This document shows, piece after piece, positions 1 to 64,000 of a stretch of DNA of 64,000 nucleotides; positions within the stretch are counted from its first letter, which is position 1; each line of letters begins with the position of its first letter. Both the position numbers and the translations under genes were made by a program. The notes under the pieces were generated by a model that was not told where the DNA came from, did no database searches, and saw nothing but the letters and a program-made list of their open reading frames with translations. Source of the DNA: Vermamoeba vermiformis (taxonomy: Eukaryota); contig JBEWZL010000260.1 in assembly GCA_045837725.1 (NCBI GenBank), positions 248,001 through 312,000 of the forward strand, written 5' to 3'.

Positions 1-69
1 CGGTGTCAATTCTATTAAATACTTAATACATTTAAAAGAATAACAATGCTTGGGTTGCAAAGTGTACAT

Positions 70-3000
70 TTATTTTTTCGGCCGTGCCTTCGCTCTTTCT
101 AATTCTTCTTTTATAAAATTTATCACTCGGGCATATCGCTCGTCTTCAGGCGATGCAGGTTTACATACATTACTATAAAAATAAATATTAGAACTCATAA
201 GGAAGTTGGATGGATCTTCGTTTGTTTTCAGATCTTACCGATGGTTCTGGTCGAGCATAAAGAACTTATGATTTTCACCTAAGAATTTTGGATTGGCTGA
301 ATCTTCATCTACAATCTAAGTCAAGTGATTAGACCAAAACAATAGCCAGATCTTGAACTAGATCTTGTCGTACCTGGTAACACGTGACTGTATGAGTTAT
401 TGGCGCACCGAAGCATGTGATCGTCTCTCCGAAGCTATTATAACAAAGTATTAATATTATTAAGGGTTAAAATAACTACTAGGCGTAATAATTATTACCT
501 CAAAGTTGACACGTGAGGAGCTATCTTTGGGAATGCTTCATTGAGTTCCTTTAATCGATTATTTTCGGGACTTAATTCTACCATGGCGGCAGTGCCTCTG
601 TTAATGTGAAGTATATGTTAGACACTTATAAGTATGAGCAGATCAGCTTCGATAAGTACCTGAAGATGACGTCCAAGTAACCTTTGTCGTAGTACGTCAA
701 TTTGCTTCCCATATGCGGTGTAGAATAAAATACTACAGCGACGGTATTATCCAAAATATTTTTATATTGCTATATTAAATATGTATTAGTACTTGTGATT
801 AAGGTTCGAAACTGCAGATCGAGATCGAGATCTACTTACCGGTTCGTTATGTGCAAATAACAACAGTTGTTTAATAACGAGGCCTCCAAAAGAATGACAG
901 ACAAATACTACCGGTCTTTTGTTTCCGACAGCAGCGAGTTTTAATTTCTCTAAAACAGCGCGTGCTTGTTCAGGGATCGGCAGTGCCGTTCCCGTCCAAT
1001 GTGACAAAAAGATCTACATGTGTTGTTAGATAATATAATATGGCTTATTATCATTGCTATCAATCTTACATCGTAACCAACGGACAGAACACGAGAGTTA
1101 GGCAGATCTTTCGGCAACCAATCTCTCGGCCATGAAACATTGCTGTTCTCTTCTGAACCTCGCCAAGTACTCACAGGATGTCCAGTAATACCATGAATAA
1201 ATCTGCATTTATGAATAAACGGGTCAATATGGATCCGGTGCCTAAAAAGGTAAAATATTTGGATCGAGCTTACACAAAGTCAACTTCAGGCTCGAAGTTC
1301 TTTCGTTCTAACTGTGACGGATCAGGATATAGCAAGTAAATGCCTTCAGCATATTTAGGGCCTTTGAGCTGTACGTCTGCAAGTGTTGCTTGTGTTCGAA
1401 TCGCTTCAGATCTGACCGTCGGATCTTTCGACAATAAACCTTCTCTCAATATGACCTTTAACTCTGACTTGTCTTTTAATGCTTTAGGCTCTACATTGCA
1501 ACATCAATGTTAGTACTTTAACCTTAGTATTAGCCTATCTATAATCTTACCATTGACGGCAAGGTTAGCTATGGCACGCATCATGTACCGTTTTGTTTCA
1601 AGCGTTTGACTCTTGTTAAGCATTACAACTGAATAGAATGTCAATAAATTGTTAGTTTTGAATGCAAATGCTGCTTTACCTGTTTGCCAAAGTTCACTGT
1701 CTTGCGATACAACCCTTTTTGAAATTGCAGCTGTGCGGATAGGGATTAATATTTAAAAAATCCTTATTAATCATAATGAATGAATAAATCATACCGTTTC
1801 TAAATACATTTGAACAGATTCTTGCCACTTGAACTTCAAATTTGGGATCGGTAAAAGTAGAAAGAGTGTTTCTGCTGACAATATCATGATCAGCTACATC
1901 CTCATCTTCTTCAATTAACCGCAGTATATCATTGGCCCCTTTTTGTGCAGGTTGCGTTGCATTTTTCGGCTGCGTTCTGAATTGCTTGATCAGCTGAAAC
2001 AAACTGTCGTTGTTCTGCAGCTTGCTCGATATTTTTTCTAGGAAGAAAATGGTAACATTAAATCATATACTAGAATTCATAAATTGTTGACGGAGTAAAC
2101 TAAGGTTTGTAACGAAATTGATTGAGATCAAAGATCCGTTTTCCTAAAAAGGAAATCGGTTTTGGTTGAATAGTCTTACCACTTGTAGTTATATTTCCAA
2201 GAGCCACTAACGCGGATAATCTTAGCCTCGTATTGTTCTCAATATTGGTGCAGTAAAACAAGTAGTCGATCCATTCTCTTCGTCCAACCAGTGCTTTGAA
2301 CCCTTCACCGACTGAAATATTCGCCAATGCGCGCACAACTTGCTCGTTAATTTCATTGCTCTTAAATTGGCACAGTAATCTAATGTTAGATAAAATTTCA
2401 AGGGACTGTTCGCCAATTGCCGGATCCAAGTTATCATCGAGGGCTATATTTGCGATAGTCCTAGTTATCGCTATTTTGATGCCTATATTCGGCATAGAAT
2501 TCAATGCTCGCAGCAGATCCAACATTTGACCTTGCGCCAATTCAAACTGCGATAAAGTTTTGAGTCCTAATGAATGAATATTAGCGAATACTGTGCGTAT
2601 TTGATGAACGATATTACCTTTTTTAGAAGTACTCGCAATCGATCGTGCAATTGTCTTGGCAAATTCAGTGTCTTGCGTGGATAACAAGTGTCGCAAAGCA
2701 GGTATTTGAGCTTGTTGCAGAACTTCCTCGCTCAATCGATCTAAGTATATTTAGACTATAGTAACATATTATTATCATTTGCGAGGTCGTACCTCGTGAA
2801 GCTAATCGCGTTACTGTCTTTGCAATTTGTTGCAGGATCTGCTGATCGCTGACATTTAGAGCCACAACGCATAATTGGCGTATTACACCACTACTTAATA
2901 TCTCACTACTAATCTCCTCTAAATTTTAACAGAATTAGGCTCGGAGAATTAAATTTTCGGATTAATTTTTTCCGTACCGTGCGCTGCGAGATTTAACAGA

Positions 3001-3787
3001 GCTTCAGAAATATTAGCAATCGTTTTAATATCACGACTGCGTTTTAGACTAATAGTAAAGGCTTCTAAAGCACCTTTATTCACCATAATAATCGCTGACT
3101 CGTCTACAAATGAAAAAGTTAGTGGATGTCACTTTGTGCTTTTTGAATTTTCTTGTGAGTTCAAATTGATATTAATAATATTGCTTATTATCATATACGT
3201 ACATTTCTTTGCTAAGTATGCGAGCGAAGACGATGCTAATCGTGTTGAATAGCCATCTTTAGCGTGGCTCAAAGTGTCGATTGACTTGGGCAAAAATTGA
3301 TAATGAACATTACGCCGTAGTTTCGTGTCTATTAGTTAATATGAGATATTTAAGTAATATTGCGTATTTTAAATTAATTTTACCTGCTAAACTTAAGTAC
3401 GTAGTTGTTGAAACGACACCTACTGCGGTAGTGGCAAACAAATATTTTTTCCAATTCGCTAATATTAAATAAAGACGATATTAATTATGATACTCCTATA
3501 ATGAGTTGTAATACAGGTGATTCAATTTAGGATATTTTAAAATAAAGGAAAAGGGTTTCCGAAAAATTCAAAAAATTCGAAACAATAAATGTAGTGGACT
3601 TACATCGCAAATGAGCAAAAATTACAGTCGACCGTTTAGATTGAGGTGCACTGGTGCATAAATATTTATTTCCTTGCTTTGTGACTTTGAGATCTAATTT
3701 TTCTGTGGCTCTACGAAGGGACGTAGTGTTTGTATTCTTTATATGAATATGACTCCGAATATGGCGTATAGTATTTAAAATATTCAT
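70..3787 (-). CDS. SERAC1-like protein: ARM-like repeats plus C-terminal PGAP1-like alpha/beta hydrolase, multi-exon
   Basis: Spliced exons give FIHGITG, WPRDWLPKDLPNSRVLSVGYD, the nucleophile elbow VFVCHSFGGLVIKQ, FYSTPHMGS and DHSNVCKP before TAA at 70-72. The middle exons carry ARM-like ALANI repeats. The N-terminus MNILNTIRHIRSH is basic and is followed by a hydrophobic segment. Confidence 0.8.
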
Positions 3788-4372
3788 TCCATAATCGGTG
3801 GTGAAGTGTTGCACGGGTAAAGTCTGATCGAAAAAACGGCCACGTTAGGTAGTCGAGTGTAGTCATGGATCTCGCAAATTCTACGGGCAATACCATATCA
3901 AAACACAAACTTTCCGTAGAGGCCCTATGGCGCACTTTGGCGCTGTGCAGATCCCCGCGGATCAGATTTTGCGGGTCGCTTTTTCGCGGTTGAAGTGCAG
4001 GCTGTATGCGTTTGGTGGCGAAATCTCGTTCAAGCTTATTGTTCGACCACATGCAGGCAATTGTATCATCTGTAACAACACTGCGTTTGTTTTATCCAGA
4101 TCGAAGCTCAAATCGTTGGAAAGCGGAGGCAGAAGAATAAACATTAGAATACACAGTGCACGGCAAGGAGCCACGATTTGCCACTAGAGACCGATGCCCT
4201 TCCATTTTTGGATAAAGACTATTACGCCATTGGTCAGCATTATTTTTAGAGCGGCCAATAGAATCAATAGCGCACGTCCCCTAAACGGCCACATTTATTA
4301 AATTAAATTACGATAAGAACCACAAATGTTATATATCAATATTTAATATTGGAAGCATATTGTTGACAACAT

Positions 4373-7300
4373 ATGGAGCGGCCAGGTCTAACTGCGAACG
4401 TTCGAGACTCGATAGAAGATGAGATTGCAACCTCCCGTTCCGCAGATCTGTTTCAGATTTTTACAAAGCAACGGTTCATATTGAAGAAAGAACGAGAATA
4501 TTTGAAGGCTATACAGCGGGTTGTATCATCGAAGAAGACGCTCGCGAGAGTTGATACAATTACAGATTTCAATCCGCTAACAAATACCTACTTCACGAGC
4601 CAAGGACCGCCGCCACCGGTGGAAAAAACACCCCAAAAAAGGAAACTAAACAGAGCAGCATCTGTTGCCGTCGGTGATGTAGCCGCATTCAGAAAATTAG
4701 AAGAGAAGCAAAAAGATCGAAATCCAAAACCGCGCTTATCGAAGAGGCTCGAAAGAACTCAATCGGAACCGTTCATTCATTCGTGGGAATTTAACAACAT
4801 TGATATCACGAATGAACTCGTTCTTCCCAAGCATGTTTTCAACGGGACAATGCAAGTTTACCTAGCTCAGAGATGGCGCGAAAAACGACTTCGATTAAGC
4901 TTTAGCGCTGCCTCGTTGAAAGAACATATGGCACAGTTTGATATACACGAGAGACCTCAACAGGAAGACGAAGTTCCTTCGGATGTCAGGTAACGACGAT
5001 CGAACCAAAACCGAATTTATTCAGATTGGCGTAATAAATATTAATATAATATTTAGGGATTTATTAAAAGAAGACCAAAAGAATCGTCAAGTCAAAATTA
5101 TGTTCGAAATTAACAAAGAAGGAAAACAAGTTGTGGCCGCTGGAAGCGCATCCGATTTACTTTCCTCGCTTATCGATAAAGAATATATAGGTAAGTAAAT
5201 CTTTCATCGTATATGTGACTCGTATTTTTAAGATTAATTATCCCGCAGACGCAAACTTTATCGAATTGTTCTTGTTCTCGCACGACTACTGGATCTCAAG
5301 TGCCGAACTGATGAAGGCTTTGACGAATTAGTAAGTAAATTCTAGTTATAAGTGCTATATAAAGCTTATAGACTAACTTAGATTAGTTACCGCAAACCAA
5401 TTAAAGATTCTGCCGATCCGAAGGCAAAGCATAACGAAGTAATTGCATTTGTGATTAAAAAGCGGTAAGTGATTTTTTTACGCTAAAAATACAGCAAAAT
5501 TCCCTATTTCTTGTTTTATTGTAAGCTTGCTGTCTTTGTTTCGGATGCAGATCTGACTTTTTTGTACAGAATAGTTTTATTGCTGCAATTATGGCTAGAA
5601 GACCATATTTATGAGATTAAGGATCCTGATACTGTTCAACCGCTGAATCAGTTTATTAAAGAGCTCGAACAATCCAAAAATGAAGCCGAAAAGAAATGGA
5701 GCGAAATGTTAATGAAGAGTTGGACTCATTCCATGAAAAAGGTGCGTAGTATAAGCACATATTTTATCAATAATATTAATGAATTTCATTAGGCGCACGA
5801 GTTTTCGATTTACTGTCGTCCGACAGCGGATTTGGCCGAAGAAAAGAAAAAATTGTACAAGAAAAACCCAGCGAAGCTATCGTTCTTAGATATCAATCCT
5901 TCGGAGCTAGCAAAGCAGATGACATTATTTGACTATCATCTGATTGGTCGTATTGCTCCCAACGAATTTTTCAATTGCAACAGAAAAAGCGGTAGATCTC
6001 CGAACGTGGCGGCATTAACCGAACGAAATCACCGAGTACGTAATATAATTATATATAATACTATACTAATAATAATATATTATATTCAGGTTACAATGTG
6101 GGTCGCTACAGAAATTTTGTCAACTGCTAACGATAAACAACGTGCAGTTGTGATTGGAAATTTCATTCAATTAATGCTCGTAAGTTTAATACATGATATT
6201 TTATTATCGGATAATGGTGGCTAATGTCGATTAATGCAGAATTTGATGGAGTTGAGGAACTATCAAAGTTTCATTAACATTTATTTCGGCTTGAAACGAC
6301 CGCAAGTGACACGATTGAAAAAGACATGGAGCGTAAGAACAATATGAAATTATATCAATATATAACTCGGTCTTATATTAATATTTTGTTTTTAAGTTAC
6401 TGAGCAATAAGTTGAAGCAACGTTGGGAAGAATTCGATTCAGTGATCACGCTGCAAGGATTGATTGAGTTTTTCGATAGGACGTTGTCGGAGCCACTTCC
6501 GAAAGTTTTGCCGTCTCGTAAGAACATTTTTAAACTTGCGGAATAATAACTAATGACGCTAACCCGAAACAGAATTGTTTTTGCGCTACATTGCCATTCA
6601 AGAACAAGAGCCAGAATTCTACGAAAAAGACAACACGTTATTGAACTTCATTAAACTGCGAGGACTGGGTTTGATCGTGAAACACATCCGGCACAGTCAG
6701 GTCGGACTTTTTCCGATTGAAGAAGTGGATTATTTGCAGGCCTATTTAAGGAACCATATGCAGTATTTGGGAGAGGAGCCGTTAACGAAATTATCGCACG
6801 GTGTAAGGATTTAATTCAATTATGACTCTTCAATATCAGATACGCTAAATTTGGTAATTTTTTTCAGATTGAACGAAAGCAAGTTCGTCACCGAAAATCA
6901 GTGTTAGTTGTGCCCGAGAGCAACGGAGTTAATATTTTGGATCAATCATTGAACCAGCACGTGACGAATCTGATCAATACTGTCGTGTTGACACCACGTG
7001 ACACGCTCGTGCAACAAATTCACAACGAGATGTTGACCAAGTGGGACAGACCTTACACTAAGTGTTCCATTGCCGCGGACTTGCCGAGATTGGTCACAAA
7101 GGCAAGTACAATGCAAATTCATGACATATATGAATACGAATACTAATGTATTGGTTGAAATATAGATTCAAATAGTCGATGAACAAGGACAAATTATGAT
7201 CATTAGAAATTTCTTTCAGGGCAAATCACTCAAAAAGAACGCTACGAGACCACAGCCACAGTCCGTCAAAGAATATATCAACATTGTTTTATCGATCTGC

Positions 7301-8369
7301 GCATAGTACGTACTTTTGGAAAAGTCATTTCCTTATTTGGAAAAGTCACGTGTCATACTAATTTATCAATAATGCAGTAAGATGAATTTGGTCAAAGAAG
7401 CAGCAGCGATTAAAGTTCGTTTCGAGGAATATTTTAACCCTCCTAAATGGCAAGCGAGTGCGGCACCCAAACAATTGAGTAGCAGTGCTGAAGTCAAAAA
7501 GACTGTGCCGACATTAGGCACGAGCCCTGGTCGATCAGGACTGATGATTCCACGCTCAGGCAGCAGTCCGGAGCTTGAATCACCGCGGCTGTCGAGTTCA
7601 CCAATTACTTCTACGGACACTTATTCTCCGCCGCCAGTGTCACCGCGCAAACGAATTTCAATTGGCCGCGCACCGCAGTCAGTGAACAGCCCTTCGATTG
7701 AAGTTACTGGCCATTCTCCGCGCAGTACTTCGTTAGTGAGTCTCAACAAAGATCCAGAAGAACAAGATCTGAACAAGGTACGAATATTTAAATTCTTATA
7801 TTTATTATTCTTCGCAGCAATTATTTATTTTTACTTGTACTCGCTATTTATTTATGAATAGATGATTTTAAATGTAACTTTAATTTAATATTTATTTTTA
7901 GACTTTGGATCGGTTCATCAAGGAAGTACTCGGCGAAGAAAATCCCTTAGTAAGGCTGCTTAAATCAGCTGCTTCACAAGGAGTCTTATCGCCAGCATGG
8001 GTGAGGCTGAAATTGTTCTTATTGGTCGATTTTCCGTTCAAAGACGTGAAAGACAAGGGCTGGATTATCGTCATTGAATTTAGCGCCAATGAAATTCGCG
8101 TAATTCACAAAAAGAAAGAGCGAAGTGCGGATGAGACTGAAGAAGGCACGCCTGACTTTGAATTCTGTTGGGAACTCACGCTAGTGTTTCCTTTGACTAT
8201 GGATCGGTTAATCCGTACGCAGTTCGTCATATCGAGCTATAATGTTGCGGATTCGATGCCTAAAGCGCAACAAGCGGATTTCAAAACTATTATGGATCAG
8301 TACAAAGGACAAGGTTATAAGCGTAATAAGAAGAAAAAGAAGGTCAAGCACGTTAGTATGAACATGTAA
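4373..8369 (+). CDS. Ras guanine nucleotide exchange factor (REM + CDC25 domain) with a Dictyostelium GflB-like C-terminal domain
   Basis: REM-like VVAAGSASDLLSSLID; CDC25 motifs LDINPSELAKQMTLFD, WVATEIL, NYQSFINIYFGLKRPQVTRLKKTW and LLNFIKLR; Ser/Pro-rich linker; C-terminal FPFKDV..W.I.I...IRVIHKKKE...FEFCWELTL domain. Confidence 0.85.
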
Positions 8370-8518
8370 ATAGAAAATAAGTATCGTAAGTACCAGCAAA
8401 ATGAATCGTTATTTCCTTTTATGGAAAATGATGTTCGAATGAATTTTCTAACGTTACATTTTCATTGCATAGGTTGTAAAATAAATAGGAAAAGTTTATC
8501 ATAAAGAAGGTAACTATA

Positions 8519-10672
8519 TTATAACTGTACATTTGTTGTATCGTCGCCAGCAGCAGTTGTCGGTTTGTCCGAAGAATTCGTTGGTGAACGAGAAGTCGTC
8601 ACTTGTTGCGGCATATCAAACAAGAATATTCTCGCGAACGAGTCGAATAACATGGCTGACGCTAAGAAGAAGCAAGTGATTAAATAAGCTTTTGGTTCTT
8701 TGTCTTCGATCGCGAAAGCAATTGCTGTTATAATGAGGCAAAAGCGTGCAACGGCGTTGAGAATCATCTTTGAATTAACCTAATGAAAAAGCAACACGTA
8801 AGTACATAAATTTTATTGCTAGATTCGGTTCACATTTAAATTTAATTTTCAATCGCAATTTCGATTTTGATTAAATTTCTGTCCGAAGATCTTTCTTATG
8901 GATAATAAACTAATTTTAATAATGCTTATAGAAAGGTATTATATTCAAGGGGTACTTACTCGACTTAATCGTTTTACTCGTTTGAGTTTTTGCGCTGCTT
9001 TCATTCTTGAGGCGATCCGAGCAGCGGTAACAATGTAAAATATCAAAAATCCCGTTGATATGACTAAGTATATAACCGTAATAGGTGTAGTAGCTCCAAA
9101 GTCCAAATAATAGCCAGTTATAATTACAATGATGTCTGCGGCTATTAACGTCAGCGTAATGACGAAAAACGGAATTTTCAACCGCGATAAGAACGGATGA
9201 ATTTTAATCGACGAGTCCGTAATGATTTCATGCCTATTTAAAGTAAGTATTATTATTAGTATTACAATCTAACTACGAAATTAATAACTAATAATAGCAA
9301 AAACGAATTTTACTAAAAAAGGAAAAATTTTGGTTGGAGTTCTATACTACGTACCAATAGAAGGTTACTAATACGAAAGTAGCAGTACCAAAGGGCAATG
9401 CAGCAGCATTGACCCAAAGACTGAACGCGGTTGGAAGTTGTTGAAAACAGCCAAGCGGATCTATCAACAACGAGAAGATTCTCCCTATGAAATTATAGTA
9501 AGCATTAGTATACTAAACAAACCCTTATTATTGGTTAATAATAATTAAATGACGGCGTTTAGAAACGGAATTTCGGCATGTCGCGATCTGGACGCATCCG
9601 TGTCTTACAAATATTAGCAATGAACTCCAATGCAAGACAGACTTGCGGCACGTTAAAGTGCGAGCCTTGAGCTTTGATGTACATGATCAGCTTGTACAGA
9701 CTGTAGCCGAGTAAGCCGAGAATTGTCGCCCCAAAAACGACTCGTGACACGATAATTGCTGCCAAGTGGTAAATAATCACGCTCCATCTATTGCCTGCAA
9801 ATAAAAGATACGTTAATTAATATACCTATTCAATCGTACTTAAACTTTGAAATCACAAATAATCAGATCCGGATTCCATTTCGCCTCGTGACCGCGCGGC
9901 AATTTTTATACGTGATTTTGTTTGAAAAGCGATCATATTGTACTTTGTATTATAGTGCATTACCTTCGGAAGTAAGAGTGATAAAAATATCAGATCCGCT
10001 GTTGACTTCATCGATGACCGGTGTAAACGCTTTGATGTTCACGGATGCGACTTCAATTTGAATGTCTGAAGCGTCTTGACCACTATAAATACAAAACTCG
10101 CGACCAGGTATTTCTAATAATGCCTATAATTAGCTGTTGTAGCTGTGAAATTTATGTCCGGTCCCGTCGACCGAAATGTGACACGTATCATTTAAAGATT
10201 TCGAATTAAATCGAATTAAATCAGTGAATTTTGAAATTAAAATCCAATCATTAATTAATAATATTAACGTACCATCATTAGTTACATGAATGACGGCTAT
10301 AGCGCCGAGATCTCGAAGTGCGATAATTTTAAACCAAAAATCTCGCTTCGGCAAGTCGATTATGAACGCAATATTGCCAGCTATATCTACCGCGGTATCA
10401 TTCACTAATTTTCCTGATATTGGTGCAAACAGGGAGTTCCAATTATCGCCTACGAAATCCAGATCAAAGTTAGAAATCCCGTAGATTTTCTTATTAGTGT
10501 CAGAATATGGTTATTAAATCTTATTCTTACCTTTTCTATATATTTGCGCTGATTCGATTGCAGTTCCGTTTAGCGGACCGGATTCGATCAGGACAAAAGC
10601 TCTCGAGGAACAGACGACCACCAATAAAAGTACGAGGACCAAGTAGATAGACCTACTCGTCATTAAGGTCAT
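8519..10672 (-). CDS. Signal peptide + PA (protease-associated)-like domain + 7TM protein, paralog 1
   Basis: Hydrophobic leader MTLMTSRSIYLVLVLLLVVVC; PA-like GNIAFIIDLPKRDFWFKIIALRDLGAIAVI; seven hydrophobic helices; clear similarity and shared intron positions with three copies at 22-31 kb. Confidence 0.75.
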
Positions 10673-10798
10673 TATATTTTAACTTTAAGTTGTATGTGTT
10701 GTCGTTTCAAGAGCGAAGATGAAAATAACGAAATCTGTTCAATTCAGCAAAGTAATCGCGAAGCGTAAAAATACACGTTTAATACCTGTGAAGAAGTA

Positions 10799-13772
10799 CT
10801 AGAAATTCTCACACTCGCAATTTGGTTCGTCCTTAGTGATTATTCTCCGTGATTTTTCATCTTCTGGAGTAAGTATTGTGCTCGCAAAGCACTTCTTGGT
10901 GAGCAAAAGCTGTGTTAAGGCCATTTTTGTTTTGGTTTTAGGCGCAGCTGGTTTAGTTGGCTTCATGCTTTGCAGTGCAGCCAATGGACTTTGTTTGTTA
11001 AATAGTTCAGGCGTCAGCAACATGATTGGTTGCTGAGGATGAGCCAAATTATGTGCAGTAACTGCCTTACATACTGACTTGCTGAACTGCCATCCTGATA
11101 AAATCTTACTTGATTGAGTTTTCTGCTCATGGCTTATAATTAACTTACTCGTATCCAGTAATGAGGCTGGTTGATTTCATTTGCAGCACTTCTGCATCTG
11201 CTCAAGAGTTCTGTGGTGCCTGAAAAGAAGTTGTTTGGGTCAAGGGACTCCAAAGCTACTTTTGCAGTCTTTGGGTCCACAACTGCCTCGCTGAAATTGG
11301 TTTGAATGCAAACAATGGCTGTGATTGAAGTTGTGCTTTTAAGGCCTGTAAGGAAGGTCTGCTCATCTTTCAGGACCCTTTTTGAGACAATAGTAAATCC
11401 TTGTTGGAATGAGGTTGTTGGTCTAAGAATAAATAATTAGTTACAATGCCTGCAGTAAGACATAACGTACTGTTGCAGCTTGTTGAAGTATTCCCTAAAG
11501 GAAAGCAGGCGACAATCACTGATCATGAATTTCTGGAGAACTTCATTATTTAAGACACTTTTGTCACCACCCAAAGCTAATTCATTAAGTGATTTTCCCT
11601 TGTGTTGCTTTAAAAGAGCAAATGCAAGCAATTCTCCAAATTGACCAGCTGCAAAGCGTTTGTTTTGGGAAGGTGCAAAGTAGAGTAACAGCTAAATCAA
11701 AGATAAGTACACCAGATAATACATATTTGTTGGTATTTACCTCCTCAAAGTCGATCATACTCTCCAGCCTGCTACTAATAAATTCATCTGTGAGTGGAAC
11801 TAAAATGTTCTGCTGTGGATCATTTTCTAGGTTTCTCATTAATCCTTCAGCTCCTACTGGCAGAGGTATCAAGCCAGTCTCAAGTAGTAGCTGCAAATCC
11901 TGGTGAGTTGCTGCAATTGTTGTGTGACCAACTGCAATTCTAGCCAAGAATTCATTTTGCCACTGCTGAGGTTAGCAATGGAGCTTGATCAAGTGTTTGC
12001 ACTTACCTCTATATTGCCAGCATCCATCATTCGTTCAACATATTCATTTGCCAGGGCTTGCACTTGGAGCTTTTGTTTATCAATGGCTTTGTCCATCACA
12101 GACTCCAGGGCCAGATTTCTGTTTTGACAAAGTTCCACTGAAAGCTGGACCAGAATTACTAACAGAAAGAACAAAGTAACCACTTACAGTTTGCCAAAAT
12201 CCCCATAAGTATGCTGGACGTACAGCAAAGGGCCTGAGTTCTTCAACTTTTTGCACAAACTCAGGAGTAGGTGCAAAGGTGCTTGTTAATTCAGAGGTAA
12301 ATCTTTTCCATCGTTCATTAGGCTCTTCTGTCCAGTAAAATTTGACTATTTTAAGGCGTCCACGAGGTGGTACACCCCTTTTAGGCAGGTCAAGTTGCCT
12401 TGTGGCAAAATGAGTTGCCAGTACAACTTGCTGAAAAAATGTTAGAACAAGAAAATCACCCATTCACTAACTTACTGGTAGGCTAGCTGCTTTTACAAAT
12501 TCTTCCATGGCAACTCTCATCAAGTACAAGAGTGAGGTGTTTTGATGGTAAGATTGACTGTCTGTCAAGTGCGAAGTATTTGCAGATGGATTTTTGGTGC
12601 CTAGTTTCCTTTCCAGTGCAAGTTGTTTATATGAAGCCTACATATAAGATTAGACCAAAGCAGCTGATAATAAAGTGTACCATTGTTTCCCAAGGGTGGT
12701 GCAGAAATTGTCCTTCCTCAGTGTAAAACTGTAAAACTTCATCATAAAGAACTGCTTTCAATCCAATTTCTTTTGCATAGCTGTTCATCAGATTGCTAAA
12801 TGCTAAGAATGCCGTTGTATCATGCGCATACAGTGCCAAGTTGTCTTTGTACATTTCAAGAATATATAGTTTTGGGCCAGCAGCAAGAATTGTACGTAAA
12901 AATGCTTCATTAAGGTTTTCTTCCTTAAAGTGAGACGCTTGTAAAAGGAAGAGTAAGGTTCATGAGAAGTATTTTCGTATGTCCTACCATATTTGTCAAA
13001 GAACAGTTTCGCAAATTGAATGAATGTCATTGGGATTAGTGCAGTTGCTTGGTAAGCTGTTCGTGAAAAAGTGATTTCGCTCGTTTGGTCGGCAACTTCG
13101 CCTCGTGGAATTTTCAGATCCTTGCGAAGGCAGTCTATAAAAGCCAACAATTGCGACAAGAACTGTTCGTGCTCTAAGAAGCGCAGCAAAATTGCACGGT
13201 TCTGCAAGCAGTACTGATAAGCTAGATGTGATTTGCCGTAGCCACTTGCTAAAAGCTCGTTAGCGTTTGGAGGATCCAACAATAACGTATTATTGTACCT
13301 TGTATTATTGTAACCAACTTTCGATTTTGCGCATCACCGATTGCGCTAGATGCAATGACATTTTGCAGTTCTCGCAGTACTTGCTGCATTTTCGGGGCGT
13401 CAGATCCAGGTTCATTAGATCTGAAATCGTTGAAGTAAAAGGACGCCCAAACCGAGCCTCCCCCTGTTTCTAAGGATTTTGGAGCTATTAATTTCGGCGA
13501 AAATAAAGCCTTTTGCACTTCTAAATTGCTGGATAAGTCAATTGCTTTTTTGATGGCCTGCAGATGCAAATCCAAATCCAGATTTAACTTCGGAATTTGA
13601 GACCTCTCGGTGCGGGCTTAAATATCAATACAATTAATACGGAATTAAATAATTTTCGCAGCTTACTTGTTTTTTTTCTCGTAGGCAGTACTGGGTACAG
13701 ATGCGCTCTTGAGGTAACACGAGACGAACGAGAGTACATCCGACTTGCAAGCCTTACAATTTGCTTGAACAT
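10799..13772 (-). CDS. Crinkler-like P-loop NTPase + restriction-endonuclease-fold protein, about 10 exons
   Basis: Splicing across short introns restores Walker A LVTIIQGASGYGKS, Walker B AVLYDE and an RP motif (FAVRPAYLW). The C-terminal part reads AAGQFGELLAFALL ... IVCIQTNF ... ALESLDPNNFF ... WIRILSGW, reminiscent of CR-REase domains. The 5' exon and start are less certain. Confidence 0.6.
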
Positions 13773-14770
13773 TTGCTTGGGGATCTTTAAATGTGGTGTT
13801 CTATTGCAGTGCGACGATCTGTACAGACGTAAAAATAAATTAGCCCTTGCAGCAAGAGGTGTATCGAATTGGCGGCGAAACGATAAATTATATATCAATT
13901 CAATTCGAATATAAGTAATACTTTCTCCGGACGAGGATACAGTGACGACCACCTTTTTGCCAGATGAGTTGGATCAAACTTGCGATTAGTCTGCTGTGAA
14001 TAAACAAATTAATACATGATTATTGCAAAAAATTAGATTAAATTGCGAGTACGATCATGTTCGTGGCAATTTGATTACCATCAATAAATCATAAATTGAA
14101 AAATTAATTAAAAAATAAAGAATAATTCTAATCGCTTTTTAAGATTTGGATCATAGCATTGTTGTTGCACTAGCTATTATTAAAATATTTTTCATACCAA
14201 GGCTGACTCTATTGCGCCACATCCGCGATCTTGTCTGTTCCGAAAGTGTCATTAGCAAGCATACTACCATAAGCCTCCGACGAATATAAAAGAATAAATA
14301 TATAAGAGATACGTTACATGTTTCCACGAGGTATGTTTGCTCGTTGGTTTAACAAAGGGCAACTACGAGCAAAAACGGGTTAATGCTTTGTTCAAGAGTT
14401 GTTTATTAAATCAGTTCTAAAATAATAATCTATTTAAATAAAGGCAATAATCGCTACGAGGGTCATTACACCTGGCACGAAGACAGCAGATCCTGAAACA
14501 GCTTGGGGGACAGTAGTTGAAGGAATCGAGCTAGGATTAGCAGTACTTGGTACTGAAGATGAAGGAGCAAGAGGGATATTAGACGAGTCATAGCGAGTGC
14601 CACGCACTTCTACACCAGTTGGAGCAGGCGTGATGTCTTTAATGACTGCATCGCCATAGTTGTTCAACAAGTCTCCCGTCACTTCAGCTTCAGTGGTGCT
14701 GTTCTTGAAGTCCTCGACCACAGCCCTGTGAAATGGGACGTTAGTTTGATTGCACAAAACGCAGCTGTCA

Positions 14771-14782
14771 TGACACGTGTCA
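14771..14782. repeat. Dispersed palindrome TGACACGTGTCA (intronic)
   Basis: Exact 12-mer, one of six copies. Confidence 0.9.
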
Positions 14783-15259
14783 AACAGAATGTAAAGAGTT
14801 ACGTACTTGACAGCGTCTGCAGACGATAGTTCCTGTGAAGTGCTAGTGCCGTCTACAAGAATATTGTGTTAGATTGTAACGTAAGTGGCAAGTGTAGTCA
14901 CGTGGTGTCTTACTGGCAGGAGCCACAGTGACAGTAACGTCAAATCTGTTTTCATAAACTGTGCGCTTGGCTGGTATTGAGCCAGAGTTTTGGACGGAGA
15001 AGGTGCTCAATCGGTAAGTTGATAGGTTGTATCTGTGAATACTCCTGTTAGACCACACCAATAGTCGGTCAAGGAGTACGTACCTATTCGCAAAGTTTTC
15101 AGCCAATTGCACGCCATTGTCTCCAAGGTAATCAACCATCGCGAGAACAACAACGAATCCAGGAGCTAAAGGAAGCGATATTAGAACCATATGAAAGTCG
15201 ATTGAACCAACATACCTTCAGGGCACAACAACGGTGCAACGTTTGTCAGATCCACAGTC

Positions 15260-15756
15260 AAGTTGTACGAACCAAGAAGCCAACTGACTTGAGTCTCGCT
15301 ACTCGGCAAGGTAACGATGAAAGGTGACACGGGGTACGTTAAAGTTGAGCCAATTGAGAATGTTGTTGGTCTGGCACCCTGATAAAGCATTCAGAACTTG
15401 ATCACTCACGCTTAGCTCAATGTGTGAAACTTACTCCGTATTCGATAGGACTGAATGCGTTTGTTTCACCTTGACTAATCGTGTGTGCAACACGATCTTC
15501 GTTGATGAAACTGAAGTGGAGTGTGTTGCCTTCTTGCACTGGTTCAACGCAATCGAGGACAGGGATCACATTCGGCAAGCCACACACGCCGTTGTAGCCG
15601 ACCAATCCATTTGTACAGAGGCAATCTAAGTCACAGTTGGCACTACCATCACATTCCTCGTTGAGCTCGAGCAAGCCATTGCCGCAGAATGTGATAATTT
15701 GTCGCTTAATATGGTTGGTCTCGGGGTCTTTGGCGACCACGAGAATGTCGGAGCCA
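15260..15756. repeat. Direct duplication, copy A (partner 16628-17122)
   Basis: Near-identical DNA including an intron, from aagttgtacgaaccaagaagcc to aatgtcggagcca. Confidence 0.9.
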
Positions 15757-16627
15757 GTCAATGGAAGGAAACGGTAGTACGATAGAAATTGAGTAGTAGA
15801 TAGTTATATTAATTATCGGATTAATCCGTATTGGAATAATTTTCTCTAAGTCAAACTATTTCGACAAATTTAATAAAAACATATAATAATTAACTCATCA
15901 AAGATGAAAAATAATTTTATTTTTTGATTAGGCCAAAACATCCTAAGAAGCGAAATCCTATCATTCTCCTTTGGCAAGTAGTCCTGTTCTGAAGCCTCCA
16001 AACTCCTCCAAATTAGTCTGAGAGACGGCCAAACGCGCCCTCAACATAGGAACGCGCCCATGAGCACCATATCTATCTAAAAAAAATAAAAGCTACACCT
16101 CAAAGCTACAAAACCGCAATACTAATAATGATACTACGACACCACACGATTTTTTACCTGCTACTCTTGACATCTGAGGGGACCGCCACGACCAAGTCTG
16201 CGACGAGTGGACCCCGGACACAGAAGGCAACTAAAATAATAAAATATACGATCGTACAAACGACACTCGGAGAGAAACGGGGGGCACTCAACGTCAAACT
16301 CCCTACCGCTACTGAGCAGGGGGAAAATTGACCATCCAGCCGCCGAAATGAAGAGAATATCTGCCGTCGGAGAACGGTGAAAACTAGACCTTCATTCCGT
16401 CGCTAACTGCAATCATGGCCGGGGAGGGAAACAAGACCTGCGGGATTACAGCGCCACTAGAGGACGCATATAGTATCGTAGGCACACGGAATAGCGACAT
16501 CACGACACGCCCGCCTTTCGCCCTAGTACCTCTCGACTCAGCTCGTCAAAGTCTTCGTCACCATCTTCGTATAGGGACTTGTGATGCCCCAAAGAAAGAA
16601 TAAACAAAGGCGAGCCAGGCACGAGAG

Positions 16628-17122
16628 AAGTTGTACGAACCAAGAAGCCAACTGACTTGTGTCTCGCTATTCGGCAAGGTAACGATGAACGGTGACACTG
16701 GGTACGTCAAAGTTGAGCCAATTGAGAATGTTGTTGGTCTGGCACCCTGATAAAGTATTCAGAACTTGGTCACTCGCACTGATCAATGTGTGAAACTTAC
16801 TCCGTATTCGATAGGACTGAATGCGTTTGTTTCACCTTGATTGATCGTGTGCACAACACGGTCTTCGTTGATGAAACTGAAGTGGAGTGTGTTGCCTCCT
16901 TGCACTGGTTCAACACAATCGAGAACAGGGATCACATTCGGCAAGCCACACACGCCGTTGTAGCCAAACAATCCATTCGAACAGAGGCAATCTGTGTCAC
17001 AGTTGGCTCCTCCTTCGCACTCCTCATTAAGTTCGAGCTGTCCGTTGCCACAGAATGTTAAAACTTGTCGCATAACATTGCCGGTAAAAGGGTCTTTTGC
17101 AACTGCGGCAATGTCGGAGCCA
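16628..17122. repeat. Direct duplication, copy B (partner 15260-15756)
   Basis: Same sequence as copy A with scattered substitutions; similarity stops abruptly at 16628. Confidence 0.9.
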
Positions 17123-18622
17123 CGAATCGAAACAAATTTGACTGTCGTCAGATTGGTAGGCACTATTCAATATAGGCTCTTATTAATAAATTACAAAATT
17201 AAACTTATTCGACAAAGTAGGTCTTACTTGTCAACCTTTCGCTCAGTGCAAATATTTGCGTTTCAATGTTAAATTCTGCCGTTTGATCTGTGTTGTATGT
17301 TTACATTAGCGTGCGTCAAAGTAAGTCTATATAGTTGCCGTACATATGAGATGTTCAGAGTTGTCTGTAGCGTTATTGGACTTGAACGCCATTAGCACAC
17401 TTGTGCTGGTCAATCCCAAAACTGCAGACGAAGAGTACGATATATCACTGGTATTGAGTGCCATAGGTCCCAATGTGAAGACGCCAAATGAGCTCGGCGA
17501 GTAGTAATCTTAAAAAGATAATAAGTTAGATTCTTGTCGACAAGAATCCGGCCATTTTTTTTTGCACTTACAGTAGATTGGGTTACCAAAAGTATACAAT
17601 ACGATAACATTACGACCAACGTTGCCTAGTAAGCTAATAGCAGGGCCTGTCATCAGCGTGCCGTCCAATGGACCAGTGTTGACCGTCTGTGACATCCCGC
17701 CCATGTACAATGTGCCCAGGACAATATTCGTGTCGAGCTTATTTAAAACAAAATACGACTCTGTACGGTCTTGATTTGTAACAGCAACGGCGTCGGCTGC
17801 GGCAACCTACGAAATTTCATTATTTTTTGGTGATCACAGTTCTAGGACCTAGAACTTACGAGCGATTGAAGACAACCATCATATATTAATGTCTGAAATA
17901 TATCTCTAAACGCAGTTGCAATGCAAAGGTCGCTGCTGTAATAAATAACTGCAAAACTTTTGTCGGCGAAGCCTACCAACTCAATGTCGCCCTAATTTTT
18001 TGTTAATAAACGTACGTCGTGCAAATTAAAAATTCTTCAGCTCACTTGTAGTGACGCAGCTTTATAGCCGTCAACTTGAAACGAAAATCCGATAGGCGAG
18101 CCATCAGACGCAAATCTCCTCGCTCTAATCATCGGAGCAGAGTTCCAGCGATAAGTTATAAGAAATCTATAATACTTTAATAAGTACGATAATTTTATTA
18201 ATAAATTTTACTTACGTATCATCGGGGAATACCACAACGTTGGGAGAAGAAAATGTATTTGCCCCAAGTTCCGGATCAGGATCAAACTCCGAAACAGCAA
18301 CTGATCTATTAGCGTGGAATATTTGACCAGCTACTCGAGGGATAGAACTTTGATCAAGCACTGAGTAAACAATAACATAACGACCATCTGAAAATGCAGC
18401 AGCGTGAACGAGGGTATTTTGTAAAGGGGTTGGGTTTCCAGGCTGAACATTGATTTGCGTCCATTCACTTTTAATACTAGGTTGGCCAGAGGCTGAAAAA
18501 ATATGTCAATACGAGCGTCAAAAAGGATTAAAGACTTTCTTTTCGATCGGAAAAACTAAAGAAATTCTCGTACCAATGCTCAATATTAGAGCTATAATTA
18601 AAGTGTGCAATAGTAGCTGCAT
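16628..18622 (-). pseudogene. 5' half of a secreted surface protein with bacterial-type FxDGxF/Y...RF.xDG repeats and a CGNG Cys-rich motif; truncated at 16628
   Basis: Signal peptide MQLLLHTLIIALILSI; repeats AAAFSDGRYVIVY...GQIFHAN and VVVFPDDTFLITY...IRARRFASDGSPIGFSFQV; FCGNGQLELNEECEGGANC. The reading frame runs into unrelated sequence at 16627. Confidence 0.55.
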
Positions 18623-18843
18623 TATAGTTGTGACTATTATCGTCGATCGACAATGTTTTGTCGTAAAATTGAAAGTCCTGAACGATTGTAAAATGACAAA
18701 AAGTTCACAAAGTCCTGTCAACAATTTACGTGACAGTTAGGGGTACAATACAATTGAAGGGAAAGAGAATGAAATTCGAATTGTACGTACTCATAATCTA
18801 GACACGAAACTTGAGCATAGCATCATAAGTCGGATCCGATCGG

Positions 18844-21835
18844 TCAGATGCGATCAGCCAAAAATTCTACCACTTGTTCCATCGTCTAATATAATTATTG
18901 GTAATAACATTCTTATTAATTATTCTACACGTTACTTACCGGTCGTAACTCAGGATTGAATTTCCAACACATTTGCATTACCTCCCGCAACACTGAATCT
19001 ACATCCGTGCCAGAGACCTGTGGCGTGTACCCTTGGTCACGAATTCTAACTGCGACGTCAATTTGATCTTCTTCAAGGTGAGGTTCTTTTCCAGTTACAA
19101 TCTCGCTAACTGAGAGTTGCGTCAGATCAGCTCGGAAAATTTCATTAAAATTTTGCGCATCTCGCATACCGACAATGCCAAACGACCAGACATCTGACTT
19201 TGGACTATAAATACCGCTTCTAATACTTTCAGGGGCCTAAGAACAAAAGGGATGCTTAATATTTTGTTGGGTCCGGATCCTACTTTTACCATCCACCGAA
19301 TCGGTCCTAATGTCGTATTGGTCTGACCCTGGGCCGCTTCACCTTTAAGAACCCTAGACATACCAAAATCCTAAATATTACCATTATTATACCTTACCAA
19401 CGATAGTTTGACACGTGTCAACTAGTCAGTTGAAAACGAAATTGACTTACTGAAATCTTCGGCTTGCCTTCTTTTAGCTACAACAACGTTAAAATTTAAT
19501 CGCTAAAGTACGTTAAAATAATCATTTACCAGGATATTTCGAGCGGCCAAATCTCGATGAATGATTTTGTTCTCGTGCAAATGAACCAATCCCAGTGCAA
19601 TGCCAAGTACTAAAGCACGTTGTTCTGTTTGAATTAAACTCCTTCGTGCCAGTAATTTATCGAGACTGCCGCCCTCGCAGTATTCAAGTACAATATGCGG
19701 GTGATCCATGTTCATGCTTAACCCGTACGTATAAACTACGTTTGAGTGCTGTGGCAGTGCCCTAAATATTCTCATTAATATTACCGATTTAATATAATAC
19801 TCCTTACAGTGTCAATCTCGCCTCATTCATGAACGATTCAAGCGATCCAACAAGATTACTCATTTTGACCGCGACTGTAATCCCGTTCCATTCCCTAATA
19901 AGGCGTTAATATAATAAAGAACTAATAATCGTTCATACCCTAAACAAACTTTGCCAAAGCTGCCTGAGCCAATCTCTTTCATGATCGTAAGAGCCTGGTA
20001 CTGAATAAATCTCGTTTTGGCAAAGATTGGATCCAATGGTGTATAATTTGTGCCACTCTCATCGAAGTCACTTTTCTTCGATTTTTTGCGTTGGTCCTTC
20101 TTGAGCAAGAATACTAATAGAAAAATACCCACTCCAATAGCAGATCCACAAATTAAACCAACGGTCAAGCCGATGGTTAATGCACCATCGTCGGGCTTAG
20201 TACTTGCCTCAATAGTCTTATTCATATCACTCGCTAATGTAGGTGCCACTACTTGATCATTTATCGGTACTTCGCTTGGTGAAACCTGTACCATCGGTTC
20301 CAAAGTAGTGTTAGATACCGGCGGAAACTCAAATCCAGTCTGCAAACGAAAATGCTTAGAATACGTAAGACGGATTATATTACACTTACCCCATCATCAT
20401 AAACCCAATAGTCAATCCCAATATTAGTAGCAACCAATATAACCTTATCCCTGCATGAAATTGCGTGCACGGTTAACGCATTGACGACCGCACTCTTTGC
20501 AACCATTTTGAACCCATTGGTCGTATCCAGTAAGTACAGATTATATGTTACCGTGTCCCCACTGTGCATACTAACAACTAACGAAGTGTTCCCTATCACG
20601 CAGCTGTGTAGGGGCAGACTGCCAGTGGTGTCGCGTATGGGGTAATCAACGCCGATTTGATCGATCGTGTATCTCGTGCTATCTCCCTCAACAATGCAAT
20701 AGTAGCTCTGAAACACGCTCAGTATACTGTCTTTATATGTCTATGTATCTTATCTTACCCCGTTAACTATACTCGTGGATCCATCAGTTGTGACATCTTT
20801 GAAGCACGTAAAATAATGCGTAGAGTTTGCGCTGAACGTGGCAGCAGTGGAGCTAGTTATATTTTGCACTCTCGAACACGAGGTTGTGCATTTGTCAATT
20901 ACTGTTAAGAACGTATCTGGTGCGCTCGCGCGTAATGACATAGATAAGTAATACCCATCACCTTTTGAACATTAATTTAAATGGCTATAATAAACAAATA
21001 CGTACCCCCAGGGTCTAAATAAGACTCCCACGCACCAATAAATTGCATACCATCACTCGCAGCAGAATAAAAATAAGGCCCGAGAGAGGTTGCATTGACG
21101 CGACTCTCGATCGATGTCTAATTATTCAATTAGTATTGGAATTGTATCAATGTATTCAAGGACTCACCCCTGTATATAAAAATGTAATGATTTCATTATT
21201 AAACCATATGGCATAGCTCGGGCTGTACCAATTGTACGAGGATAACGAGGCCACTAACGTCTCATTCGATAACAAGATAACATTGTATAAGGTCGCGGAA
21301 TTCTATGATAATTATATTAATAAGTATAATATAAGTAATTTCTTCGGCTTACATAAAGGCCAGCAAATCCACAGATCGGTAGCCCTCGGATCACGGTAAC
21401 GTCATCGTGTCCTGCTCCATTAAGTATAGAAATTTCGTTCCTTAATTTCGTAGTATTAGATTTTATCTCCAGAGTGCTTATTTGCGATTCATAAGCGGAG
21501 TCCACGAGGCAGAGCAGATGGTGTAAATCCATCCACCGGCATTCCCATCAATGATAAATAAATCGCGCCTCTGTGAGGCAACAGAAATCGGTGCGTCAAC
21601 TAATGAAGCGTGATAAAAGCCTGCAATGGAATTAGCACGCAAAAAAATAATTAATTTGAAATTAAAAAGGAAGTTTCAAACGGCCGCAGCTGCAGCAAGA
21701 AGTCAATATTTTAGTTTGAATAATAAGAATATTATTATTAATTAAGTACGACTACATACTTGGCTGCGCAAATGCCCAAACGAAAAAAAAATAAATGCTA
21801 GTCACTAAAATCGCGCGGCACCGAGCTGATCTCAT
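18844..21835 (-). CDS. Receptor-like tyrosine kinase (signal peptide, ectodomain, single TM, TK-type kinase)
   Basis: Leader MRSARCRAILVTSIYFFFVWAFAQ; TM LTIGLTVGLICGSAIGVGIFLLVFLL; IGSGSFGKV, VAVK, HRDLAARN, DFGMSR, GPIRWMAPE, MQMCWKFNPELRP; TGA at 18844-18846. Confidence 0.88.
19408..19421. repeat. Dispersed palindrome TTGACACGTGTCAA (intronic)
   Basis: Exact 14-bp extended palindrome in a kinase-gene intron. Confidence 0.9.
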
Positions 21836-22436
21836 GGCAGCGTAGACATTATGCATCCTCAGTTCAAAATTAATTTAAACATTGTTTGTTCTGTTCGTGT
21901 TTAGATCCGATTGAAAATTCTTACCGCGACAACATCTATGTGCCGACTATCAAAGAGGTGCTCATTGAAGTACAGTTCCCGAGTGTGTAACAAATAAATA
22001 AGCTGTTACAACAAAGAGATGTGTTGTTTATTATATAAAAGAGAGGAAATACTTTTGATTTTATTTTATTATCTTTAGTTATAATGTTCAACGGATGGGA
22101 ATAGCGAATCCGCGCAAAGTCTTCAACGGGTAATTTCTTACGTTACAGAGTGCTGGCTATTCAATGTTCCCGGTCAAGTACCCATTAAATCACAATGACG
22201 GATTTCAAGGAGGTCTGGGAAGAAAAAGATTCAGTTAGTAGTGAGTCTTCATCCCCGTCAATCCTTTTCAAATTCTTACTCACAGCGCAGTTTAGTAAGT
22301 TTAATCAATCTGTTCTTATCGAAGACCCGCGAAACGATATTTCAAAATGCGGATCTCAATATGTGTTCGAATCACATGAACGTATTCGTTATTTTTTCGA
22401 ACCGCAACACATTAACAACACAATACAACGAGGAAA

Positions 22437-24310
22437 ATGCCCCGAACCTCAATACTATGTTATTTGTTAAGTGCACTGTTCATATCAGTGGTTCGTGCCG
22501 AAGTTCAGGTTCTCTCAGGCAGTCAGAATGGCACTGCCATAAAAAGCGCAGAGTTTTATAAAAAAGGTATTGGATAATACATATCAATGTGTATTAATAA
22601 TGTTCAGCCTCATAGTTTCCAATTAAGTATGTGGATCTAACGGATCTTAATTTTTTATGAAAGGTGACGACTTTACACAAGTATTTGAACCAATTTCAGG
22701 CTTATTGGTTGATTCAACGTCTATAGAAGTCGGTAACAGAATTGTTTATCTTGCGGATGTGCCAAAAAGTCAGCTTTGGACGAGAATCTTCCAGCTTAAA
22801 TCAAGAGGCGCGATTGGCATTATTTTCGCTTCTATCTATCGTAAGTAATGTTTATACCATGATGTTATTAAATGAACACATTTGGAGTCAAAGTTTCGGG
22901 CGCAATTTTTTCAAAGCGCGGATTCAGGCGACAATCGGCACGAAAGAGCCGACGATCCGCGTGACAGGACTGTCAAATCGAATCACCGTATTAATGATAA
23001 TTACTATAGCGGTACCTGGGCAAGACTTTTGCACATGGACAGGTGAAGATGTGTCGCAGATTAACTTTCCAATTGCAACGGTGTATCAAGAAGACGTAAA
23101 ACAGCTTTACGCGGAATTGCTCACAGGACAAGAAATCCTTATTAACCTCACATCCGAGGGTGCGTAACAGCTTTTAAACATCAGCCGTATAAAATCATCG
23201 GACGGCGAAACTAACAATTTCTAAATTAGGAAACCCGTGGGCCGATGCTATCGAATCAGTAGCAGTTATTGTCGTATATCGAGTAATTCTCGGAGGTTTC
23301 GCCTTATCTCTTGCGATTTTTGGTTCATATAAGCTGGCTGTATTTATCAAGCATCAAGGCTCCAAGTTCAACATTCCGCAACTCGTCTTAGGACTCGAAA
23401 TCATTGCTAACCTCTGTAAGTAAATTTCATCATAATAGCCTGCAATGAGACTTACCACTGTTAATATGAAGGGCGAGTGATGTATTTGGTAGTAGATCCA
23501 TTAGGCTGTAGCTTCGTGTACGGATCTGCAGTGAACAGTTTTACAGACACAGTGAGTATTCCGTACCCTACTTCCACCTTCGTGTTGATATCGTTCTATT
23601 GGTACGTCTCCTCATATTGATTTTGCAGCAAGACAAAGTCGTAACGTGCCACTATTTGACATCTTTTGACAGGTACGAAATAGTCACTGACGCTTCGATA
23701 ACAATTTATCCGTTCTTGAATCGACTGCAAATTCCGTTCTTCGTGATCACGTTCTTACTGATCGCTATGGATATGACTCTTAGCTTGCTTGGATTTTACT
23801 TGGAGTTCTCGACTACGACACCAACATCCATCATCTACCTTGTCATTAGCGTCGCAGTATTGGCCTTTTACATAGTAACGTTAGTCAAAGTCATGGGTAG
23901 AATGCGATTATCAAAAGAAGTGCGAGGAGAATCCAAGAAATTCCGCCGATTAACGAATGTCAGTAGATCTACAACACTACCAACCCTTTCGTATTAATAT
24001 TAACCTATTCAGTATATAACAGGTCAATACGAAGATGATTCTTAATGCTGTTGGAAGACTGTGCGTTATTATCGTTGCCATTGCTTACGTCTTTCCTTCC
24101 GTGAACCGACAGCCAGTTCCTTTCGTGATTGGCTGGGCATTCTTATACTTGACGCTGAACGTAGATTCATTAATGAGATTAATATTGTTTGAGGTTCCTA
24201 AAGGTTCTTCAGGATCCTCGAGCAAAAGTAAGCCAACCGGATCTTTGACAGAAACGAAGGTGACGCGGAACTCTAGCCCTTCACTTGTTCAAAGCACTAT
24301 AGAAATGTAA
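22437..24310 (+). CDS. Signal peptide + PA-like domain + 7TM protein, paralog 2
   Basis: MPRTSILCYLLSALFISVVRA leader; NRIVYLADVPKSQLWTRIFQLKSRGAIGII; PGQDFCTWTGED; seven TM helices with FNIPQ..L.LE, DPLGC and FYWYEIVTD. Confidence 0.8.
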
Positions 24311-24492
24311 ATTATTAGCGCCAGTAAAAATTTCTATTTTTGGAATTGGAGTATTTTTAGATTTATTCCGAATCTTTGACAGGCCCATAACGAAGATTTG
24401 TTATCTGGTCTTGATAATTTTTATTTGATTCTCTGTTCGACCATAACTCCACTACTCAACAAAATTATCTTACGAAACGAACCAGCCATAAA

Positions 24493-25362
24493 ATGGTAAG
24501 ATTTCGAAAAATTAATTGAATAAAATCTAAATTTCCAACGGTCACTTTCAATCATATTCAATTAGCCGAAAAATGATTATAATTAATTTTATTATAGGGA
24601 GGAGCGCAAGGAAAATTAGCTAAGCTGAAAGATGAAGCCCAAAAAATGGACAAGACCAACTACCGGCTCACCGTTGCGCAACTATGGACCGCTTATGACA
24701 AGAATAATGATGGTGTATTAACTATTGATGAAGCAAAATTATTTGCTAAAGATCTGCTTGAAAATATGGCGAAGAGACTCAACCGCGACTTCGATCTATT
24801 CATTAAAAGCGTCTTTAAGCATAAGGACGTTGCTGATGCGGTCGATTTGTTGGTCAAAGAAATGGATACAGATCACGATGGTCGGATCACGCATGACGAG
24901 TTTGATAGGCAATTAGGAAAATTCATTGGAGACGATGATAAAGCGATTGCCGTATCATTATTAGGGCCCGAAAGACAATCCATAATTGAAGATATTCAAT
25001 CTTCGGTATGTAACTGTATCACTTTACGAACGCGCTGCGAAATCTACTTTGATCTGATCTTCCGTTAGATCCACAAGGAGATGAATTCAACCATTGATCA
25101 TATGCTTAAGGACATTCTGCCTATCGTTTATAACGATGTCAAGGCCCTAATCATGAAAGATGTCCAACCGATGCTCGATCAAGCGCAGGTCAAGATGGAA
25201 GTCTACAACCGTAAAGCCGACGAGCTTAAGGACAAGGCTATTGAAATCGAGCATAAAGTACAAGCTGCTTATCATAATAACAAATGGCTTATGTATCCCG
25301 TCGCCTTATTGTTGGTGATCCCTTACCTTGCGATGATCAAGTATATTCTATTAGTCTGGTAA
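24493..25362 (+). CDS. Putatively N-myristoylated EF-hand protein with C-terminal coiled coil and tail anchor
   Basis: An ATG-only first coding exon splices to GGAQGK; EF loops DKNNDGVLTIDE and DTDHDGRITHDE; C-terminal hydrophobic helix WLMYPVALLLVIPYLAMIKYILLVW. Confidence 0.8.
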
Positions 25363-25505
25363 ATTGCCTTGTATTATTTAGTTGTACAATAAAGGAAATT
25401 AGCGTTCTAGAAACTATTTTTTAGTCACGCGGGATCGATTCCGTCCATAAATAATTTCGCCGTGCAGCTTCAAATCGAACTATTTAACCATTAGAAACAC
25501 CAAAC

Positions 25506-26603
25506 ATGGCAAATAACGTCGAAGAGTGGGTTGATTATAGCGTAGCAGGCAAAGTAAGTTAACTAAGAGGGCAACGTGCAGATCTTCGTAATCTTTTAAG
25601 CGTTATTTATTCAAAATTAGCATCCAATCGCTTGATATGCTCTTTTATAGTTATTAATTTCATTTGATGACAAGCTATTAATTGCCAAAATATTTTGAAG
25701 CAAAATTTTATTATTTAACATTTAACCATTAAAATAAAATCAACGCCGTCGTTTGGTGCCACCAAAGTTTTTAACAGATGGAACTTAGGAATTGCAAGGT
25801 GCTTTCGTGTACCCTCAATCCGCATCTACCGCGAAGTTAGACACAATTGTCATTATCCACGCAGCCTTTGGTGTGACAGATCACGAACTCAACTACGCTC
25901 GTAGACTCGCAAATGAAGGTTACTTGGCCTTTGCCGCAGACGTATTTGGCAAAACCTTACGAAATATTCCTTCATTAGAAGAGGCTAGACCAATCTGTAC
26001 GCTTTTTCAATTCAAGATCTGCAACAAAAAATAATGACTAATACTTATCTGGCTACTAAACTTAGATATGCCTCTCGTGGCTGGTGATAGAAAGCTATTC
26101 CGCGAATTGATTAACGGTGCTATTAACCAAGCCAAGCAACACAAGAACTCTTCAGGCAAAGTCGTTGTTACTGGGTAAGTCCGGGTTAACCTGTTAACTA
26201 TAACAGCTTCCCATATGATAATTAATTATTATGGCGTAGATTTTGTATGGGAGGTTGTGGCGCTCTTGAGGCCGCAAGATCCGGCGCTGAGATCTCGGGC
26301 GCAGCTTCGTTCCACGGCTCTTTGAACACTCCAGACACCTCGCTCGCGAAGAATATTAAGTGCCCTCTGATCATCTTCCACGGCCAGGATGACCCGTTTG
26401 TTGCTGGCGACGTTGCAGGTTTCCAAAAGGAGATGACCGATGCCAAAGTAGACTACCAATTCATTTCGTTCTCGAACACCGTACATTCTTTCACGAACAT
26501 CAACGAGAATGTTCCTGGAAAAGCTCAGTACTCAGAGTCCGCTGCACGACGCTCTTGGATCTACTTCTTGGACTTCTGCAGGGAAGTTTTTGCGCCTAAA
26601 TAA
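25506..26603 (+). CDS. Dienelactone hydrolase family protein
   Basis: IIHAAFGV, ARRLANEGYLAFAADVFG, nucleophile motif GFCMGG across an intron, SFHGSL, FHGQDDPFV, HSFTN, AARRSW. Confidence 0.92.
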
Positions 26604-26955
26604 TTTGTATCCCATTAACGATCCTAAACGCGTTTTATTGCGTCGTACTTGATTGTAGCGTAATTAAAATCGTTTCCCAACACGATTCAAGACGGAGAAA
26701 TAAGATGTAGCCACAAGTGAGCGAGCGTAATTCATTTATTTGAATTCCGCACCACAATTAATAGCCTCTTCTGTCCTCTAATAATTGGTTCGTCAATTAT
26801 CGGGTAAGTACGTACTTAACGGCCGTCAATTTCTCGTGACAATTTGGGACCCAAAAAATTTCCTAATTCGGTAAGGTGACCCGATAACGCAGAAGAGAAA
26901 TGGAACATCATTAATCAACCTACGCATCAAGTGGACAACATACACTGTCTCCATA

Positions 26956-28763
26956 ATGAATATTTGCCTGTATACTGTTTTACTTACATCCGCATTGACT
27001 CTTGGATCCGCTCGGGTATTCATCCTCTCAGGATCGAATAATGGCACTGACTTCGAAACAGCTGAGTTCTATAAGAAAGGTACCTTAAATATTCCAAGTT
27101 AGCTATTTTCTCTAACATAACCTGGATCAGGCGACAATTATTCTCGATATTTTGAGCCAATATCAGGAATATTAGTCGATGCCTCCTCGCCCGACATTGT
27201 CAATAAGATTGCTTACCTTAGCAACGTGCCGAAGAGTCAGCTTTGGACGAAGATCTTCGAACTCAAGGCTCGAGGTGTTGTTGGCGTACTCTATGGTGCC
27301 AATTATGGTAATATAACTGCAGTAACTAGTTAATAATAGCGTTTTGTTAATATTCAATATTTGTCAATTTAAAGAACACGCATCCATCGGACAATCTCCG
27401 AAAAATCCTATTGATTGCTCCCATCTCTCATCATATTTTAAATTCAGCCGTTCTTGGTCAAGACTTTTGTAATTGGAACGGAGAAGATATGTCGCAGATC
27501 TTGTTTCCAATAGCGGAGGTTAACTCTGCGAAGTTCGCGCCTGTTATCGCTGAACTTCAAGAAGGCGGTCAGGTCGAAATATATTTAACATCTGAAGGTA
27601 ATAATTGCAATTTTTGATCGATTTAATTTCAACATGTTTTACTTTTGCGGATGGATCAAATTTTGTGTACCTGGTATGGAGGTTACATGTGTACTGATCT
27701 ATTTTTAGGCAATCAATGGGCGTCGATATCACCGATCGCCATTATAGTAGTCTTTAGAGTATTTTTAGGAGGATACTCACTCGCCTTAGTAATTTTTGGG
27801 CTTTGCAAACTCGGAGTTTTTATCAAGCACCAAGGATCTCATTTCAACATCCCTCAAGTCTGCTTAGCTCTTGAAGTTATCGGAAATATGTGTAAGCATA
27901 TGTTATCTATCTATTAGTATTTCTAACGAATGAAAAATAGGGCGAGTAATATATTTAGTGGTAGATCCGCTCGGGTGCAGCTTTGTTTATGGTGCCGCAG
28001 CGAATAGTTTCTTAGACTCAGTTAGTATTCCTTATACTACGGCTACTTTTGTCATTCTATCGTTCTACTGGTACGCGAAGGCAATTTTTAAACGAAATTT
28101 CATAACTTACCGTTTTCGGATGTAGGTACGAAGTTGTCACAGATGCCTCGATAGTTATTTATCCCTTCTTATCCAAACTACGAATTCCTTTTTTCGTTGT
28201 TATGTTGTTACTCATCGCTATGGATATGACGCTCAGCTTGGCTGGATTTTTCTTCGAGTTCTCGACAACGACGCCAATGTCAGTTATCTATTTGATAGTT
28301 AGTGTTGGCTTCTTAATATTCTATATTATAACGCTCGTTCGCGTAATGAAACGAATGAAGATGTCAAAAGAAGTCCGAGGAACTGGCAAGAATATTCATC
28401 GTTTGACTCGCGTACGTTACAATTTCAAAAACTTACTTTAAAATACTAACCCTATATGTTTAGATTAACACGAAGATGATTTTAAATGCCATTAGTCGCT
28501 TTTGTTTCATTGTCGTAGGCATTGCATATATTTTTCCTGCTGTCAATCGTTATCCAACGTCATACACAATTATTTGGGCATTCTTATACTTTACCTTGAC
28601 TACCGACTCATTAATGCGAATATTATTGTTTGAATTACCTTCTGCGCAATCATCGAGCAAGAGATCTGGCACAGATTCAACGCGACTTTCTACAACGAAG
28701 GGCTCTGGCTCTGCTCTGGCTGAAAGCAATCCTAAAACCGATGACGTTAGTCCTGCAGTGTAA
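26956..28763 (+). CDS. Signal peptide + PA-like domain + 7TM protein, paralog 3
   Basis: MNICLYTVLLTSALTLGSA leader; NKIAYLSNVPKSQLWTKIFELKARGVVGVL; LGQDFCNWNGED; same 7TM motifs and intron positions as the other copies. Confidence 0.8.
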
Positions 28764-29098
28764 TCTTCCAGAATTATATCAATAAAATATCCACGAGGAT
28801 GTCACAAAATTGTTTACATCTTTGTCAGATCGGGATCCAACTTAAGTATACCGCCGTCAGGCTATCACATGCTCTATCACAGCATTCAGAACTTCGTATC
28901 TTAGGGCGGAATAACGAGTTGTTTACGTGTAAAAATTAATTTATAATACTGAATTGTTTTCACAAAGGTTGAAAATCTTTGCTGTCATTTGTCATGCGAC
29001 TCAAGGGTCACACGAGATTTTCCATCGCAGTCCCATTCCTCCGTACTGAAACACTTTCAATTATCCGACCCCGCTCACACAAACACAACCACACGAGA

Positions 29099-31056
29099 AT
29101 GACAACGAACTTGAGAACAATCTTTGGCATTACACTTCTCGTATGTGCTTTAGGGATCTGTCAGGCCCGTGTCTTCATCTTCTCTGGTGCTTCCAACGGC
29201 ACTGATTTCGAGAGCGCTCAGTTTTATAGGAAAGGTAATGACTCATGAAAGGTTTCTAACGTTGAACGGTGGACTAACTTTGGGTATAATTTTTTGTAGG
29301 CGAAGACTATTCCAAGGGGTTTGAGCCTCTTGATGGCGTGCTAGTGTATTATAAGAACGAGAATATTACGGGCAAAATAGCTTATTTTACAACGGTTCCG
29401 CCTTCGATCTTTTATCCAACTATCTTTGAGCTGCGAGATCGAGGAGTAATTGGTGTTGTATATGGAGCTGACTGGCGTAAGTACTATTTATTACATGCAA
29501 TGCTCGAGCATTTCAATTCGATTAATAACGTAATTAAGCGGAATAACCTGAGCGACATTGCCAGATCTCGCTCGGATATTTAAATGAGCGAACAAATTTA
29601 ATTTCTGAATTATTATAGGGGTACCTGGCCAAGACTTTTGTTATTGGACTCGCGAAGATGTGTCTCAAATAACGTTCCCAGTAACCGAAGTTAACCGAGA
29701 ATCCCAATTTGATTTAATCCATCAAGAGCTACTCGAAGGGGCTGAAATAGAAATCCGTATGACTTCGGAAGGTAGGTTTATAAGATCTTTCAATAATTAG
29801 AAATTTTGTGAACAAGATCTTGTTTCAATTTTCCAGATCAGGAAGTCTCGAACTACGAAGCTTGCAAGTACTTAATGACGAATTAATAATATTATAGGTA
29901 ACCCATGGACGATAATTTCTGGTTCTGTAACCGTTACCGTTGTCTTCCGTGTGCTTCTTGGCGGATACGCTCTTGCCATGATAATTTTTGGCCTGTACAA
30001 ACTCATTCTATTTATCAACCACCAAGGCCCTCATTTCAACATTCCACAAGTTTGTCTCGGCCTCGAAATCATCGCCAACATGTGTACGTAATCTCTCTCA
30101 TTAATTTATCGATGTGTGCTTACGGCGTTTTTGCCACTTTAGGGCGAGTGATCTACTTGGTGGTAGATCCGCTTGGTTGCCAATTCGTGTATGGGTCGGC
30201 GGCTAACAGCTTCTTAGACTCAGTGAGCATCCCATACACAACAGCTACCTTTGTGATATTGACGTTCTACTGGTAAGTTCCGGGACACGTGTCAATCCTG
30301 CGTTGTGCACGGGTTGGATCCCGCTGACTCAAGGGACCAATTTGTTTCATTGTTACGATACTAATAAGGTGTCGTTAATTTAGGCACGAAATTGTCTCCG
30401 ATGCCTCTATCGCGATCTACCCGTTCTTATCCAAATTGAAGATCCCGTTCTTTGTGATCATGTTGTTACTTATTGCAATGGATATGACACTCAGTTTGGT
30501 TGGCTACTTCTACGACTTCGATACAACGACGTCAATGTCTATCATCTACATCGTTATCAGCTTTGGATTCGTGCTCTTTTACACTATTTCTCTCGTCAAA
30601 GTCATGAAGCGGATGCGTGTCTCAACGGACCTGCGTGGAAGACAAAAGCGCAAACTCAAGTTCTTATCGAAGGTAATACTCAATTTGAAGATTTAAACGG
30701 CTGAATAAGCCTTAAAGATTGCAGAAAAAGATTTGTACTTACGAATCTTGCTCGATCAGGTCAATGCCAAAATGATCTTCAACGGAGTCGCGCAGTTTGG
30801 TGTAGTAGTCGTTGGTATTGCCTACGCATTTCCTTCCGTCAATAGCTATCCAGTTAGCTACATCGTCATTTGGGCTTTCTTGTACTTCATCCTGATCACG
30901 GATTCGTTAGCGCGGATTATCTTGTTCGATATTTCCTCGCGTTCTGCCTCGAGCAAGAAGTCAAGAAGCGATAGTAAACTATCTGAGACTGGTACTGGAA
31001 AATTAACAGAGATTACCAACACTGCTGAGCTCGAGCAAAGTCAAGCAGTCGTTTAA
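29099..31056 (+). CDS. Signal peptide + PA-like domain + 7TM protein, paralog 4
   Basis: MTTNLRTIFGITLLVCALGICQA leader; ITGKIAYFTTVP...IFELRDRGVIGVVY; PGQDFCYWTRED; same 7TM motifs. Confidence 0.8.
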
Positions 31057-31376
31057 ATTGATTTTTAGTGCGTCTATTTTTGTATTATAAATAAAAATTA
31101 TTGCTTGCGATTCAGGATGTGTGTTTTGATCGTGGATGTACACAACATGAAACAAGTATTTTTGAAATTACTCAAGCTTACCGTACACAACAAATGATTT
31201 ACTTCGCCTACTACCATATTTTGTAAGTTTGCACGCAAGATTCTTTTGTGCTACGTCGATCAAACTTTCGATTTTATTTGAAATTCTTGTATGTACAAGA
31301 CGTCCCATACCTGACCAACGACTCAGTTGACGATTTAGCGATGAGAGAGCACTTTTAGCGAACTAAAACCGAAGCG

Positions 31377-32157
31377 ATGGAAGGGTAAGTTGATTTCCGA
31401 GGCGGTAGTCGAAGTTACCGTTGGGGATTGGTACCGTTACTCCATCACTTCCAATCCACAATATATTCCAATTAATGAAACAATTTATTCTTGTAGCACT
31501 GAAAATATATGGGAGATTTTGCCACCCGAAATCGTGTTGAAACTGACTGAATACCTCAGTTTGCAAGATGTGGGACGCTTGACTCTGTTTCCCGCGTACT
31601 AATCGATGCTATAGTACAGGTAATAATAACAAGATTTTTGAGCAATGACTGCAGTTGCTAATATATTACATAAGAACCTGGTGTGGAAGGGGATTTGCAC
31701 ACGTAGGCCTTTCTCGCTCAAAACTATGTTAAAGCACGTTAAATTTGGTCGAACATGGGAGTCTACACGTAGAACTACAAACCTTAACTCATATGAAAAT
31801 GAGCCTAATGCAGATCAGTTCAACTACCGCTTGCTCTTGAAAGAATATTTTATGATTGCAATTTTACGGACGAAACTTCGAACTGAATTAGCTAAATCCG
31901 ATTTTGGTGCATCTTGGGCCGAAATAAGCGTTCTGCAAGAAGATTCGACATCCCAACCTACAGCTCAAACAAACCCTCTTCTCCTATCGCAGTTGTATTA
32001 CTTCGTTGATTGCCCAGCTAAGGAAGGTGTGCCTAAAGAATTTCGCGGCATAAGAATTGCTTACAAGGAAGATCCGCCCGAAACAGGTGTTATCCTAGGC
32101 CTACTGGACACAGTAGTCAACAAATTTGCGTCTGTGTTCGGCATATTTAATAAATAG
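31377..32157 (+). CDS. Small F-box protein
   Basis: WEILPPEIVLKLTEYLSLQDV F-box motif followed by NLVWKGIC; splicing in the middle is ambiguous. Confidence 0.6.
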
Positions 32158-32286
32158 ACTATGTACTACCATTCGTTCGTGTTTTAGACCTTCAACCACG
32201 TGCGATCCCAATTTGAGCAGCAATAAATCACGATTTGATCCGTTTGAACAAATTATTATAATTTTTCAGCCACTACCACAAACACA

Positions 32287-34693
32287 ATGGCAAATAATGA
32301 ATACGTAATTGAATATGCAAAAACTGGCAGATCTTCGGTAAGATTTCTTGGCGCCATCTTGGATGTCCAGTTAGCGATGAAGCTTAAATTGTTTACTTAT
32401 CTGTTCGATGCAGTGCAAATTAAAGGCGTGCAAAGGACTTATCGCAGCTCAAGATATTCGCGTTGGAAAGCAATTTGACTCGTAAGTGCTTCGCAAAAAT
32501 CCGAAAAAATATTCATTTAATAATTACTAATTTAATGAAAGTACTCTTACAAGCACATATTAATTTGGTGCAATTTTATTAATTAATAAAATTATTGTTG
32601 GCATTCTGGTGACATCCCGCCTTTCCTCGCTAATTCCTCGAATTTTATTACTGTAGGTACTTCGGCGACCACAAACAAAATGATTGGTACCACTTAGACT
32701 GTATTTTTGAGTCTTTGGCGAACGCACGTGCCACCACAAAGAAAATCACTTCTGCCGATGATCTGCAGGGCTTTGATCAACTTTCTGAAGCGGATCAGGA
32801 CAAAGTCGCGAGAAAAATCAAAGAATTTAATTCTGGTACGTAACAGCCGTTTTGATTACATTTCACCATTTACGTTTTCGCATCTGGATGTTCTGATCTC
32901 GTTTTCTAGGAGCGATTAAAACCAAGACTAAAGCTAAGACTAAGGCAGTTGATACTAAGCAGACTCAACTTAAATTGAGCCCGACAAAGTCACCAGAGTC
33001 AAACAACAATATCAAAAGCGTGTCAAAGTCACCAACAAAGGCGACCACAACTTTGAAGCCCTTTGCACAAAAAACTAAAGACGATATTGAGGAGCACGGA
33101 GCACCTGCGTATACATGGACCTCTTCATTTATGGATGGTGCTTGGCTCGCGTACCTAGGTCCTCTGATTGAAAAGTTGGTACGTTGTGCAAAATAACCCG
33201 TACTTGCCCACAGTAGGCACAGTAGCTAAGTTAACCTTATTAATTATTATCTATAGGATCCCCAACAGGCAATTTTTAACCAAAAGAAGTCTAATCCTAT
33301 CAATGCACACGCGCTGATCAAGCCATTCGTACTACATCCGCCGAATCAATACAACGTGATCATCGTTAGCACGAGTGATTTGGCACACTCGAATCCTGGT
33401 TATTTATTCGGACCTAAGGACAGTGCTATGACCTTATCCGAGCTCAATGACTCGAGCGACGAAGATCTGCTGCCGATCAAAAACATTGCCATGAGTGTCA
33501 TTCAAAATGCGTCTGAAGAGCAGTTGAATCAGCCTGTGCAAGATTGGATGGAGTGGTGTTATGAGCAAGGTGTTATGTGGCTACCACTGTATCAGAACAC
33601 AAACGACAAAAACGATCTGGCAAACAAATTGGTCAAGGCCTGGCCCGCAATTCTTTTGAAGATTATCAAGATTATTTTAGAGGAAAAGGCTAATGGTCCC
33701 AAGAAAAGAGGATTGGCCTTTGTTTTATTGGGCAAGAAGGCTAGATCTCTCGAACAAATCGTACGCGCGGATCCCGATGTTGTCGACAACTTTTTGCAAA
33801 CTAACAACTCTATTCCAGATTGTACGATATTACAAGTCCATAAGCACGTCCTTGGCTATTAGAATATTGACTGGAAAACATCCGTCGAAGGCTGAGTTCG
33901 ATCCACAAACGCTGTTTTCTGACCTGAACGGAGCACTCGAAGAAACTAACAACAAAGAAATTAAATGGCTCCAAGACGCACGTAAGTTGACTAACAGCAT
34001 TACAATATGGTTCTAATATCATACTTAGCGCAGAAAATGTTCTACTTGAAGACCGAATCTGGCAAACAGATCCCGCTTCCTTTCGATGAACCGATTACTC
34101 TTGGCCGAGGAGATTTACTAGGAATTGACGATAAGAAAGTGAGTCGACAACAAGCGACAGTTGTTGCTAAAACAGATCCAGAGCTGCACGTGGCTGTCAC
34201 TCCAGTAAGTACATCCGATCTCGATCTGAAAAACGGACGTGTTATATTTAATATGTTCTCTATGTAGTTGGGTTCTAATCCAATGTTCTTAATGGACGAT
34301 AATACAATGAAAAGATTGGAAAACAACAAAGTCACAATGGTCTACAAAGACTCTTCGTTCACTTTATGCGCGGCAAAGTACCCATTGCAAGTCATTATGG
34401 ACGTTGCAATTGATCAGCCAAAAAAAGGAGACCCAACTTTGCAAAAGAAATCAAGCACTCCTGTTAAGTCAAAATTGGAAAAGCAATCGAGCGATGGCAA
34501 GAAGCAAGGCGTGAAACGAAAAGCGGAAGAAATCGAAGAAGATGATTGGAGCGCGCAAATTCCTTCAAAACGAGCTAAAAATAGTGAAAAATCGAAGAAC
34601 GATGAAGAAGAGGACTTCAATCCTGACAACGAAGAAGCAGATCCGATGGACAATGTAATCCTTCCTGATAGCGAACATAGCTCTAGTGATTAA
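32287..34693 (+). CDS. PARP-type zinc finger + degenerate uracil-DNA glycosylase fold + aprataxin/PNKP-type FHA + charged tail
   Basis: zf-PARP EYAKTGRSSCKLKAC...IRVG...WYHLDC; UNG-like W..EQGVMWL...LAFVLLGKKA...ILTGKHPS...F....LFSDLN..L....IKW; FHA ITLGRGDLLGIDDKKVSRQQ...LGSNP. The UNG-to-FHA intron (33982-34028) is in frame. Confidence 0.75.
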
Positions 34694-34915
34694 AAGGTAT
34701 TTTTACCGCTTATATTAGACTATTTAGTATTGCTTTTGTTTATTAAGCCCGCATTGCAATTGAAAAAAAAACAAAATTGCCGCCTTTTTTCCTCGATTGA
34801 CTTAAATCACGGTTGTATTGGTCAAAAAAAAGAAAATAAGATAGAAGCTACTAATATAGTAGTTTTATTGTGCTAGTATAACAACTTGAAGCTCTGCAGT
34901 GACAATCCGATCCGC

Positions 34916-35820
34916 TTATTTGTCTGACTTGTGTTTTTGAGCTGCGACAGGACCACTAATAATAAATTAGCTCATATATTTATTATGCTCATAGATATTA
35001 ATATGTTAATATATATTTGATATCTTCATAGAAATTTCGATGACTTACGTTCCGCCAGGCACCAACTAAACGAGAAAAAGGTTTCGTTAAGGAGAAATTA
35101 AAAAAGAATGAACCAATTAAGGTTATTATTAGTGTTATTTAAATAAGGATACGAGAGCGATGTTGTTTCCGTTCAACAAGATCTGATCCAATTTAATTTG
35201 AGTGATTGAGCCGTCGGGGTTAGTCTCGCTGAGCAAATCCAAAGTCAGTACGCGATCAGATCAGGTCTGTTTAGTAATGCTAATTAACTTACAATTCAAC
35301 AACGTCCTCCAAGACCATGTCTGTTGGATTAGTATTTAAGGAAAATAAGATAGAAACAATGAATGGTTGGCGGCATCCGCTACGAATTTTCAAGCAGAAA
35401 ATTAAAAGGCAACAACGTCCTTAAATATGAATAATAAGGATACTGACATATTCATCAAATCCACTAAGCGTTCCAACGAGCTCTTTGTCGCCCTTCATAA
35501 TGATCCAAATCCGTTGTCCAATGCATCGGTCAACAAGCTCTAAAAAAATATTATAAATATACATAGTATTTGTATATTAATATATATGCGAAAATAAGGC
35601 TTTTATTGAATTTGTACAACCAGTCAAAAATATTATAAATTAATTTTTGCATTTAAAATATCTAGAGGCCGTATTCCCGTAATAATATGGACAATAATGC
35701 AATACTCAAAATATATTGAATATTTAATTAATGTATTAATTTCAGCGATTACATTGATCGAGATCGAAACGAAAACTTACCCAACGGCAAAATAGTCTGA
35801 ATTCCTCCTTCACCTTCCAT
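34916..35820 (-). CDS. LSM5: U6 snRNA-associated Sm-like protein LSm5
   Basis: Spliced sequence [56 protein letters not shown]...[19 protein letters not shown]. Confidence 0.95.
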
Positions 35821-36130
35821 ATTTAATTTATTGCTTTAATTATTGTCAATTAAGTGCTCGTTGGTGCTCAGAGTCTGCTAGAACAAAAAAAACTTGAACT
35901 TCGAAATTTTCATCTCGGATGTGGCGCAATAGCTCCAAATAGTCTTGCCCTCGTTTTCTTACTCATTATTGGCCTATTGTGCAAAGCAAATTTAATATCC
36001 TCGGATAGTTAGAGATTGAAGGATCTAGACGAAAAATTGTGTCAAAAATGTCAGTTGTTTATTCCTCGTTGAATCAGCGACCACATTTAGCTAATAATGC
36101 TTTATTAAGACCTTATTGAATAGATTAATC

Positions 36131-38106
36131 ATGGAAACGACTTCCAATCTCGTGCAGATCGGCAAGCTGTGGATAAATTTATCAGCAGCTCGGATTAGCG
36201 AAGTCAGGTTTCGCCAGTTGCCCGGATTATCTGAATTATCATGCTCATTAATTATGGGAGATATTAAATACAACAGCAAAGCAGTATTAGGCCAAAAGAA
36301 AGTGTATCCAGAGCCGATCGGATTGGTCCACGAGTACCTGTGGGACAAAGAATTCGTTTTGTAAGCAAACGATATAACACTTATATAGTCAAGTCATTTT
36401 ATAGCGAAATAGCGATTAAATATTGCAGCAAATCTTTACCTCGGATCTGTCACAAAATCGATTTTGATTTTTGTTTTTTAGAGACGTAGAAAACTTTAAG
36501 CAACCAGTGCGAATCGACATAAACAATGGAAAAGGAGATGTTGTTGGATCTTTCGAGCTTGTTCTTGATAATATAACTCGTGATGAAACGACGGATGTAA
36601 ATGGCGAGATCGAGTATCGAGCTACCAAGGCTACGGAAAAGAGTTTAAGAGCTGCAAGAGTACAAATGCGACGGTCAACATCCAATTTTATGACTTCAAG
36701 CAGAAACGGACAAAATTTAAGTCCGATTTCTCCAATATTTCCGGATGAAGCATTGGATGCGCTACTTGCGGATCAGATCCACATTCGAGCTCATATAGTT
36801 GATTACGCGAACCTAATAGACGTAAGCATAATAACTTTTCAACTATTACGACCGAATTATTGACATTGCAATGTAGATCATCTCGAAGAATTTTATGAGC
36901 GTGACACGCGTCATATGCACGCATATAATAGACGATGAATTGGCAGAGAGTTTATTAACCATATTCGAAGGCCATCCTAATTTCAGACAATTAATGTACA
37001 GCGCTTTGTATGATGAAGTACAGCGAACACAAACAGTAGAAACTTTATTTAGAGTCGATAGCATGGCCACCAAATTAATGAAAAAATATACCAAAAAATA
37101 TGGATCACCTTGGATTATAGAGACGTTAAGGCCACTCGTCGAAAAACTATGGTAATTCGATTTTACATTTTTGCGTTATCAGATCTGACCGTTATTTTAT
37201 GTTACAGCGATAAAGATGTATATATAGAAGTGGACCCCGATAAAATCAAGCCAAATGCAGACCGATTACAACATATCGATAAACTCAAGCAATCAGTTGA
37301 CGCGTTCATGGCGGCTATTGTCGCATCCGAAAAAACTTGCCCTTTGTAAGCTTGAATAATACAATATTGCTAAAAATATGTTAATTTTAATAATATTATA
37401 CTAGGCAAGTAAGAGAACTGTGTCGAATGTTAGTACACGTCGTCAGAACGAAATTTCCGCAGCTCGGTACACGTGTCATCGGAGGATTTTTATTCCTACG
37501 GTATGTCATATAATAGCACAATAATGATACTGCATATAATAGGTCTCACCTACTATCGATAGAGTTATATGCCCGGCAATCACGAGTCCACTAGCGTTTG
37601 GATTAGTCGACACAGATCCGCATCAAAACGCAAAGCGACATCTAGTTTTGATCGCCAAGTTAATTCAGTTAATGGCCAACGGCAATAATTTACGCAAAGA
37701 AAAGTGGGTCGCTGAAGATTTCGAGCAATACTTGCTGAGGCGAGGTCAAGACGCGACATCATTTTGTGACGCTGTCGCGCAAAAGATACCGAACCCACGT
37801 GACAGATCTGACTCACCGTTATCTGAATGGACCTCAGGCGGCATTAATAATAAGACGAGCTTGCCGCACGTTATGATTGCCAGTCAAGCTTTTTCTTCGG
37901 CCGTGGCAAAAAATGCATTGAAGACGCAGCGGATGTCGCAAGCGATGATGACGATCCAAGCGTTAGATAACTTAGCCAAGTCAATATCAAAGCATATTGA
38001 AGTGTTACATAAAGCACTGTCATCAGATCCGCTTGTCGCTGGTCTGTTAAGTGCTGAAATCGAAATGAAATTTTCACCTTTGTTTGAAATACAAAATAAA
38101 CTGTAA
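36131..38106 (+). CDS. C2-like domain + Ras GTPase-activating protein
   Basis: N-terminal C2-like beta-rich region (LWINLSAARI...YLWDKEF); arginine finger TLFRVDSMATKLM; signature GGFLFLRVICPAITSP; LVLIAKLIQLMAN. Confidence 0.88.
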
Positions 38107-38145
38107 AAATAAATCTATATTTAATACGACCCTATTAACGTATCA

Positions 38146-41100
38146 TTATTGAGCCATTTCTTCGTCCAACAAGTTAGCTACACTTCCTGATTTTCTCAAC
38201 TGCGGCATGTTTGCGACCAACGCACCGAGGCTACTTGTGCGCACCAAACCTCTGCTAGTCTTGACTTCACTCACTAAAGACACATCACATTAGTTAATAG
38301 GCGGCAAGGCAATGATATAATAATGCAAGAATTTCGATATTGAGGTGTAGATTTAAAATTTTAGTCGCGTCAACTTACCAGGCTTCTCGGGTTCTTTGGC
38401 CTTCAAATACATCTCGTGCTCAATCGAGTTTTTAATGATCAATCGCACCACAGTCACTTCACCCTTTTGGCCCTGTCTATGTGCGCGTCCAATAGCTTGG
38501 GACTCATATGCTTGAACCTCTGATTTGGATCCGCTCATCGGATCTGGATGTCGAAATTCAGTGAACTGTTCGTTCATGAAATACGATAGAATGCACTTAC
38601 CCATCAAAATCACGTGACTGGCTTCCACGAGATTTGTTCCAGATGCAGCCTTTTCCAAACTTAGTAAAATGACTTTGACCTTCGAGTTGGCAGCTTTGAA
38701 GCTCTGCAGAGCCTTATTCTTTCTGAATATATTGCCCTCAACAAACGCACTTTCAATGCCGTGATTCTCCAGCAAATCTCCGATCTCTTCGAGATACGCT
38801 GGGAACTGTGAAAAATATCCAGTGTTAGCGCTGATGGTGACACGTGTCAAGTTATGCTCAAAAATCAAATTTGCGCGGATTGAATGGTGAGTGAGTAAAA
38901 TATGAACCGAGGACCATAAATATTTCCAAATAAGGAAGTCGCATGTACCTTCGAGAATACAATGGCTCGGGCCTTTTTGTTCTTGTTGAACAAATCTTTC
39001 AAGTACGTGATCAAATGCGCCAATTTCGTGCCTTGCGTGTTGATCAAATGTTCTTTTTCTTCTTCGGGCGTCTATAAAAAACAACAACGATATCGTTAGT
39101 AGGGACCCCAAACAAAGTTCATGTGGCACTCATTATGACACGTGTCAAAATGTCAAACAAAACAAAGTTGTAGCTATGCATGAGGATAAAACCAAAAAAT
39201 TTGACACTTTGACACTTCGAATCACTCTTAATTTTTTCACGGATCCAGTAAAGTTGCCAAATTAGTAAATTGTTAGTACTTACGCGTCTCTTCTTCGTGT
39301 TCTCGCTCAACACGTTCTCAGTAATGGCTCTCGTCGCAGCCTTTTTGCTGGCTCTGTTGCTGCCTCGTCGTCTAACGTTGGTGTTGTTTTCTTCTTCTTT
39401 CTCCGGCACCACTTCACTGCTCTCAGTTAATTTCTTCGCATTGAGCTGAATGTCCGTTTTGTTGTTGTTGTGCGTCACGCCCTGTGAAGAAAATACTTAA
39501 TACATTTTCCTAATTAGGTAGGTAAAAGTTAAGTATATCGTAAAAAATAGAACTTTGAGGTAAAAATTATATTTTGATTGTGATATCTCTTATGACTTAA
39601 TTTGGATATTTTGAATAATTGAATTCTTACCGCTGCAGCGTACCGACGGAACAATTCTTCTTGTCTTTTGATATCCTTTTCATAATTTTTTATGTTTTCC
39701 TCAAGTGCTGCAATTTGATTCAAGTAATATTCTTCATTGAAACGCCCGCTTTTTTCTCCATCTCGTTCCATTCGTTCACGCTGCTGCTCGAGTTGGCTTC
39801 GCTGATATTCAATGCTCCGTTTGTTGGCCTCTATTCGGGAATAATTATTTGCTACTGCCGCCTACAAAATCAAAAGTTAATTTTTCAGTGAAACACAGAT
39901 TCAGTGAAACATTGATTCAGTGAATGAATGGAGGTGTCGTTGCAAAAAAATTGTTTTTTCGATCGTTTTCATGAAAATAAATTGTTGCAAACTTACGCGT
40001 TTCTGCTCAAGTTTTTCTTCACGAATGATGTTCAATGTTTTGCCGATATTTTTCGGCAATTTGCAGCACAATAATTCTTCAGTTTCATCTTTGTTTAGTA
40101 AGTACTTGGGCGCATTTTTGATTTCGTCATAAAGCACTGCTTCAATTGGCGAGAAATTCAACAGCACGACATCTTCGTTGTAATCAGGCACGGAATATTC
40201 CGTTGTCGCTTGTTTGGTATTTCTCCACAACAAATTTTTCACGAGCAAATCATTTTCAATCCAACTACAGGAAAAACAATTATACCAATTAATATTAATT
40301 TGTCTTATTAATTTTTAATAAATATTAACGGTCGATCGCGTTTAATTATCGAACAAAATATCGAATTCGATACTACGTATCGATTTATAATATCTTTTGC
40401 AAATATTCTTTTGAGAAAAAAGTGTTATTACGTACGAAGAATAAAGATTGGCGGCATTTTCCAAGTCCGCGACTTCTGTTTTGGCGCCCAAATAGACTTT
40501 CACTGGCTCAAATAACTCGCTAAATATTGCTAGTGTTAGCTCGCTTATAAATAATTACATCATTATTGTAATTGACGACCACTTACGGATCTGGGAACGG
40601 AGTGCCAGTGACGTACCAACTGAAATTTCGGCTGTAATGCTTGATGATGCCTATAAATAGCAATAATGAATAAGTTTATCTCGTTCAGTGAAAAATCGCT
40701 GCAAACAAATTTTCGACTTATCAATACGCGAGACTAGTCTCGTCATTTCCTAATTTAGTAATGTCTACTACGTACCAGCCAAAAAACCGTCTTTCAATAT
40801 CTCGTGGCCTTCATCGAGTATAATTCTGTGCCAGTGAAAGTGGTCCAGTAACGGCTGCATCACTTTATCGAGATTTTTCTTCTTAGAAATTGACTGCGAA
40901 AGTATTAGAATATTTCCATATATAGTAACGGCAAGGAAATAAGTAAAGTTGATTTAAATGAAAATATTATTATTGTCCTATTAATGTTCCGCCATATATA
41001 CTAGCGGTAGGACAATACTAAATAAGTCAAAATAAAGTACCTCGAATGAATTCATCACCCAACCCAAAGCGCGTTTTTCAGGCGCGTCACCAGCCATGCT

Positions 41101-43286
41101 CGCTTTGCCACCAGGCGCGTGCAGACCAAAATACGTTGGATTCTTCAACAAGTGCATTGACGCCACTACGATGTCTGAAAACAATACAACCGTTATTATT
41201 CAATTATAATACACTTATAACATTAAATTCATTATTAGTGATCAAAAGTGGACAGATCCGGATCGCAGCATCAAATTGGGTTAAAAATCTTATTATTTTA
41301 TATTCTCCAAAAATAATACGTACCAGCTTCAAGTATGTCAGTATAAGAGACCTCTTTGACTTCTTTCATCGTCGTCAACAGCACTGTATTCAACTTGGTG
41401 CTCTTCGTCACTTCGGTGATCCACTGCGAGGTCAAGTGGTTCGGACAAACGACTAATTAGGCAAGTTAGGAACGTTAATATAACAACATAATAAGCGCCT
41501 AATAAGGAAATTAAAATATTTTGCCAGATCCAGGTGGACAAACGGAAATTTCGTTAAAAGAGTTCACGAGCTCTGAGTGGACTTACTAAGGGTGGCCTTG
41601 GTCGGCAAATAATTATCCATTTTAGGCAATTTTCCCGCAGGATTGGCGAGCACGAGACCAATCAGCTCGATCGTCTTGCCCATGCCCATCTCATCGGCCA
41701 ATATAGCTCCTAATAGCAAAAGTATAAGTCCTCCGTCAACGTCACCAAAAAAGTATATTTTTCCTAAAAAGGAAATTGTAGCTCCTATGATAGTACCGCT
41801 TACCGTTGGTCTTAAAGTGGGTCACGTGATTCATAAACTTGTCAGGTGTCACTGCCACGCCGGTGTTCAAATCAAACAACAAATCACTGCGCGCTTTGAG
41901 CCACGGCACTAAATAACAATAATCGAACTCTAGGGGTATAATAAGATTAATATATATAATATAATATAGTGGTTGCTTTAAGATAGTAATTATTAAATAG
42001 GAAAAAAGGTCTAAAAACCAAGCACATCCGGATCTGCTTTCGCGCGAAAACAAAGGCCTTTAAATTTGTTTTCTGGATTTAATATATAGTGTAATAATAT
42101 TATAATTACCTTTGTTCTTGTTCTCTTCGATGGTTTTCATCCAGCCAATCGCCTTCTCTTGATATCCGTGCAAAGATAATTTGTTCGCAAAACCTTTCGG
42201 ATTTATTCCTTCTTGATCGGGCTATCAAAAATAAAAAATTATTATTATATTATATTGCGTAGGTATTTTTATATCAAATTCCAATTGCGTCGATTAGAAG
42301 CAACAATTTGCTTGACGGATGGGGACTTACGTTCGGAATAATCGTGCCTTTGCATTCAAAGCTCTTGCCTTGCTTTTCAGCTTGCTGAAACACTTCATTT
42401 TTTATCAAATTTAATATGTAGGGCAATTCTTTGACGGTTGCTTCATGGTAGATCTGACTCTCAAATCTGGATATGAACATCACATTAATATGCGAACATC
42501 ACTTAGCATTAATTACTTAGGACGTACTGTCTAACGTTCAATTCGATCGATACGCTCCAACTAGCTTGGCTGTATTCTTTTGGCGAAGGATCCCGCGAAA
42601 TTTCTAACCGCCATAATTTGGGATCTGCATCTGAGTCTGGATAAGCAGCAGCGCCAGTAGGACTTGTATTTTTTACAGAGGTTTTTATGCCTTTTGAATC
42701 GATGATCTTCAATAAAATGATTAATTGGGGAATTTTCCAAAAGGGATTAGAAAGATCTTTACCTCGAACACAGTTTTCTCTTTGTCCCATTTGTAGCTTT
42801 TTTCGTGATGCTTAGTGAAGCTCAAATTGAATGGCTTAGCGTTGGGAAACGCGTCTACTTCTAAAATAAAATAATAATCAATTTCCACCAAATTAATTAT
42901 TAATTTCTGTTTCAGTTTTTACTTTGTCCTGGTGGGCTGTAAAAATAAAAAACCGGGTAACCATCATTTGTTAAGGTAAATTCTTCACAAATCATCCAAC
43001 CAAGCAACGGATCTTTCGAGCATTGATACCAATGTTGACAGACTCGAGAACAACGTGCCAAATCAGCACGATGGAGCGTAGTAAAAATAGGAACTAATAT
43101 TTCTGGTGGCAGATAAGCATTTTCGAATATTGTAGACATGGATGCAGCTCGCTTCAGCTGATTTGATTTCTTAGAACCGCCGTCTGATTCTTTTCGTTCG
43201 AGTTTTTGTTTTTTAGCTGCTGGTACTTCAATACCAGCATCATTTGATTGTGCTAGCTCGCTAACTTTACGCTTTCGTGTTGCCAT
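38146..43286 (-). CDS. F-box + SNF2-family (Rad5/Rad16-like) helicase
   Basis: F-box LPPEILVPIFTTLHRADLARCSRVCQHW; LHGYQEKAIGWM; ADEMGMGKTIELI; LIVCPNHL..QW; WHRIILDEGHE; WYVTGTP; HELICc with ASGTNLVEASHVILMDP and QAIGRAHRQGQ. Confidence 0.88.
38838..38849. repeat. Dispersed palindrome TGACACGTGTCA (intronic)
   Basis: Exact 12-mer in a SNF2-gene intron. Confidence 0.9.
39136..39147. repeat. Dispersed palindrome TGACACGTGTCA (intronic)
   Basis: Exact 12-mer in the adjacent SNF2-gene intron. Confidence 0.9.
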
Positions 43287-43540
43287 CGTGTTCTTACTAG
43301 TAAAAATTGAAGTGACGTACCGTCCAGAGGGTTGACGGGACCAACGTTTATCAGCTTTATTGTAACCAATCAAATTTAATCGCATAAAGGATCTTCAATA
43401 TCGTATGATATCTTTAAAACTGGATAATAGTGTAGACAAAATTTTAACTTGTTGGCCGCGGAAAGGATCCAAATTAATTTTGTTGTCCCAGTTAGTATAA
43501 TGCCATGACAGTAGATGTTTTAATATGCAAGATTATCCAT

Positions 43541-45141
43541 TTATTTTGCAACGGCTTTCGAATGGAAAGCAAGAAGATCTGGAAAAGCGGATGTCAAAAA
43601 TTGTGGCTTAATGTTCAAGGATTCATCTTCGAGTTGTTCCTTAGTAGCAATACCTAACGATGATATTATACTAAGTGTAGTCCTATTATATTCCTTATTG
43701 ACAACATACCAGTCATTACTAGCAATGATTTCAATTGGCCTTTGTTTCCGAACAAAATGTCGGTTTCAAGTCTATCACCGACCATGCATGTGCGGCTACG
43801 ATCTAATTTGCATCTATTAATATAATAATTAACACTTATATTTGACAAAAAAATTGCACAATTTGAAGAAAAATTAGGATCGAGATCGGATCGCGAGATC
43901 AGATCCGCAATAAGGGAGCTTTACTCAATAAAAATGGTGCTAATATGTTGAATATACGCTACCTTTGTACAATCAAGTCCAAAAAGCTCTGTTCAGGTTT
44001 GCCGCAAATAAAATCAGGTCGTTTTCCTGTGGCAGTTGCAAACGCCTCAACCATAACACCTCCGCCTATCATTCGCAAATGTAAATATATGCACTATGCA
44101 TATTATTATACGAATGTACCTGGTAAAACCACGCCTTCGCTGACAGGGTATGTCGAATCCGTGTTGGTCGCAATAAACAAACAATTTTTGTTCTGTTGAA
44201 AGGCCATAAAAGCGTAACTCAACTTCCAATAAGTCAAATGTGGGTCTAATCCAGTAATAATAGCACCGATCTATATTTATAAGAGATATTAGATTAATTC
44301 TAAAGCCAAGAAAAATAAATTTAAATTTTACCTCCGGATCTATTTCCGATTTCAAAATTTCTTGAACGTTATCTTGAATCTTAGTATGTTCCTATGGTGT
44401 AATAGCATTAGTAAATATGATATTAGATGCTTGCAAATACGTACGTCTATTCCTCGCCAAGGGATTCCGACCTCAGTCAATTCTTGTCCAATTCCACTGC
44501 CGCCAATAATATAAGCCTTCTTATTGAATTTAATAGAGTCTAAGTACGCCGCTGTAGCGAATGAAGACGAAAAAATCTCCTCCTAAATCAACCAAAAGGT
44601 TAGCGAAACGAATCCGGATCGTTTTCAGACTTTCAACGGCCGAAATATCTTAGCTAGCTAGATAGCTAAGCCTATATAATATATACGCGTATATTTTTAC
44701 CTTCTTTACGGCGATACCGTAGCCTTCAATGGTCTTTTTATAATCCTCGCGCGATTTTGTGCTGTTATTTGTCACAAAAATAAGATGCTTGCCCTACAAT
44801 ACCAGGTAAATAAATAACTAGTTTTAATGTAATAATATAATATCTATATTGAGGCCCTAAGAGAGTAGTATTATCTATCCTGTCTTGAAAGTCAATCTCG
44901 ATCAAAAATTCTCTTACAATTTTTCTTAAATATTCCAAGGTCTCAATAACTCCTGGAATTGCTTCTTTACCGCGCCATAATACTCCTAATTTTTAACGAG
45001 TTAAACTAGAATATTTTTTAAATTAACGCAATATGATACGATTTACTCACCATCACAATCTAATAGGAATGTGTCTATTGAATCCAAAAACGATTCAATA
45101 TTATTTTCATTCAAATTCACTGTCGCTGTTGTGTTAGACAT
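43541..45141 (-). CDS. Phosphoglycolate/p-nitrophenyl phosphatase (HAD subfamily IIA)
   Basis: FLLDCDGVLW, FVTNNSTKSR, FIATNTD, ICGKPE, CMVGDRLETDILFG. Confidence 0.93.
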
Positions 45142-45401
45142 GCTTCTATTAATAATTACAAATTATCAACATAAAATTCACCGACGTTGAAAAGAACGTT
45201 CATATCTGATGCACTAACTCATTTTACTTATAGTATGGCTGTGGATAACCTGTGACACCGAGAATCGTAAACGGGTTGCTCAAAAAGGACCAGTTTAGGC
45301 CAGATAGGAGGAAGAGATTAGAAGCTGTCTACAAGACTAATAGCCTGGCTTCAGCTCGTACCAAATGCATTGAATTGACGGAATAATTCACTCTTTTGAC
45401 A

Positions 45402-45801
45402 GCGATACTATTGCAGTACGGAAACATCGGATTTCTAAAAAATCTCGGAGTGGCACCACCTCGGGTAGCCTGTGGGTAGTGTCTGACGCAAGCAAAGGCG
45501 TGTACGTGATGGACTTGCCTCAATGCTCCAAGTTCATGAATCCGTGTTCGGTGAATGCCGTCTGTTCAGAGAACGACCTTGCACACCCTTTGAGATGCAC
45601 GTGCAAAGATGGATACCTGAAGGCGATGGCATCACTTGCACGGAGACTGTTCCTGTGACACCTGTCACTGCTCCAGTTTCAACCACGACTCCTGTCACTT
45701 CCGATGCAACTCCAATAGCCAACATTTCTTCGAATGCCGTTGTCCATCGCGATGGTTTAATTATTTTTGCGAACCTTTTAGTGACGCTTACGACCTTGTA
45801 A
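45402..45801 (+). pseudogene. Fragment of an EGF-like surface protein with a frameshift, Thr/Pro stalk and GPI-like tail
   Basis: CSKFMNPCSVNAVCSEND...RCTCKDGY continues as EGDGITC only after a frameshift near 45617; no convincing start or signal exon before the neighbouring gene. Confidence 0.6.
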
Positions 45802-45903
45802 GTGAATTACGGATCTTTGCTTTTAACAGAAGATCTGCTTTATTTTGATAAAAGGAACTAATTTTAGAAGAATTTGATTGTAGTAATTAGATCTAATCGT
45901 AGA

Positions 45904-46833
45904 TTAAGCGCGCAACACAACGCCGCCTCCAGCAGAGATATTTTGACCGACGATCCAGCCAGCTTTGTTCGAATCCACCACAAATGCAACTATCTTTCCA
46001 ATATCTTCAGGAGTGCCTAATCAATTATTAGCCATCGGTCTAAGCGCGACATCTATTCTTACCAAGACGTTTGAAGACAGATTGACTAGCGCCAAACTCT
46101 CGCATTTGAGGCTCGTTCTGAACGTCAGTGTCAGTGAAGCCAGGCGAAACAGTGTTGATACGGATGCCCTTGGCGGCTAGTTCAGCTGCCAATGTAGGGG
46201 CATAAGCTTCGAGCGCTAGTTTGCTCGCTGTATAGTACGGATAAGGCAGGATCGACTTGGTCACGGTAGAACTGATGTTGACGATAGAACTGCCTGGACG
46301 GAGGTGCGGAACTACTTCTTGGATCAAGAAAAGCGGAGCCTACACATTTCACAATTTAGTATCATCATCATTGAAATTTCAGTCCGGCGAAACATCCGGA
46401 TGTACTCGAACGGAAGGAATAAAACTCAGAAATACCTTTGTATTGAGATTAAATATGCGGTCAAACTCCTCTTCGGTAATTTTTCCAAGAGGTAAGCCAG
46501 TAGCAACACCAGCGTTGTTTACGAGGATGTCAATACGGCCTAGATCCGCGACAACTTTGTTAACCAGAGCTTTGTGACCCTTAACATCAGAAATGTCGTT
46601 TTTGATAGCAATAGCATGAACTCCTAGTGCCTCAACTTGCTTCACGACCTACACTCGACTACAGTTAGCTCATCAGTTTTAAAGAAGCTACTACGCACCT
46701 TTTGTGCAGCTTCTTCGTTCGATACGTATGTAATTGCAACATTAGCACCTTCTTTAGCAAGCTCTAACGCTATTCCTGCACCGATGCCGCGAGATCCGCC
46801 AGTTACAAGTGCGACTTTTCCTTTCAATGACAT
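45904..46833 (-). CDS. Short-chain dehydrogenase/reductase
   Basis: [20 protein letters not shown], catalytic [14 protein letters not shown]. Confidence 0.95.
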
Positions 46834-47350
46834 TTTCTTAAAGACTAGGCTGTGTTGTATAGTTGGTAAAACATGAAAGAAGTAACACCTTGCTTGCTAT
46901 TTATGTATTTGCGAATAATTCACAAGTGATGAGCTTCGACAAGTGGGTTATTATTCTAAAATGGAAATCTTCGAACATTTTTCTCGGTGGAAGCTTACCG
47001 AAGAATCTTGAAAGTTCGACGCTTTTCATATGTGTTGTTTAATGTACATTTGATAAAGCTAGTTCATTCAGCTAATCTGGTCGCTTCAAGAACGGATCCA
47101 AAAAGAAGATCTGGATTTATTTCGTTCTCCTTCAGACGATAAACATCGTAAAATAGCGAGACCTATATGACCAATTCTCGTTCATGCAGCTGTTATCCGA
47201 ACTCAAGATAATTATTGCTCTCGAACTACTCGGTCGATTTTCCTCTCCAAGAGACTCGCCGACGCTGGTACCTCCGTATGCTTCGATAGACCTCTTCAAC
47301 TAAACGTCAATTCTTCTTTTTGTCGTGCTTTTGAGTATTCAAAGGCTCTT

Positions 47351-50300
47351 TTACGCAGCGGTGTTAATTTTAGCCTCAATCTTGTTGATGTCTTTAGGCT
47401 TGATGTTGAACTTGACCGTGTTCTTGACGAAGTTCTGGAACTGCGCCTCAGGTGTAGTTTGATTGTAGTCTTGTAACAGACGCAAACAATCTTCACTAGG
47501 ACTTGATAGAATTTCATCTGGATTAAAAAAAGGAGTCAGATCTGGCGAATTTAAAAAACTTTCGTTTGCTTAGTTTGATAAAAATAAATATACGCTCTAT
47601 ATGTAAATAATGACGTACCTTTATGCAAGTCGATAAGGCCAATGGCAGTTGAAAATACGACTTGAGGTCCGTCGAAGAAGATCAAGTCCCATAACGAAAG
47701 TCTAATTGATAAGGGAATGCTGCCACCAAATACTGTCATGAACCAACGAGGTACAAATGATGACAATTGGATTTCATCTTCGTTCTGGAGCAATGGATCA
47801 GCCTTTTTGATCGAATTTCCTTTTTAGGAAAATAATAATTGGATTGGTACGTACCAGCTTTTGATAAACGGCAGGAGACTTCTTAAGGAGTAAGTCCTCG
47901 AGAATTTTAAAGGACTTAGTCAAGCCGACCATGCCTGGCTTGTAGTACTCGCGCATCTGCCAGTCTTCGAGCAACTTAAGCAAGATCCAGAACGACTCTT
48001 CTTCGCTGAAGTACAACAATAACAACGCTACTATAGCTGACATGCCTTGACAATAACCGACTTCGGCGTCATAAATCGCATAAGCTTTCAGAACATTGTA
48101 AAGCGCTCGTTGGCTGCATCCAAAAAATGTTAGTTAGTCTTTATCCGCAAATTAAGTATAGCTATTAATTCTATTATAGGACTTACCCTTTTCCAAATCG
48201 TTCGGCGAACAATGCATGATTTCGCCAAGTTCGATCAATGTCGTTGTCGATCTGTTGCGCGTGCACGCGATCCAACTTTCCATTAATGAGTTCCTATAGC
48301 AGGCGTTAGCATCATATCATTATCAAATAGTTTTTTAGTATTACCTGATAATCAATATTTCTTCTTTGAGCCTCTTTGCTCGTGTCTTCTAAACGAGTGC
48401 ACAGAGCCCACAACTTGGCACGATGTTTGTTGGGAATGCCTTTAACCAGTAACTTGCGCAACTATGTCACGTATTAGTCATTGTTGGCTATATTCGATAT
48501 ATGGCGTACCTTTGTCCTATTGGCCTTTTTTAACTTTGAAAATTTGTTCAAAAGTGAGTCTAACTGGCGGATCTCTTTGTTCGTCAAATTGCCTTCAGCA
48601 GCTCTGCCACTGTTGAATATGGTTAGACATATTATGGTACCGATACAATTGTCGAAAGATAACGTACTTGGCTGATTCAGTGTCAGATGCAGCAAATCCA
48701 AAACAATCGACATGAACAATTTTATGCTCAGCTAATCGTTCTCTTCGTTCAATATATTTGACTGGCATTTGATACAACTTGTTGAAATCTGCGCCACTTC
48801 GCGCCAAAAGTTGAGCTGTTCTGAATTCGCCAGCCTTGACAGCGAGATCTATCGGTTCCTTTCCGCCGCTGTCTTTTTTAAGCACATCCGCTCCACTAAA
48901 ATTTGAAGTTAGAATCTAATACCAAAATATAATATGATCTATGCTTACTGATGAATAAGAATGTTAGCTGCTTCAACGTGACCTCGGATGGCGGCAAGAT
49001 GCAGCGCTGTTCGTCCTTTAGCATCGACTTGGTCTACTTGGCTCGATGTTTCGTCAAGTAAATATGAAACAACGCTTGAAAATCCATAGAAACTTGCAAT
49101 ATGAAGTGGTGTCTATTCAAAAATTTTAGTTTAGTTCGTTTTTCCTATTAAAGTATAAACGTACTCGTCCAATCTTGTCAACGCAAGTGACAGAAACTCT
49201 GTGTTGCAGCAATATTTTCACTATAAATATCGAATTAATACTTGGAAATATTTGAATCAAACTTTTTGAACCGAAAAATTGGATCTGACTTACGTGCTTC
49301 AAGATGACCTTGTGCGCAGCATGAATGAACTGGTGTTTGCTCATTATGATCTCTTAATGATAATTTAACACCTTCAAGTTTGCACAGCTCCTTAACACCC
49401 TCTGAAAAGAATTGCGAAAAGTTAGATCCAGATCTGATCCACTTGTATTTGCGTAAAATTACCTGTAAATCCGGCAGTGCATGCAATATGGAGTGCGCTT
49501 GAGAGCTAATACAATAAAATTAATAAAAATTAAGCTAAAGTTTTCAATTTGTGATCCGTGTCAAGTACGTACGTCAGTTTTCGAGCGTCTATTTAAAATC
49601 TTCTTCGTGCAACGTTCAGCTTTCAATAACATCTTCAAATTATCAATATTGCCTTTGAAGCATGCGACGTGGAGTGGCGTCAAATGGCTGAAAAAAATTA
49701 ATTATTTATGCGAATACAATGCTTATAAAAATAATGATTCCTCATAATGCAAACATTACTGCATATAGTCATCATAAATAATGCATGATGAAGCGTAAAT
49801 ACTCACTTTTTATCACGTTTGAGCTTCGCGTTGTGACTTAGGAGAAGCTTAATGACGTCTTCATACTCGTTCATTACCGCTAAATACCATCATATTGTTA
49901 ATATAATATTATTTGATATCGAGAAGTCTCAAATGTGGAGTGGAATATCTAACGCAAAAAATTATTTTACTCGAGTATGTTTATGGATTTCGTTTGGGAC
50001 CAGTGTAACAGATACTGGTGATTCGATATTATAGATACGATATTATATGCATCAATAAAAGCGTTACCTTTATGCAAGGGAGTGGCTCCAGAATTGTCCC
50101 GGACATTTAACATGGCACCCTTTTCGATCAACAGTTTACAAGTCTCTGGTCTATTATTTATGCAGGCGAAATGAAGTGGAGCAGCTCCTACATTAATATA
50201 AAATTAGGTTAATTTTAACATTCTATTTAAAGCAACCGAATAAAATTCTGATCGGCTGGTTTTATTTGGAAAAAAATGTTGCAGTTCGGTATAAATGTGG

Positions 50301-50690
50301 AAATAAGGACCAAAATCTAGATTTCTGGGATATAATTTCTTTCGAACGCTAAAATAATAAGACCATTTCGATCGGGTAAAAGTTACCTGTCGCATCCTTG
50401 GAGTTTATATCCGCCTCGTGTTGTAATAGTAATAATATTGTGTTGTTGCTTCCGTGGGCTGCAGCGTGATGCAAAGGAGTCGTTGCAAACTGCGGGGACG
50501 ATAATTGGGCGATATTGCCATTGATCTCTAACAGTTCTTGAAGAGCCTCTGTGTCATTATTTCCAGCCAATTCAAATACATTAGAATATCGATATTTTCT
50601 GTTGCTTTTTCTGCGGTCCTTTTTCGAATCAAGGGATATCGAACGAGGACCAGATTCGATAACGTGGCCTGATACAGTCAATCCAGACAT
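47351..50690 (-). CDS. Ankyrin-repeat + TBC (Rab-GAP) protein
   Basis: Several TPLH/TALH ankyrin repeats; TBC motifs [47 protein letters not shown]. Confidence 0.9.
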
Positions 50691-51835
50691 TTGTCTATGG
50701 TGTAAATACAAAATACTATGTACAGGTGTTGTTGATCATCGAAGACAGTTTGAACAAAAAAGGTTGGTTCGAAATGGAATAAAAACCACACCTCGCCGCG
50801 AGATTTAGCTGTTTCAAATCAACAGAGCAACACAGGTCGAAAAACCAACACAAATTTCTATATGACTGTATTATATTGAAATGTAAGCCAATTAGTAACT
50901 TTCTGATGGATTTATCTAAGCATGGACCTAGATTGGATTTGATCCCAAACAAAATGTTTGTCACTGGCTGTGGCATAACATTAATCCGTACGATAGTTCA
51001 ATTGCCCTGACTTTCGTTTGTTCGAGAAACTGTTGGCAACGCACATGCATGACCTACTTTTTTGGCGGGATTCAGATTGCAGGTAAATGCTTGGTTAATA
51101 AGATACCGTAATAATTTGCTATATTCTGGTTCAAAATTAAGCAATTTTGATGCCCATATACGAGCTGCGATAATTTTGTTGTTTACGGTGGGCAAACCTA
51201 TTAATTTTAAAAGGGTCGTACAATCAATAATATTCATACGGACATAAGCAGTTAAAATTTAACTCTTCAACGGTCACCTGTTACATGTCATATATTATCA
51301 GGCGACAAACTTCATGTGTGCAATGTGGACGATGGAAAATTATCCAATGGCAGTTCGGTAGTTGCGAGGATAATACTCCACGAAATTGTCGGAAATATAT
51401 TTGGTAGAGGTATGAGCTTCGCGTATAAGAGTTGTCGACCAGAACATGCTTTTTATTGTAAGTACTTCATTACCTTATTAGCCCCTTAACCGAAACGCTT
51501 TTGTGATGCTCCACCACGGACTCGCTCAAGTTAATTAATTCCGCCGCATCGACTTTGAATATTGAATTTGCTTTAAACCAAAACTGCATTCCATTTTGAA
51601 ATCCGGGTTTGGACTTTGTTCGTGCACCCAGTAAAAGAGATACCTAGGCAACATGGTTTTTTACAAATAAGTACTATTATTTAATCAATGCGATTTTGAG
51701 TTTACGGTTGTGATATTTACAAATAAATGTTTACTAATTTTAGTAACTTAAACGGATGTCGCCAGAAAAAACTCAAACTTGAACAAACCTCATTTGCTTA
51801 GACTACCATTGCCGATGAGCCTAACGTGTCGCATT

Positions 51836-51871
51836 AAAAACCCGGCCGGGTTTTTTGAGTTAGCTAACTCA
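51836..51871. repeat. Two abutting perfect palindromes, AAAAACCCGGCCGGGTTTTT (51836-51855) and TGAGTTAGCTAACTCA (51856-51871)
   Basis: Both are directly self-complementary and lie about 140 nt upstream of the GPCR start codon. Confidence 0.85.
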
Positions 51872-52009
51872 GATTTCCTTTAATGGGAAATTCTGGCCGG
51901 TCCGAGATTTGCTGTGATTAGCATGTCACATCGTTTGACAGGCCTTTATTAACATACTGGTTTACGTCCATTCGAATTGATTCGTTAAATAGGACACCAC
52001 GACTGAACG

Positions 52010-55000
52010 ATGAGAAAAACAATCGCTTCGTTTGTGGTTGTGTTTCTCTTTGCCATCGTAAATGTTCACGGTATGACCTCAGAATCCGCTCCTTAAAACA
52101 ACTGATACGCTACTAATGATGATTTGTTTCACAGCACTTACGAGATATGTCGCGACTAATGGCCAAGATAGTAATGCCTGCACCTCTTCCGGATCGCCTT
52201 GCAAAAGTTTGAGCTACGCTGTATCTCAAGCTGTAGCTGGCGATACAATTAGCATAGGAGCTGGAACCTATCCTAGCACCAATAATATTGAAGTTAATGT
52301 TGCAAAAAATCTCGTTATCAGTGGAGCCGGATCCACGCCAAACGATTATTGATTTAAATAAGCAAGGTAAGATCTGGAAATATTATAAACACCATCATTA
52401 TTGTAGATTAATTACTACCATTCATTCTACAATTCTGTTTTCTTATCGAATGCTCGCAAAAATAGGCGCGTTCACACTTTAAAGCTGTTCACATATATAT
52501 AATCAAGCACTAAACTCTTTTGGTAATTAGGACGAGGATTCATCTTTAAGGGCAACTCCGATTGCTCAATTTCCGGCTTAACAATCAAAAACGGACTTGG
52601 ATCTGTGCAATCGTACAACTCAATCGCATCCGTTGGTGGCGGAATCATCGTCGATGGATCTTCTCTAGTTCTCCAAGATGTAGTTTTGGACGGATGCGCA
52701 GCGCCTGGTACTACAAGCGCAATGGGAGGCTGCTTGTTCGCTACGGTAAGCTTGATCCGAATTTCCGAACGCGCGAAACAAATTCCAACTCATCGCCCGC
52801 ATGAGATTACATAATTGCGTAACATGATTTCTCCGCGAGAATAGGAATATCCTCCGATTAGGCGAGATTATTATTTTTTTTAAGTTGGCGGCAAGATGCA
52901 GTCGCGACTGAAACACTTTCTGACTTTGGTTTCATTTTTCAGGGCGCTTCTTTAACTCTTACGAATGTAAAGCTACAAAACTGCCACTCTGGCATTGCTG
53001 GTGCTTGGTATTCGGGCGGTGCAACTATTGCGGTCGCGACTGGTATTTCCATCATCAACAGTACTGCCATTGATTCCGGTTGGGGCGGTGGCTGTAAGTA
53101 TTTTCTAAACTATGTTTTCCCTTCATGAATAGTCTAATGCCTCCTTGCTTCTTTTTAACCGTTGATCTATTTTTAGTCGTTCCAGATGACACAACCAACG
53201 CTCAAATTATCGACTCGCTCTTTGAAGGAAATTCTGCAGGCTATGGTGGCGCTTTGGACGATGGTAAGGGATCAATCTCCGATTTACTTCTTTAATGGCC
53301 CGCATAAAGAGTGTGTCTGTGTTTCGAAATTTAATACGGATGTTGGTATCACTGATTACTTTTTACCTAAAATAATGCCTTTTACATAATATTCCATTTT
53401 AGTATACTTTTTAATGTTTTCTTTAACAGGAATCAATGCTACCTACGTTGTCAAAAACACTATTTTTAGATCCAACAGTGCTCAATATGGTGGTGCGATT
53501 TACACCTTTGGATTCGCCGTTTCTCGCTTTGAAAACTGTACTTTTACTCAAAATGTCGCTTCAAATGCTGGCGGTGTCATTCGTACAACGTCTTCGACAT
53601 CCAACACTTTCGTCAACTGCACCATGTCTTATAATAGGGGCTTGGGTTCAGGTGGTGCCATCTCCGCATTCTCCTCGGAGCCGCTTACCGCAGACAACTG
53701 TTACTTTAAAGGAAATTACGCTCAGGTTCGTAAAATCGGTTCACAAAAATTAATCTCGCGACATTACTAAATTTTTAATTATTTAATATAATTTAGCAAA
53801 ACGGTGGTGCTATTGAACATAGTGGCCCTACGTCTATCTACAACAGCGTATTTGAAGACAATCAAAGTGCTTATATTGGTGCTGTCTATGATGTCGTTGG
53901 TACTTCAACGGTTGTGTTCTATAACAACACAATCCGATCCAGCTCGTGCTACCGAGGTGCTATTTCTATCAATATTGGATCTGATGCCATGTAAGCTCAT
54001 ACAAATCATTCTTATAGTCGCACTTCTAATTTGACTTTCCTAGGCCTATTGCAATGGACAACTTGAAGTTTGAGAACAACATTGCTACTGCCTCAGCTGC
54101 AGGCATTGTATTTTCGAACAAAGCTAATGTCACGCTGACTAACTGCGTATTCACTAACGTAAGTTTAGATTTCGTTGCATTAATTAATCGATTTAAAAAT
54201 TAACAACCGCGTAGAACTCTGCACCATACGGAGCTGCCATTGAAACTACTTCCGCCAGCGTTATTACCTTGGACAATAACGATTTTACTGCGAACCGGGC
54301 AACCTCGTAAGCGCTTTTTTTGTATTGGTGTAATAGACTGACTTTGGTCTTGACAGCGGTGGTGCATTGCACATGACTGACACGAGCACCGTATTCGTCC
54401 AAAACAGCCGCTTCACGAACAACGTGGCTATTCTCAACGGAGGTGCCGTCTATCACGAAGCCATTACTGTGCCGCACTTCTCTTCAGTCACTTTTACTGG
54501 CAATAGTGCTCGCAACGGTGGTGCTTACAGCGTTGCCGCGGGTGCCACGAACTGCTTCACATTCGACAAAGTCACGTTCAATAACAACAACGCGACTATT
54601 GGAGGCGGCGCTATTTTCTTCTTGGAAGTGATTGACACGTGCAACTACAACAATTTGTGCTCAAATTGCGCTTTCTCTGGCAATACTGCTTTGTTTGGAA
54701 GTGAAACTGCTTCAACCGCGCATCAACTCACTTTTGGATCTGAGCCTCCAAGTTCACTTTCTTCGTCACAATCCTTCACTGTTAGCTTGCTTTTGCTCGA
54801 CAAGTTCAACCAACAAGTCCAGCAAGAGCTCGACACGTTGATTCAAGCGTCAATTTCCTCGACCAATGCTTCGCTCCAGGGTATCTTGCAACAACAAGTG
54901 AGTTCTAATGGCTCCGTAGAATTCCAGCTCTTGAAGGTCTTTGCGTACCCCGACACCCTCGTGTCATTGACCTTCACGTCACTCACTTCAAACCTGATCC

Positions 55001-56178
55001 CTGCCGTTGTCAACTTGACTATCTTGGACTGCCAAGCTGGTGCTCAGACTTACGTCCTCGACGGTCAATTCAGATGCCTTCAAGTCTACGATGTTGACGA
55101 GTCACTCAAGATTGCCATCTACCTCATCACCTCGGTCCTCATACTTCTTGCCGTTGCCCTGCTTGTCTTTTTGATCGTTAAGCGAAACCACTCTGCTATC
55201 CGCAAAGCCACTCCCGTCTTGTGCTGGATGATCGTTGTTGGTGCCATTTTCTGCTACATCTCAGCGTACATGTGGCTCGAAACTGAAGACCCTTACTGCG
55301 TGCTTCGTATTTTCTTGTTCACGATTGGCTTCACGCTCATGTACAGCTCGTTCTTGGTCAAGGAATGGCGCTTGTACCGCCTCTTCAAGTTCGATAGTTT
55401 GCGCATTACGAAGATCACGGACATTTCCCTCATTCGTGTGGTCGCTGCCTGTGTCTCGTTTGAAGTCCTTATTGCCATCTTGTGGATGATTTTCTTCCCG
55501 TACTTGCAACGCGTTACGATTGATTTATCGTCACTGTCAGAATCAATCACTTATCAATGCGAAAGCGACACTGCTGGATTTTTCTGGGCAATGCTGGCAC
55601 TTAACGGCGTCATCTTGTTCTTGGGCTGTTTGCTAGCCATTGCTACTCGTAATATTCCTGCGAACTACAACGAAAGCAAGCACTTGGGTTTCTCGGTAAG
55701 TACTTACCTCTACGAGCATAACCCCGACGGATCAAGAACTTACTTTTTTCGTTGCAGATCTACAATGCAACTTTGACCATGGGCGTTGTAGTGCCTGTTG
55801 CTTGGGTATTGCAAAACCCCAATGAAAAGTCGATCACTGTCACTGCTGGCATTTTATTCTCTACATCTGCCTCGCTGATCGTCTTGTTCGGTCCTAAACT
55901 CAATTTGTCGCTACACAAAGGAGCCATCATCAAAGCTCTTGATGAAAATATAGGTAAGGAGCCACATTTAATATTTTTTGCGACATTCCAGTGCTAAGTT
56001 TCGCCGTTTAGAAAAACTTGAGCGAGATCTGGGTTGGTTCAAGAAACAACGAGCAGAATTTAATGGCTCATCGAGGTCCTCTGATCGCAGCGTTAGGATG
56101 ACAACAACTAATATATTAACTGAGACTAACGTTAACACTCCCAACCCAACGAGCCACAAAGATAGCTCAGAGATGTAA
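52010..56178 (+). CDS. Family C (7tm_3) GPCR with a parallel beta-helix (GGA-I/FxxN repeat) ectodomain
   Basis: Signal peptide MRKTIASFVVVFLFAIVNVH; YVATNGQDS..C...SPCKSLSYA; many FxxNxA..GGAI repeats; 7TM with IRKATP, FLVKEWRLYRLF, TRNIPANYNESK and LFGPK. Confidence 0.88.
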
Positions 56179-56357
56179 AATAAAAGATTTGTAATTAGAA
56201 TTCAATAATAAATGTAAATTCATAATTGATATGGTGCCTCTTTCATTTTGGACGTTTCTTCGCCACCTACACGACATTTGTCGGTGGGCGGGGAGATCCG
56301 GGCCCGCGCTGACCGTTCGAAAACCTATTTTTACTTTCAATTAAACACAACACCACC

Positions 56358-59201
56358 ATGGCGAAGAATTTATCTGCTATGTACAATCAGATAGTGAATG
56401 CTATCATCAGACCTCCAAGGTATGCCTCGCTTTGCCTTTCGTTGAAATTTTGTTAGGTGAATCTGATTCGCAAAGACTGGATCTAATTTAATTTGTGCAG
56501 GGCTGAATATGAAGCTGATGAGCTCGGAGATTCTGAATTTACTATAAATGGGATTAAATATCGTCGCGATGATTTTCAGGTAGGAAATTTAAAATAATAA
56601 AAAAATTCTATTCAATACGAATTAATAGCAATAGAATAGAATAGAACGCTTGTAAATAATTTAATTGTATTTTTGCATAATAATTAATTACTAGCAAATT
56701 GTCGGTAATTATGTTGAAATTAATTTTTTTTAATTAGATCAAGAACAGTCGCAACTTGAACTTGGAATGCAGTCATTTTGCTCCTGTAGTTAGACCTCAA
56801 AAACTGCCATGCGTTATTTATTTACACGGTAATTATACAGGAAATTTAAAACGACATCCACAATCAAAACTTGATTTTAATCCCAATCGAGTATAAATGC
56901 CATTTAATTAAATATTAATAACATTAGCGTCACGTCCATATCAATAATCAATCGGTACAATAACTCAAATATTGATTTTTAATCGAATTTTCAGGCAATT
57001 GCGGATGCCGTCTTGATGCTATGGAAGCTGTTCGCACCTTATTGCCACTAAATATAACAGGTAAATTTTTATAACATATTTTCAAATGCAGATCACGTTA
57101 AATACACCTCCATTCAATTTCACAATTTTCGAGCACATCCATGCCTCCCAGCTCCTCTTTACCAATTATTAAGATACACTCGTGCAATCTCGTTATTGCA
57201 TGCATATTAATTAAACCGTATATTGAATTGGAGTAATCAATCAATAATTAATCGTTTTGGATGCAGCAACTTTTCAACCGTTACACGAGGATACTAATCC
57301 ACTATTTATTAGTACTATGCTTCGACTTTAGTGGCTCAGGTCTGTCACAAGGAGAGTACGTCAGTCTCGGGCACTTTGAGAAGCAAGACTTGATCTCAGT
57401 TGTAAACCATCTGCGTGCATCCAACTCAGTGACGCGGATCGGTCTGTGGGGTCGAAGTATGGGAGCAGTAACATCTATATTATACGCTGCTACTGACCCT
57501 TCGATGGCTTGTGTCGTATTGGACTCGCCTTTTTCAAATCTGCGAACCCTCGCTTTTGAATTGTTAGGGAAAATGGAGGTAAGCCAAAAAAATCAATTAA
57601 TTAATCGAATCTATTTATATAAATCACTTCCCTAATCAATATCGTAAATTAATATCCAAGTTCCATTATTTCCAATTATGGCTATCGGTCACGAGATCCG
57701 GATGCACAGACTAATTAATTATTTATTTTAATAGACTAAAATTCCAAAGACCATTGCTAAAGTAGCGTTCAAATTTATCGAGAAGAGCGTTGAAAAGAGA
57801 GCTAAATTCGATATTGGGTAAGTCACTGATCCAGATCTATCTCAAACCAAATCTCGACAATCTCGCTAACAATACTGTTTTTCCTATTATAGAAAGTTAG
57901 ACCCTATTAAAGACGTCGAATTGTGCTTCAATCCCTCGTTATTTGCTCATGCTGAAGGCGATGATTTTATTGACATTTCGCACAGTAGGAAATTGTACGT
58001 ACGATTTTATTTAACTATTAATAGGCTTACTATTGAATAATAGATACTAATAAGTCTTATTATCATAGGTATGATAAATATCCTGGTGATAAGAATATTA
58101 TTGCTTTTGAAGGTGATCACAATAGCGAACGTCCCGAGTAAGTCACAGACAGATTCTAATTATAAAATATTTTATCAATTTTATTTATTTTAACTGATTT
58201 ATTTTCATGAATTAGGTTCTTCTACGATTCACTGACAATTTTCTTCAAAAATCACTTGTTGATTGAAAGCGACTTTGGAGGTAAGTCTGATCGATAAGAA
58301 TTATTTCCTAATATAGTAAATAACGCCATTTGGCTCTATTCCCAGACGACAATCCTTTGCCCAATGACATGGATCGTAAAAAGTTCTTGGAGCCCACGCC
58401 AGAAGTGCAAGACAACTTCACTCGCGCATTCAGAAATTTGAAAATGAGCGACTCAATGTCAATGCCGCACTCAGTTCAGAGTACGTAGTACTAGGATATA
58501 TATTACTTTAAGGTTACTAATTGACACGTGTCAAACTCTAGTCAACGACATGTTGTTCGGAAATAACTTTGGCGGTGGCGGAGATTTTGACGACGATTTC
58601 AATTTCGACGGCAAAGGGGCATTGCCTGATGAAGACGAAGAGCTAAGACAAGCCATCATGTTGTCGATGCAGTAAGTCTCTTATGTAACAATTCACTGAA
58701 ACATCCGTTCATGAAAATCAAACCCAAGATCTCGATTTTAAAAAGTCTTAATTCGTATTCTAATTTATTATTAGGAGCACTAATGTGGAATTTTTGAACC
58801 GTGAAGGAGGTCTATTCGCAGGAGGTCAATCTACGGCCCAAAATGATGAAGAGATGGATTGGGCTGAAGAAATTCGTCGCATTGAAGAAGCGACTAAAAG
58901 AGAAGAAGAAAAACAAAAGCAATTGCAAGCTGAAAAGACTGGGGAGGGGGCTAAAAACAGCGGCAGTGACAGTCCCAAAGACAAGGCAACTTCGAACAAA
59001 GAGCCGTCGAGCATCAATAGTGCCGTAGATAATAGCAGCAGTTCGATGAGCGGAAAAATTGTGTCGCCTAGACGAAAAGAAAGCAAAGATAAATCAAAGG
59101 ACAAAAAAGAAAAAGAAAAGAAATCAAAGGACAAGTCTTCGTCCAAGGACAAAGCCAAAGATAAGACGAAGGACAAGAAAGAGAAAAAAGACAAAAAATA
59201 A
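56358..59201 (+). CDS. Alpha/beta hydrolase (YqkD-like) with UIM-like motif and Lys-rich tail
   Basis: NAIIRPPRAEY, CVIYLHGNCGCR, FDFSGSGLSQGEYVSLG, GLWGRSMGA, VLDSPF, FEGDHNSERP; DEDEELRQAIMLSMQ. Confidence 0.88.
58521..58534. repeat. Dispersed palindrome TTGACACGTGTCAA (intronic)
   Basis: Exact 14-mer between a branch-point-like ACTAAT and the AG acceptor. Confidence 0.9.
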
Positions 59202-59352
59202 TTCTCAGAATTACAGTGCATGTTTTATTTCAGCATGAATTGCTCTTAGTCGGCAATCTATCACATGTACAATTTGTATCATAAAATTTAACTTCGAACT
59301 GGCTTTTGCATTGATGCCACGTGCTTGAAATTCAAACTGCTTCTTAATTGGT

Positions 59353-61852
59353 CTAATCATTTTTATTGTCACCTCTTTCATTGTTCTCGTTATCGTCTTC
59401 GTCAAAGTTATCCTCGTCTTCATCGCTGTCATCGTCATCTTCGCTATCACTTTCTTCATCCTCTTCATCAAGGTGCTCTTCCATATTCTCTTCCTCGTTA
59501 TGCTCTTCATCTTGCTTCGCTTCTTTGGGCCCGAACATACTTGGATCCGCAACAAAAGTTAGCAAATTCTCGCCAGCGCTGCGGAGTGCTGCCTCTCCTT
59601 CGGACAGTACTTCGTGTGTTGGGCCACTAGGATGCAAGAAGTCTAATTTGCTAATGAATCGTTCAGCCAAGCCTTGATCCCCGGAATCGTAGTGATCTTC
59701 CATGGGTATCACGTGATCAGGAGGTGACATGTCCGCCATTGGCACTTCATTAGGCGATACTCCTCGAACTTGTGCTGAATGCTCCGGATGCAAGCCTGCC
59801 CCTGAGACCGCTGCAGCACCGCCTTGAGCTCTTTTCATCGACTTGGGTGACATACCTAGCGCCAAAAAGTTAACGCTGCACAAGATTTGTTCAGAACAAA
59901 AAACGTACCCGTAATAGCACGATCAATTGAATTTGGCAAGCCACGGTGTCTGCCCAACAGCATGACTATAATGAGCACTAATTTGGATCCGTCGTGCCAT
60001 ACTCCGACGAAGGAGGCCGATGAGTTAGGGTACCCAAGCGAGAGTCCGACGTTGCCAAAACCAGAAATAATCTCGAACAGTACTTTGGATTGCGTGAAAT
60101 AGATGTCACTAATAAAGCGGTCATTTTCGATGAGACAGATCAAAAACAACGCAATAATCAGCCACGAGACATCACGCAGGACGATGTTCTTGACTTGATT
60201 CGTGAAATTGTTTGTTCGGCCGAGACTCTTCGTAATGTACACTGGCTTGTCGTTTGGATCTTCATCTGGGTCCAACTTTTCTTTGCGTCTGCTGATCGGA
60301 TCCGTCAACGATTGGGTTCGATTCATGCCACTTCGCCGAAGGACACCTCTGTTGGTATCTCTCGTACGGTTATTTCTTGAAAACTGTAGTTGCACGTGGT
60401 CGGCTGAATCTCCGAGACCTGACGGAGAGGTTAATTTTCCGTCAGCAGGCGATTGTAGGGTGCTGCCAAGAGGGCGGGTTGGAGTGACACGTGTCAATTG
60501 CGTCTTGGGTCTTCTGAGACGTGACGTTCTGATCGACAAAGTGACTGGATAGGCTGCTATATACATGGCTACTATCCACATGACACGAAGTGCTTCGGAC
60601 GAAAGACTCAGATCCACGCTGTTGAATCCGGCAGCTCTCGTTGAAAACGTTTGAAATATTCCGTTGACTATCTTCTCGATTTGATTTAATCCAGCTAACA
60701 TTGGTTTGTTGAATGCAATCAATTCAAATATTATGAGCTGCACTGAATTGAGCAGGACTAGTGTTATAAATAACCATCGTGTTTGGTACTTTGGAAATAA
60801 TAGCGTGTAGACTTGACGTGGATGCGTGAGCATGTAATGATAAATCTGGTTTGTCGGACATATTCTTCGGAGAACTATTACTATGATTCTGAAAGCTATG
60901 GGAAATGCTGTCAAGCCCGCCAAAATGTAGAACGATAAAATCAACAAAATTGCTGGGCTCGTTTCAAATCCCATTAAATTATCTGATAGCATTATAAGTC
61001 CTGCATTCCCAATAGCGCTTATTGTCACAAATCCAATAAACCAATAGGTGTTGACATTTCGCGCGGCCAAGACAGATCTTCCAAACTCCGAGGCCCAAAA
61101 GTATATAGCCAGAGATAAATAACATGTGACTACCAAGCCCAAGAGGTATAGTAATACTATTCGTATGACATATATGATGCTCATGTATTCTAATCTTGCA
61201 TCGCCTGTCAAAACTATCGATGGATGTGTCAACTTTTTGCCGTCTTTTTGTACGAATGCGCCGTTCCGTTTGATTTCGTCATGAAAATAGCGAATGCGGA
61301 ATAATAGCGGCAAAATACTATGAAATTAAAGGGTTAGAAAATAAGACTATTTTTAGATCGCGACATCTGAACTTTGCAAGATTTCTTTGTATCCGCAAAC
61401 TCTTATTATAAACTATCAATTATTGTGTATTATTATATGTCAGTCGTATTGTAGTGAGTTCGCACCTGTTCCATACAAATGAGCCGATCCAGATGTAGAT
61501 CACCATGAGAACTTGACCGCCAATCGATATCTGTGAGGGATCAATAGAACTTAAGCCAGAACAAGTCATGGAACTAGTCATAGTAAATAGACAATCGACA
61601 TAATCATAGCGTCCGCCTTCAATGCCATAAAATATGCCGGATCCAATGAATATCATGACCACGAAGTATGTGATGTGTATCCGCAAGAAATTTGCATATT
61701 TTCGCAATAGCCATCTAGCTTTTTCCTTAAATAAAATCCACACCGCCCTATTCAATAAAAATAAATCAGATCGAATTTCAAATCGAAAAATTTTTTCACT
61801 TTCACGAGTAGTAAATTATCCAATGAAATATTGTGCTAAACGCTCGGTACAT
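59353..61852 (-). CDS. Trk/HKT-family potassium transporter with acidic C-terminal tail
   Basis: Four MPM pore motifs, MTCSGL, IGNAGL, TRAAGF and FGNVGLSLGY, all with the filter Gly; C-terminal MLLGRHRGLPNSIDRA. Confidence 0.92.
60485..60496. repeat. Dispersed palindrome TGACACGTGTCA (coding, Trk cytoplasmic loop)
   Basis: Exact 12-mer within the QLTRVT codons. Confidence 0.9.
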
Positions 61853-62397
61853 ATATGAATATTATCGCAATGAGATATCAATTTTCTAAAGAGCACACCA
61901 AAAATATTTTATTTTCTTACTTGCTGGCCGGTAGATCGTCCAGATTTACTTTCCTCGCCATTTCATTACGGTAGGGTATTATGTTTCGTATGTATTAAAT
62001 ACGAAGCAACACGACGCCAGACCTTGCGCGACCAAATCCAACGAAGATCCACCTAAATTTCGTTTATTTTCCTTGTTTATCGCTAGCTGCCATCGTGAAA
62101 TAAAAAATGCGCGTTATTCGTGACTTTAATGCCATTAAAATCGCCCCTGTGCTCATGTTTCAAAGGGAGAAAAAAAAATTGATGCTTCAGTTGCATCCGC
62201 TCAATTAACTCACAAACTAATGTTCCGGGGTTACACTTTCGCGTTTCGAAATCTATATACTGATTTTTTTATTATTTTACATTTTCATTTCGGGCTTTAC
62301 GTACAAAATTAATAAATATTGGTTCTTTTTAAAAGGTACCAATTTTCTTGTTGGACAAATGAATCAATATAGTTAATTAACTATAATTAGTTATCCT

Positions 62398-64000
62398 TCA
62401 CATAATGTCCATTTGACTATCATCACCGTGCATAGTATTAGTGTTGCTATAGTCAGCGGCACTAACACTTTCTTCATCGTACGAAATTTCTTCGCCGCCT
62501 TCTCCAGCAGCCAATTGCGCACTGAGAATAGTGAGCTCTTGATCTCGCTATAATACAAGCATATTAGCACAATTGTATTAAAAAAGTTTCTTGACCACAT
62601 CCGATCCATTACCTTTTGGACCTCTTCTACTACAGTAGCGTATACTTTTTCGACCATAGGGATCAAGTGAGGATTGCGCAGCTCGTTGTACTTGAAGCAG
62701 TTCATGCGGATCCACTCAAAGTCACCCAAGAACTCGTCTTTGTCCTTGTATTGCATATCACGGATCTTCTTGCGGATCTCGCCCATATCAATAGGATGTT
62801 GAACGATCTCGTAGTAATCAGGTGCTTCTTTAGCTGAAACAGGGTTTCGGAACGGATGCGACTAAACAAAGGTCGTTAGGACACGTCTAAACAAGAAATA
62901 CTAATGCCTATTGATGGCTCTAGATCTTACCTCTTCCAACGAATAAGCAGCGCGGAAACACTCTTCCAACAAGTTGGACAAATAGACCTCAGCGCTAGTA
63001 CCGCGTCTAAAGCACAGCATTCGTTAGTACACATGCGCAGTATTATGTTCAAAGTGCTGCAAAGGCGTACCTTGAGGACCGTTTGCGAGCACGACCTGCA
63101 TCTTCGCTGCCGCGTTGACGCTTGCGTGAGCCAGTGCCAGGGTGCTTGAACACTTCTTCGCTATTGGTGGACTTCTTGAGCTTCAGCTTGAGTCCATTAG
63201 CCTCTTCCAAGACGACTTCAGGCTTCTCGTCTTCACCGTCGCCGTCATCTTCATCGTCGTCTTCGAGCTCCGGTTCAATCTCCTCGTCATCATCTTCGTC
63301 CTCCTCTTCGGGCTCGTCAGGCTCGTTATCCTCGTCTTTCCTAATTAGGCAATAAGAGTTAGTACTCCAATCCCAATGGTCTCACTACACGTGTGTTGTT
63401 ACTTACGGTTTGCGGCCGCGTCTTCGTCTTCTGACCTTGACTTCTTTCTCGGGTCCTCCGCTGTCTTCTTCAGTCCACAACGGGCAGACACGATTAGTCT
63501 TCATGTGACCGACCATCCCGCAGCGACTGCAAATAAGCTGTTGCTAGTGTTAGTATCAATTCGTCAAGGAGCAATGACTCTATGACTTACCGCTGGATTG
63601 TAGTTCGGGTGGTTCGTCAAACCTCCATCCAAAATTCCTTTCTCAAAGCGCTCCTTCAAGATCTTTTGGTTCTGCAGGTTTTTCTTTTGACGGCGCAATT
63701 TCTCTTGCAAACGTCGCTTTTCACGACGCAGCAAAATTCTGCGCTGTTCTTCCTCTTCGGACAATTGCAGGCGGAATCTTTTTGCACCACGCTGACGACG
63801 AGCCCGTTGCTTGAGTTGATTTATCAACTCGGGATCTCGAATGATTTCCACGTGCTGACTGAACGAGCCATCTGGATTACGGGTCTATAATAACATATCA
63901 ATTAGACTATCATTATGCTTTTAAAAGCAGGGAGGATCACAAATGCAGCAGCGTTCGATTAAAAGGATGTACAATTGTTACGAAAATTCTTTGCTTCCAG
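62398..64000 (-). CDS. TAF1: TFIID subunit 1-like, C-terminal part (zinc knuckle + bromodomain); continues beyond the window
   Basis: EIIRDP..I, RREKRRLQEKLRR, zinc knuckle CSRCGMVGHMKTNRVCP, bromodomain HPFRNPVSAKEAPDYYEIVQHPIDMGEI...NCFKYN. Confidence 0.85.

Follow-up and report, generated by a model that had tools for sequence, protein, structure and literature searches.

Gene-body methylation in plants and animals marks many constitutive genes. The ratio of observed to expected CpG (CpG o/e) is an accepted proxy for it (PMC5915941; PMC12344493), and reading this ratio as a record of inherited methylation is described as standard practice (PMC5915941; PMC13297926). In the protists discussed in PMC12344493, 5-methylcytosine (5mC) is sparse: it is found on 2.4% of genes in Acanthamoeba castellanii, also in Cyanophora and Naegleria, and on giant-virus inserts in Amoebidium. 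According to the same source, the methylated genes of the protists studied are few and mostly silent, with the promoter methylated too, and in Cyanophora the methylation of expressed genes builds up toward the gene end. PMC13297926 describes 5mC in early-diverging fungi as near-undetectable, and reports that fungi have largely lost gene-body methylation. The fungal process MIP prefers CG and is coextensive with a repeat, and the cytosines that it marks may later deaminate spontaneously (PMC4165359).

The locus described here is a CpG-poor domain of ~1.9 kb inside a protein-coding gene, and is best explained as a mutational footprint of gene-body CG methylation rather than as a device in its own right. 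It was found in a window of 64 kb (the whole stretch of DNA that was analysed), which contains 2968 CG in 64000 nt and has an overall CpG o/e of 1.19. A two-rate change-point fit on positions 8000-16000 placed the domain at 10890-12812, with support (two log-likelihood units) for a low edge at 10831-11044 and a high edge at 12770-12924. The number of CG per C was 14/377 in the domain and 298/1115 in the flanks (2*deltaLL = 116). For 11013-12812, CpG o/e was 0.164, corresponding to 12 CG observed vs 89 expected (Poisson P ~1e-24). Background windows of 1800 nt each (575 in total), taken outside 10500-13500 within the same 64-kb window, gave a CpG o/e of 1.223 (sd 0.133, minimum 0.91), which places 11013-12812 at z = -8. 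The CpG deficit is genuine and far outside chance, as compared with this 64-kb window only.

An earlier note, made from the letters alone, had counted about a dozen CG in 11041-12780 and had found TG and CA abundant there. The interval contains exactly 12 CG, with a CpG o/e of 0.17 against the 1.19 of the window, and with TpG at 1.36, CpA at 1.38 and GpC at 1.31. The sliding-window comparison that the note had proposed gave the same picture within this 64-kb window, the domain (0.16) lying below the minimum of 0.91 of the 575 windows. Its placing of the CG recovery after ~13,050 was roughly right, but the low edge lies ~150 nt to the left of its start at 11041. Base composition is ordinary (40.2% G+C in 11041-12780 vs 39.5% in the whole 64-kb window), and so is GpC o/e (1.34 in the domain vs 1.21 elsewhere in the window). 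Of the ten longest runs without CG in the window, nine fall here, among them runs of 280, 241, 209, 187, 177, 147, 139 and 138 nt. Both edges are sharp (~100-200 nt), lie within exons and disregard exon borders. At the upper one, CG per 200 nt climbs through 3, 5, 8 and 12 across 12700-13200. CG density returns to normal in the upstream transition zone (12813-13050), which covers parts of exon 3, intron 2 and exon 2 and has CG at 12813, 12825, 12895, 12936, 12976 and 13010, and then ~1 per 15-20 nt. The only other 500-nt window in the 64 kb with an o/e below 0.6 is 1451-1950 (0.58); this dip (0.58-0.60) is mild and not comparable to 10890-12812.

The host gene (10799-13772, minus strand) has 11 exons, with 836 codons plus a stop codon at 10799-10801. 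Its exons, assigned from spliced contigs and the reading frame, are 13667-13772 (inferred, and preceding exon 1 in our numbering), 13299-13616, 12988-13248 (exon 2), 12681-12937 (exon 3), 12476-12637, 12188-12430, 12007-12144, 11741-11965, 11471-11691, 11149-11422 and 10799-11104. The spliced frame is open throughout all 836 codons. The ten introns are 41-50 nt long and have the same size and GT..AG/CTAAY style on either side of the upper edge. Seven lie wholly in the domain (12638-12680, 12431-12475, 12145-12187, 11966-12006, 11692-11740, 11423-11470 and 11105-11148; 41-49 nt). Eight of the introns are absent from spliced contigs of the relatives' runs X5 and X11. Each of these joints has GT..AG ends on the minus strand, two of them after re-cutting by 1-2 nt. 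Intron 11692-11740, the first intron (13617-13666) and the ATG (13770-13772) were inferred from frame and splice motifs only. Two parts of the gene are CpG-normal: a 5' part of ~0.85-1.0 kb, counted from the start codon, and ~0.1 kb at the 3' end, up to the stop.

The product, an orphan of 836 residues, is tentatively predicted to be ATPase-like and to resemble P-loop NTPases of the ASCE class, in the AAA_22/KAP/ORC-like neighbourhood. A P-loop (Walker A-like, SGYGKSH; assigned by eye) is encoded at 13226-13246 on the minus strand, in CpG-normal exon 2, and a Walker B-like VLYDE at 12738-12752 on the same strand, in exon 3 and within the CpG-poor domain, where it aligns with VVYDEAH of the homologous protein P0001. 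Both are conserved with P0001, P0002 and P0005, the P-loop being invariant as S-G-x-G-K-x-H in this alignment. Pfam-A searches with all exon and ORF pieces of the gene (E up to 1-5) returned no significant family, and the matches of P0001 itself were sub-threshold (SLFN-g3 helicase, 0.014; AAA_34, 0.019; AAA_22, 0.16). A PDB sequence search with P0001 gave only noise, and its AlphaFold model, from a 5-row alignment, had a mean pLDDT of 41.8, too low for use. Leads from the ESM Atlas with P0001 scored 0.75-0.86, the best (0.86) being unnamed Basidiomycota clusters.

The earlier note had called this gene Crinkler-like. Some Crinkler (CRN) C-termini are NTPases, and a P-loop NTPase-type C-terminal module is possibly a shared feature. 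However, a six-frame regex search of the window for the N-terminal LxLFLAK-type header motif matched at two places only, 44447 and 34584, both outside 10.7-14.4 kb, while the HVLVxxP motif at the end of the DWL domain had no match in the 64-kb window. With no Crinkler Pfam match either, and an N-terminus that is rich in Arg and Ser (by eye) rather than a signal or header domain, a Crinkler identity is not supported.

The lost CG can be accounted for by the dinucleotides gained. In 11013-12812, 77 CG are missing and there is a corresponding excess of 40.2 TG and 36.4 CA, bearing out the conversion of CG to TG and CA that the note had suggested. All eight NCG and CGN trinucleotides are depleted (ratios 0-0.29), with CCG and CGG absent, and the most enriched trinucleotides are CTG (2.3x), TGC (2.0x) and CAG (1.7x). 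TpA o/e is not raised (0.64 in the domain vs 0.82 elsewhere). The seven introns wholly in the domain contain 1 CG in 313 nt vs 10.3 expected (P = 4e-4). Among four-fold Ser/Pro/Thr/Ala codons of the domain, NCG makes up 7/146 vs 112/415 in six other ORFs (Fisher, 7e-10), and NCA makes up 71/146. CpG o/e is 1.04 and 1.06 in exons 1 and 2, and 0.45, 0.16, 0.35, 0.16, 0.10, 0.24, 0.16 and 0.45 in exons 3-10, in this order. The depletion is due to mutation and not to codon choice, since introns are stripped, exons 1-2 are spared and NCG codons are lost.

The CG that survive are concentrated in arginine codons. Exons retain 11 CG in 11013-12812, and 8 of these occupy positions 1-2 of Arg CGN codons; the corresponding figure for exons 1-2 is 8 of 28 CG (Fisher P = 0.027). 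These eight lie within 11150..12364 (gene on the minus strand; plus-strand C at 11150, 11510, 11657, 12032, 12219, 12312, 12357 and 12363), and at each of them both transitions would alter the amino acid or create a stop. In a count of all tetramers over 104 windows, the domain ranked in the top two for deviation. After removal of words containing CG, TG or CA it was no outlier, 10 of the 104 windows being further from the window mean. Taken together, the composition, the balance of loss and gain and the codon results fit a methylation-driven decay of CG.

A search of 1.84 billion proteins found P0001 with exon 2 (43% identity, E 1e-6), and pairwise alignment extended the match to exon 3 (37% identity, E 3e-12). 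P0001 is thus colinear with CpG-normal exon 2 and CpG-poor exon 3, spanning the upper edge. The family is an orphan one, with two related clusters only among the 1.84 billion representatives. The 176-aa ORF at 12803-13333 found no homologous protein, and exon 9 had none near. No relative of the gene was found in viral contigs (IMG/VR), phages or 185,579 prokaryote genomes. A metagenome locus retrieved with exon 5 (L001) was rejected as spurious: it is a bacterial-looking contig of 57% G+C with aldolase, TPR and MBL-fold ORFs, and shares one short word with the query.

Closer relatives came from sequencing runs X5, X7 and X11, which are tentatively taken to be RNA. Contigs of independent runs cross both edges of the domain, and removal of the intron at 12938-12987 joins CpG-poor exon 3 to CpG-normal exon 2 in the relatives' contigs. 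Among the 23 of 54 pieces listed, differences within the domain numbered 41/957 (X5), 38/728 (X7) and 34/650 (X11), and outside it 17/423, 49/1001 and 23/440, respectively. Relatives with a normal CG density would be expected to show ~4.5% extra T>C/A>G differences in the domain; this excess was not seen in the pieces listed, which suggests that relatives diverged by 3-8% share the depletion. Among the 40 of 147 differences listed, four affect pairs of adjacent positions, and three of these pairs are TG<->CA doublets (10966/7, 11184/5 and 11520/1), which would be the pattern expected from ancestral CG that decayed separately in two lineages; three CG that remain here (11012, 11289/90 and 11510) are TG or CA in relatives. 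From X12, a run of raw RNA reads that carries the same species label, 5 partial reads with <95% likeness matched the 4.6 kb compared, in which the neighbouring genes were included and were equally blank.

No comparable depletion was present in the other ~62 kb of the window, which holds about twenty genes, judged from Pfam matches and ORFs, and no second copy of the domain or of the gene was found elsewhere in the 64 kb. Two tandem copies (15260-15716 and 16628-17082) are ~90% alike and retain many shared CG (o/e 0.84-1.09), so duplication alone does not erase CG here. Rfam and tRNA scans of the whole window gave 0 matches each. Two further observations on other genes of the window bear on the affinities of the organism. 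A TrkH ORF has unnamed matches at 98, 79, 77 and 50%, with the best named ones at 34-36% (Absidia, Closterium), and is fungal-like in the Atlas; a pairing of RasGEF with GlfB_C hints at a Dictyostelium GflB-like protein.

We consider it probable (roughly 0.6) that the domain records long-standing CG methylation confined to the gene body, followed by deamination of 5mC under purifying selection. CG in the ~1.9-kb domain would have been methylated for a long time in cells that transmit the genome, starting before the split of the sampled relatives and probably continuing today or recently ended. Methylated C deaminates to T with poor repair, so each CG that was free to change would have become TG, or CA via the other strand, and because the gene was needed, selection would have retained CG in arginine codons. 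Both ends of the coding region, ~0.85-1.0 kb on the start side and ~0.1 kb on the stop side, would never have been targeted. Such a profile would point to methylation of the body of a transcribed gene, and not to silencing that includes the promoter. We infer 5mC as the cause, a CG-specific maintenance methyltransferase in the organism, and a reason for which this gene is targeted.

Like the gene-body footprints of plants and of invertebrates (the mosaic methylation of the honeybee or Ciona type), the locus combines a CG-only loss with a reciprocal gain of TG and CA, and the depletion extends over exons as well as introns while the 5' and 3' ends of the gene are spared. The gene seems to have stayed functional and, to judge from the relatives' spliced contigs, may be expressed. 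The domain lies within the coding region 10799-13772, and its confinement is of the gene-body type as far as the footprint, rather than methylation itself, can indicate. In those systems, however, methylated genes form a large, mostly conserved housekeeping class of low CpG o/e in a bimodal distribution, whereas here a single orphan of ~twenty genes is affected and the rest stay at ~1.2; instead of a broad class of constitutive conserved genes, one orphan gene in 64 kb carries the footprint. Since the other ~62 kb show no depletion, methylation would have to be very selective. The host also looks like a microbial eukaryote with fungus-style introns of 41-50 nt, and not like an animal or plant. 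Were it an early-diverging fungus, as the fungus-like neighbours of the TrkH ORF might suggest, the scarcity of 5mC described for that group would also count against the reading. A mostly unmethylated genome with a small minority of strongly CG-methylated genes would resemble the sparse 5mC of protists, but there the genes are mostly silent, promoter-methylated and often derived from viruses or transposons. The gene described here is intron-rich, has no viral relative and a CpG-normal 5' end (~0.9 kb spared), and its relatives make spliced RNA, the runs being presumed RNA.

Some of the same features could come from a defence triggered by duplication, either MIP-like methylation or a CG-preferring RIP-like mutation, with a second copy of the ~1.9-kb segment now or formerly elsewhere; we regard this as unlikely. 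MIP (Ascobolus, Tuber-like) shares with the locus the CG preference, the sharp borders and a mark coextensive with a defined segment, and a mark laid over the shared length of a repeat would explain edges inside exons. Moreover, X5 pieces with 0 differences (0/161, 0/115) occur beside pieces at 5-6%, which two copies or strains could explain. MIP needs a repeat, however. None was found in the 64-kb window, no read or contig matched two places of the stretch, and the window's other repeats, including the ~450-nt tandem copies at 15.2-17.1 kb, retain CG. The intact frame and the enrichment of CG in Arg codons favour slow decay under selection over a burst. RIP likewise limits C-to-T transitions to one segment, but it hits mainly CpA, raises TpA and wrecks frames, whereas here CpA is raised, only CG is lost, the frame is intact and TpA, at 0.64 vs 0.82, is not raised, which excludes classical RIP of the CpA type. 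A CG-specific process that does not involve methylation seems less probable still. It could be selection against CG in this transcript or DNA segment, for instance to escape a nuclease or binding protein that reads CG, or deaminase activity that is local and linked to transcription. It would suit a window whose remainder bears no sign of CG methylation in the organism, but introns are stripped like the exons and exons 1-2 of the same transcript are spared, a pattern at odds with selection acting on mRNA or codons. The symmetric gain of TG and CA (+40, +36) is the two-strand signature of deamination in CG context, and the signatures of non-methyl deaminases are not known to be CG-specific.

The earlier note had favoured a silenced selfish or foreign element, or acquisition from a CpG-poor donor, and neither proposal is supported. 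It is very unlikely that methylated heterochromatin here covers a transposon, a viral insert or a dead effector gene. The signature of CpG decay, the orphan family and the lack of reads in RNA run X12, which extends to the neighbouring genes, would be compatible with it. Against this stand the open 836-codon frame, ten short canonical spliceosomal introns and spliced transcripts in two other runs (presumed RNA), a single copy in the window, and Pfam and viral searches that gave no match to a transposase, integrase, capsid or any other mobile element; the 0.9 kb next to the promoter is also CpG-normal and the CG of Arg codons were kept by selection. An origin of the CpG-poor part in a CpG-depleted donor (eukaryote or virus), or in gene conversion from a methylated paralogue, with fusion to native 5' exons, is largely refuted. 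It would account for the composition step within one gene and for the rank of the domain when all tetramers are counted, and methylated protist genes are often viral in origin (PMC12344493). Yet P0001 (37-43%) is colinear across exon 2 and exon 3 and a relative's spliced contig joins both sides, introns are alike in size and style on either side, and the low edge also lies inside an exon. Residual tetramers are within the range of the window, no relative turned up in IMG/VR viral contigs, phages or the 185,579 prokaryote genomes, and a donor that simply differed in composition is not expected to yield a CG deficit equal to the TG plus CA excess. Chance, or a chimeric assembly from two organisms, is refuted for practical purposes by the Poisson P of ~1e-24 (z = -8), by contigs of independent runs that cross both edges and the joint of exon 3 and exon 2, and by the homologue P0001 spanning the edge, even though the sample may hold more than one eukaryote, as relatives occur under other organism labels and in water metagenomes.

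A bolder form of the gene-body reading is offered tentatively, and we think it on the whole doubtful. The eukaryote looks fungal or amoebozoan in gene content and introns, and gene-body methylation is regarded as absent or lost in those groups. With CpG decay otherwise absent, it may still keep a locus-specific CG methylation, compatible with transcription, on the body of a single orphan NTPase gene of the conflict type, older than the split of the relatives. This would be a targeted heritable mark on one host gene, perhaps a means of switching a costly defence-like gene on and off, and not a defence against repeats or viruses.

A CpG-poor island is not necessarily a transposon or viral insert. 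Such islands may serve as cheap markers for methylated loci in unannotated protist and fungal assemblies, and the domain described here lends itself well to testing 5mC calls from nanopore reads. If the reading as a footprint of gene-body methylation holds, sequence alone would reveal that the organism has, or recently had, a CG-specific methylation system aimed at very few loci, and a body-methylated gene could stay functional under a ~ten-fold raised CG mutation rate, with arginine codons as the last places to keep CG.

The interval 11041-12780 contains 12 CG dinucleotides, in agreement with the dozen or so that the earlier note had counted by hand, and has a CpG observed/expected ratio (o/e) of 0.17, compared with 1.19 for the 64-kb window, which alone sets the background level. 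The corresponding values for TpG, CpA and GpC are 1.36, 1.38 and 1.31, and the G+C content is 40.2%, compared with 39.5% for the window. The segment 11013-12812 (CpG o/e 0.164; 12 CG observed vs 89 expected, Poisson P ~1e-24) lies at z = -8 relative to the 1800-nt windows sampled outside 10500-13500 (n = 575; mean 1.223, sd 0.133, minimum 0.91). A two-rate change-point fit placed the CpG-poor domain at 10890-12812 (support intervals 10831-11044 and 12770-12924), where CG accounts for 14 of 377 C, compared with 298 of 1115 C in the surroundings. Nine of the ten longest CG-free gaps in the window fall within this stretch. Elsewhere, CpG o/e drops below 0.6 in just one 500-nt window (1451-1950; 0.58-0.60, TpG 1.38), a mild, much weaker dip adjoining an Arm/HEAT-repeat ORF. 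Tandem paralogous segments at 15260-15716 and 16628-17082, ~1366 nt apart and 88-94% identical, belong to minus-strand gene(s) upstream of the host gene; they retain shared CG, and nowhere else outside the domain is CpG o/e as low as in their region (0.84-1.09; 1.8-kb minimum 0.91).

An ORF scan detected no long ORF in the domain stretch, because short introns split the coding sequence. Contigs from X5 and X11, public sequencing runs with other organism labels, match the locus at 90-99% and skip eight segments with minus-strand GT..AG ends (13249-13298, 12938-12987, 12638-12680, 12431-12475, 12145-12187, 11966-12006, 11423-11470 and 11105-11148; two joints were re-cut by 1-2 nt). Together with an intron at 11692-11740, inferred from frame and splice motifs, they define ten minus-strand exons from 13614 to 10799 in a single open frame of 800 codons. 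With a first exon (ATG 13770-13772) and a first intron (13617-13666) added, both of them inferred, the host gene has 836 codons plus stop. All ten introns are 41-50 nt long, many with a CTAAY box. The open frame and the spliced contigs therefore indicate that the host gene is intact, and is transcribed and spliced in relatives. The minus-strand genes on either side end near 14434 (upstream) and begin near 10700 (downstream). Upstream of the inferred ATG, 13861-14052 shows 2.6% divergence in a water-metagenome relative, with 1-nt indels, a pattern that would fit a conserved non-coding 5' region.

The depletion begins within exon 3, ~0.85-1.0 kb past the inferred ATG, and ends within the last exon, ~0.1 kb short of the stop. 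CpG o/e is 1.04 and 1.06 in exons 1 and 2, then 0.45, 0.16, 0.35, 0.16, 0.10, 0.24 and 0.16 in exons 3-9, and 0.45 in the last exon. The 77 missing CG are offset by 40.2 additional TG and 36.4 additional CA, bearing out the CG to TG/CA conversion proposed in the earlier note. No NCG or CGN word escapes depletion (ratios 0 to 0.29); CCG and CGG are missing altogether, and the most enriched trinucleotides are CTG, TGC and CAG. The seven introns wholly within the domain contain 1 CG in 313 nt (10.3 expected, P = 4e-4), and codon choice is therefore ruled out as the cause. Four-fold Ser/Pro/Thr/Ala codons in exons 3-10 are NCG in 7 of 146 cases, compared with 112 of 415 in six other window ORFs (P = 7e-10), and NCA in 71 of 146. 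Eight of the 12 surviving CG in 11013-12812 occupy positions 1-2 of Arg CGN codons, where either transition alters the residue or creates a stop; two straddle codons, one lies in TCG and one is intronic. In exons 1-2, Arg-type CG account for only 8 of 28 exonic CG (Fisher P = 0.027 vs the domain). Such a pattern is expected if CG transitions are more frequent than normal and purifying selection then filters them to keep the protein working.

Among the 23 of 54 aligned pieces listed, divergence inside and outside the domain is 41/957 and 17/423 for X5, 38/728 and 49/1001 for X7 (a water metagenome), and 34/650 and 23/440 for X11. Normal CG density in the relatives would add ~4.5% of T>C/A>G differences to the domain, an excess that the listed pieces do not show; the depletion thus appears to be common to them. 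Among the 40 of 147 differences listed, TG<->CA doublets account for three of four adjacent-pair differences (10966/7, 11184/5 and 11520/1), and three CG remaining in the window sequence (11012, 11289/90 and 11510) are TG or CA in relatives. As this list is partial, the differences are only suggestive of CG decay continuing after the lineages split.

A Pfam scan of the host gene returned no family. A phmmer search with exon 2 (12988-13248) against 1.84 billion representatives yielded four proteins at E <= 1e-3, of which two are true relatives, P0001 (43%, E 1e-6) and P0002 (40%); the remaining two are repeat-protein noise. P-loop Pfam matches of P0001 are all sub-threshold, its Atlas leads are Basidiomycota clusters plus AAA_22, KAP and ORC-like clusters, and its AlphaFold model is unusable (pLDDT 42). 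Because SGxGK[ST]H and hhYDE are conserved in the family, we call the host gene a putative orphan P-loop NTPase-like gene. Crinklers are characterized by the motif patterns LFLAK and HVLVxxP. A motif search found neither in the host gene, and there is no profile match; the label "Crinkler-like" is not supported.

The earlier note had also considered a CpG-poor donor. P0001 is colinear with both CpG-normal exon 2 and CpG-poor exon 3 (12681-12937; 37%, pairwise E 3e-12), the latter alignment taking in a Walker B-like VLYDE/VVYDEAH, and a relative's spliced contig connects the two exons; the junction is therefore old. With CG, TG and CA words removed, domain tetramers lie inside the window spread (10 of 104 windows deviate further). 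No relatives of the host gene were found in IMG/VR contigs, phage records or prokaryote genomes; the sole metagenome match, L001, is a spurious bacterial contig. Import of the segment is thus very unlikely, and an intact gene spliced in relatives likewise gives no support to a silenced selfish or foreign element.

The window also encodes RasGEF, RasGAP, F-box, bromodomain, EF-hand, ankyrin, 7tm_3 and TrkH proteins. Copies of 10000-14600, ranging from near-identical to 90% identical, are found in water-metagenome DNA and, in spliced form, among the contigs of runs that bear the labels of two other organisms. X12, a raw RNA-seq run with the source's species label, has essentially no reads on three neighbouring genes. 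The source of the contig may be not the labelled organism but an unlabelled microbial eukaryote associated with it. The window, elsewhere rich in introns, includes an uninterrupted 489-codon TrkH-type cation transporter ORF (59856-61325, minus strand), and another TrkH fragment lies immediately upstream of it (61423-61815, minus strand); database proteins match the ORF at 98, 79, 77 and 50% identity, the best with an organism name at only 34-36% (Absidia, Closterium). At 5793-6221 and 7902-8366 (plus strand), a RasGEF domain precedes a GlfB-like C-terminal domain; the protein may resemble Dictyostelium GflB, and would then hint weakly at the taxon. Three diverged copies (65-77% identity) of a plus-strand gene segment (23012-23604, 27450-28073 and 29621-30275) indicate a local gene family. 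There is also an inverted 40-nt match between 30140-30179 and 9448-9487, and an uninterrupted 479-codon plus-strand ORF (54337-55776) with a 7tm_3 (class C GPCR) domain and a Chlamydia-PMP-type repeat.

Low CpG o/e is commonly read, as summarized in PMC5915941 and PMC13297926, as heritable CG methylation followed by 5mC deamination. The most economical cause here would be the same: heritable methylation over the domain, deamination turning its CG into TG/CA, and purifying selection filtering the losses. A repeat-triggered, MIP-like process, as outlined in PMC4165359, would explain sharp edges that disregard exons, but no second copy is seen in the window or in the relatives' aligned contigs, other window repeats retain CG, and the intact frame favours slow decay. 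Classical RIP is excluded because TpA is low. Five independent sequence tests favour methylation decay as the probable cause, which is the part of the earlier interpretation that finds support. On this reading the 5' ~0.9 kb and 3' end of the gene would be unmarked, the body would be marked in exons and introns alike, and the gene, judging by the spliced contigs of relatives, would be expressed. This differs from the sparse repressive methylation of Acanthamoeba, Cyanophora and Naegleria, where, in the outline given by PMC12344493, marked genes are mostly silent, carry the mark over the promoter and are often viral. Nor does it match true gene-body methylation, since 64 kb contain just this one affected gene, an orphan. 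The footprint is thus of a known kind in a new instance, and its setting is unusual, in that it lies in one host gene, an apparently expressed orphan, while the genome, as judged from the window, is otherwise not CpG-depleted.

What the first reader, a model, noticed from the sequence alone, without database searches (positions are those of the whole stretch)
14771..60496. Highly iterated 12-bp palindrome TGACACGTGTCA, mostly intronic
Seen: exact copies at 14771, 19409, 38838, 39136, 58522 and 60485, all followed by A on the + strand. One-mismatch copies occur at 10179, 30283 and 36902, with partial ones near 7345, 37468 and 54632. Five of the six exact copies are inside AT-rich introns of unrelated genes, and none is in a promoter. 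Under an independent-base model, well under 0.01 copy is expected in 64 kb. Established: the core is a CACGTG G-box/E-box and resembles palindromic bZIP (ABRE-type) sites; cyanobacterial HIP1 is a precedent for iterated palindromes. Inference: a genome-wide site for a chromatin-organising factor, a methyltransferase/repair-driven motif, or a transposon target or footprint.
Basis: partly seen in the sequence, partly recalled or inferred. Interest (0 to 1): 0.7.

Follow-up and report, generated by a model that had tools for sequence, protein, structure and literature searches.

The report
Transcription-factor sites flooding gene bodies
A 12-letter palindrome shaped like the site for a pair of TALE homeodomain proteins occurs about 2,800 times in this protist genome, inside genes and away from gene starts, together with several other factor-like motifs, and in one gene tested such motifs appear to have changed the protein sequence.

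Summary
It is not a repeat fragment or a G-box. The word is TGACA-NN-TGTCA with a strict 2-base spacer and centre CG > GG/CC > GC. That is the geometry of TGIF1/MEIS3 (TALE homeodomain) paired sites, and the genome has 10 TALE homeobox matches. In an 857-kb sample, 42 of 62 copies are intronic and none lies within 400 bases of a predicted start codon. E-box, MEF2-like, CArG-like and TTCA(S)TGAA words share this 5'-excluded gene-body profile. All pile up in a GC-rich 50-70 kb domain, mostly one per contig examined. They far exceed a synonymous-codon null in coding DNA, and His-Val is about 20-fold enriched in this clade's COG2. My best reading is that the organism's own factor sites are pushed up by a weak force favouring factor-bound alleles, probably conversion drive (0.40). 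The main rival is selection for gene-body occupancy (0.33). Binding and mechanism are inferred. Ten literature searches found no report.

The parts
14771..14782 (.). exact TGACACGTGTCA in a predicted 81-nt intron (14726-14806) of a minus-strand gene
   Evidence: GT...CTAAC...AG seen in sequence
19409..19420 (.). exact copy in a predicted 80-nt intron (19371-19450) of a minus-strand protein kinase gene, just before the exon that holds the DFG motif
38838..38849 (.). exact copy in RNA-shown intron 38806-38948 of a minus-strand helicase gene
39136..39147 (.). exact copy in RNA-shown intron 39072-39283 of the same helicase gene
58522..58533 (.). exact copy in a predicted 61-nt intron (58481-58541) of a plus-strand gene
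60485..60496 (.). exact copy in coding sequence (reads LTRVT) of the minus-strand TrkH cation-transporter exon 59856-61325
10179..10190 (.). one-mismatch copy TGACACGTATCA, predicted intron 10114-10272 (minus strand)
30283..30294 (.). one-mismatch copy GGACACGTGTCA in RNA-shown intron 30273-30383 (plus strand)
36902..36913 (.). one-mismatch copy TGACACGCGTCA in a RasGAP gene; exon or intron not settled (the gene finder gave both)
7344..7355 (.). two-mismatch copy AGTCACGTGTCA: an E-box word overlapping one TGTCA half-site; predicted intron

Best explanation
The palindrome is a paired site for a TGIF/MEIS/PKNOX-type TALE homeodomain: two TGACA half-sites, inverted, two bases apart. The CG centre may be favoured because it also forms a CACGTG E-box (inferred). 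Identity of the site: about 0.75. It is the strongest of at least five factor-like motifs that accumulate inside genes instead of at promoters. Proposed mechanism (inferred): a weak, strand-symmetric force favours alleles that a resident factor binds, most likely during gene conversion or recombinational repair, where the bound allele is cut less or serves as donor more often. Sites therefore build up wherever they are tolerated (introns first, then weakly constrained codons). They are removed near gene starts, where binding would disturb transcription, and are densest in one domain per chromosome where conversion would be most frequent and also raises G+C. Shown: abundance, geometry, placement, domains, excess in codons, candidate proteins. 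Inferred: binding, the force, and the nature of the domain.
For: Counts 2,793 vs 4 and 4,268 vs 33. Spacer 2 gives 115 sites, spacers 0, 1 and 3-15 give 0-12. Centres CG 62, GG/CC 35, GC 8, the other twelve 10 in all, which fits two independent TGACA(C>G) halves (genome-wide GG/CC/GC 639 forward and 669 reverse vs 6 and 5). TGIF1 binds as two monomers on ATTGACAGCTGTCAAT through helix-3 Arg-Arg-Arg (PMC6158717, section read); MEIS3 is listed as TGACAGGTGTCA (PMC5449588, passage). The genome has 10 Homeobox_KN matches; 6 end in NARRR; the one compared with the PDB has PKNOX1 (E 8.7e-23), TGIF2LX, TGIF1 and Meis as best hits. bHLH (5 matches) and MADS (6 matches) genes are present for the companion motifs. 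Unrelated motifs co-vary across 86 tiles (rho 0.40-0.60 with TGACANNTGTCA) and share the 5' exclusion. Motif-masked neutral G+C follows the same gradients: fourfold-site GC 0.475 to 0.69 along domain genes, 0.42 to 0.46 in arms. No fixed position in introns and no solid period. Coding excess over a synonymous null in the domain: 14 vs 0.2 (12-mer), 33 vs 0.6 (MEF2-like), 61 vs 8 (TCACGTGA). His-Val is 2.2-2.8 per 100 residues in 5 COG2 sequences of this clade vs mean 0.12, maximum 0.57, in 148 distant COG2. Motif-rich domain genes have shorter introns (rho -0.36, n 34). 0 of 9 reverse-transcriptase matches on seven contigs with a mapped cluster lie in the cluster (chance expects only 1-2).
Against: No binding, recombination or polymorphism data. 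At gene level, motif load does not track neutral G+C: in arms it falls with intron GC (rho -0.29, n 151) and is unrelated to fourfold GC; in the domain rho is 0.29, not significant. Neighbouring domain genes differ from 0 to 17 motifs per kb, in introns and exons together, which points to a gene-level chromatin state as much as to regional recombination. The reversed half-site control also correlates with G+C and with the motif across tiles (rho 0.55 and 0.46). In known hotspot systems the factor-bound allele is the one cut and lost (recalled). One domain per contig looks more like a centromere, which usually recombines less (recalled). Some 'coding' hits are stop-free introns: my gene finder called 38838 exonic and a 48-nt motif-bearing intron lay inside the COG2 frame, so coding counts are upper bounds.
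Confidence: 0.4

Rival explanations
1. Same TALE-type site, but kept by natural selection: factor binding along gene bodies keeps weakly expressed housekeeping genes open, or suppresses internal transcription, most needed in a centromere-near or otherwise repressive domain. It would work like the anti-silencing PATC tracts of C. elegans introns (recalled).
For: Mostly one dense domain per contig. Load is gene-specific: in the domain, genes with low exon load have 3.2 intron motifs per kb, those with high load 14.8. Load falls weakly with a codon-based expression proxy (rho -0.33, n 47, p 0.02). The domain has lower CpG (0.92-0.97 vs 1.05-1.13) and higher TpG/CpA (1.24-1.34 vs 1.07) ratios, and four loci match C5 methyltransferases. 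A relative at 74-79% DNA identity keeps the same motif set inside genes.
Against: It does not by itself explain why neutral G+C follows the same gradients or why unrelated factor families are all used. No retroelement build-up in the domains. No spacing rule. The TpG excess may be partial motifs left after masking.
Confidence: 0.33
2. Ordinary gene-specific regulation: intragenic enhancers of a TALE regulon, moved into introns because intergenic space is short.
For: Introns carry 12.2 copies per 100 kb against 3.6 in intergenic DNA of arms; short intergenic gaps; TGATTGACA, a PBX-MEIS-like composite (label recalled), 37 vs 8 for a one-base control.
Against: 0 of 321 first introns and 0 copies within 400 bases of a start, the opposite of usual regulatory placement. 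Clustering is by chromosomal domain, and sites run through codons.
Confidence: 0.1
3. The binding protein is a bHLH or bZIP that reads an extended CACGTG core.
For: CG is the commonest centre (62 of 115). CACGTG is itself enriched and GA is among its commonest flanks. bHLH genes exist.
Against: The most tolerated change (35 sites) breaks CACGTG and ACGT, while changes in G2, C4 and A5 are rare (2, 3 and 4 sites). G-box hybrids are absent (0 and 1). bZIP genes were not searched.
Confidence: 0.08
4. A HIP1-like word created and kept by a sequence-specific methyltransferase and methyl-directed repair.
For: Palindrome with a central CpG; C5-methyltransferase matches at four loci (not characterised).
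Against: A fixed recognition site would not tolerate three other centres. TG/CA decay products are 2 against 62. MEF2-like, CArG-like and TTCATGAA words, which lack CpG, show the same profile.
Confidence: 0.05
5. Footprint, target or fragment of a mobile element.
For: A few copies sit in duplicated sequence (L001 and L002).
Against: No shared flanks in 6 window copies, 15 loci elsewhere or the 30-copy profile; copies sit in frame in coding exons and in 42-60 nt introns.
Confidence: 0.02

Closest known systems
TALE homeodomain paired sites (TGIF1 TGACAGCTGTCA, MEIS3 TGACAGGTGTCA)
   Same: Inverted TGACA half-sites, 2-base spacer, G/C centre, T-rich outer base; candidate proteins with the NARRR recognition helix are encoded.
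   Different: Preferred centre is CG, not GC or GG. About 2,800 perfect copies lie in gene bodies and avoid promoters. Binding was not tested.
Cyanobacterial HIP1 (GCGATCGC; PMC5861425, abstract read)
   Same: Hyper-abundant palindrome within and between reading frames, no evident gene-level role; here about 700-fold over the reversed control, against 15- to 300-fold reported for HIP1.
   Different: Eukaryote; degenerate centre; one of several motifs; excluded from 5' ends; concentrated in domains. Long-range periodicity and site conservation, reported for HIP1, were not established here.
DNA uptake sequences of Haemophilus and Neisseria (PMC2817400, abstract read)
   Same: Hundreds to thousands of copies that raise the frequency of the peptides they encode and sit in poorly conserved genes; here His-Val in COG2.
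   Different: No uptake system is known here; the words match nuclear factor families; the effect in the one gene tested (about 20-fold) is far above the doubling reported proteome-wide for uptake sequences.
C. elegans PATC tracts (recalled, no call)
   Same: Intronic signal enriched in a chromosomal compartment, proposed to protect genes from silencing.
   Different: PATCs are periodic A/T tracts, not factor consensus sites, and are not known to reshape codons.

Membership tests
TALE homeodomain paired site | TGACA half-sites, inverted, exactly 2 bases apart | tested here: met
   115 sites at spacer 2; 0-12 at spacers 0, 1, 3-15; everted pairs 0-8
TALE homeodomain paired site | Centre tolerant among G/C dinucleotides while TGACA is strict | tested here: met
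   CG 62, GG/CC 35, GC 8, others 10; changes at G2, C4, A5 total 9; genome-wide
TALE homeodomain paired site | Genome encodes a TALE homeodomain with TGIF/MEIS-type recognition helix | tested here: met
   10 PF05920 matches, 6 with NARRR; best PDB hits PKNOX1, TGIF, Meis for the one compared
TALE homeodomain paired site | The protein binds the site in vitro and in vivo | not testable with these tools
   needs EMSA/SELEX and ChIP or footprinting
bZIP G-box/ABRE site | Invariant ACGT core with GCCACGT-type halves accepted | tested here: not met
   core broken in 35 + 8 sites; TGACACGTGGCA 0, TGCCACGTGGCA 1 in 857 kb
bHLH E-box | Invariant CACGTG with free outer flanks | tested here: inconclusive
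   the exact word contains CACGTG and E-boxes are separately enriched, but the variant spectrum follows TGACA, not CACGTG
HIP1-type iterated palindrome | Strong genome-wide over-representation in and between reading frames | tested here: met
   2,793 vs 4; introns, exons and intergenic DNA
HIP1-type iterated palindrome | Sites conserved in position between relatives | tested here: inconclusive
   orthologous DNA pairs were not available; in COG2, 6 of 10 His-Val sites are invariant in 5 relatives and at least one is a lineage gain
HIP1-type iterated palindrome | Periodic spacing along the chromosome | tested here: inconclusive
   only 110-260 bp periods tested; best about 140 bp, 1 of 60 jitter controls as high, among 29 tests; 10-90 kb periods not tested
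HIP1-type iterated palindrome | Cognate methyltransferase and methylated site (recalled feature) | not testable with these tools
   four C5-methyltransferase loci exist, specificity unknown
Mobile-element fragment or footprint | Shared flanks or target duplications | tested here: not met

The most novel reading that the evidence does not exclude
A eukaryotic counterpart of uptake-sequence drive: alleles bound by the cell's own transcription factors win in gene conversion, so the whole set of factor motifs is written into introns and codons, is cleared only near gene starts, peaks in one domain per chromosome and rewrites housekeeping proteins. The genome sequence alone would then reveal the factor repertoire and mark a chromosomal landmark (conversion domain or centromere) in an organism with neither mapped.
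Probability: 0.35. Interest if true: 0.92.

Novelty: new variant of a known kind. Interest (0 to 1): 0.76.

Why it matters
Factor sites are normally enriched at promoters and rare in coding DNA; this genome shows the reverse for several factor families at once. If drive is the cause, it is a new evolutionary force linking protein occupancy to inheritance, and it makes the long-open question of how iterated motifs such as HIP1 arise testable in a eukaryote with sharp built-in contrasts (domain against arm, gene body against 5' end, neighbouring genes with 0 and 17 motifs per kb). If selection is the cause, it is a gene-body anti-silencing code made of ordinary factor sites. Either way the dense domains are candidate centromere or recombination landmarks, and His/Val/Arg/Thr shifts in these proteins can mislead phylogenies.

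Tried and rejected
Longer repeat or shared flanks: none. TALE autoregulation: the TALE loci on C263 and C56 are motif-rich, but only because they lie in dense domains; six other TALE loci are at background, so rejected. An endogenous viral element behind the C263 cluster: rejected, the frames include COG2, BCCIP, a RasGAP and an exonuclease-phosphatase (5 of 12 frames had a Pfam hit). Nucleosome-scale periodicity: a peak near 146 bp did not survive jitter controls well. Replication-origin skew switch at the domain: none clear; the transcription-linked skew is weaker in the C263 domain. Virus collection: copies found in tailed-phage fragments at gene junctions, unrelated. Site-by-site conservation could not be measured: the orthologous stretches of G000 were not in hand, and the read lay listed 40 of 1,461 differences. 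No RNA holder was listed for the stretch; introns came from a diverged strain's reads and from contigs guessed to be RNA. Codon-based expression proxies were uninformative in arms. Earlier findings of the scan: nothing returned. The Acanthamoeba Hi-C preprint (10.1101/2021.10.26.465878; passages) has no occurrence of 'motif'.
Full report
Observation. The window is G000:C260:248001-312000 of a 43.3-Mb, 309-contig genome with short spliceosomal introns. I take it for a protist, probably an amoebozoan, from its gene content; that label is my recall and no call tested it. The genome holds 2,793 exact copies, one per 15.5 kb, against 4 for the word read backwards. The window's six are ordinary for this genome (4.1 expected). 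RNA joints put 38838, 39136 and 30283 in introns; 14771, 19409 and 58522 are in predicted introns; 60485 is in the TrkH coding exon.

Anatomy of the word. Flanks are unrelated between copies, so it is a site, not part of a repeat. Freeing the two central bases raises the count to 4,268 against 33; the GG/CC/GC centres give 639 forward and 669 reverse matches against 6 and 5. In 857 kb of sampled genome (86 tiles on ten contigs; 14 tiles were chosen around TALE genes and 20 more on one TALE-bearing contig, so the sample over-represents dense regions), inverted TGACA pairs number 115 at spacer 2 and 0-12 at spacers 0, 1 and 3-15. Centres are CG 62, CC 19, GG 16, GC 8 and ten others in all. Among one-base variants C6G has 35 sites, A3T 14 (it makes an overlapping GTCACGTG) and every other 6 or fewer. 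In the first, unselected 464 kb the word was the top 12-mer after poly-A against a fifth-order Markov model. This is the geometry of TALE homeodomain pairs: two TGIF1 monomers bind ATTGACAGCTGTCAAT through three helix-3 arginines (PMC6158717, passages and section 16 read), and MEIS3 is tabulated as TGACAGGTGTCA (PMC5449588, one passage). G-box hybrids expected of ABRE-type bZIPs are absent (0 and 1). The genome has 10 Homeobox_KN matches among 13 candidates; six end in NARRR, one is PBX-like; the one I compared with the PDB is closest to PKNOX1, TGIF2LX, TGIF1 and Meis. TALE genes are known from Acanthamoeba and Naegleria (PMC6219170, passages). Which protein binds is not shown.

Placement in genes. 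I built a small gene finder; it recovers 11 of the 14 RNA-shown introns used to seed it (so this is not an independent test), merges some neighbours and tends to call stop-free introns as exon. Of 62 exact copies, 42 are intronic, 17 in predicted coding sequence and 3 intergenic. None of 321 first introns carries TGACANNTGTCA, and no exact copy lies within 400 bases of the nearest predicted start, over 184 kb. In arm introns the exact word is 0 in 51.5 kb within 500 bases of the start and 24 in 159 kb beyond (p 0.0012); two control words are flat in introns (p 0.3 and 0.26), though one control is also lower at 5' coding ends (p 0.003). There is no fixed distance to donor or acceptor.

It is one of a set. 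CACGTG/TCACGTGA, CTA(W4)TAG, CC(W6)GG and TTCA(S)TGAA/TTCATGAA are enriched too. I read the first three as bHLH, MEF2 and SRF consensus words from recall; bHLH and MADS genes are present. They share the 5' exclusion and co-vary across tiles. All peak in G+C-rich stretches of 50-70 kb: C263:105-180 kb, C3 from 410 kb, C56 around 305-325 kb. Independent listings show one cluster on most other large contigs: 18 of 26 GG/CC/GC sites on C11 fall in 582-650 kb, 15 of 17 on C12 in 44-91 kb, 12 of 16 on C8 in 48-108 kb, and an E-box word picks the same stretches, 8 of 8 on C11 and 6 of 7 on C8. C13 shows two loose groups, and the 324 kb of C260 that I hold, window included, has no such domain. Per 100 kb the exact word is 12.2 in arm introns, 0.7 in arm coding DNA, 53.2 in domain introns and 15.2 in domain coding DNA.

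Effect on proteins. In domain coding DNA the motifs exceed a null that keeps each protein and redeals synonymous codons: 14 vs 0.2, 33 vs 0.6, 27 vs 3.7, 61 vs 8; that null itself exceeds a codon-order shuffle for CACGTG (90 vs 49), and His is 3.6% against 2.1% in arms. These are upper bounds, because one motif-bearing 48-nt intron hid in the COG2 frame. The protein test avoids that problem: His-Val, which CACGTG encodes in frame, is 2.2-2.8 per 100 residues in this COG2 and four relatives at 78-86% identity, against a mean of 0.12 and a maximum of 0.57 in 148 distant COG2 hits (one short close hit was left out). One His-Val replaces Tyr-Ile of three relatives. This is one gene only.

Relatives. 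Two metagenome contigs with the full motif set align to G000 at 79% and 74-78% identity, so the trait is shared by a clade and is not an assembly artefact. Whether individual sites are conserved could not be measured.

Mechanism. A 700-fold excess of a 12-mer is too large for simple shielding from mutation (inference) and needs a directional force that compounds over generations: selection or conversion bias. For drive: unrelated factor families are affected alike, without positional rule, at the cost of amino-acid changes; motif-masked neutral G+C rises on the same two gradients (fourfold GC 0.475 to 0.69 along domain genes, 0.42 to 0.46 in arms); motif-rich domain genes have shorter introns; retroelements do not gather in the domains (0 of 9, weak). 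Against drive and for selection on chromatin: gene-level load does not follow neutral G+C (rho -0.29 with intron GC in arms); neighbouring genes differ from 0 to 17 motifs per kb in exons and introns together; one domain per contig suggests a centromere; the domain has a mild CpG deficit and TpG excess and the genome has four C5-methyltransferase loci. I put drive at 0.40 and selection for gene-body occupancy at 0.33. A single methyltransferase, a bZIP or bHLH site, and a transposon footprint fit poorly.

Comparison and novelty. It works like HIP1 and DNA uptake sequences (abstracts of PMC5861425 and PMC2817400 read) but is not a member of either: it is eukaryotic, degenerate, one of several motifs, and compartmentalised. 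No report was found in ten full-text searches of the held library: the exact word (two unrelated Ebola papers); five TALE-type variants; Vermamoeba (a guess from memory, untested) with genome, motif, binding and GC terms; amoebozoa + TALE + binding motif; amoeba + gene bodies + factor motifs + gene conversion (none); protist + highly iterated palindrome; uptake-sequence drive. I saw listings and abstract openings only, except for the papers named above. Subscription journals and supplements, where a genome paper's motif table could sit, were not seen.

Verdict. Site identity as a TALE pair about 0.75; cause unresolved. New variant of a known kind; interest 0.76.

Noticed in passing
L205-L210, L213 (IMG/VR phage fragments G001-G006, G009): Tailed-phage head, tail and baseplate regions carry TTTGACACGTGTCAAA-type palindromes 2-6 times per 5-9 kb, nearly always at gene junctions just before a start codon. 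Probably a late-gene operator or RNA-processing hairpin; unrelated to the protist motif.
   Followed up: partly
L241, L245, L252, L257, L271, L275, L277 and similar metagenome loci: High-GC (66-77%) contigs carry two TTGACACGTGTCAA copies 16-20 bases apart, which look like paired bacterial operators over a -35 box.
   Followed up: no
L058 / G000:C263:147256-148580: Two TALE-like homeobox genes lie back to back with divergent recognition helices (WYANARTR and WFINARQR).
   Followed up: no
L070:715-1803 (G000:C56:305715-306803, minus): Frame with no Pfam hit; its N-terminal part resembles DG1062_N clusters, with weaker LAG1/p53-type DNA-binding leads. A possible reader of TTCA(S)TGAA or GAAATTTC words (guess).
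   Followed up: partly
window 8500-10500, 22200-24300, 26900-28800, 29000-31100: Four paralogous membrane-protein genes, three in tandem and one inverted (repeat families D2, D3, D5, D7, D9, I1-I4).
   Followed up: no
window 15260-15716 and 16628-17082: Internal duplication of about 460 bases, 88-94% alike, in a cysteine-rich extracellular region upstream of kinase exons.
   Followed up: no
window 52077-55997: Family-3 GPCR gene whose extracellular part holds parallel beta-helix-like (Chlam_PMP) repeats.
   Followed up: no
G000 domains (C263:105-180 kb, C3:410-450 kb): Further enriched words not assigned to a family: CCAGGGC, CAATCA/GATTGA, TGTTTGACA, CAGATC; direct TGACA repeats with 2-3 base spacers are also raised (30 and 40).
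   Followed up: partly
G000:C263:105-140 kb: The transcription-linked base skew seen at fourfold sites in arms (GC skew about -0.2/+0.2) is near zero in this part of the domain.
   Followed up: partly

What the first reader, a model, noticed from the sequence alone, without database searches (positions are those of the whole stretch)
32287..34693. Possible new DNA-damage scaffold: zf-PARP + catalytically dead UNG fold + PNKP/aprataxin-type FHA in one protein
Seen: one spliced frame joins a PARP/ligase III-type zinc finger (32287-32835), a family 1 uracil-DNA glycosylase-like domain (about 33110-33980) and an FHA domain (about 34037-34395). The UNG domain keeps its structural landmarks (EQGV, FVLLG..A, HPS, FS..N..L, terminal I.W). 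However, the catalytic GQDPY loop reads VSTSDL and the uracil-specificity LLLN reads MWLP. Established: zf-PARP binds strand breaks, PNKP/APTX/APLF FHAs bind CK2-phosphorylated XRCC1/XRCC4, and UNG needs the GQDP Asp. Inference: a non-catalytic lesion or abasic-site sensor that recruits repair machinery, in the manner of APLF. I know of no described protein with this architecture. From memory, the ILEEK...GLAFVLLGKKARSL segment recalls the divergent UDG domains fused to ADP-ribosyltransferases in some bacteria; this is unverified.
Basis: partly seen in the sequence, partly recalled or inferred. Interest (0 to 1): 0.8.

Follow-up and report, generated by a model that had tools for sequence, protein, structure and literature searches.

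The report
Break-sensor protein with degenerate UNG domain
A probably fungal gene encodes one protein that joins a DNA-nick-sensing zinc finger, a strongly altered copy of the uracil-removing enzyme UNG and a phosphopeptide-binding FHA domain, a combination not found described in the papers searched.

Summary
Window 32287-34693 (+) is one 8-exon gene: 1836-nt CDS, 611 aa, seven GT..AG introns. Spliced RNA-derived records support five of the seven introns. Two full-length relatives have the same layout (P0005 at 78% identity, P0008 at 33%).

- **N-terminus:** a DNA-ligase-III-type zf-PARP finger.
- **C-terminal half:** a PNKP/aprataxin/APLF-type FHA with its phosphothreonine-binding Arg and Ser-Arg intact.
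- **Middle, residues 165-411:** homologous end to end to family-1 UNG. hhalign gives 95.3% probability, E 2.4e-8, 201 columns. The best of 100 column-shuffled controls reached 6.3%. The top NCBIfam family is uracil-DNA glycosylase, E 6e-7.

The middle domain fails the motifs that define UNG. The specificity Asn is Pro. The Leu-intercalation loop is four residues shorter. The Pro-rich loop is replaced. However, an Asp can be aligned to the catalytic Asp, so "dead" is likely but not shown. P0008 adds a C-terminal PBZ finger, which strengthens the APLF analogy.

Both AlphaFold models were poor, so the fold evidence rests mainly on sequence profiles. Only these relatives turned up in two billion-scale protein libraries. 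Four of the six literature searches returned no paper, the other two only unrelated ones, and the two related papers I opened describe other layouts. Best reading: a strand-break adaptor carrying a UNG-derived pseudo-enzyme module.

The parts
32287..34693 (+). Whole CDS, 8 exons, 611 aa, stop TAA at 34691-34693. Exons: 32287-32337, 32414-32481, 32657-32835, 32910-33178, 33257-33760, 33819-33981, 34029-34204, 34268-34693.
   Evidence: The spliced frame was built and checked. P0005 and P0008 are collinear over the whole length. Of the 34 listed differences to reads and contigs of relatives, 29 are synonymous and 31 fall at third codon positions.
32287..32828 (+). zf-PARP zinc finger of the DNA ligase III type, residues 1-97. 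It is interrupted by introns 32338-32413 and 32482-32656. Putative zinc ligands are C18, C23, H52 and C55, with Cx4C spacing where ligase III has Cx2C.
   Evidence: Pfam PF00645, E 2.9e-11 on exon 3 and 5.3e-19 on P0005. P0005 aligns from residue 1 with the human DNA ligase III ZnF, 1uw0, E 1e-14. Both introns are skipped in X1 contigs, and 32481>32657 is also joined in RNA-seq reads.
32829..33103 (+). Lys/Ser/Thr/Pro-rich linker, residues 98-164, containing intron 32836-32909. It carries repeated SPTK/SP motifs.
   Evidence: Composition: 14 K+R and 18 S+T in 67 residues. Identity is 63% to P0005 and 31% to P0008. AlphaFold pLDDT is below 50 here. Intron 3 is supported only by a loose end at 32836 that reads on into exon 4.
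33104..33980 (+). UNG-like (family-1 uracil-DNA glycosylase-derived) domain, residues 165-411. Introns 33179-33256 and 33761-33818 interrupt it.
   Evidence: hhalign of the 3-member family against 54 non-redundant UNGs gives 95.3% probability, E 2.4e-8, 201 columns, query 5-244 of 247 and UNG 7-221 of 228. My own UNG HMM scores it at 18.2 bits, P 7.5e-8, and 0 of 2000 shuffles reached that. NCBIfam NF003592 hits P0005 at E 6e-7. The only PDB profile hit outside the finger, FHA and PBZ families is UNG 3tr7, E 0.072. Foldseek on a poor model gives UNGs at probability 0.91-0.99. Intron 33761-33818 is skipped in an X1 contig and in 6 RNA-seq reads. Intron 33179-33256 had no coverage.
33320..33388 (+). 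Acidic, Ser-rich stretch (motif SELNDSSDEDLL), approximately residues 240-262, containing the 11-residue insertion where UNG has its Pro-rich PPS DNA-contact loop.
   Evidence: The hhalign alignment shows an 11-residue insertion opposite the PPS loop. Composition: 6 D+E and 1 K+R in 23 residues. It is not conserved in P0008.
34037..34417 (+). FHA domain of the PNKP/aprataxin/APLF subtype, about residues 415-520, containing intron 34205-34267.
   Evidence: Pfam FHA_2 PF17913, E 3e-8. The best PDB hits are APLF, aprataxin and PNKP FHA domains, with the GR and SR phosphothreonine-binding residues aligned. Foldseek gives the APLF FHA at probability 1.00 and TMt 0.63-0.68 in both models. The intron is skipped in an X1 contig.
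34418..34690 (+). Charged C-terminal tail, residues 521-611. It has a basic KRAK patch (a likely nuclear localisation signal) and acidic motifs (EEDDW; FNP..EE.DP.D).
   Evidence: Composition: 23 D+E and 17 K+R in 91 residues. The NP..E.DP.D motif is shared with P0008. No Pfam family was found. No PBZ-like pattern occurs anywhere in the window's ORFs, while P0008 scores as a positive control.

Best explanation
This is one expressed eukaryotic, probably fungal, gene. Its 611-aa product is a modular DNA-strand-break-response adaptor. Shown: the domain identities and their order, namely an N-terminal ligase-III-type zf-PARP finger, a K/S/T/P-rich linker, a strongly diverged family-1 UNG-derived domain, a PNKP/aprataxin/APLF-type FHA domain and a charged tail. 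Inferred mechanism: the zinc finger docks the protein on nicks or gaps, as it does in PARP1 and ligase III. The FHA domain, whose phosphothreonine-binding Arg and Ser-Arg are intact, tethers a CK2-phosphorylated XRCC1- or XRCC4-like partner. The tail, and the PBZ finger in the distant relative P0008, add contacts of unknown kind, possibly to chromatin or poly(ADP-ribose). The UNG-derived domain no longer excises uracil. It lacks the uracil-specifying Asn, the Tyr of the pocket, the Pro-rich loop and four residues of the Leu-intercalation loop. It is nevertheless kept under purifying selection as a non-catalytic module, which could serve for docking a partner or for an altered DNA contact.
For: **Gene model and expression.**
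- Gene model.
- X1 contigs that are 99+% alike skip four introns, and a loose end supports a fifth. RNA-seq reads of a 90-95% alike relative join 32481>32657 (3, 2 and 6 reads) and 33760>33819 (1, 1 and 4 reads).
- Of 34 listed differences, 29 are synonymous. This includes all 13 that fall in the UNG-like domain.
- P0005 is one open 622-codon frame on a 1939-base contig.

**Domains.**
- Pfam zf-PARP and FHA_2 score above their cut-offs.
- The finger aligns with the ligase III ZnF from residue 1.
- The FHA ligand-binding residues are aligned with APLF, APTX and PNKP.

**UNG homology.**
- hhalign gives 95.3%, E 2.4e-8. The best of 100 column-shuffled controls reached 6.3% with a lowest E of 0.0059, and a reversed alignment gave 1.2%. 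Each member alone scores 82.3, 74.2 and 64.7%.
- HMM P-values are 7.5e-8 (window), 7.7e-9 (P0005) and 4e-4 (P0008). Shuffles reaching the observed score: 0, 0 and 1 of 2000.
- Uracil-DNA glycosylase models are the best NCBIfam hits for P0005.
- UNG is the only hit outside the finger, FHA and PBZ families among 26 PDB profile hits.
- The ESM Atlas nearest clusters carry UDG, score 0.80, which is a lead only.

**Loss of UNG motifs.** See the alignments, set against positions invariant in 54 of 54 UNGs.

**Constraint.** The UNG-like domain is 83% identical to P0005, against 63-65% for the linker and tail.

**PBZ in P0008.** E 1.3e-8.
Against: - No biochemical datum exists.
- Both AlphaFold models are poor, with mean pLDDT 44.2 and 44.0. 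The UNG matches of the first have TM-scores of only 0.29-0.39 and rmsd 18-20 A. The second gives no UNG among its listed rows, ranks 1-50.
- Pfam's UDG model does not hit at E up to 10. The NCBIfam scores of 29.5 and 20.7 bits lie far below the equivalog cut-offs of 162 and 185.75.
- An Asp aligns with the catalytic Asp in both lineages, and the His of HPS is kept in the window protein, so residual or altered catalysis is not excluded.
- Introns 33179-33256 and 33982-34028 had no read coverage, and no single record spans the whole mRNA.
- No XRCC1- or XRCC4-like partner could be sought, because no genome is held for this window.
Confidence: 0.6

Rival explanations
1. The UNG-derived domain is still an enzyme, a DNA glycosylase with a changed substrate. 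The zinc finger would deliver it to breaks and the FHA domain would couple it to downstream repair.
For: hhalign puts an Asp of both lineages in the catalytic-Asp column, after a 1-2 residue insertion. The window protein and P0005 keep His-Pro-Ser of motif B and the stacking Phe. The pocket Tyr aligns with Ala. From recalled literature on human UNG, changes of that Tyr and of the specificity Asn widen or switch base specificity rather than abolish chemistry. The domain is under purifying selection.
Against: - The specificity Asn is Pro in all three full-length members.
- The Leu-intercalation loop is four residues shorter in both lineages.
- The Pro-rich loop is replaced.
- P0008 has Asp where UNG has the catalytic His.
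- All these positions are invariant in 54 of 54 UNGs.
- The placement of the Asp is uncertain. The family-profile alignment puts it in an insertion next to that column.
Confidence: 0.17
2. The UNG-derived domain is a non-catalytic reader of a DNA lesion, such as an abasic site or a flipped base.
For: The domain descends from a lesion-binding enzyme. The stacking Phe and, in the window lineage, the HPS motif are kept. Fusion to a nick sensor fits base excision repair intermediates. This is inference.
Against: Of UNG's DNA-contact loops, the Pro-rich loop is replaced and the Leu loop is truncated. In the window lineage the replacement is a stretch with 6 acidic and 1 basic residue in 23. That speaks against UNG-style DNA binding.
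Confidence: 0.18
3. The gene model is an artefact: neighbouring genes were fused, or the UNG likeness is chance in a low-information region.
For: Two of the seven introns lack read support, and no record spans the full mRNA. Pfam does not recognise the middle domain.
Against: - Two independent relatives carry all parts in one frame.
- Splice joints link exons 1-2-3(-4), 5-6 and 7-8.
- The shuffle and reversal controls rule out chance.
- In a scan of 1530 window ORFs with the UNG HMM, the two best are the two exons of this domain.
Confidence: 0.03

Closest known systems
[quoted passage not shown]
   Same: It has the same FHA subtype. APLF is the best solved FHA match, at E 1.6e-3 with exon 7 alone and with the GR...SR residues aligned, and at Foldseek probability 1.00. 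It is likewise a multi-module, largely disordered repair adaptor with an acidic tail. The distant relative P0008 carries a PBZ finger like those of APLF (APLF PBZ chains 2kuo and 2kqb are hit).
   Different: In APLF the FHA is N-terminal and is followed by tandem PBZ fingers (per PMC5087659). Here the FHA lies in the C-terminal half. The window protein has no PBZ. APLF has neither a zf-PARP finger nor a UNG-like domain. No similarity of the tail to APLF's acidic domain was detected.
DNA ligase III N-terminal zinc finger (and PARP1 fingers)
   Same: The first ~100 residues align from Met1 with the human ligase III ZnF, 1uw0, E 1e-14, including the ARATTKKI stretch and the W-x-H-x-x-C ligand motif.
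   Different: The first Cys pair is spaced Cx4C rather than Cx2C. No ligase or PARP catalytic domain follows.
Family-1 uracil-DNA glycosylase (UNG/Ung)
   Same: The homology is collinear over the whole domain. The predicted order of strands and helices matches the four-strand alpha/beta core. QGV, the LLG strand, HPS, the C-terminal helix and I.W are kept.
   Different: GQDPYH is not kept. The specificity Asn is Pro. The PPS loop is replaced. The Leu loop is four residues shorter. Scores are far below the curated cut-offs. The domain is embedded in a 611-aa multi-domain protein.
Dictyostelium APL and PBZ-bearing Dictyostelium Ung
   Same: APL is an FHA (PNKP/APTX/APLF type) plus PBZ adaptor with a further module swapped in. 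According to the same paper, Dictyostelium Ung carries a PBZ domain, so fusions of UNG with poly(ADP-ribose)-reading modules occur (PMC5087659, passages read).
   Different: APL has an N-terminal FHA, a central PBZ and a circularly permuted macrodomain. It has no zf-PARP finger and no UNG-like domain. Dictyostelium Ung is described there as a repair protein, not as a degenerate domain.
Vaccinia D4 uracil-DNA glycosylase and plant ZDP (recalled, not looked up)
   Same: D4 is a UDG-fold protein used structurally, as a polymerase processivity factor. This is a precedent for a non-catalytic use of the fold. Plant ZDP joins zf-PARP fingers to a repair domain.
   Different: D4 is recalled as still being an active glycosylase, and it belongs to a virus. 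ZDP carries a 3'-phosphatase, not a UNG-like or FHA domain. Both statements rest on memory only.

Membership tests
Family-1 uracil-DNA glycosylase (UNG) | Homology to UNG over the whole catalytic domain | tested here: met
   hhalign 95.3%, E 2.4e-8, 201 columns, with controls. HMM P 7.5e-8, and 0 of 2000 shuffles reached it. NF003592 E 6e-7.
Family-1 uracil-DNA glycosylase (UNG) | Score above the curated family cut-offs (Pfam PF03167; NCBIfam NF003592, TIGR00628) | tested here: not met
   No PF03167 hit at E up to 10. 29.5 bits against 162, and 20.7 against 185.75.
Family-1 uracil-DNA glycosylase (UNG) | Water-activating loop GQDPYH with the catalytic Asp | tested here: not met
   The window and P0005 read S-T-S-D-L-A-H. 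P0008 reads G-P-P-A-D-P-H. The Asp can be aligned to the catalytic Asp only with a 1-2 residue insertion. The motif is invariant in 54 of 54 UNGs, but the viral part of that set was fished with the pattern LGQDPYH.
Family-1 uracil-DNA glycosylase (UNG) | Uracil-specifying Asn at the end of strand 2 (LLLN) | tested here: not met
   Pro in the window protein, P0005, P0006 and P0008 (motif WLP). Asn in 54 of 54 UNGs.
Family-1 uracil-DNA glycosylase (UNG) | Motif B, HPSPLS, with the catalytic His and the intercalating Leu loop | tested here: not met
   The window keeps H-P-S, but the loop is four residues shorter and the Leu column holds Ala. P0008 has Asp in the His column and also a four-residue deletion.
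Family-1 uracil-DNA glycosylase (UNG) | Uracil excision activity | not testable with these tools
   This needs an enzyme assay.
zf-PARP (PF00645) | Score above Pfam's gathering cut-off | tested here: met
   44.4 bits on exon 3 alone. 69.2 bits (P0005) and 78 bits (P0008) against 39.3.
zf-PARP (PF00645) | Cys-Cys-His-Cys zinc ligands | tested here: met
   C18, C23, H52 and C55 align with the ligase III ligands. The first pair is spaced Cx4C instead of Cx2C, and this is conserved in P0008.
zf-PARP (PF00645) | Binding to nicks or breaks in DNA | not testable with these tools
   This needs a binding assay.
FHA_2 (PNKP/aprataxin/APLF-type FHA, PF17913) | Score above Pfam's gathering cut-off | tested here: met
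   33.9 bits (window exon 7) and 29.8 bits (P0005) against 23.1. P0008 scores 19.2 bits, below the cut-off.
FHA_2 (PNKP/aprataxin/APLF-type FHA, PF17913) | Phosphothreonine-binding Arg (GR) and Ser-Arg (SR) residues | tested here: met
   LGRG...DKKVSRQQA aligns with the corresponding stretches of APLF, aprataxin and PNKP. The role of these residues is recalled from the literature.
FHA_2 (PNKP/aprataxin/APLF-type FHA, PF17913) | Binding of CK2-phosphorylated XRCC1/XRCC4 | not testable with these tools
   No genome is held in which to seek partners. This needs a pull-down.
APLF orthologue | N-terminal FHA followed by tandem PBZ fingers and an acidic histone-binding tail | tested here: not met
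   The FHA is in the C-terminal half. The window has no PBZ. P0008 has a single terminal PBZ. No match of the tail to the APLF acidic domain was found.

The most novel reading that the evidence does not exclude
A cellular lineage has converted the otherwise rigidly conserved family-1 UNG into a new functional module. One possibility is a glycosylase with a remodelled pocket: the Asp is kept, the Tyr is Ala, the Asn is Pro and the intercalation loop is short, so it could act on a substrate other than uracil at strand breaks. The other is the first cellular UNG pseudo-enzyme that reads a repair intermediate. In either case it is hard-wired to a ligase-III-type nick sensor and an XRCC1/XRCC4-binding FHA. 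This one polypeptide would then combine roles that animals divide among several break-repair factors.
Probability: 0.2. Interest if true: 0.85.

Novelty: new variant of a known kind. Interest (0 to 1): 0.62.

Why it matters
Family-1 UNG is one of the most conserved repair enzymes. In the 54 non-redundant UNGs compared here its catalytic and DNA-contact motifs were invariant (with the caveat that the viral part of the set was fished with one of those motifs). I found no report of a cellular, non-canonical UNG-derived domain built into a break-response adaptor. If the reading is right, it gives three things. It is a natural case of pseudo-enzyme evolution from UNG. It is a new way of wiring nick sensing (zf-PARP) to phospho-dependent scaffold binding (FHA). 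It is also a handle on how an under-studied, probably fungal lineage organises single-strand-break or end-joining repair. The domain boundaries and candidate residues are now defined well enough for direct assays.

Tried and rejected
**Searches that found little or nothing**
- Pfam on the middle domain gave no UDG hit, only a sub-threshold GHL13 match at E 0.037.
- phmmer of P0005 against PDB sequences gave no UNG among 21 hits.
- Exon 5 against 1.84 billion representative proteins gave 2 hits. One is a 132-aa fragment of a close relative (P0006). The other, P0007 at E 7e-4, I judged spurious because it matches a repeated acidic motif.
- Three word-indexed searches of 5.8 billion proteins found only P0005, P0008 and an unrelated ligase III (P0009). 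They returned 1 of 504, 3 of 8000 and 2 of 8000 scored candidates. P0008 dropped out of the third search.

**Structure**
- Both AlphaFold jobs gave low confidence, mean pLDDT 44.2 and 44.0.
- Foldseek on the second model gave only FHA matches and no UNG in the listed rows. I treat this as uninformative, because the middle domain was below pLDDT 50.
- I did not fold with UNG sequences added to the alignment, because that would presuppose the answer.

**Weaker comparisons and a bad alignment**
- hhalign of the whole-protein alignment against E. coli Ung alone, or against ten enterobacterial Ungs, gave only 37.6% and 60.8% probability, over the C-terminal half.
- The first MAFFT alignment with all exon fragments misplaced exons 4 and 8 and was discarded.

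**Gene model**
- My first attempt failed to bridge the frame change near 33760-33860 until P0005 showed the junction.

**Sequencing runs**
- No RNA holder was listed by the index. The evidence came from laying runs.

**Literature**
- Searches returned 0 papers. Searches returned only unrelated papers.
- led to the Dictyostelium APL paper and a rotifer repair-gene paper. Neither describes this architecture.

**Not tested**
Full report
**1. What is in the sequence**

The window is eukaryotic DNA with short introns and about 39% G+C.

From the raw sequence and the relative P0005 I derived an 8-exon model on the + strand:
- 32287-32337
- 32414-32481
- 32657-32835
- 32910-33178
- 33257-33760
- 33819-33981
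- 34029-34204
- 34268-34693

A script that joins these exons gives 1836 nt, 611 codons and a single terminal stop. All seven introns are GT..AG and 47-175 nt long.

One junction is not obvious. The exon-5 frame runs on into a stop at 33860, and the downstream frame differs. The 58-nt intron 33761-33818 resolves this, and P0005 has exactly that junction.

**2. Is it one transcript?**

The run index listed no RNA holder. Laying four runs was informative.
- Contigs of run X1 are 99% or more alike to the window and have no or few other letters. They skip introns 1 (76 nt), 2 (175 nt), 5 (58 nt) and 7 (63 nt).
- A loose end at 32836 continues with the first letters of exon 4, which supports intron 3.
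- Records that lack introns can only come from spliced RNA.
- Raw RNA-seq reads of X8-X10 are only 90-95% alike, so they come from a relative even though they carry the same species label. They join 32481>32657 (3, 2 and 6 reads) and 33760>33819 (1, 1 and 4 reads).
- Introns 4 and 6 had no coverage, and no record spans the whole mRNA.

Of the 34 differences listed, 29 are synonymous and 31 lie at third codon positions. All 13 that fall in the UNG-like domain are synonymous. The frame is therefore under purifying selection.

P0005 is a single open frame of 622 codons on a 1939-base contig. That is what a transcript assembly would give, but this is an inference.

**3. Relatives**

Very few relatives exist in the libraries I could search.
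- Exon 5 found P0005, at 79% identity over 84% of the query. That was 1 hit of 504 candidates.
- An exhaustive HMMER pass over 1.84 billion representatives gave 2 hits. One is a 132-aa fragment of a close relative (P0006). The other I judged spurious.
- Full-length P0005 found P0008: 765 aa, 30% identity by BLASTP, 83% coverage.
- An alignment query added nothing.

In a three-way alignment the window protein is 473/609 identical to P0005 and 194/595 identical to P0008.

The window's own protein is not in the libraries. The source is probably a fungus. A neighbouring TrkH-type transporter ORF is nearest to fungal clusters (a lead only), and a class-C GPCR, a RasGAP and a helicase fragment lie nearby.

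**4. The flanking domains**

*Zinc finger.*
- Pfam zf-PARP scores E 2.9e-11 on exon 3 alone, 5.3e-19 on P0005 and 9.8e-22 on P0008. All are above the cut-off.
- The best solved relative is the DNA ligase III zinc finger, 1uw0, at E 1e-14. It aligns from Met1 and covers the His-x-x-Cys ligands.
- The first Cys pair is spaced Cx4C instead of Cx2C.

*FHA.*
- It is the PNKP/aprataxin/APLF subtype. FHA_2 scores E 3e-8.
- The best solved matches are APLF, aprataxin and PNKP.
- The Gly-Arg and Ser-Arg residues are in register. I recall these as the phosphothreonine contacts.
- In both AlphaFold models the FHA part matches the APLF FHA at Foldseek probability 1.00 and TMt 0.61-0.68.

*PBZ.*
- P0008 ends in a PBZ finger, PF10283, E 1.3e-8.
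- The window has none. A PBZ pattern scan of all window ORFs of 25 aa or more gave 0 hits, while P0008 scored as a positive control.

**5. Is the middle domain UNG-like?**

*Negative or weak results.*
- Pfam says nothing.
- A plain sequence search of the PDB finds no UNG.

*Positive results.*
- The nearest ESM Atlas clusters are UDG-bearing, at score 0.80. This is a lead only.
- A profile of the family against all PDB sequences gives 26 hits at E up to 10. Of these, 25 are zf-PARP, PBZ or FHA chains. The remaining one is a UNG, 3tr7, at E 0.072.
- NCBIfam, with 18,950 models, ranks uracil-DNA glycosylase first for P0005. NF003592 scores E 6e-7 and 29.5 bits, with residues 282-414 on profile positions 102-223 of 225. 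TIGR00628 scores E 3.2e-4. P0008 gets a weak N-terminal match at E 0.19, and the window's exon-6 frame gets E 0.029.

*My own reference set.*
- I built it from E. coli ung, 80 bacterial loci and 80 viral-contig loci.
- 158 sequences were aligned and filtered at 80% identity to 54.
- An HMM from these, run with all filters off, scores the window protein at 18.2 bits (P 7.5e-8), P0005 at 21.5 bits (P 7.7e-9) and P0008 at 6.0 bits (P 4e-4).
- Of 2000 shuffles each, 0, 0 and 1 reached the observed score.

*Profile-profile comparison.*
- The three middle domains against the 54 UNGs give 95.3% probability, E 2.4e-8 and 201 aligned columns. These cover query positions 5-244 of 247 and UNG positions 7-221 of 228.
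- 100 column-shuffled UNG alignments reached at most 6.3% probability, with a lowest E of 0.0059. The reversed alignment gave 1.2%.
- Each member alone gives 82.3%, 74.2% and 64.7%.
- Earlier comparisons with thinner UNG profiles were weaker, at 37.6% and 60.8%.
- A scan of 1530 window ORFs with the UNG HMM ranks the two exons of this domain first and second.

*Structure.*
- This is the weak point. Both AlphaFold runs, each with a 7-row alignment, are poor (mean pLDDT 44.2 and 44.0).
- The P0005 model has the strand and helix order of the four-strand UDG core.
- Foldseek lists six family-1 UNG entries (3tr7, 4uqm, 3zoq, 1okb, 4wrv, 2ssp) at probability 0.91-0.99. Their TM-scores are only 0.29-0.39 and rmsd is 18-20 A.
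- The P0008 model gives no UNG in its listed rows.

I conclude that homology to family-1 UNG is well supported by sequence profiles. The structure predictions only loosely corroborate it.

**6. State of the active site**

The alignments are, and conservation in the 54 UNGs is. The residue roles are recalled from the UNG literature.

| UNG feature | Window / P0005 | P0008 | In 54 UNGs |
|---|---|---|---|
| Water-activating loop GQDPYH | S-T-S-D-L-A-H | G-P-P-A-D-P-H | Invariant, but the viral part of the set was fished with LGQDPYH |
| Specificity Asn (LLLN) | Pro (WLP) | Pro (WLP) | 54 of 54 Asn |
| Pro-rich PPS loop | Lost; an 11-residue insertion in an acidic stretch (6 D+E in 23 residues) | Lost | P86 and S88 in 54 of 54 |
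| Motif B, HPSPLS | H-P-S kept; four residues deleted; Ala in the Leu column | Asp in the His column; also four residues shorter | H-P-S-P in 54 of 54 |

- With a 1-2 residue insertion, the Asp of each lineage falls in the catalytic-Asp column. The family-profile alignment puts it one residue off.
- The Tyr column holds Ala in the window protein and His in P0008.
- The stacking Phe, the LLG strand and the C-terminal I.W are kept.

Canonical uracil recognition and nucleotide flipping are therefore very unlikely, but chemistry as such is not excluded. The domain is constrained: it is 83% identical to P0005, against 63% for the linker and 65% for the tail.

**7. Mechanism, comparison and novelty**

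The best-supported reading is a strand-break adaptor.
- The ligase-III-type finger would bind nicks. This follows from established properties of zf-PARP fingers.
- The FHA would bind CK2-phosphorylated XRCC1/XRCC4-type partners. This is an established property of this FHA subtype, and the ligand residues are shown to be present.
- The tail, and the PBZ in P0008, would add further contacts.
- The UNG-derived domain would be a retained non-catalytic module.

The protein works like APLF or Dictyostelium APL but is a member of neither.
- APLF has an N-terminal FHA and tandem PBZ fingers.
- APL has an FHA, a PBZ and a permuted macrodomain (PMC5087659, passages read).
- That paper also notes that Dictyostelium Ung carries a PBZ, so UNG fusions with poly(ADP-ribose) readers have precedent.
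- A rotifer repair-gene survey describes APLF variants but nothing like this (PMC6264785, passages read).

Of the six literature searches, four returned no paper or only unrelated ones, and neither related paper found through describes the architecture. The library lacks most subscription journals, and I could not query InterPro.

I rate it a new variant of a known kind: an FHA-based repair adaptor with a novel domain set, including what may be the first cellular UNG pseudo-enzyme domain.

Noticed in passing
window 35421-35576 (-): A short ORF downstream on the opposite strand reads like an Sm/LSm-fold protein exon. This was judged by eye from the translation, and the motif is recalled.
   Followed up: no
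window 54337-55776 (+): A 479-aa open frame with a class-C GPCR 7tm_3 domain (E 4.8e-46), plus a short match to a Chlamydia PMP repeat in its N-terminal part. It is an unusual receptor ectodomain.
   Followed up: no
window 59856-61325 (-): A TrkH-family cation transporter frame (E 1e-63). Its nearest ESM Atlas clusters are fungal, at score 0.94. This is the basis for calling the window probably fungal.
   Followed up: partly
window 37543-38106 (+) and 38353-39129 (-): A RasGAP C-terminal fragment and a helicase C-terminal domain fragment lie in open frames. They are presumably exons of neighbouring genes.
   Followed up: no
window 31642-32157 (+): A 171-aa open frame ends 130 nt upstream of the start codon and has no Pfam family. 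It is probably the last exon of the upstream gene.
   Followed up: no
window 32382-34073, runs X8-X10: RNA-seq runs carrying the same species label as the window match it at only 90-95% identity, with mostly synonymous differences. The label may cover diverged strains, alleles or sibling species.
   Followed up: partly
window 33320-33388 (+): The stretch around the insertion that replaces UNG's Pro-rich loop contains an acidic Ser cluster (SSDED). It resembles CK2 sites and, loosely, the S-T-D-E ligands of this FHA subtype. It has Ser rather than Thr and is not conserved in P0008.
   Followed up: partly
window 32910-33103 (+): The linker carries repeated S-P-T-K / S-P motifs, which resemble CDK sites or SPKK-like motifs. 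One of them (SPT) is conserved in P0008.
   Followed up: no
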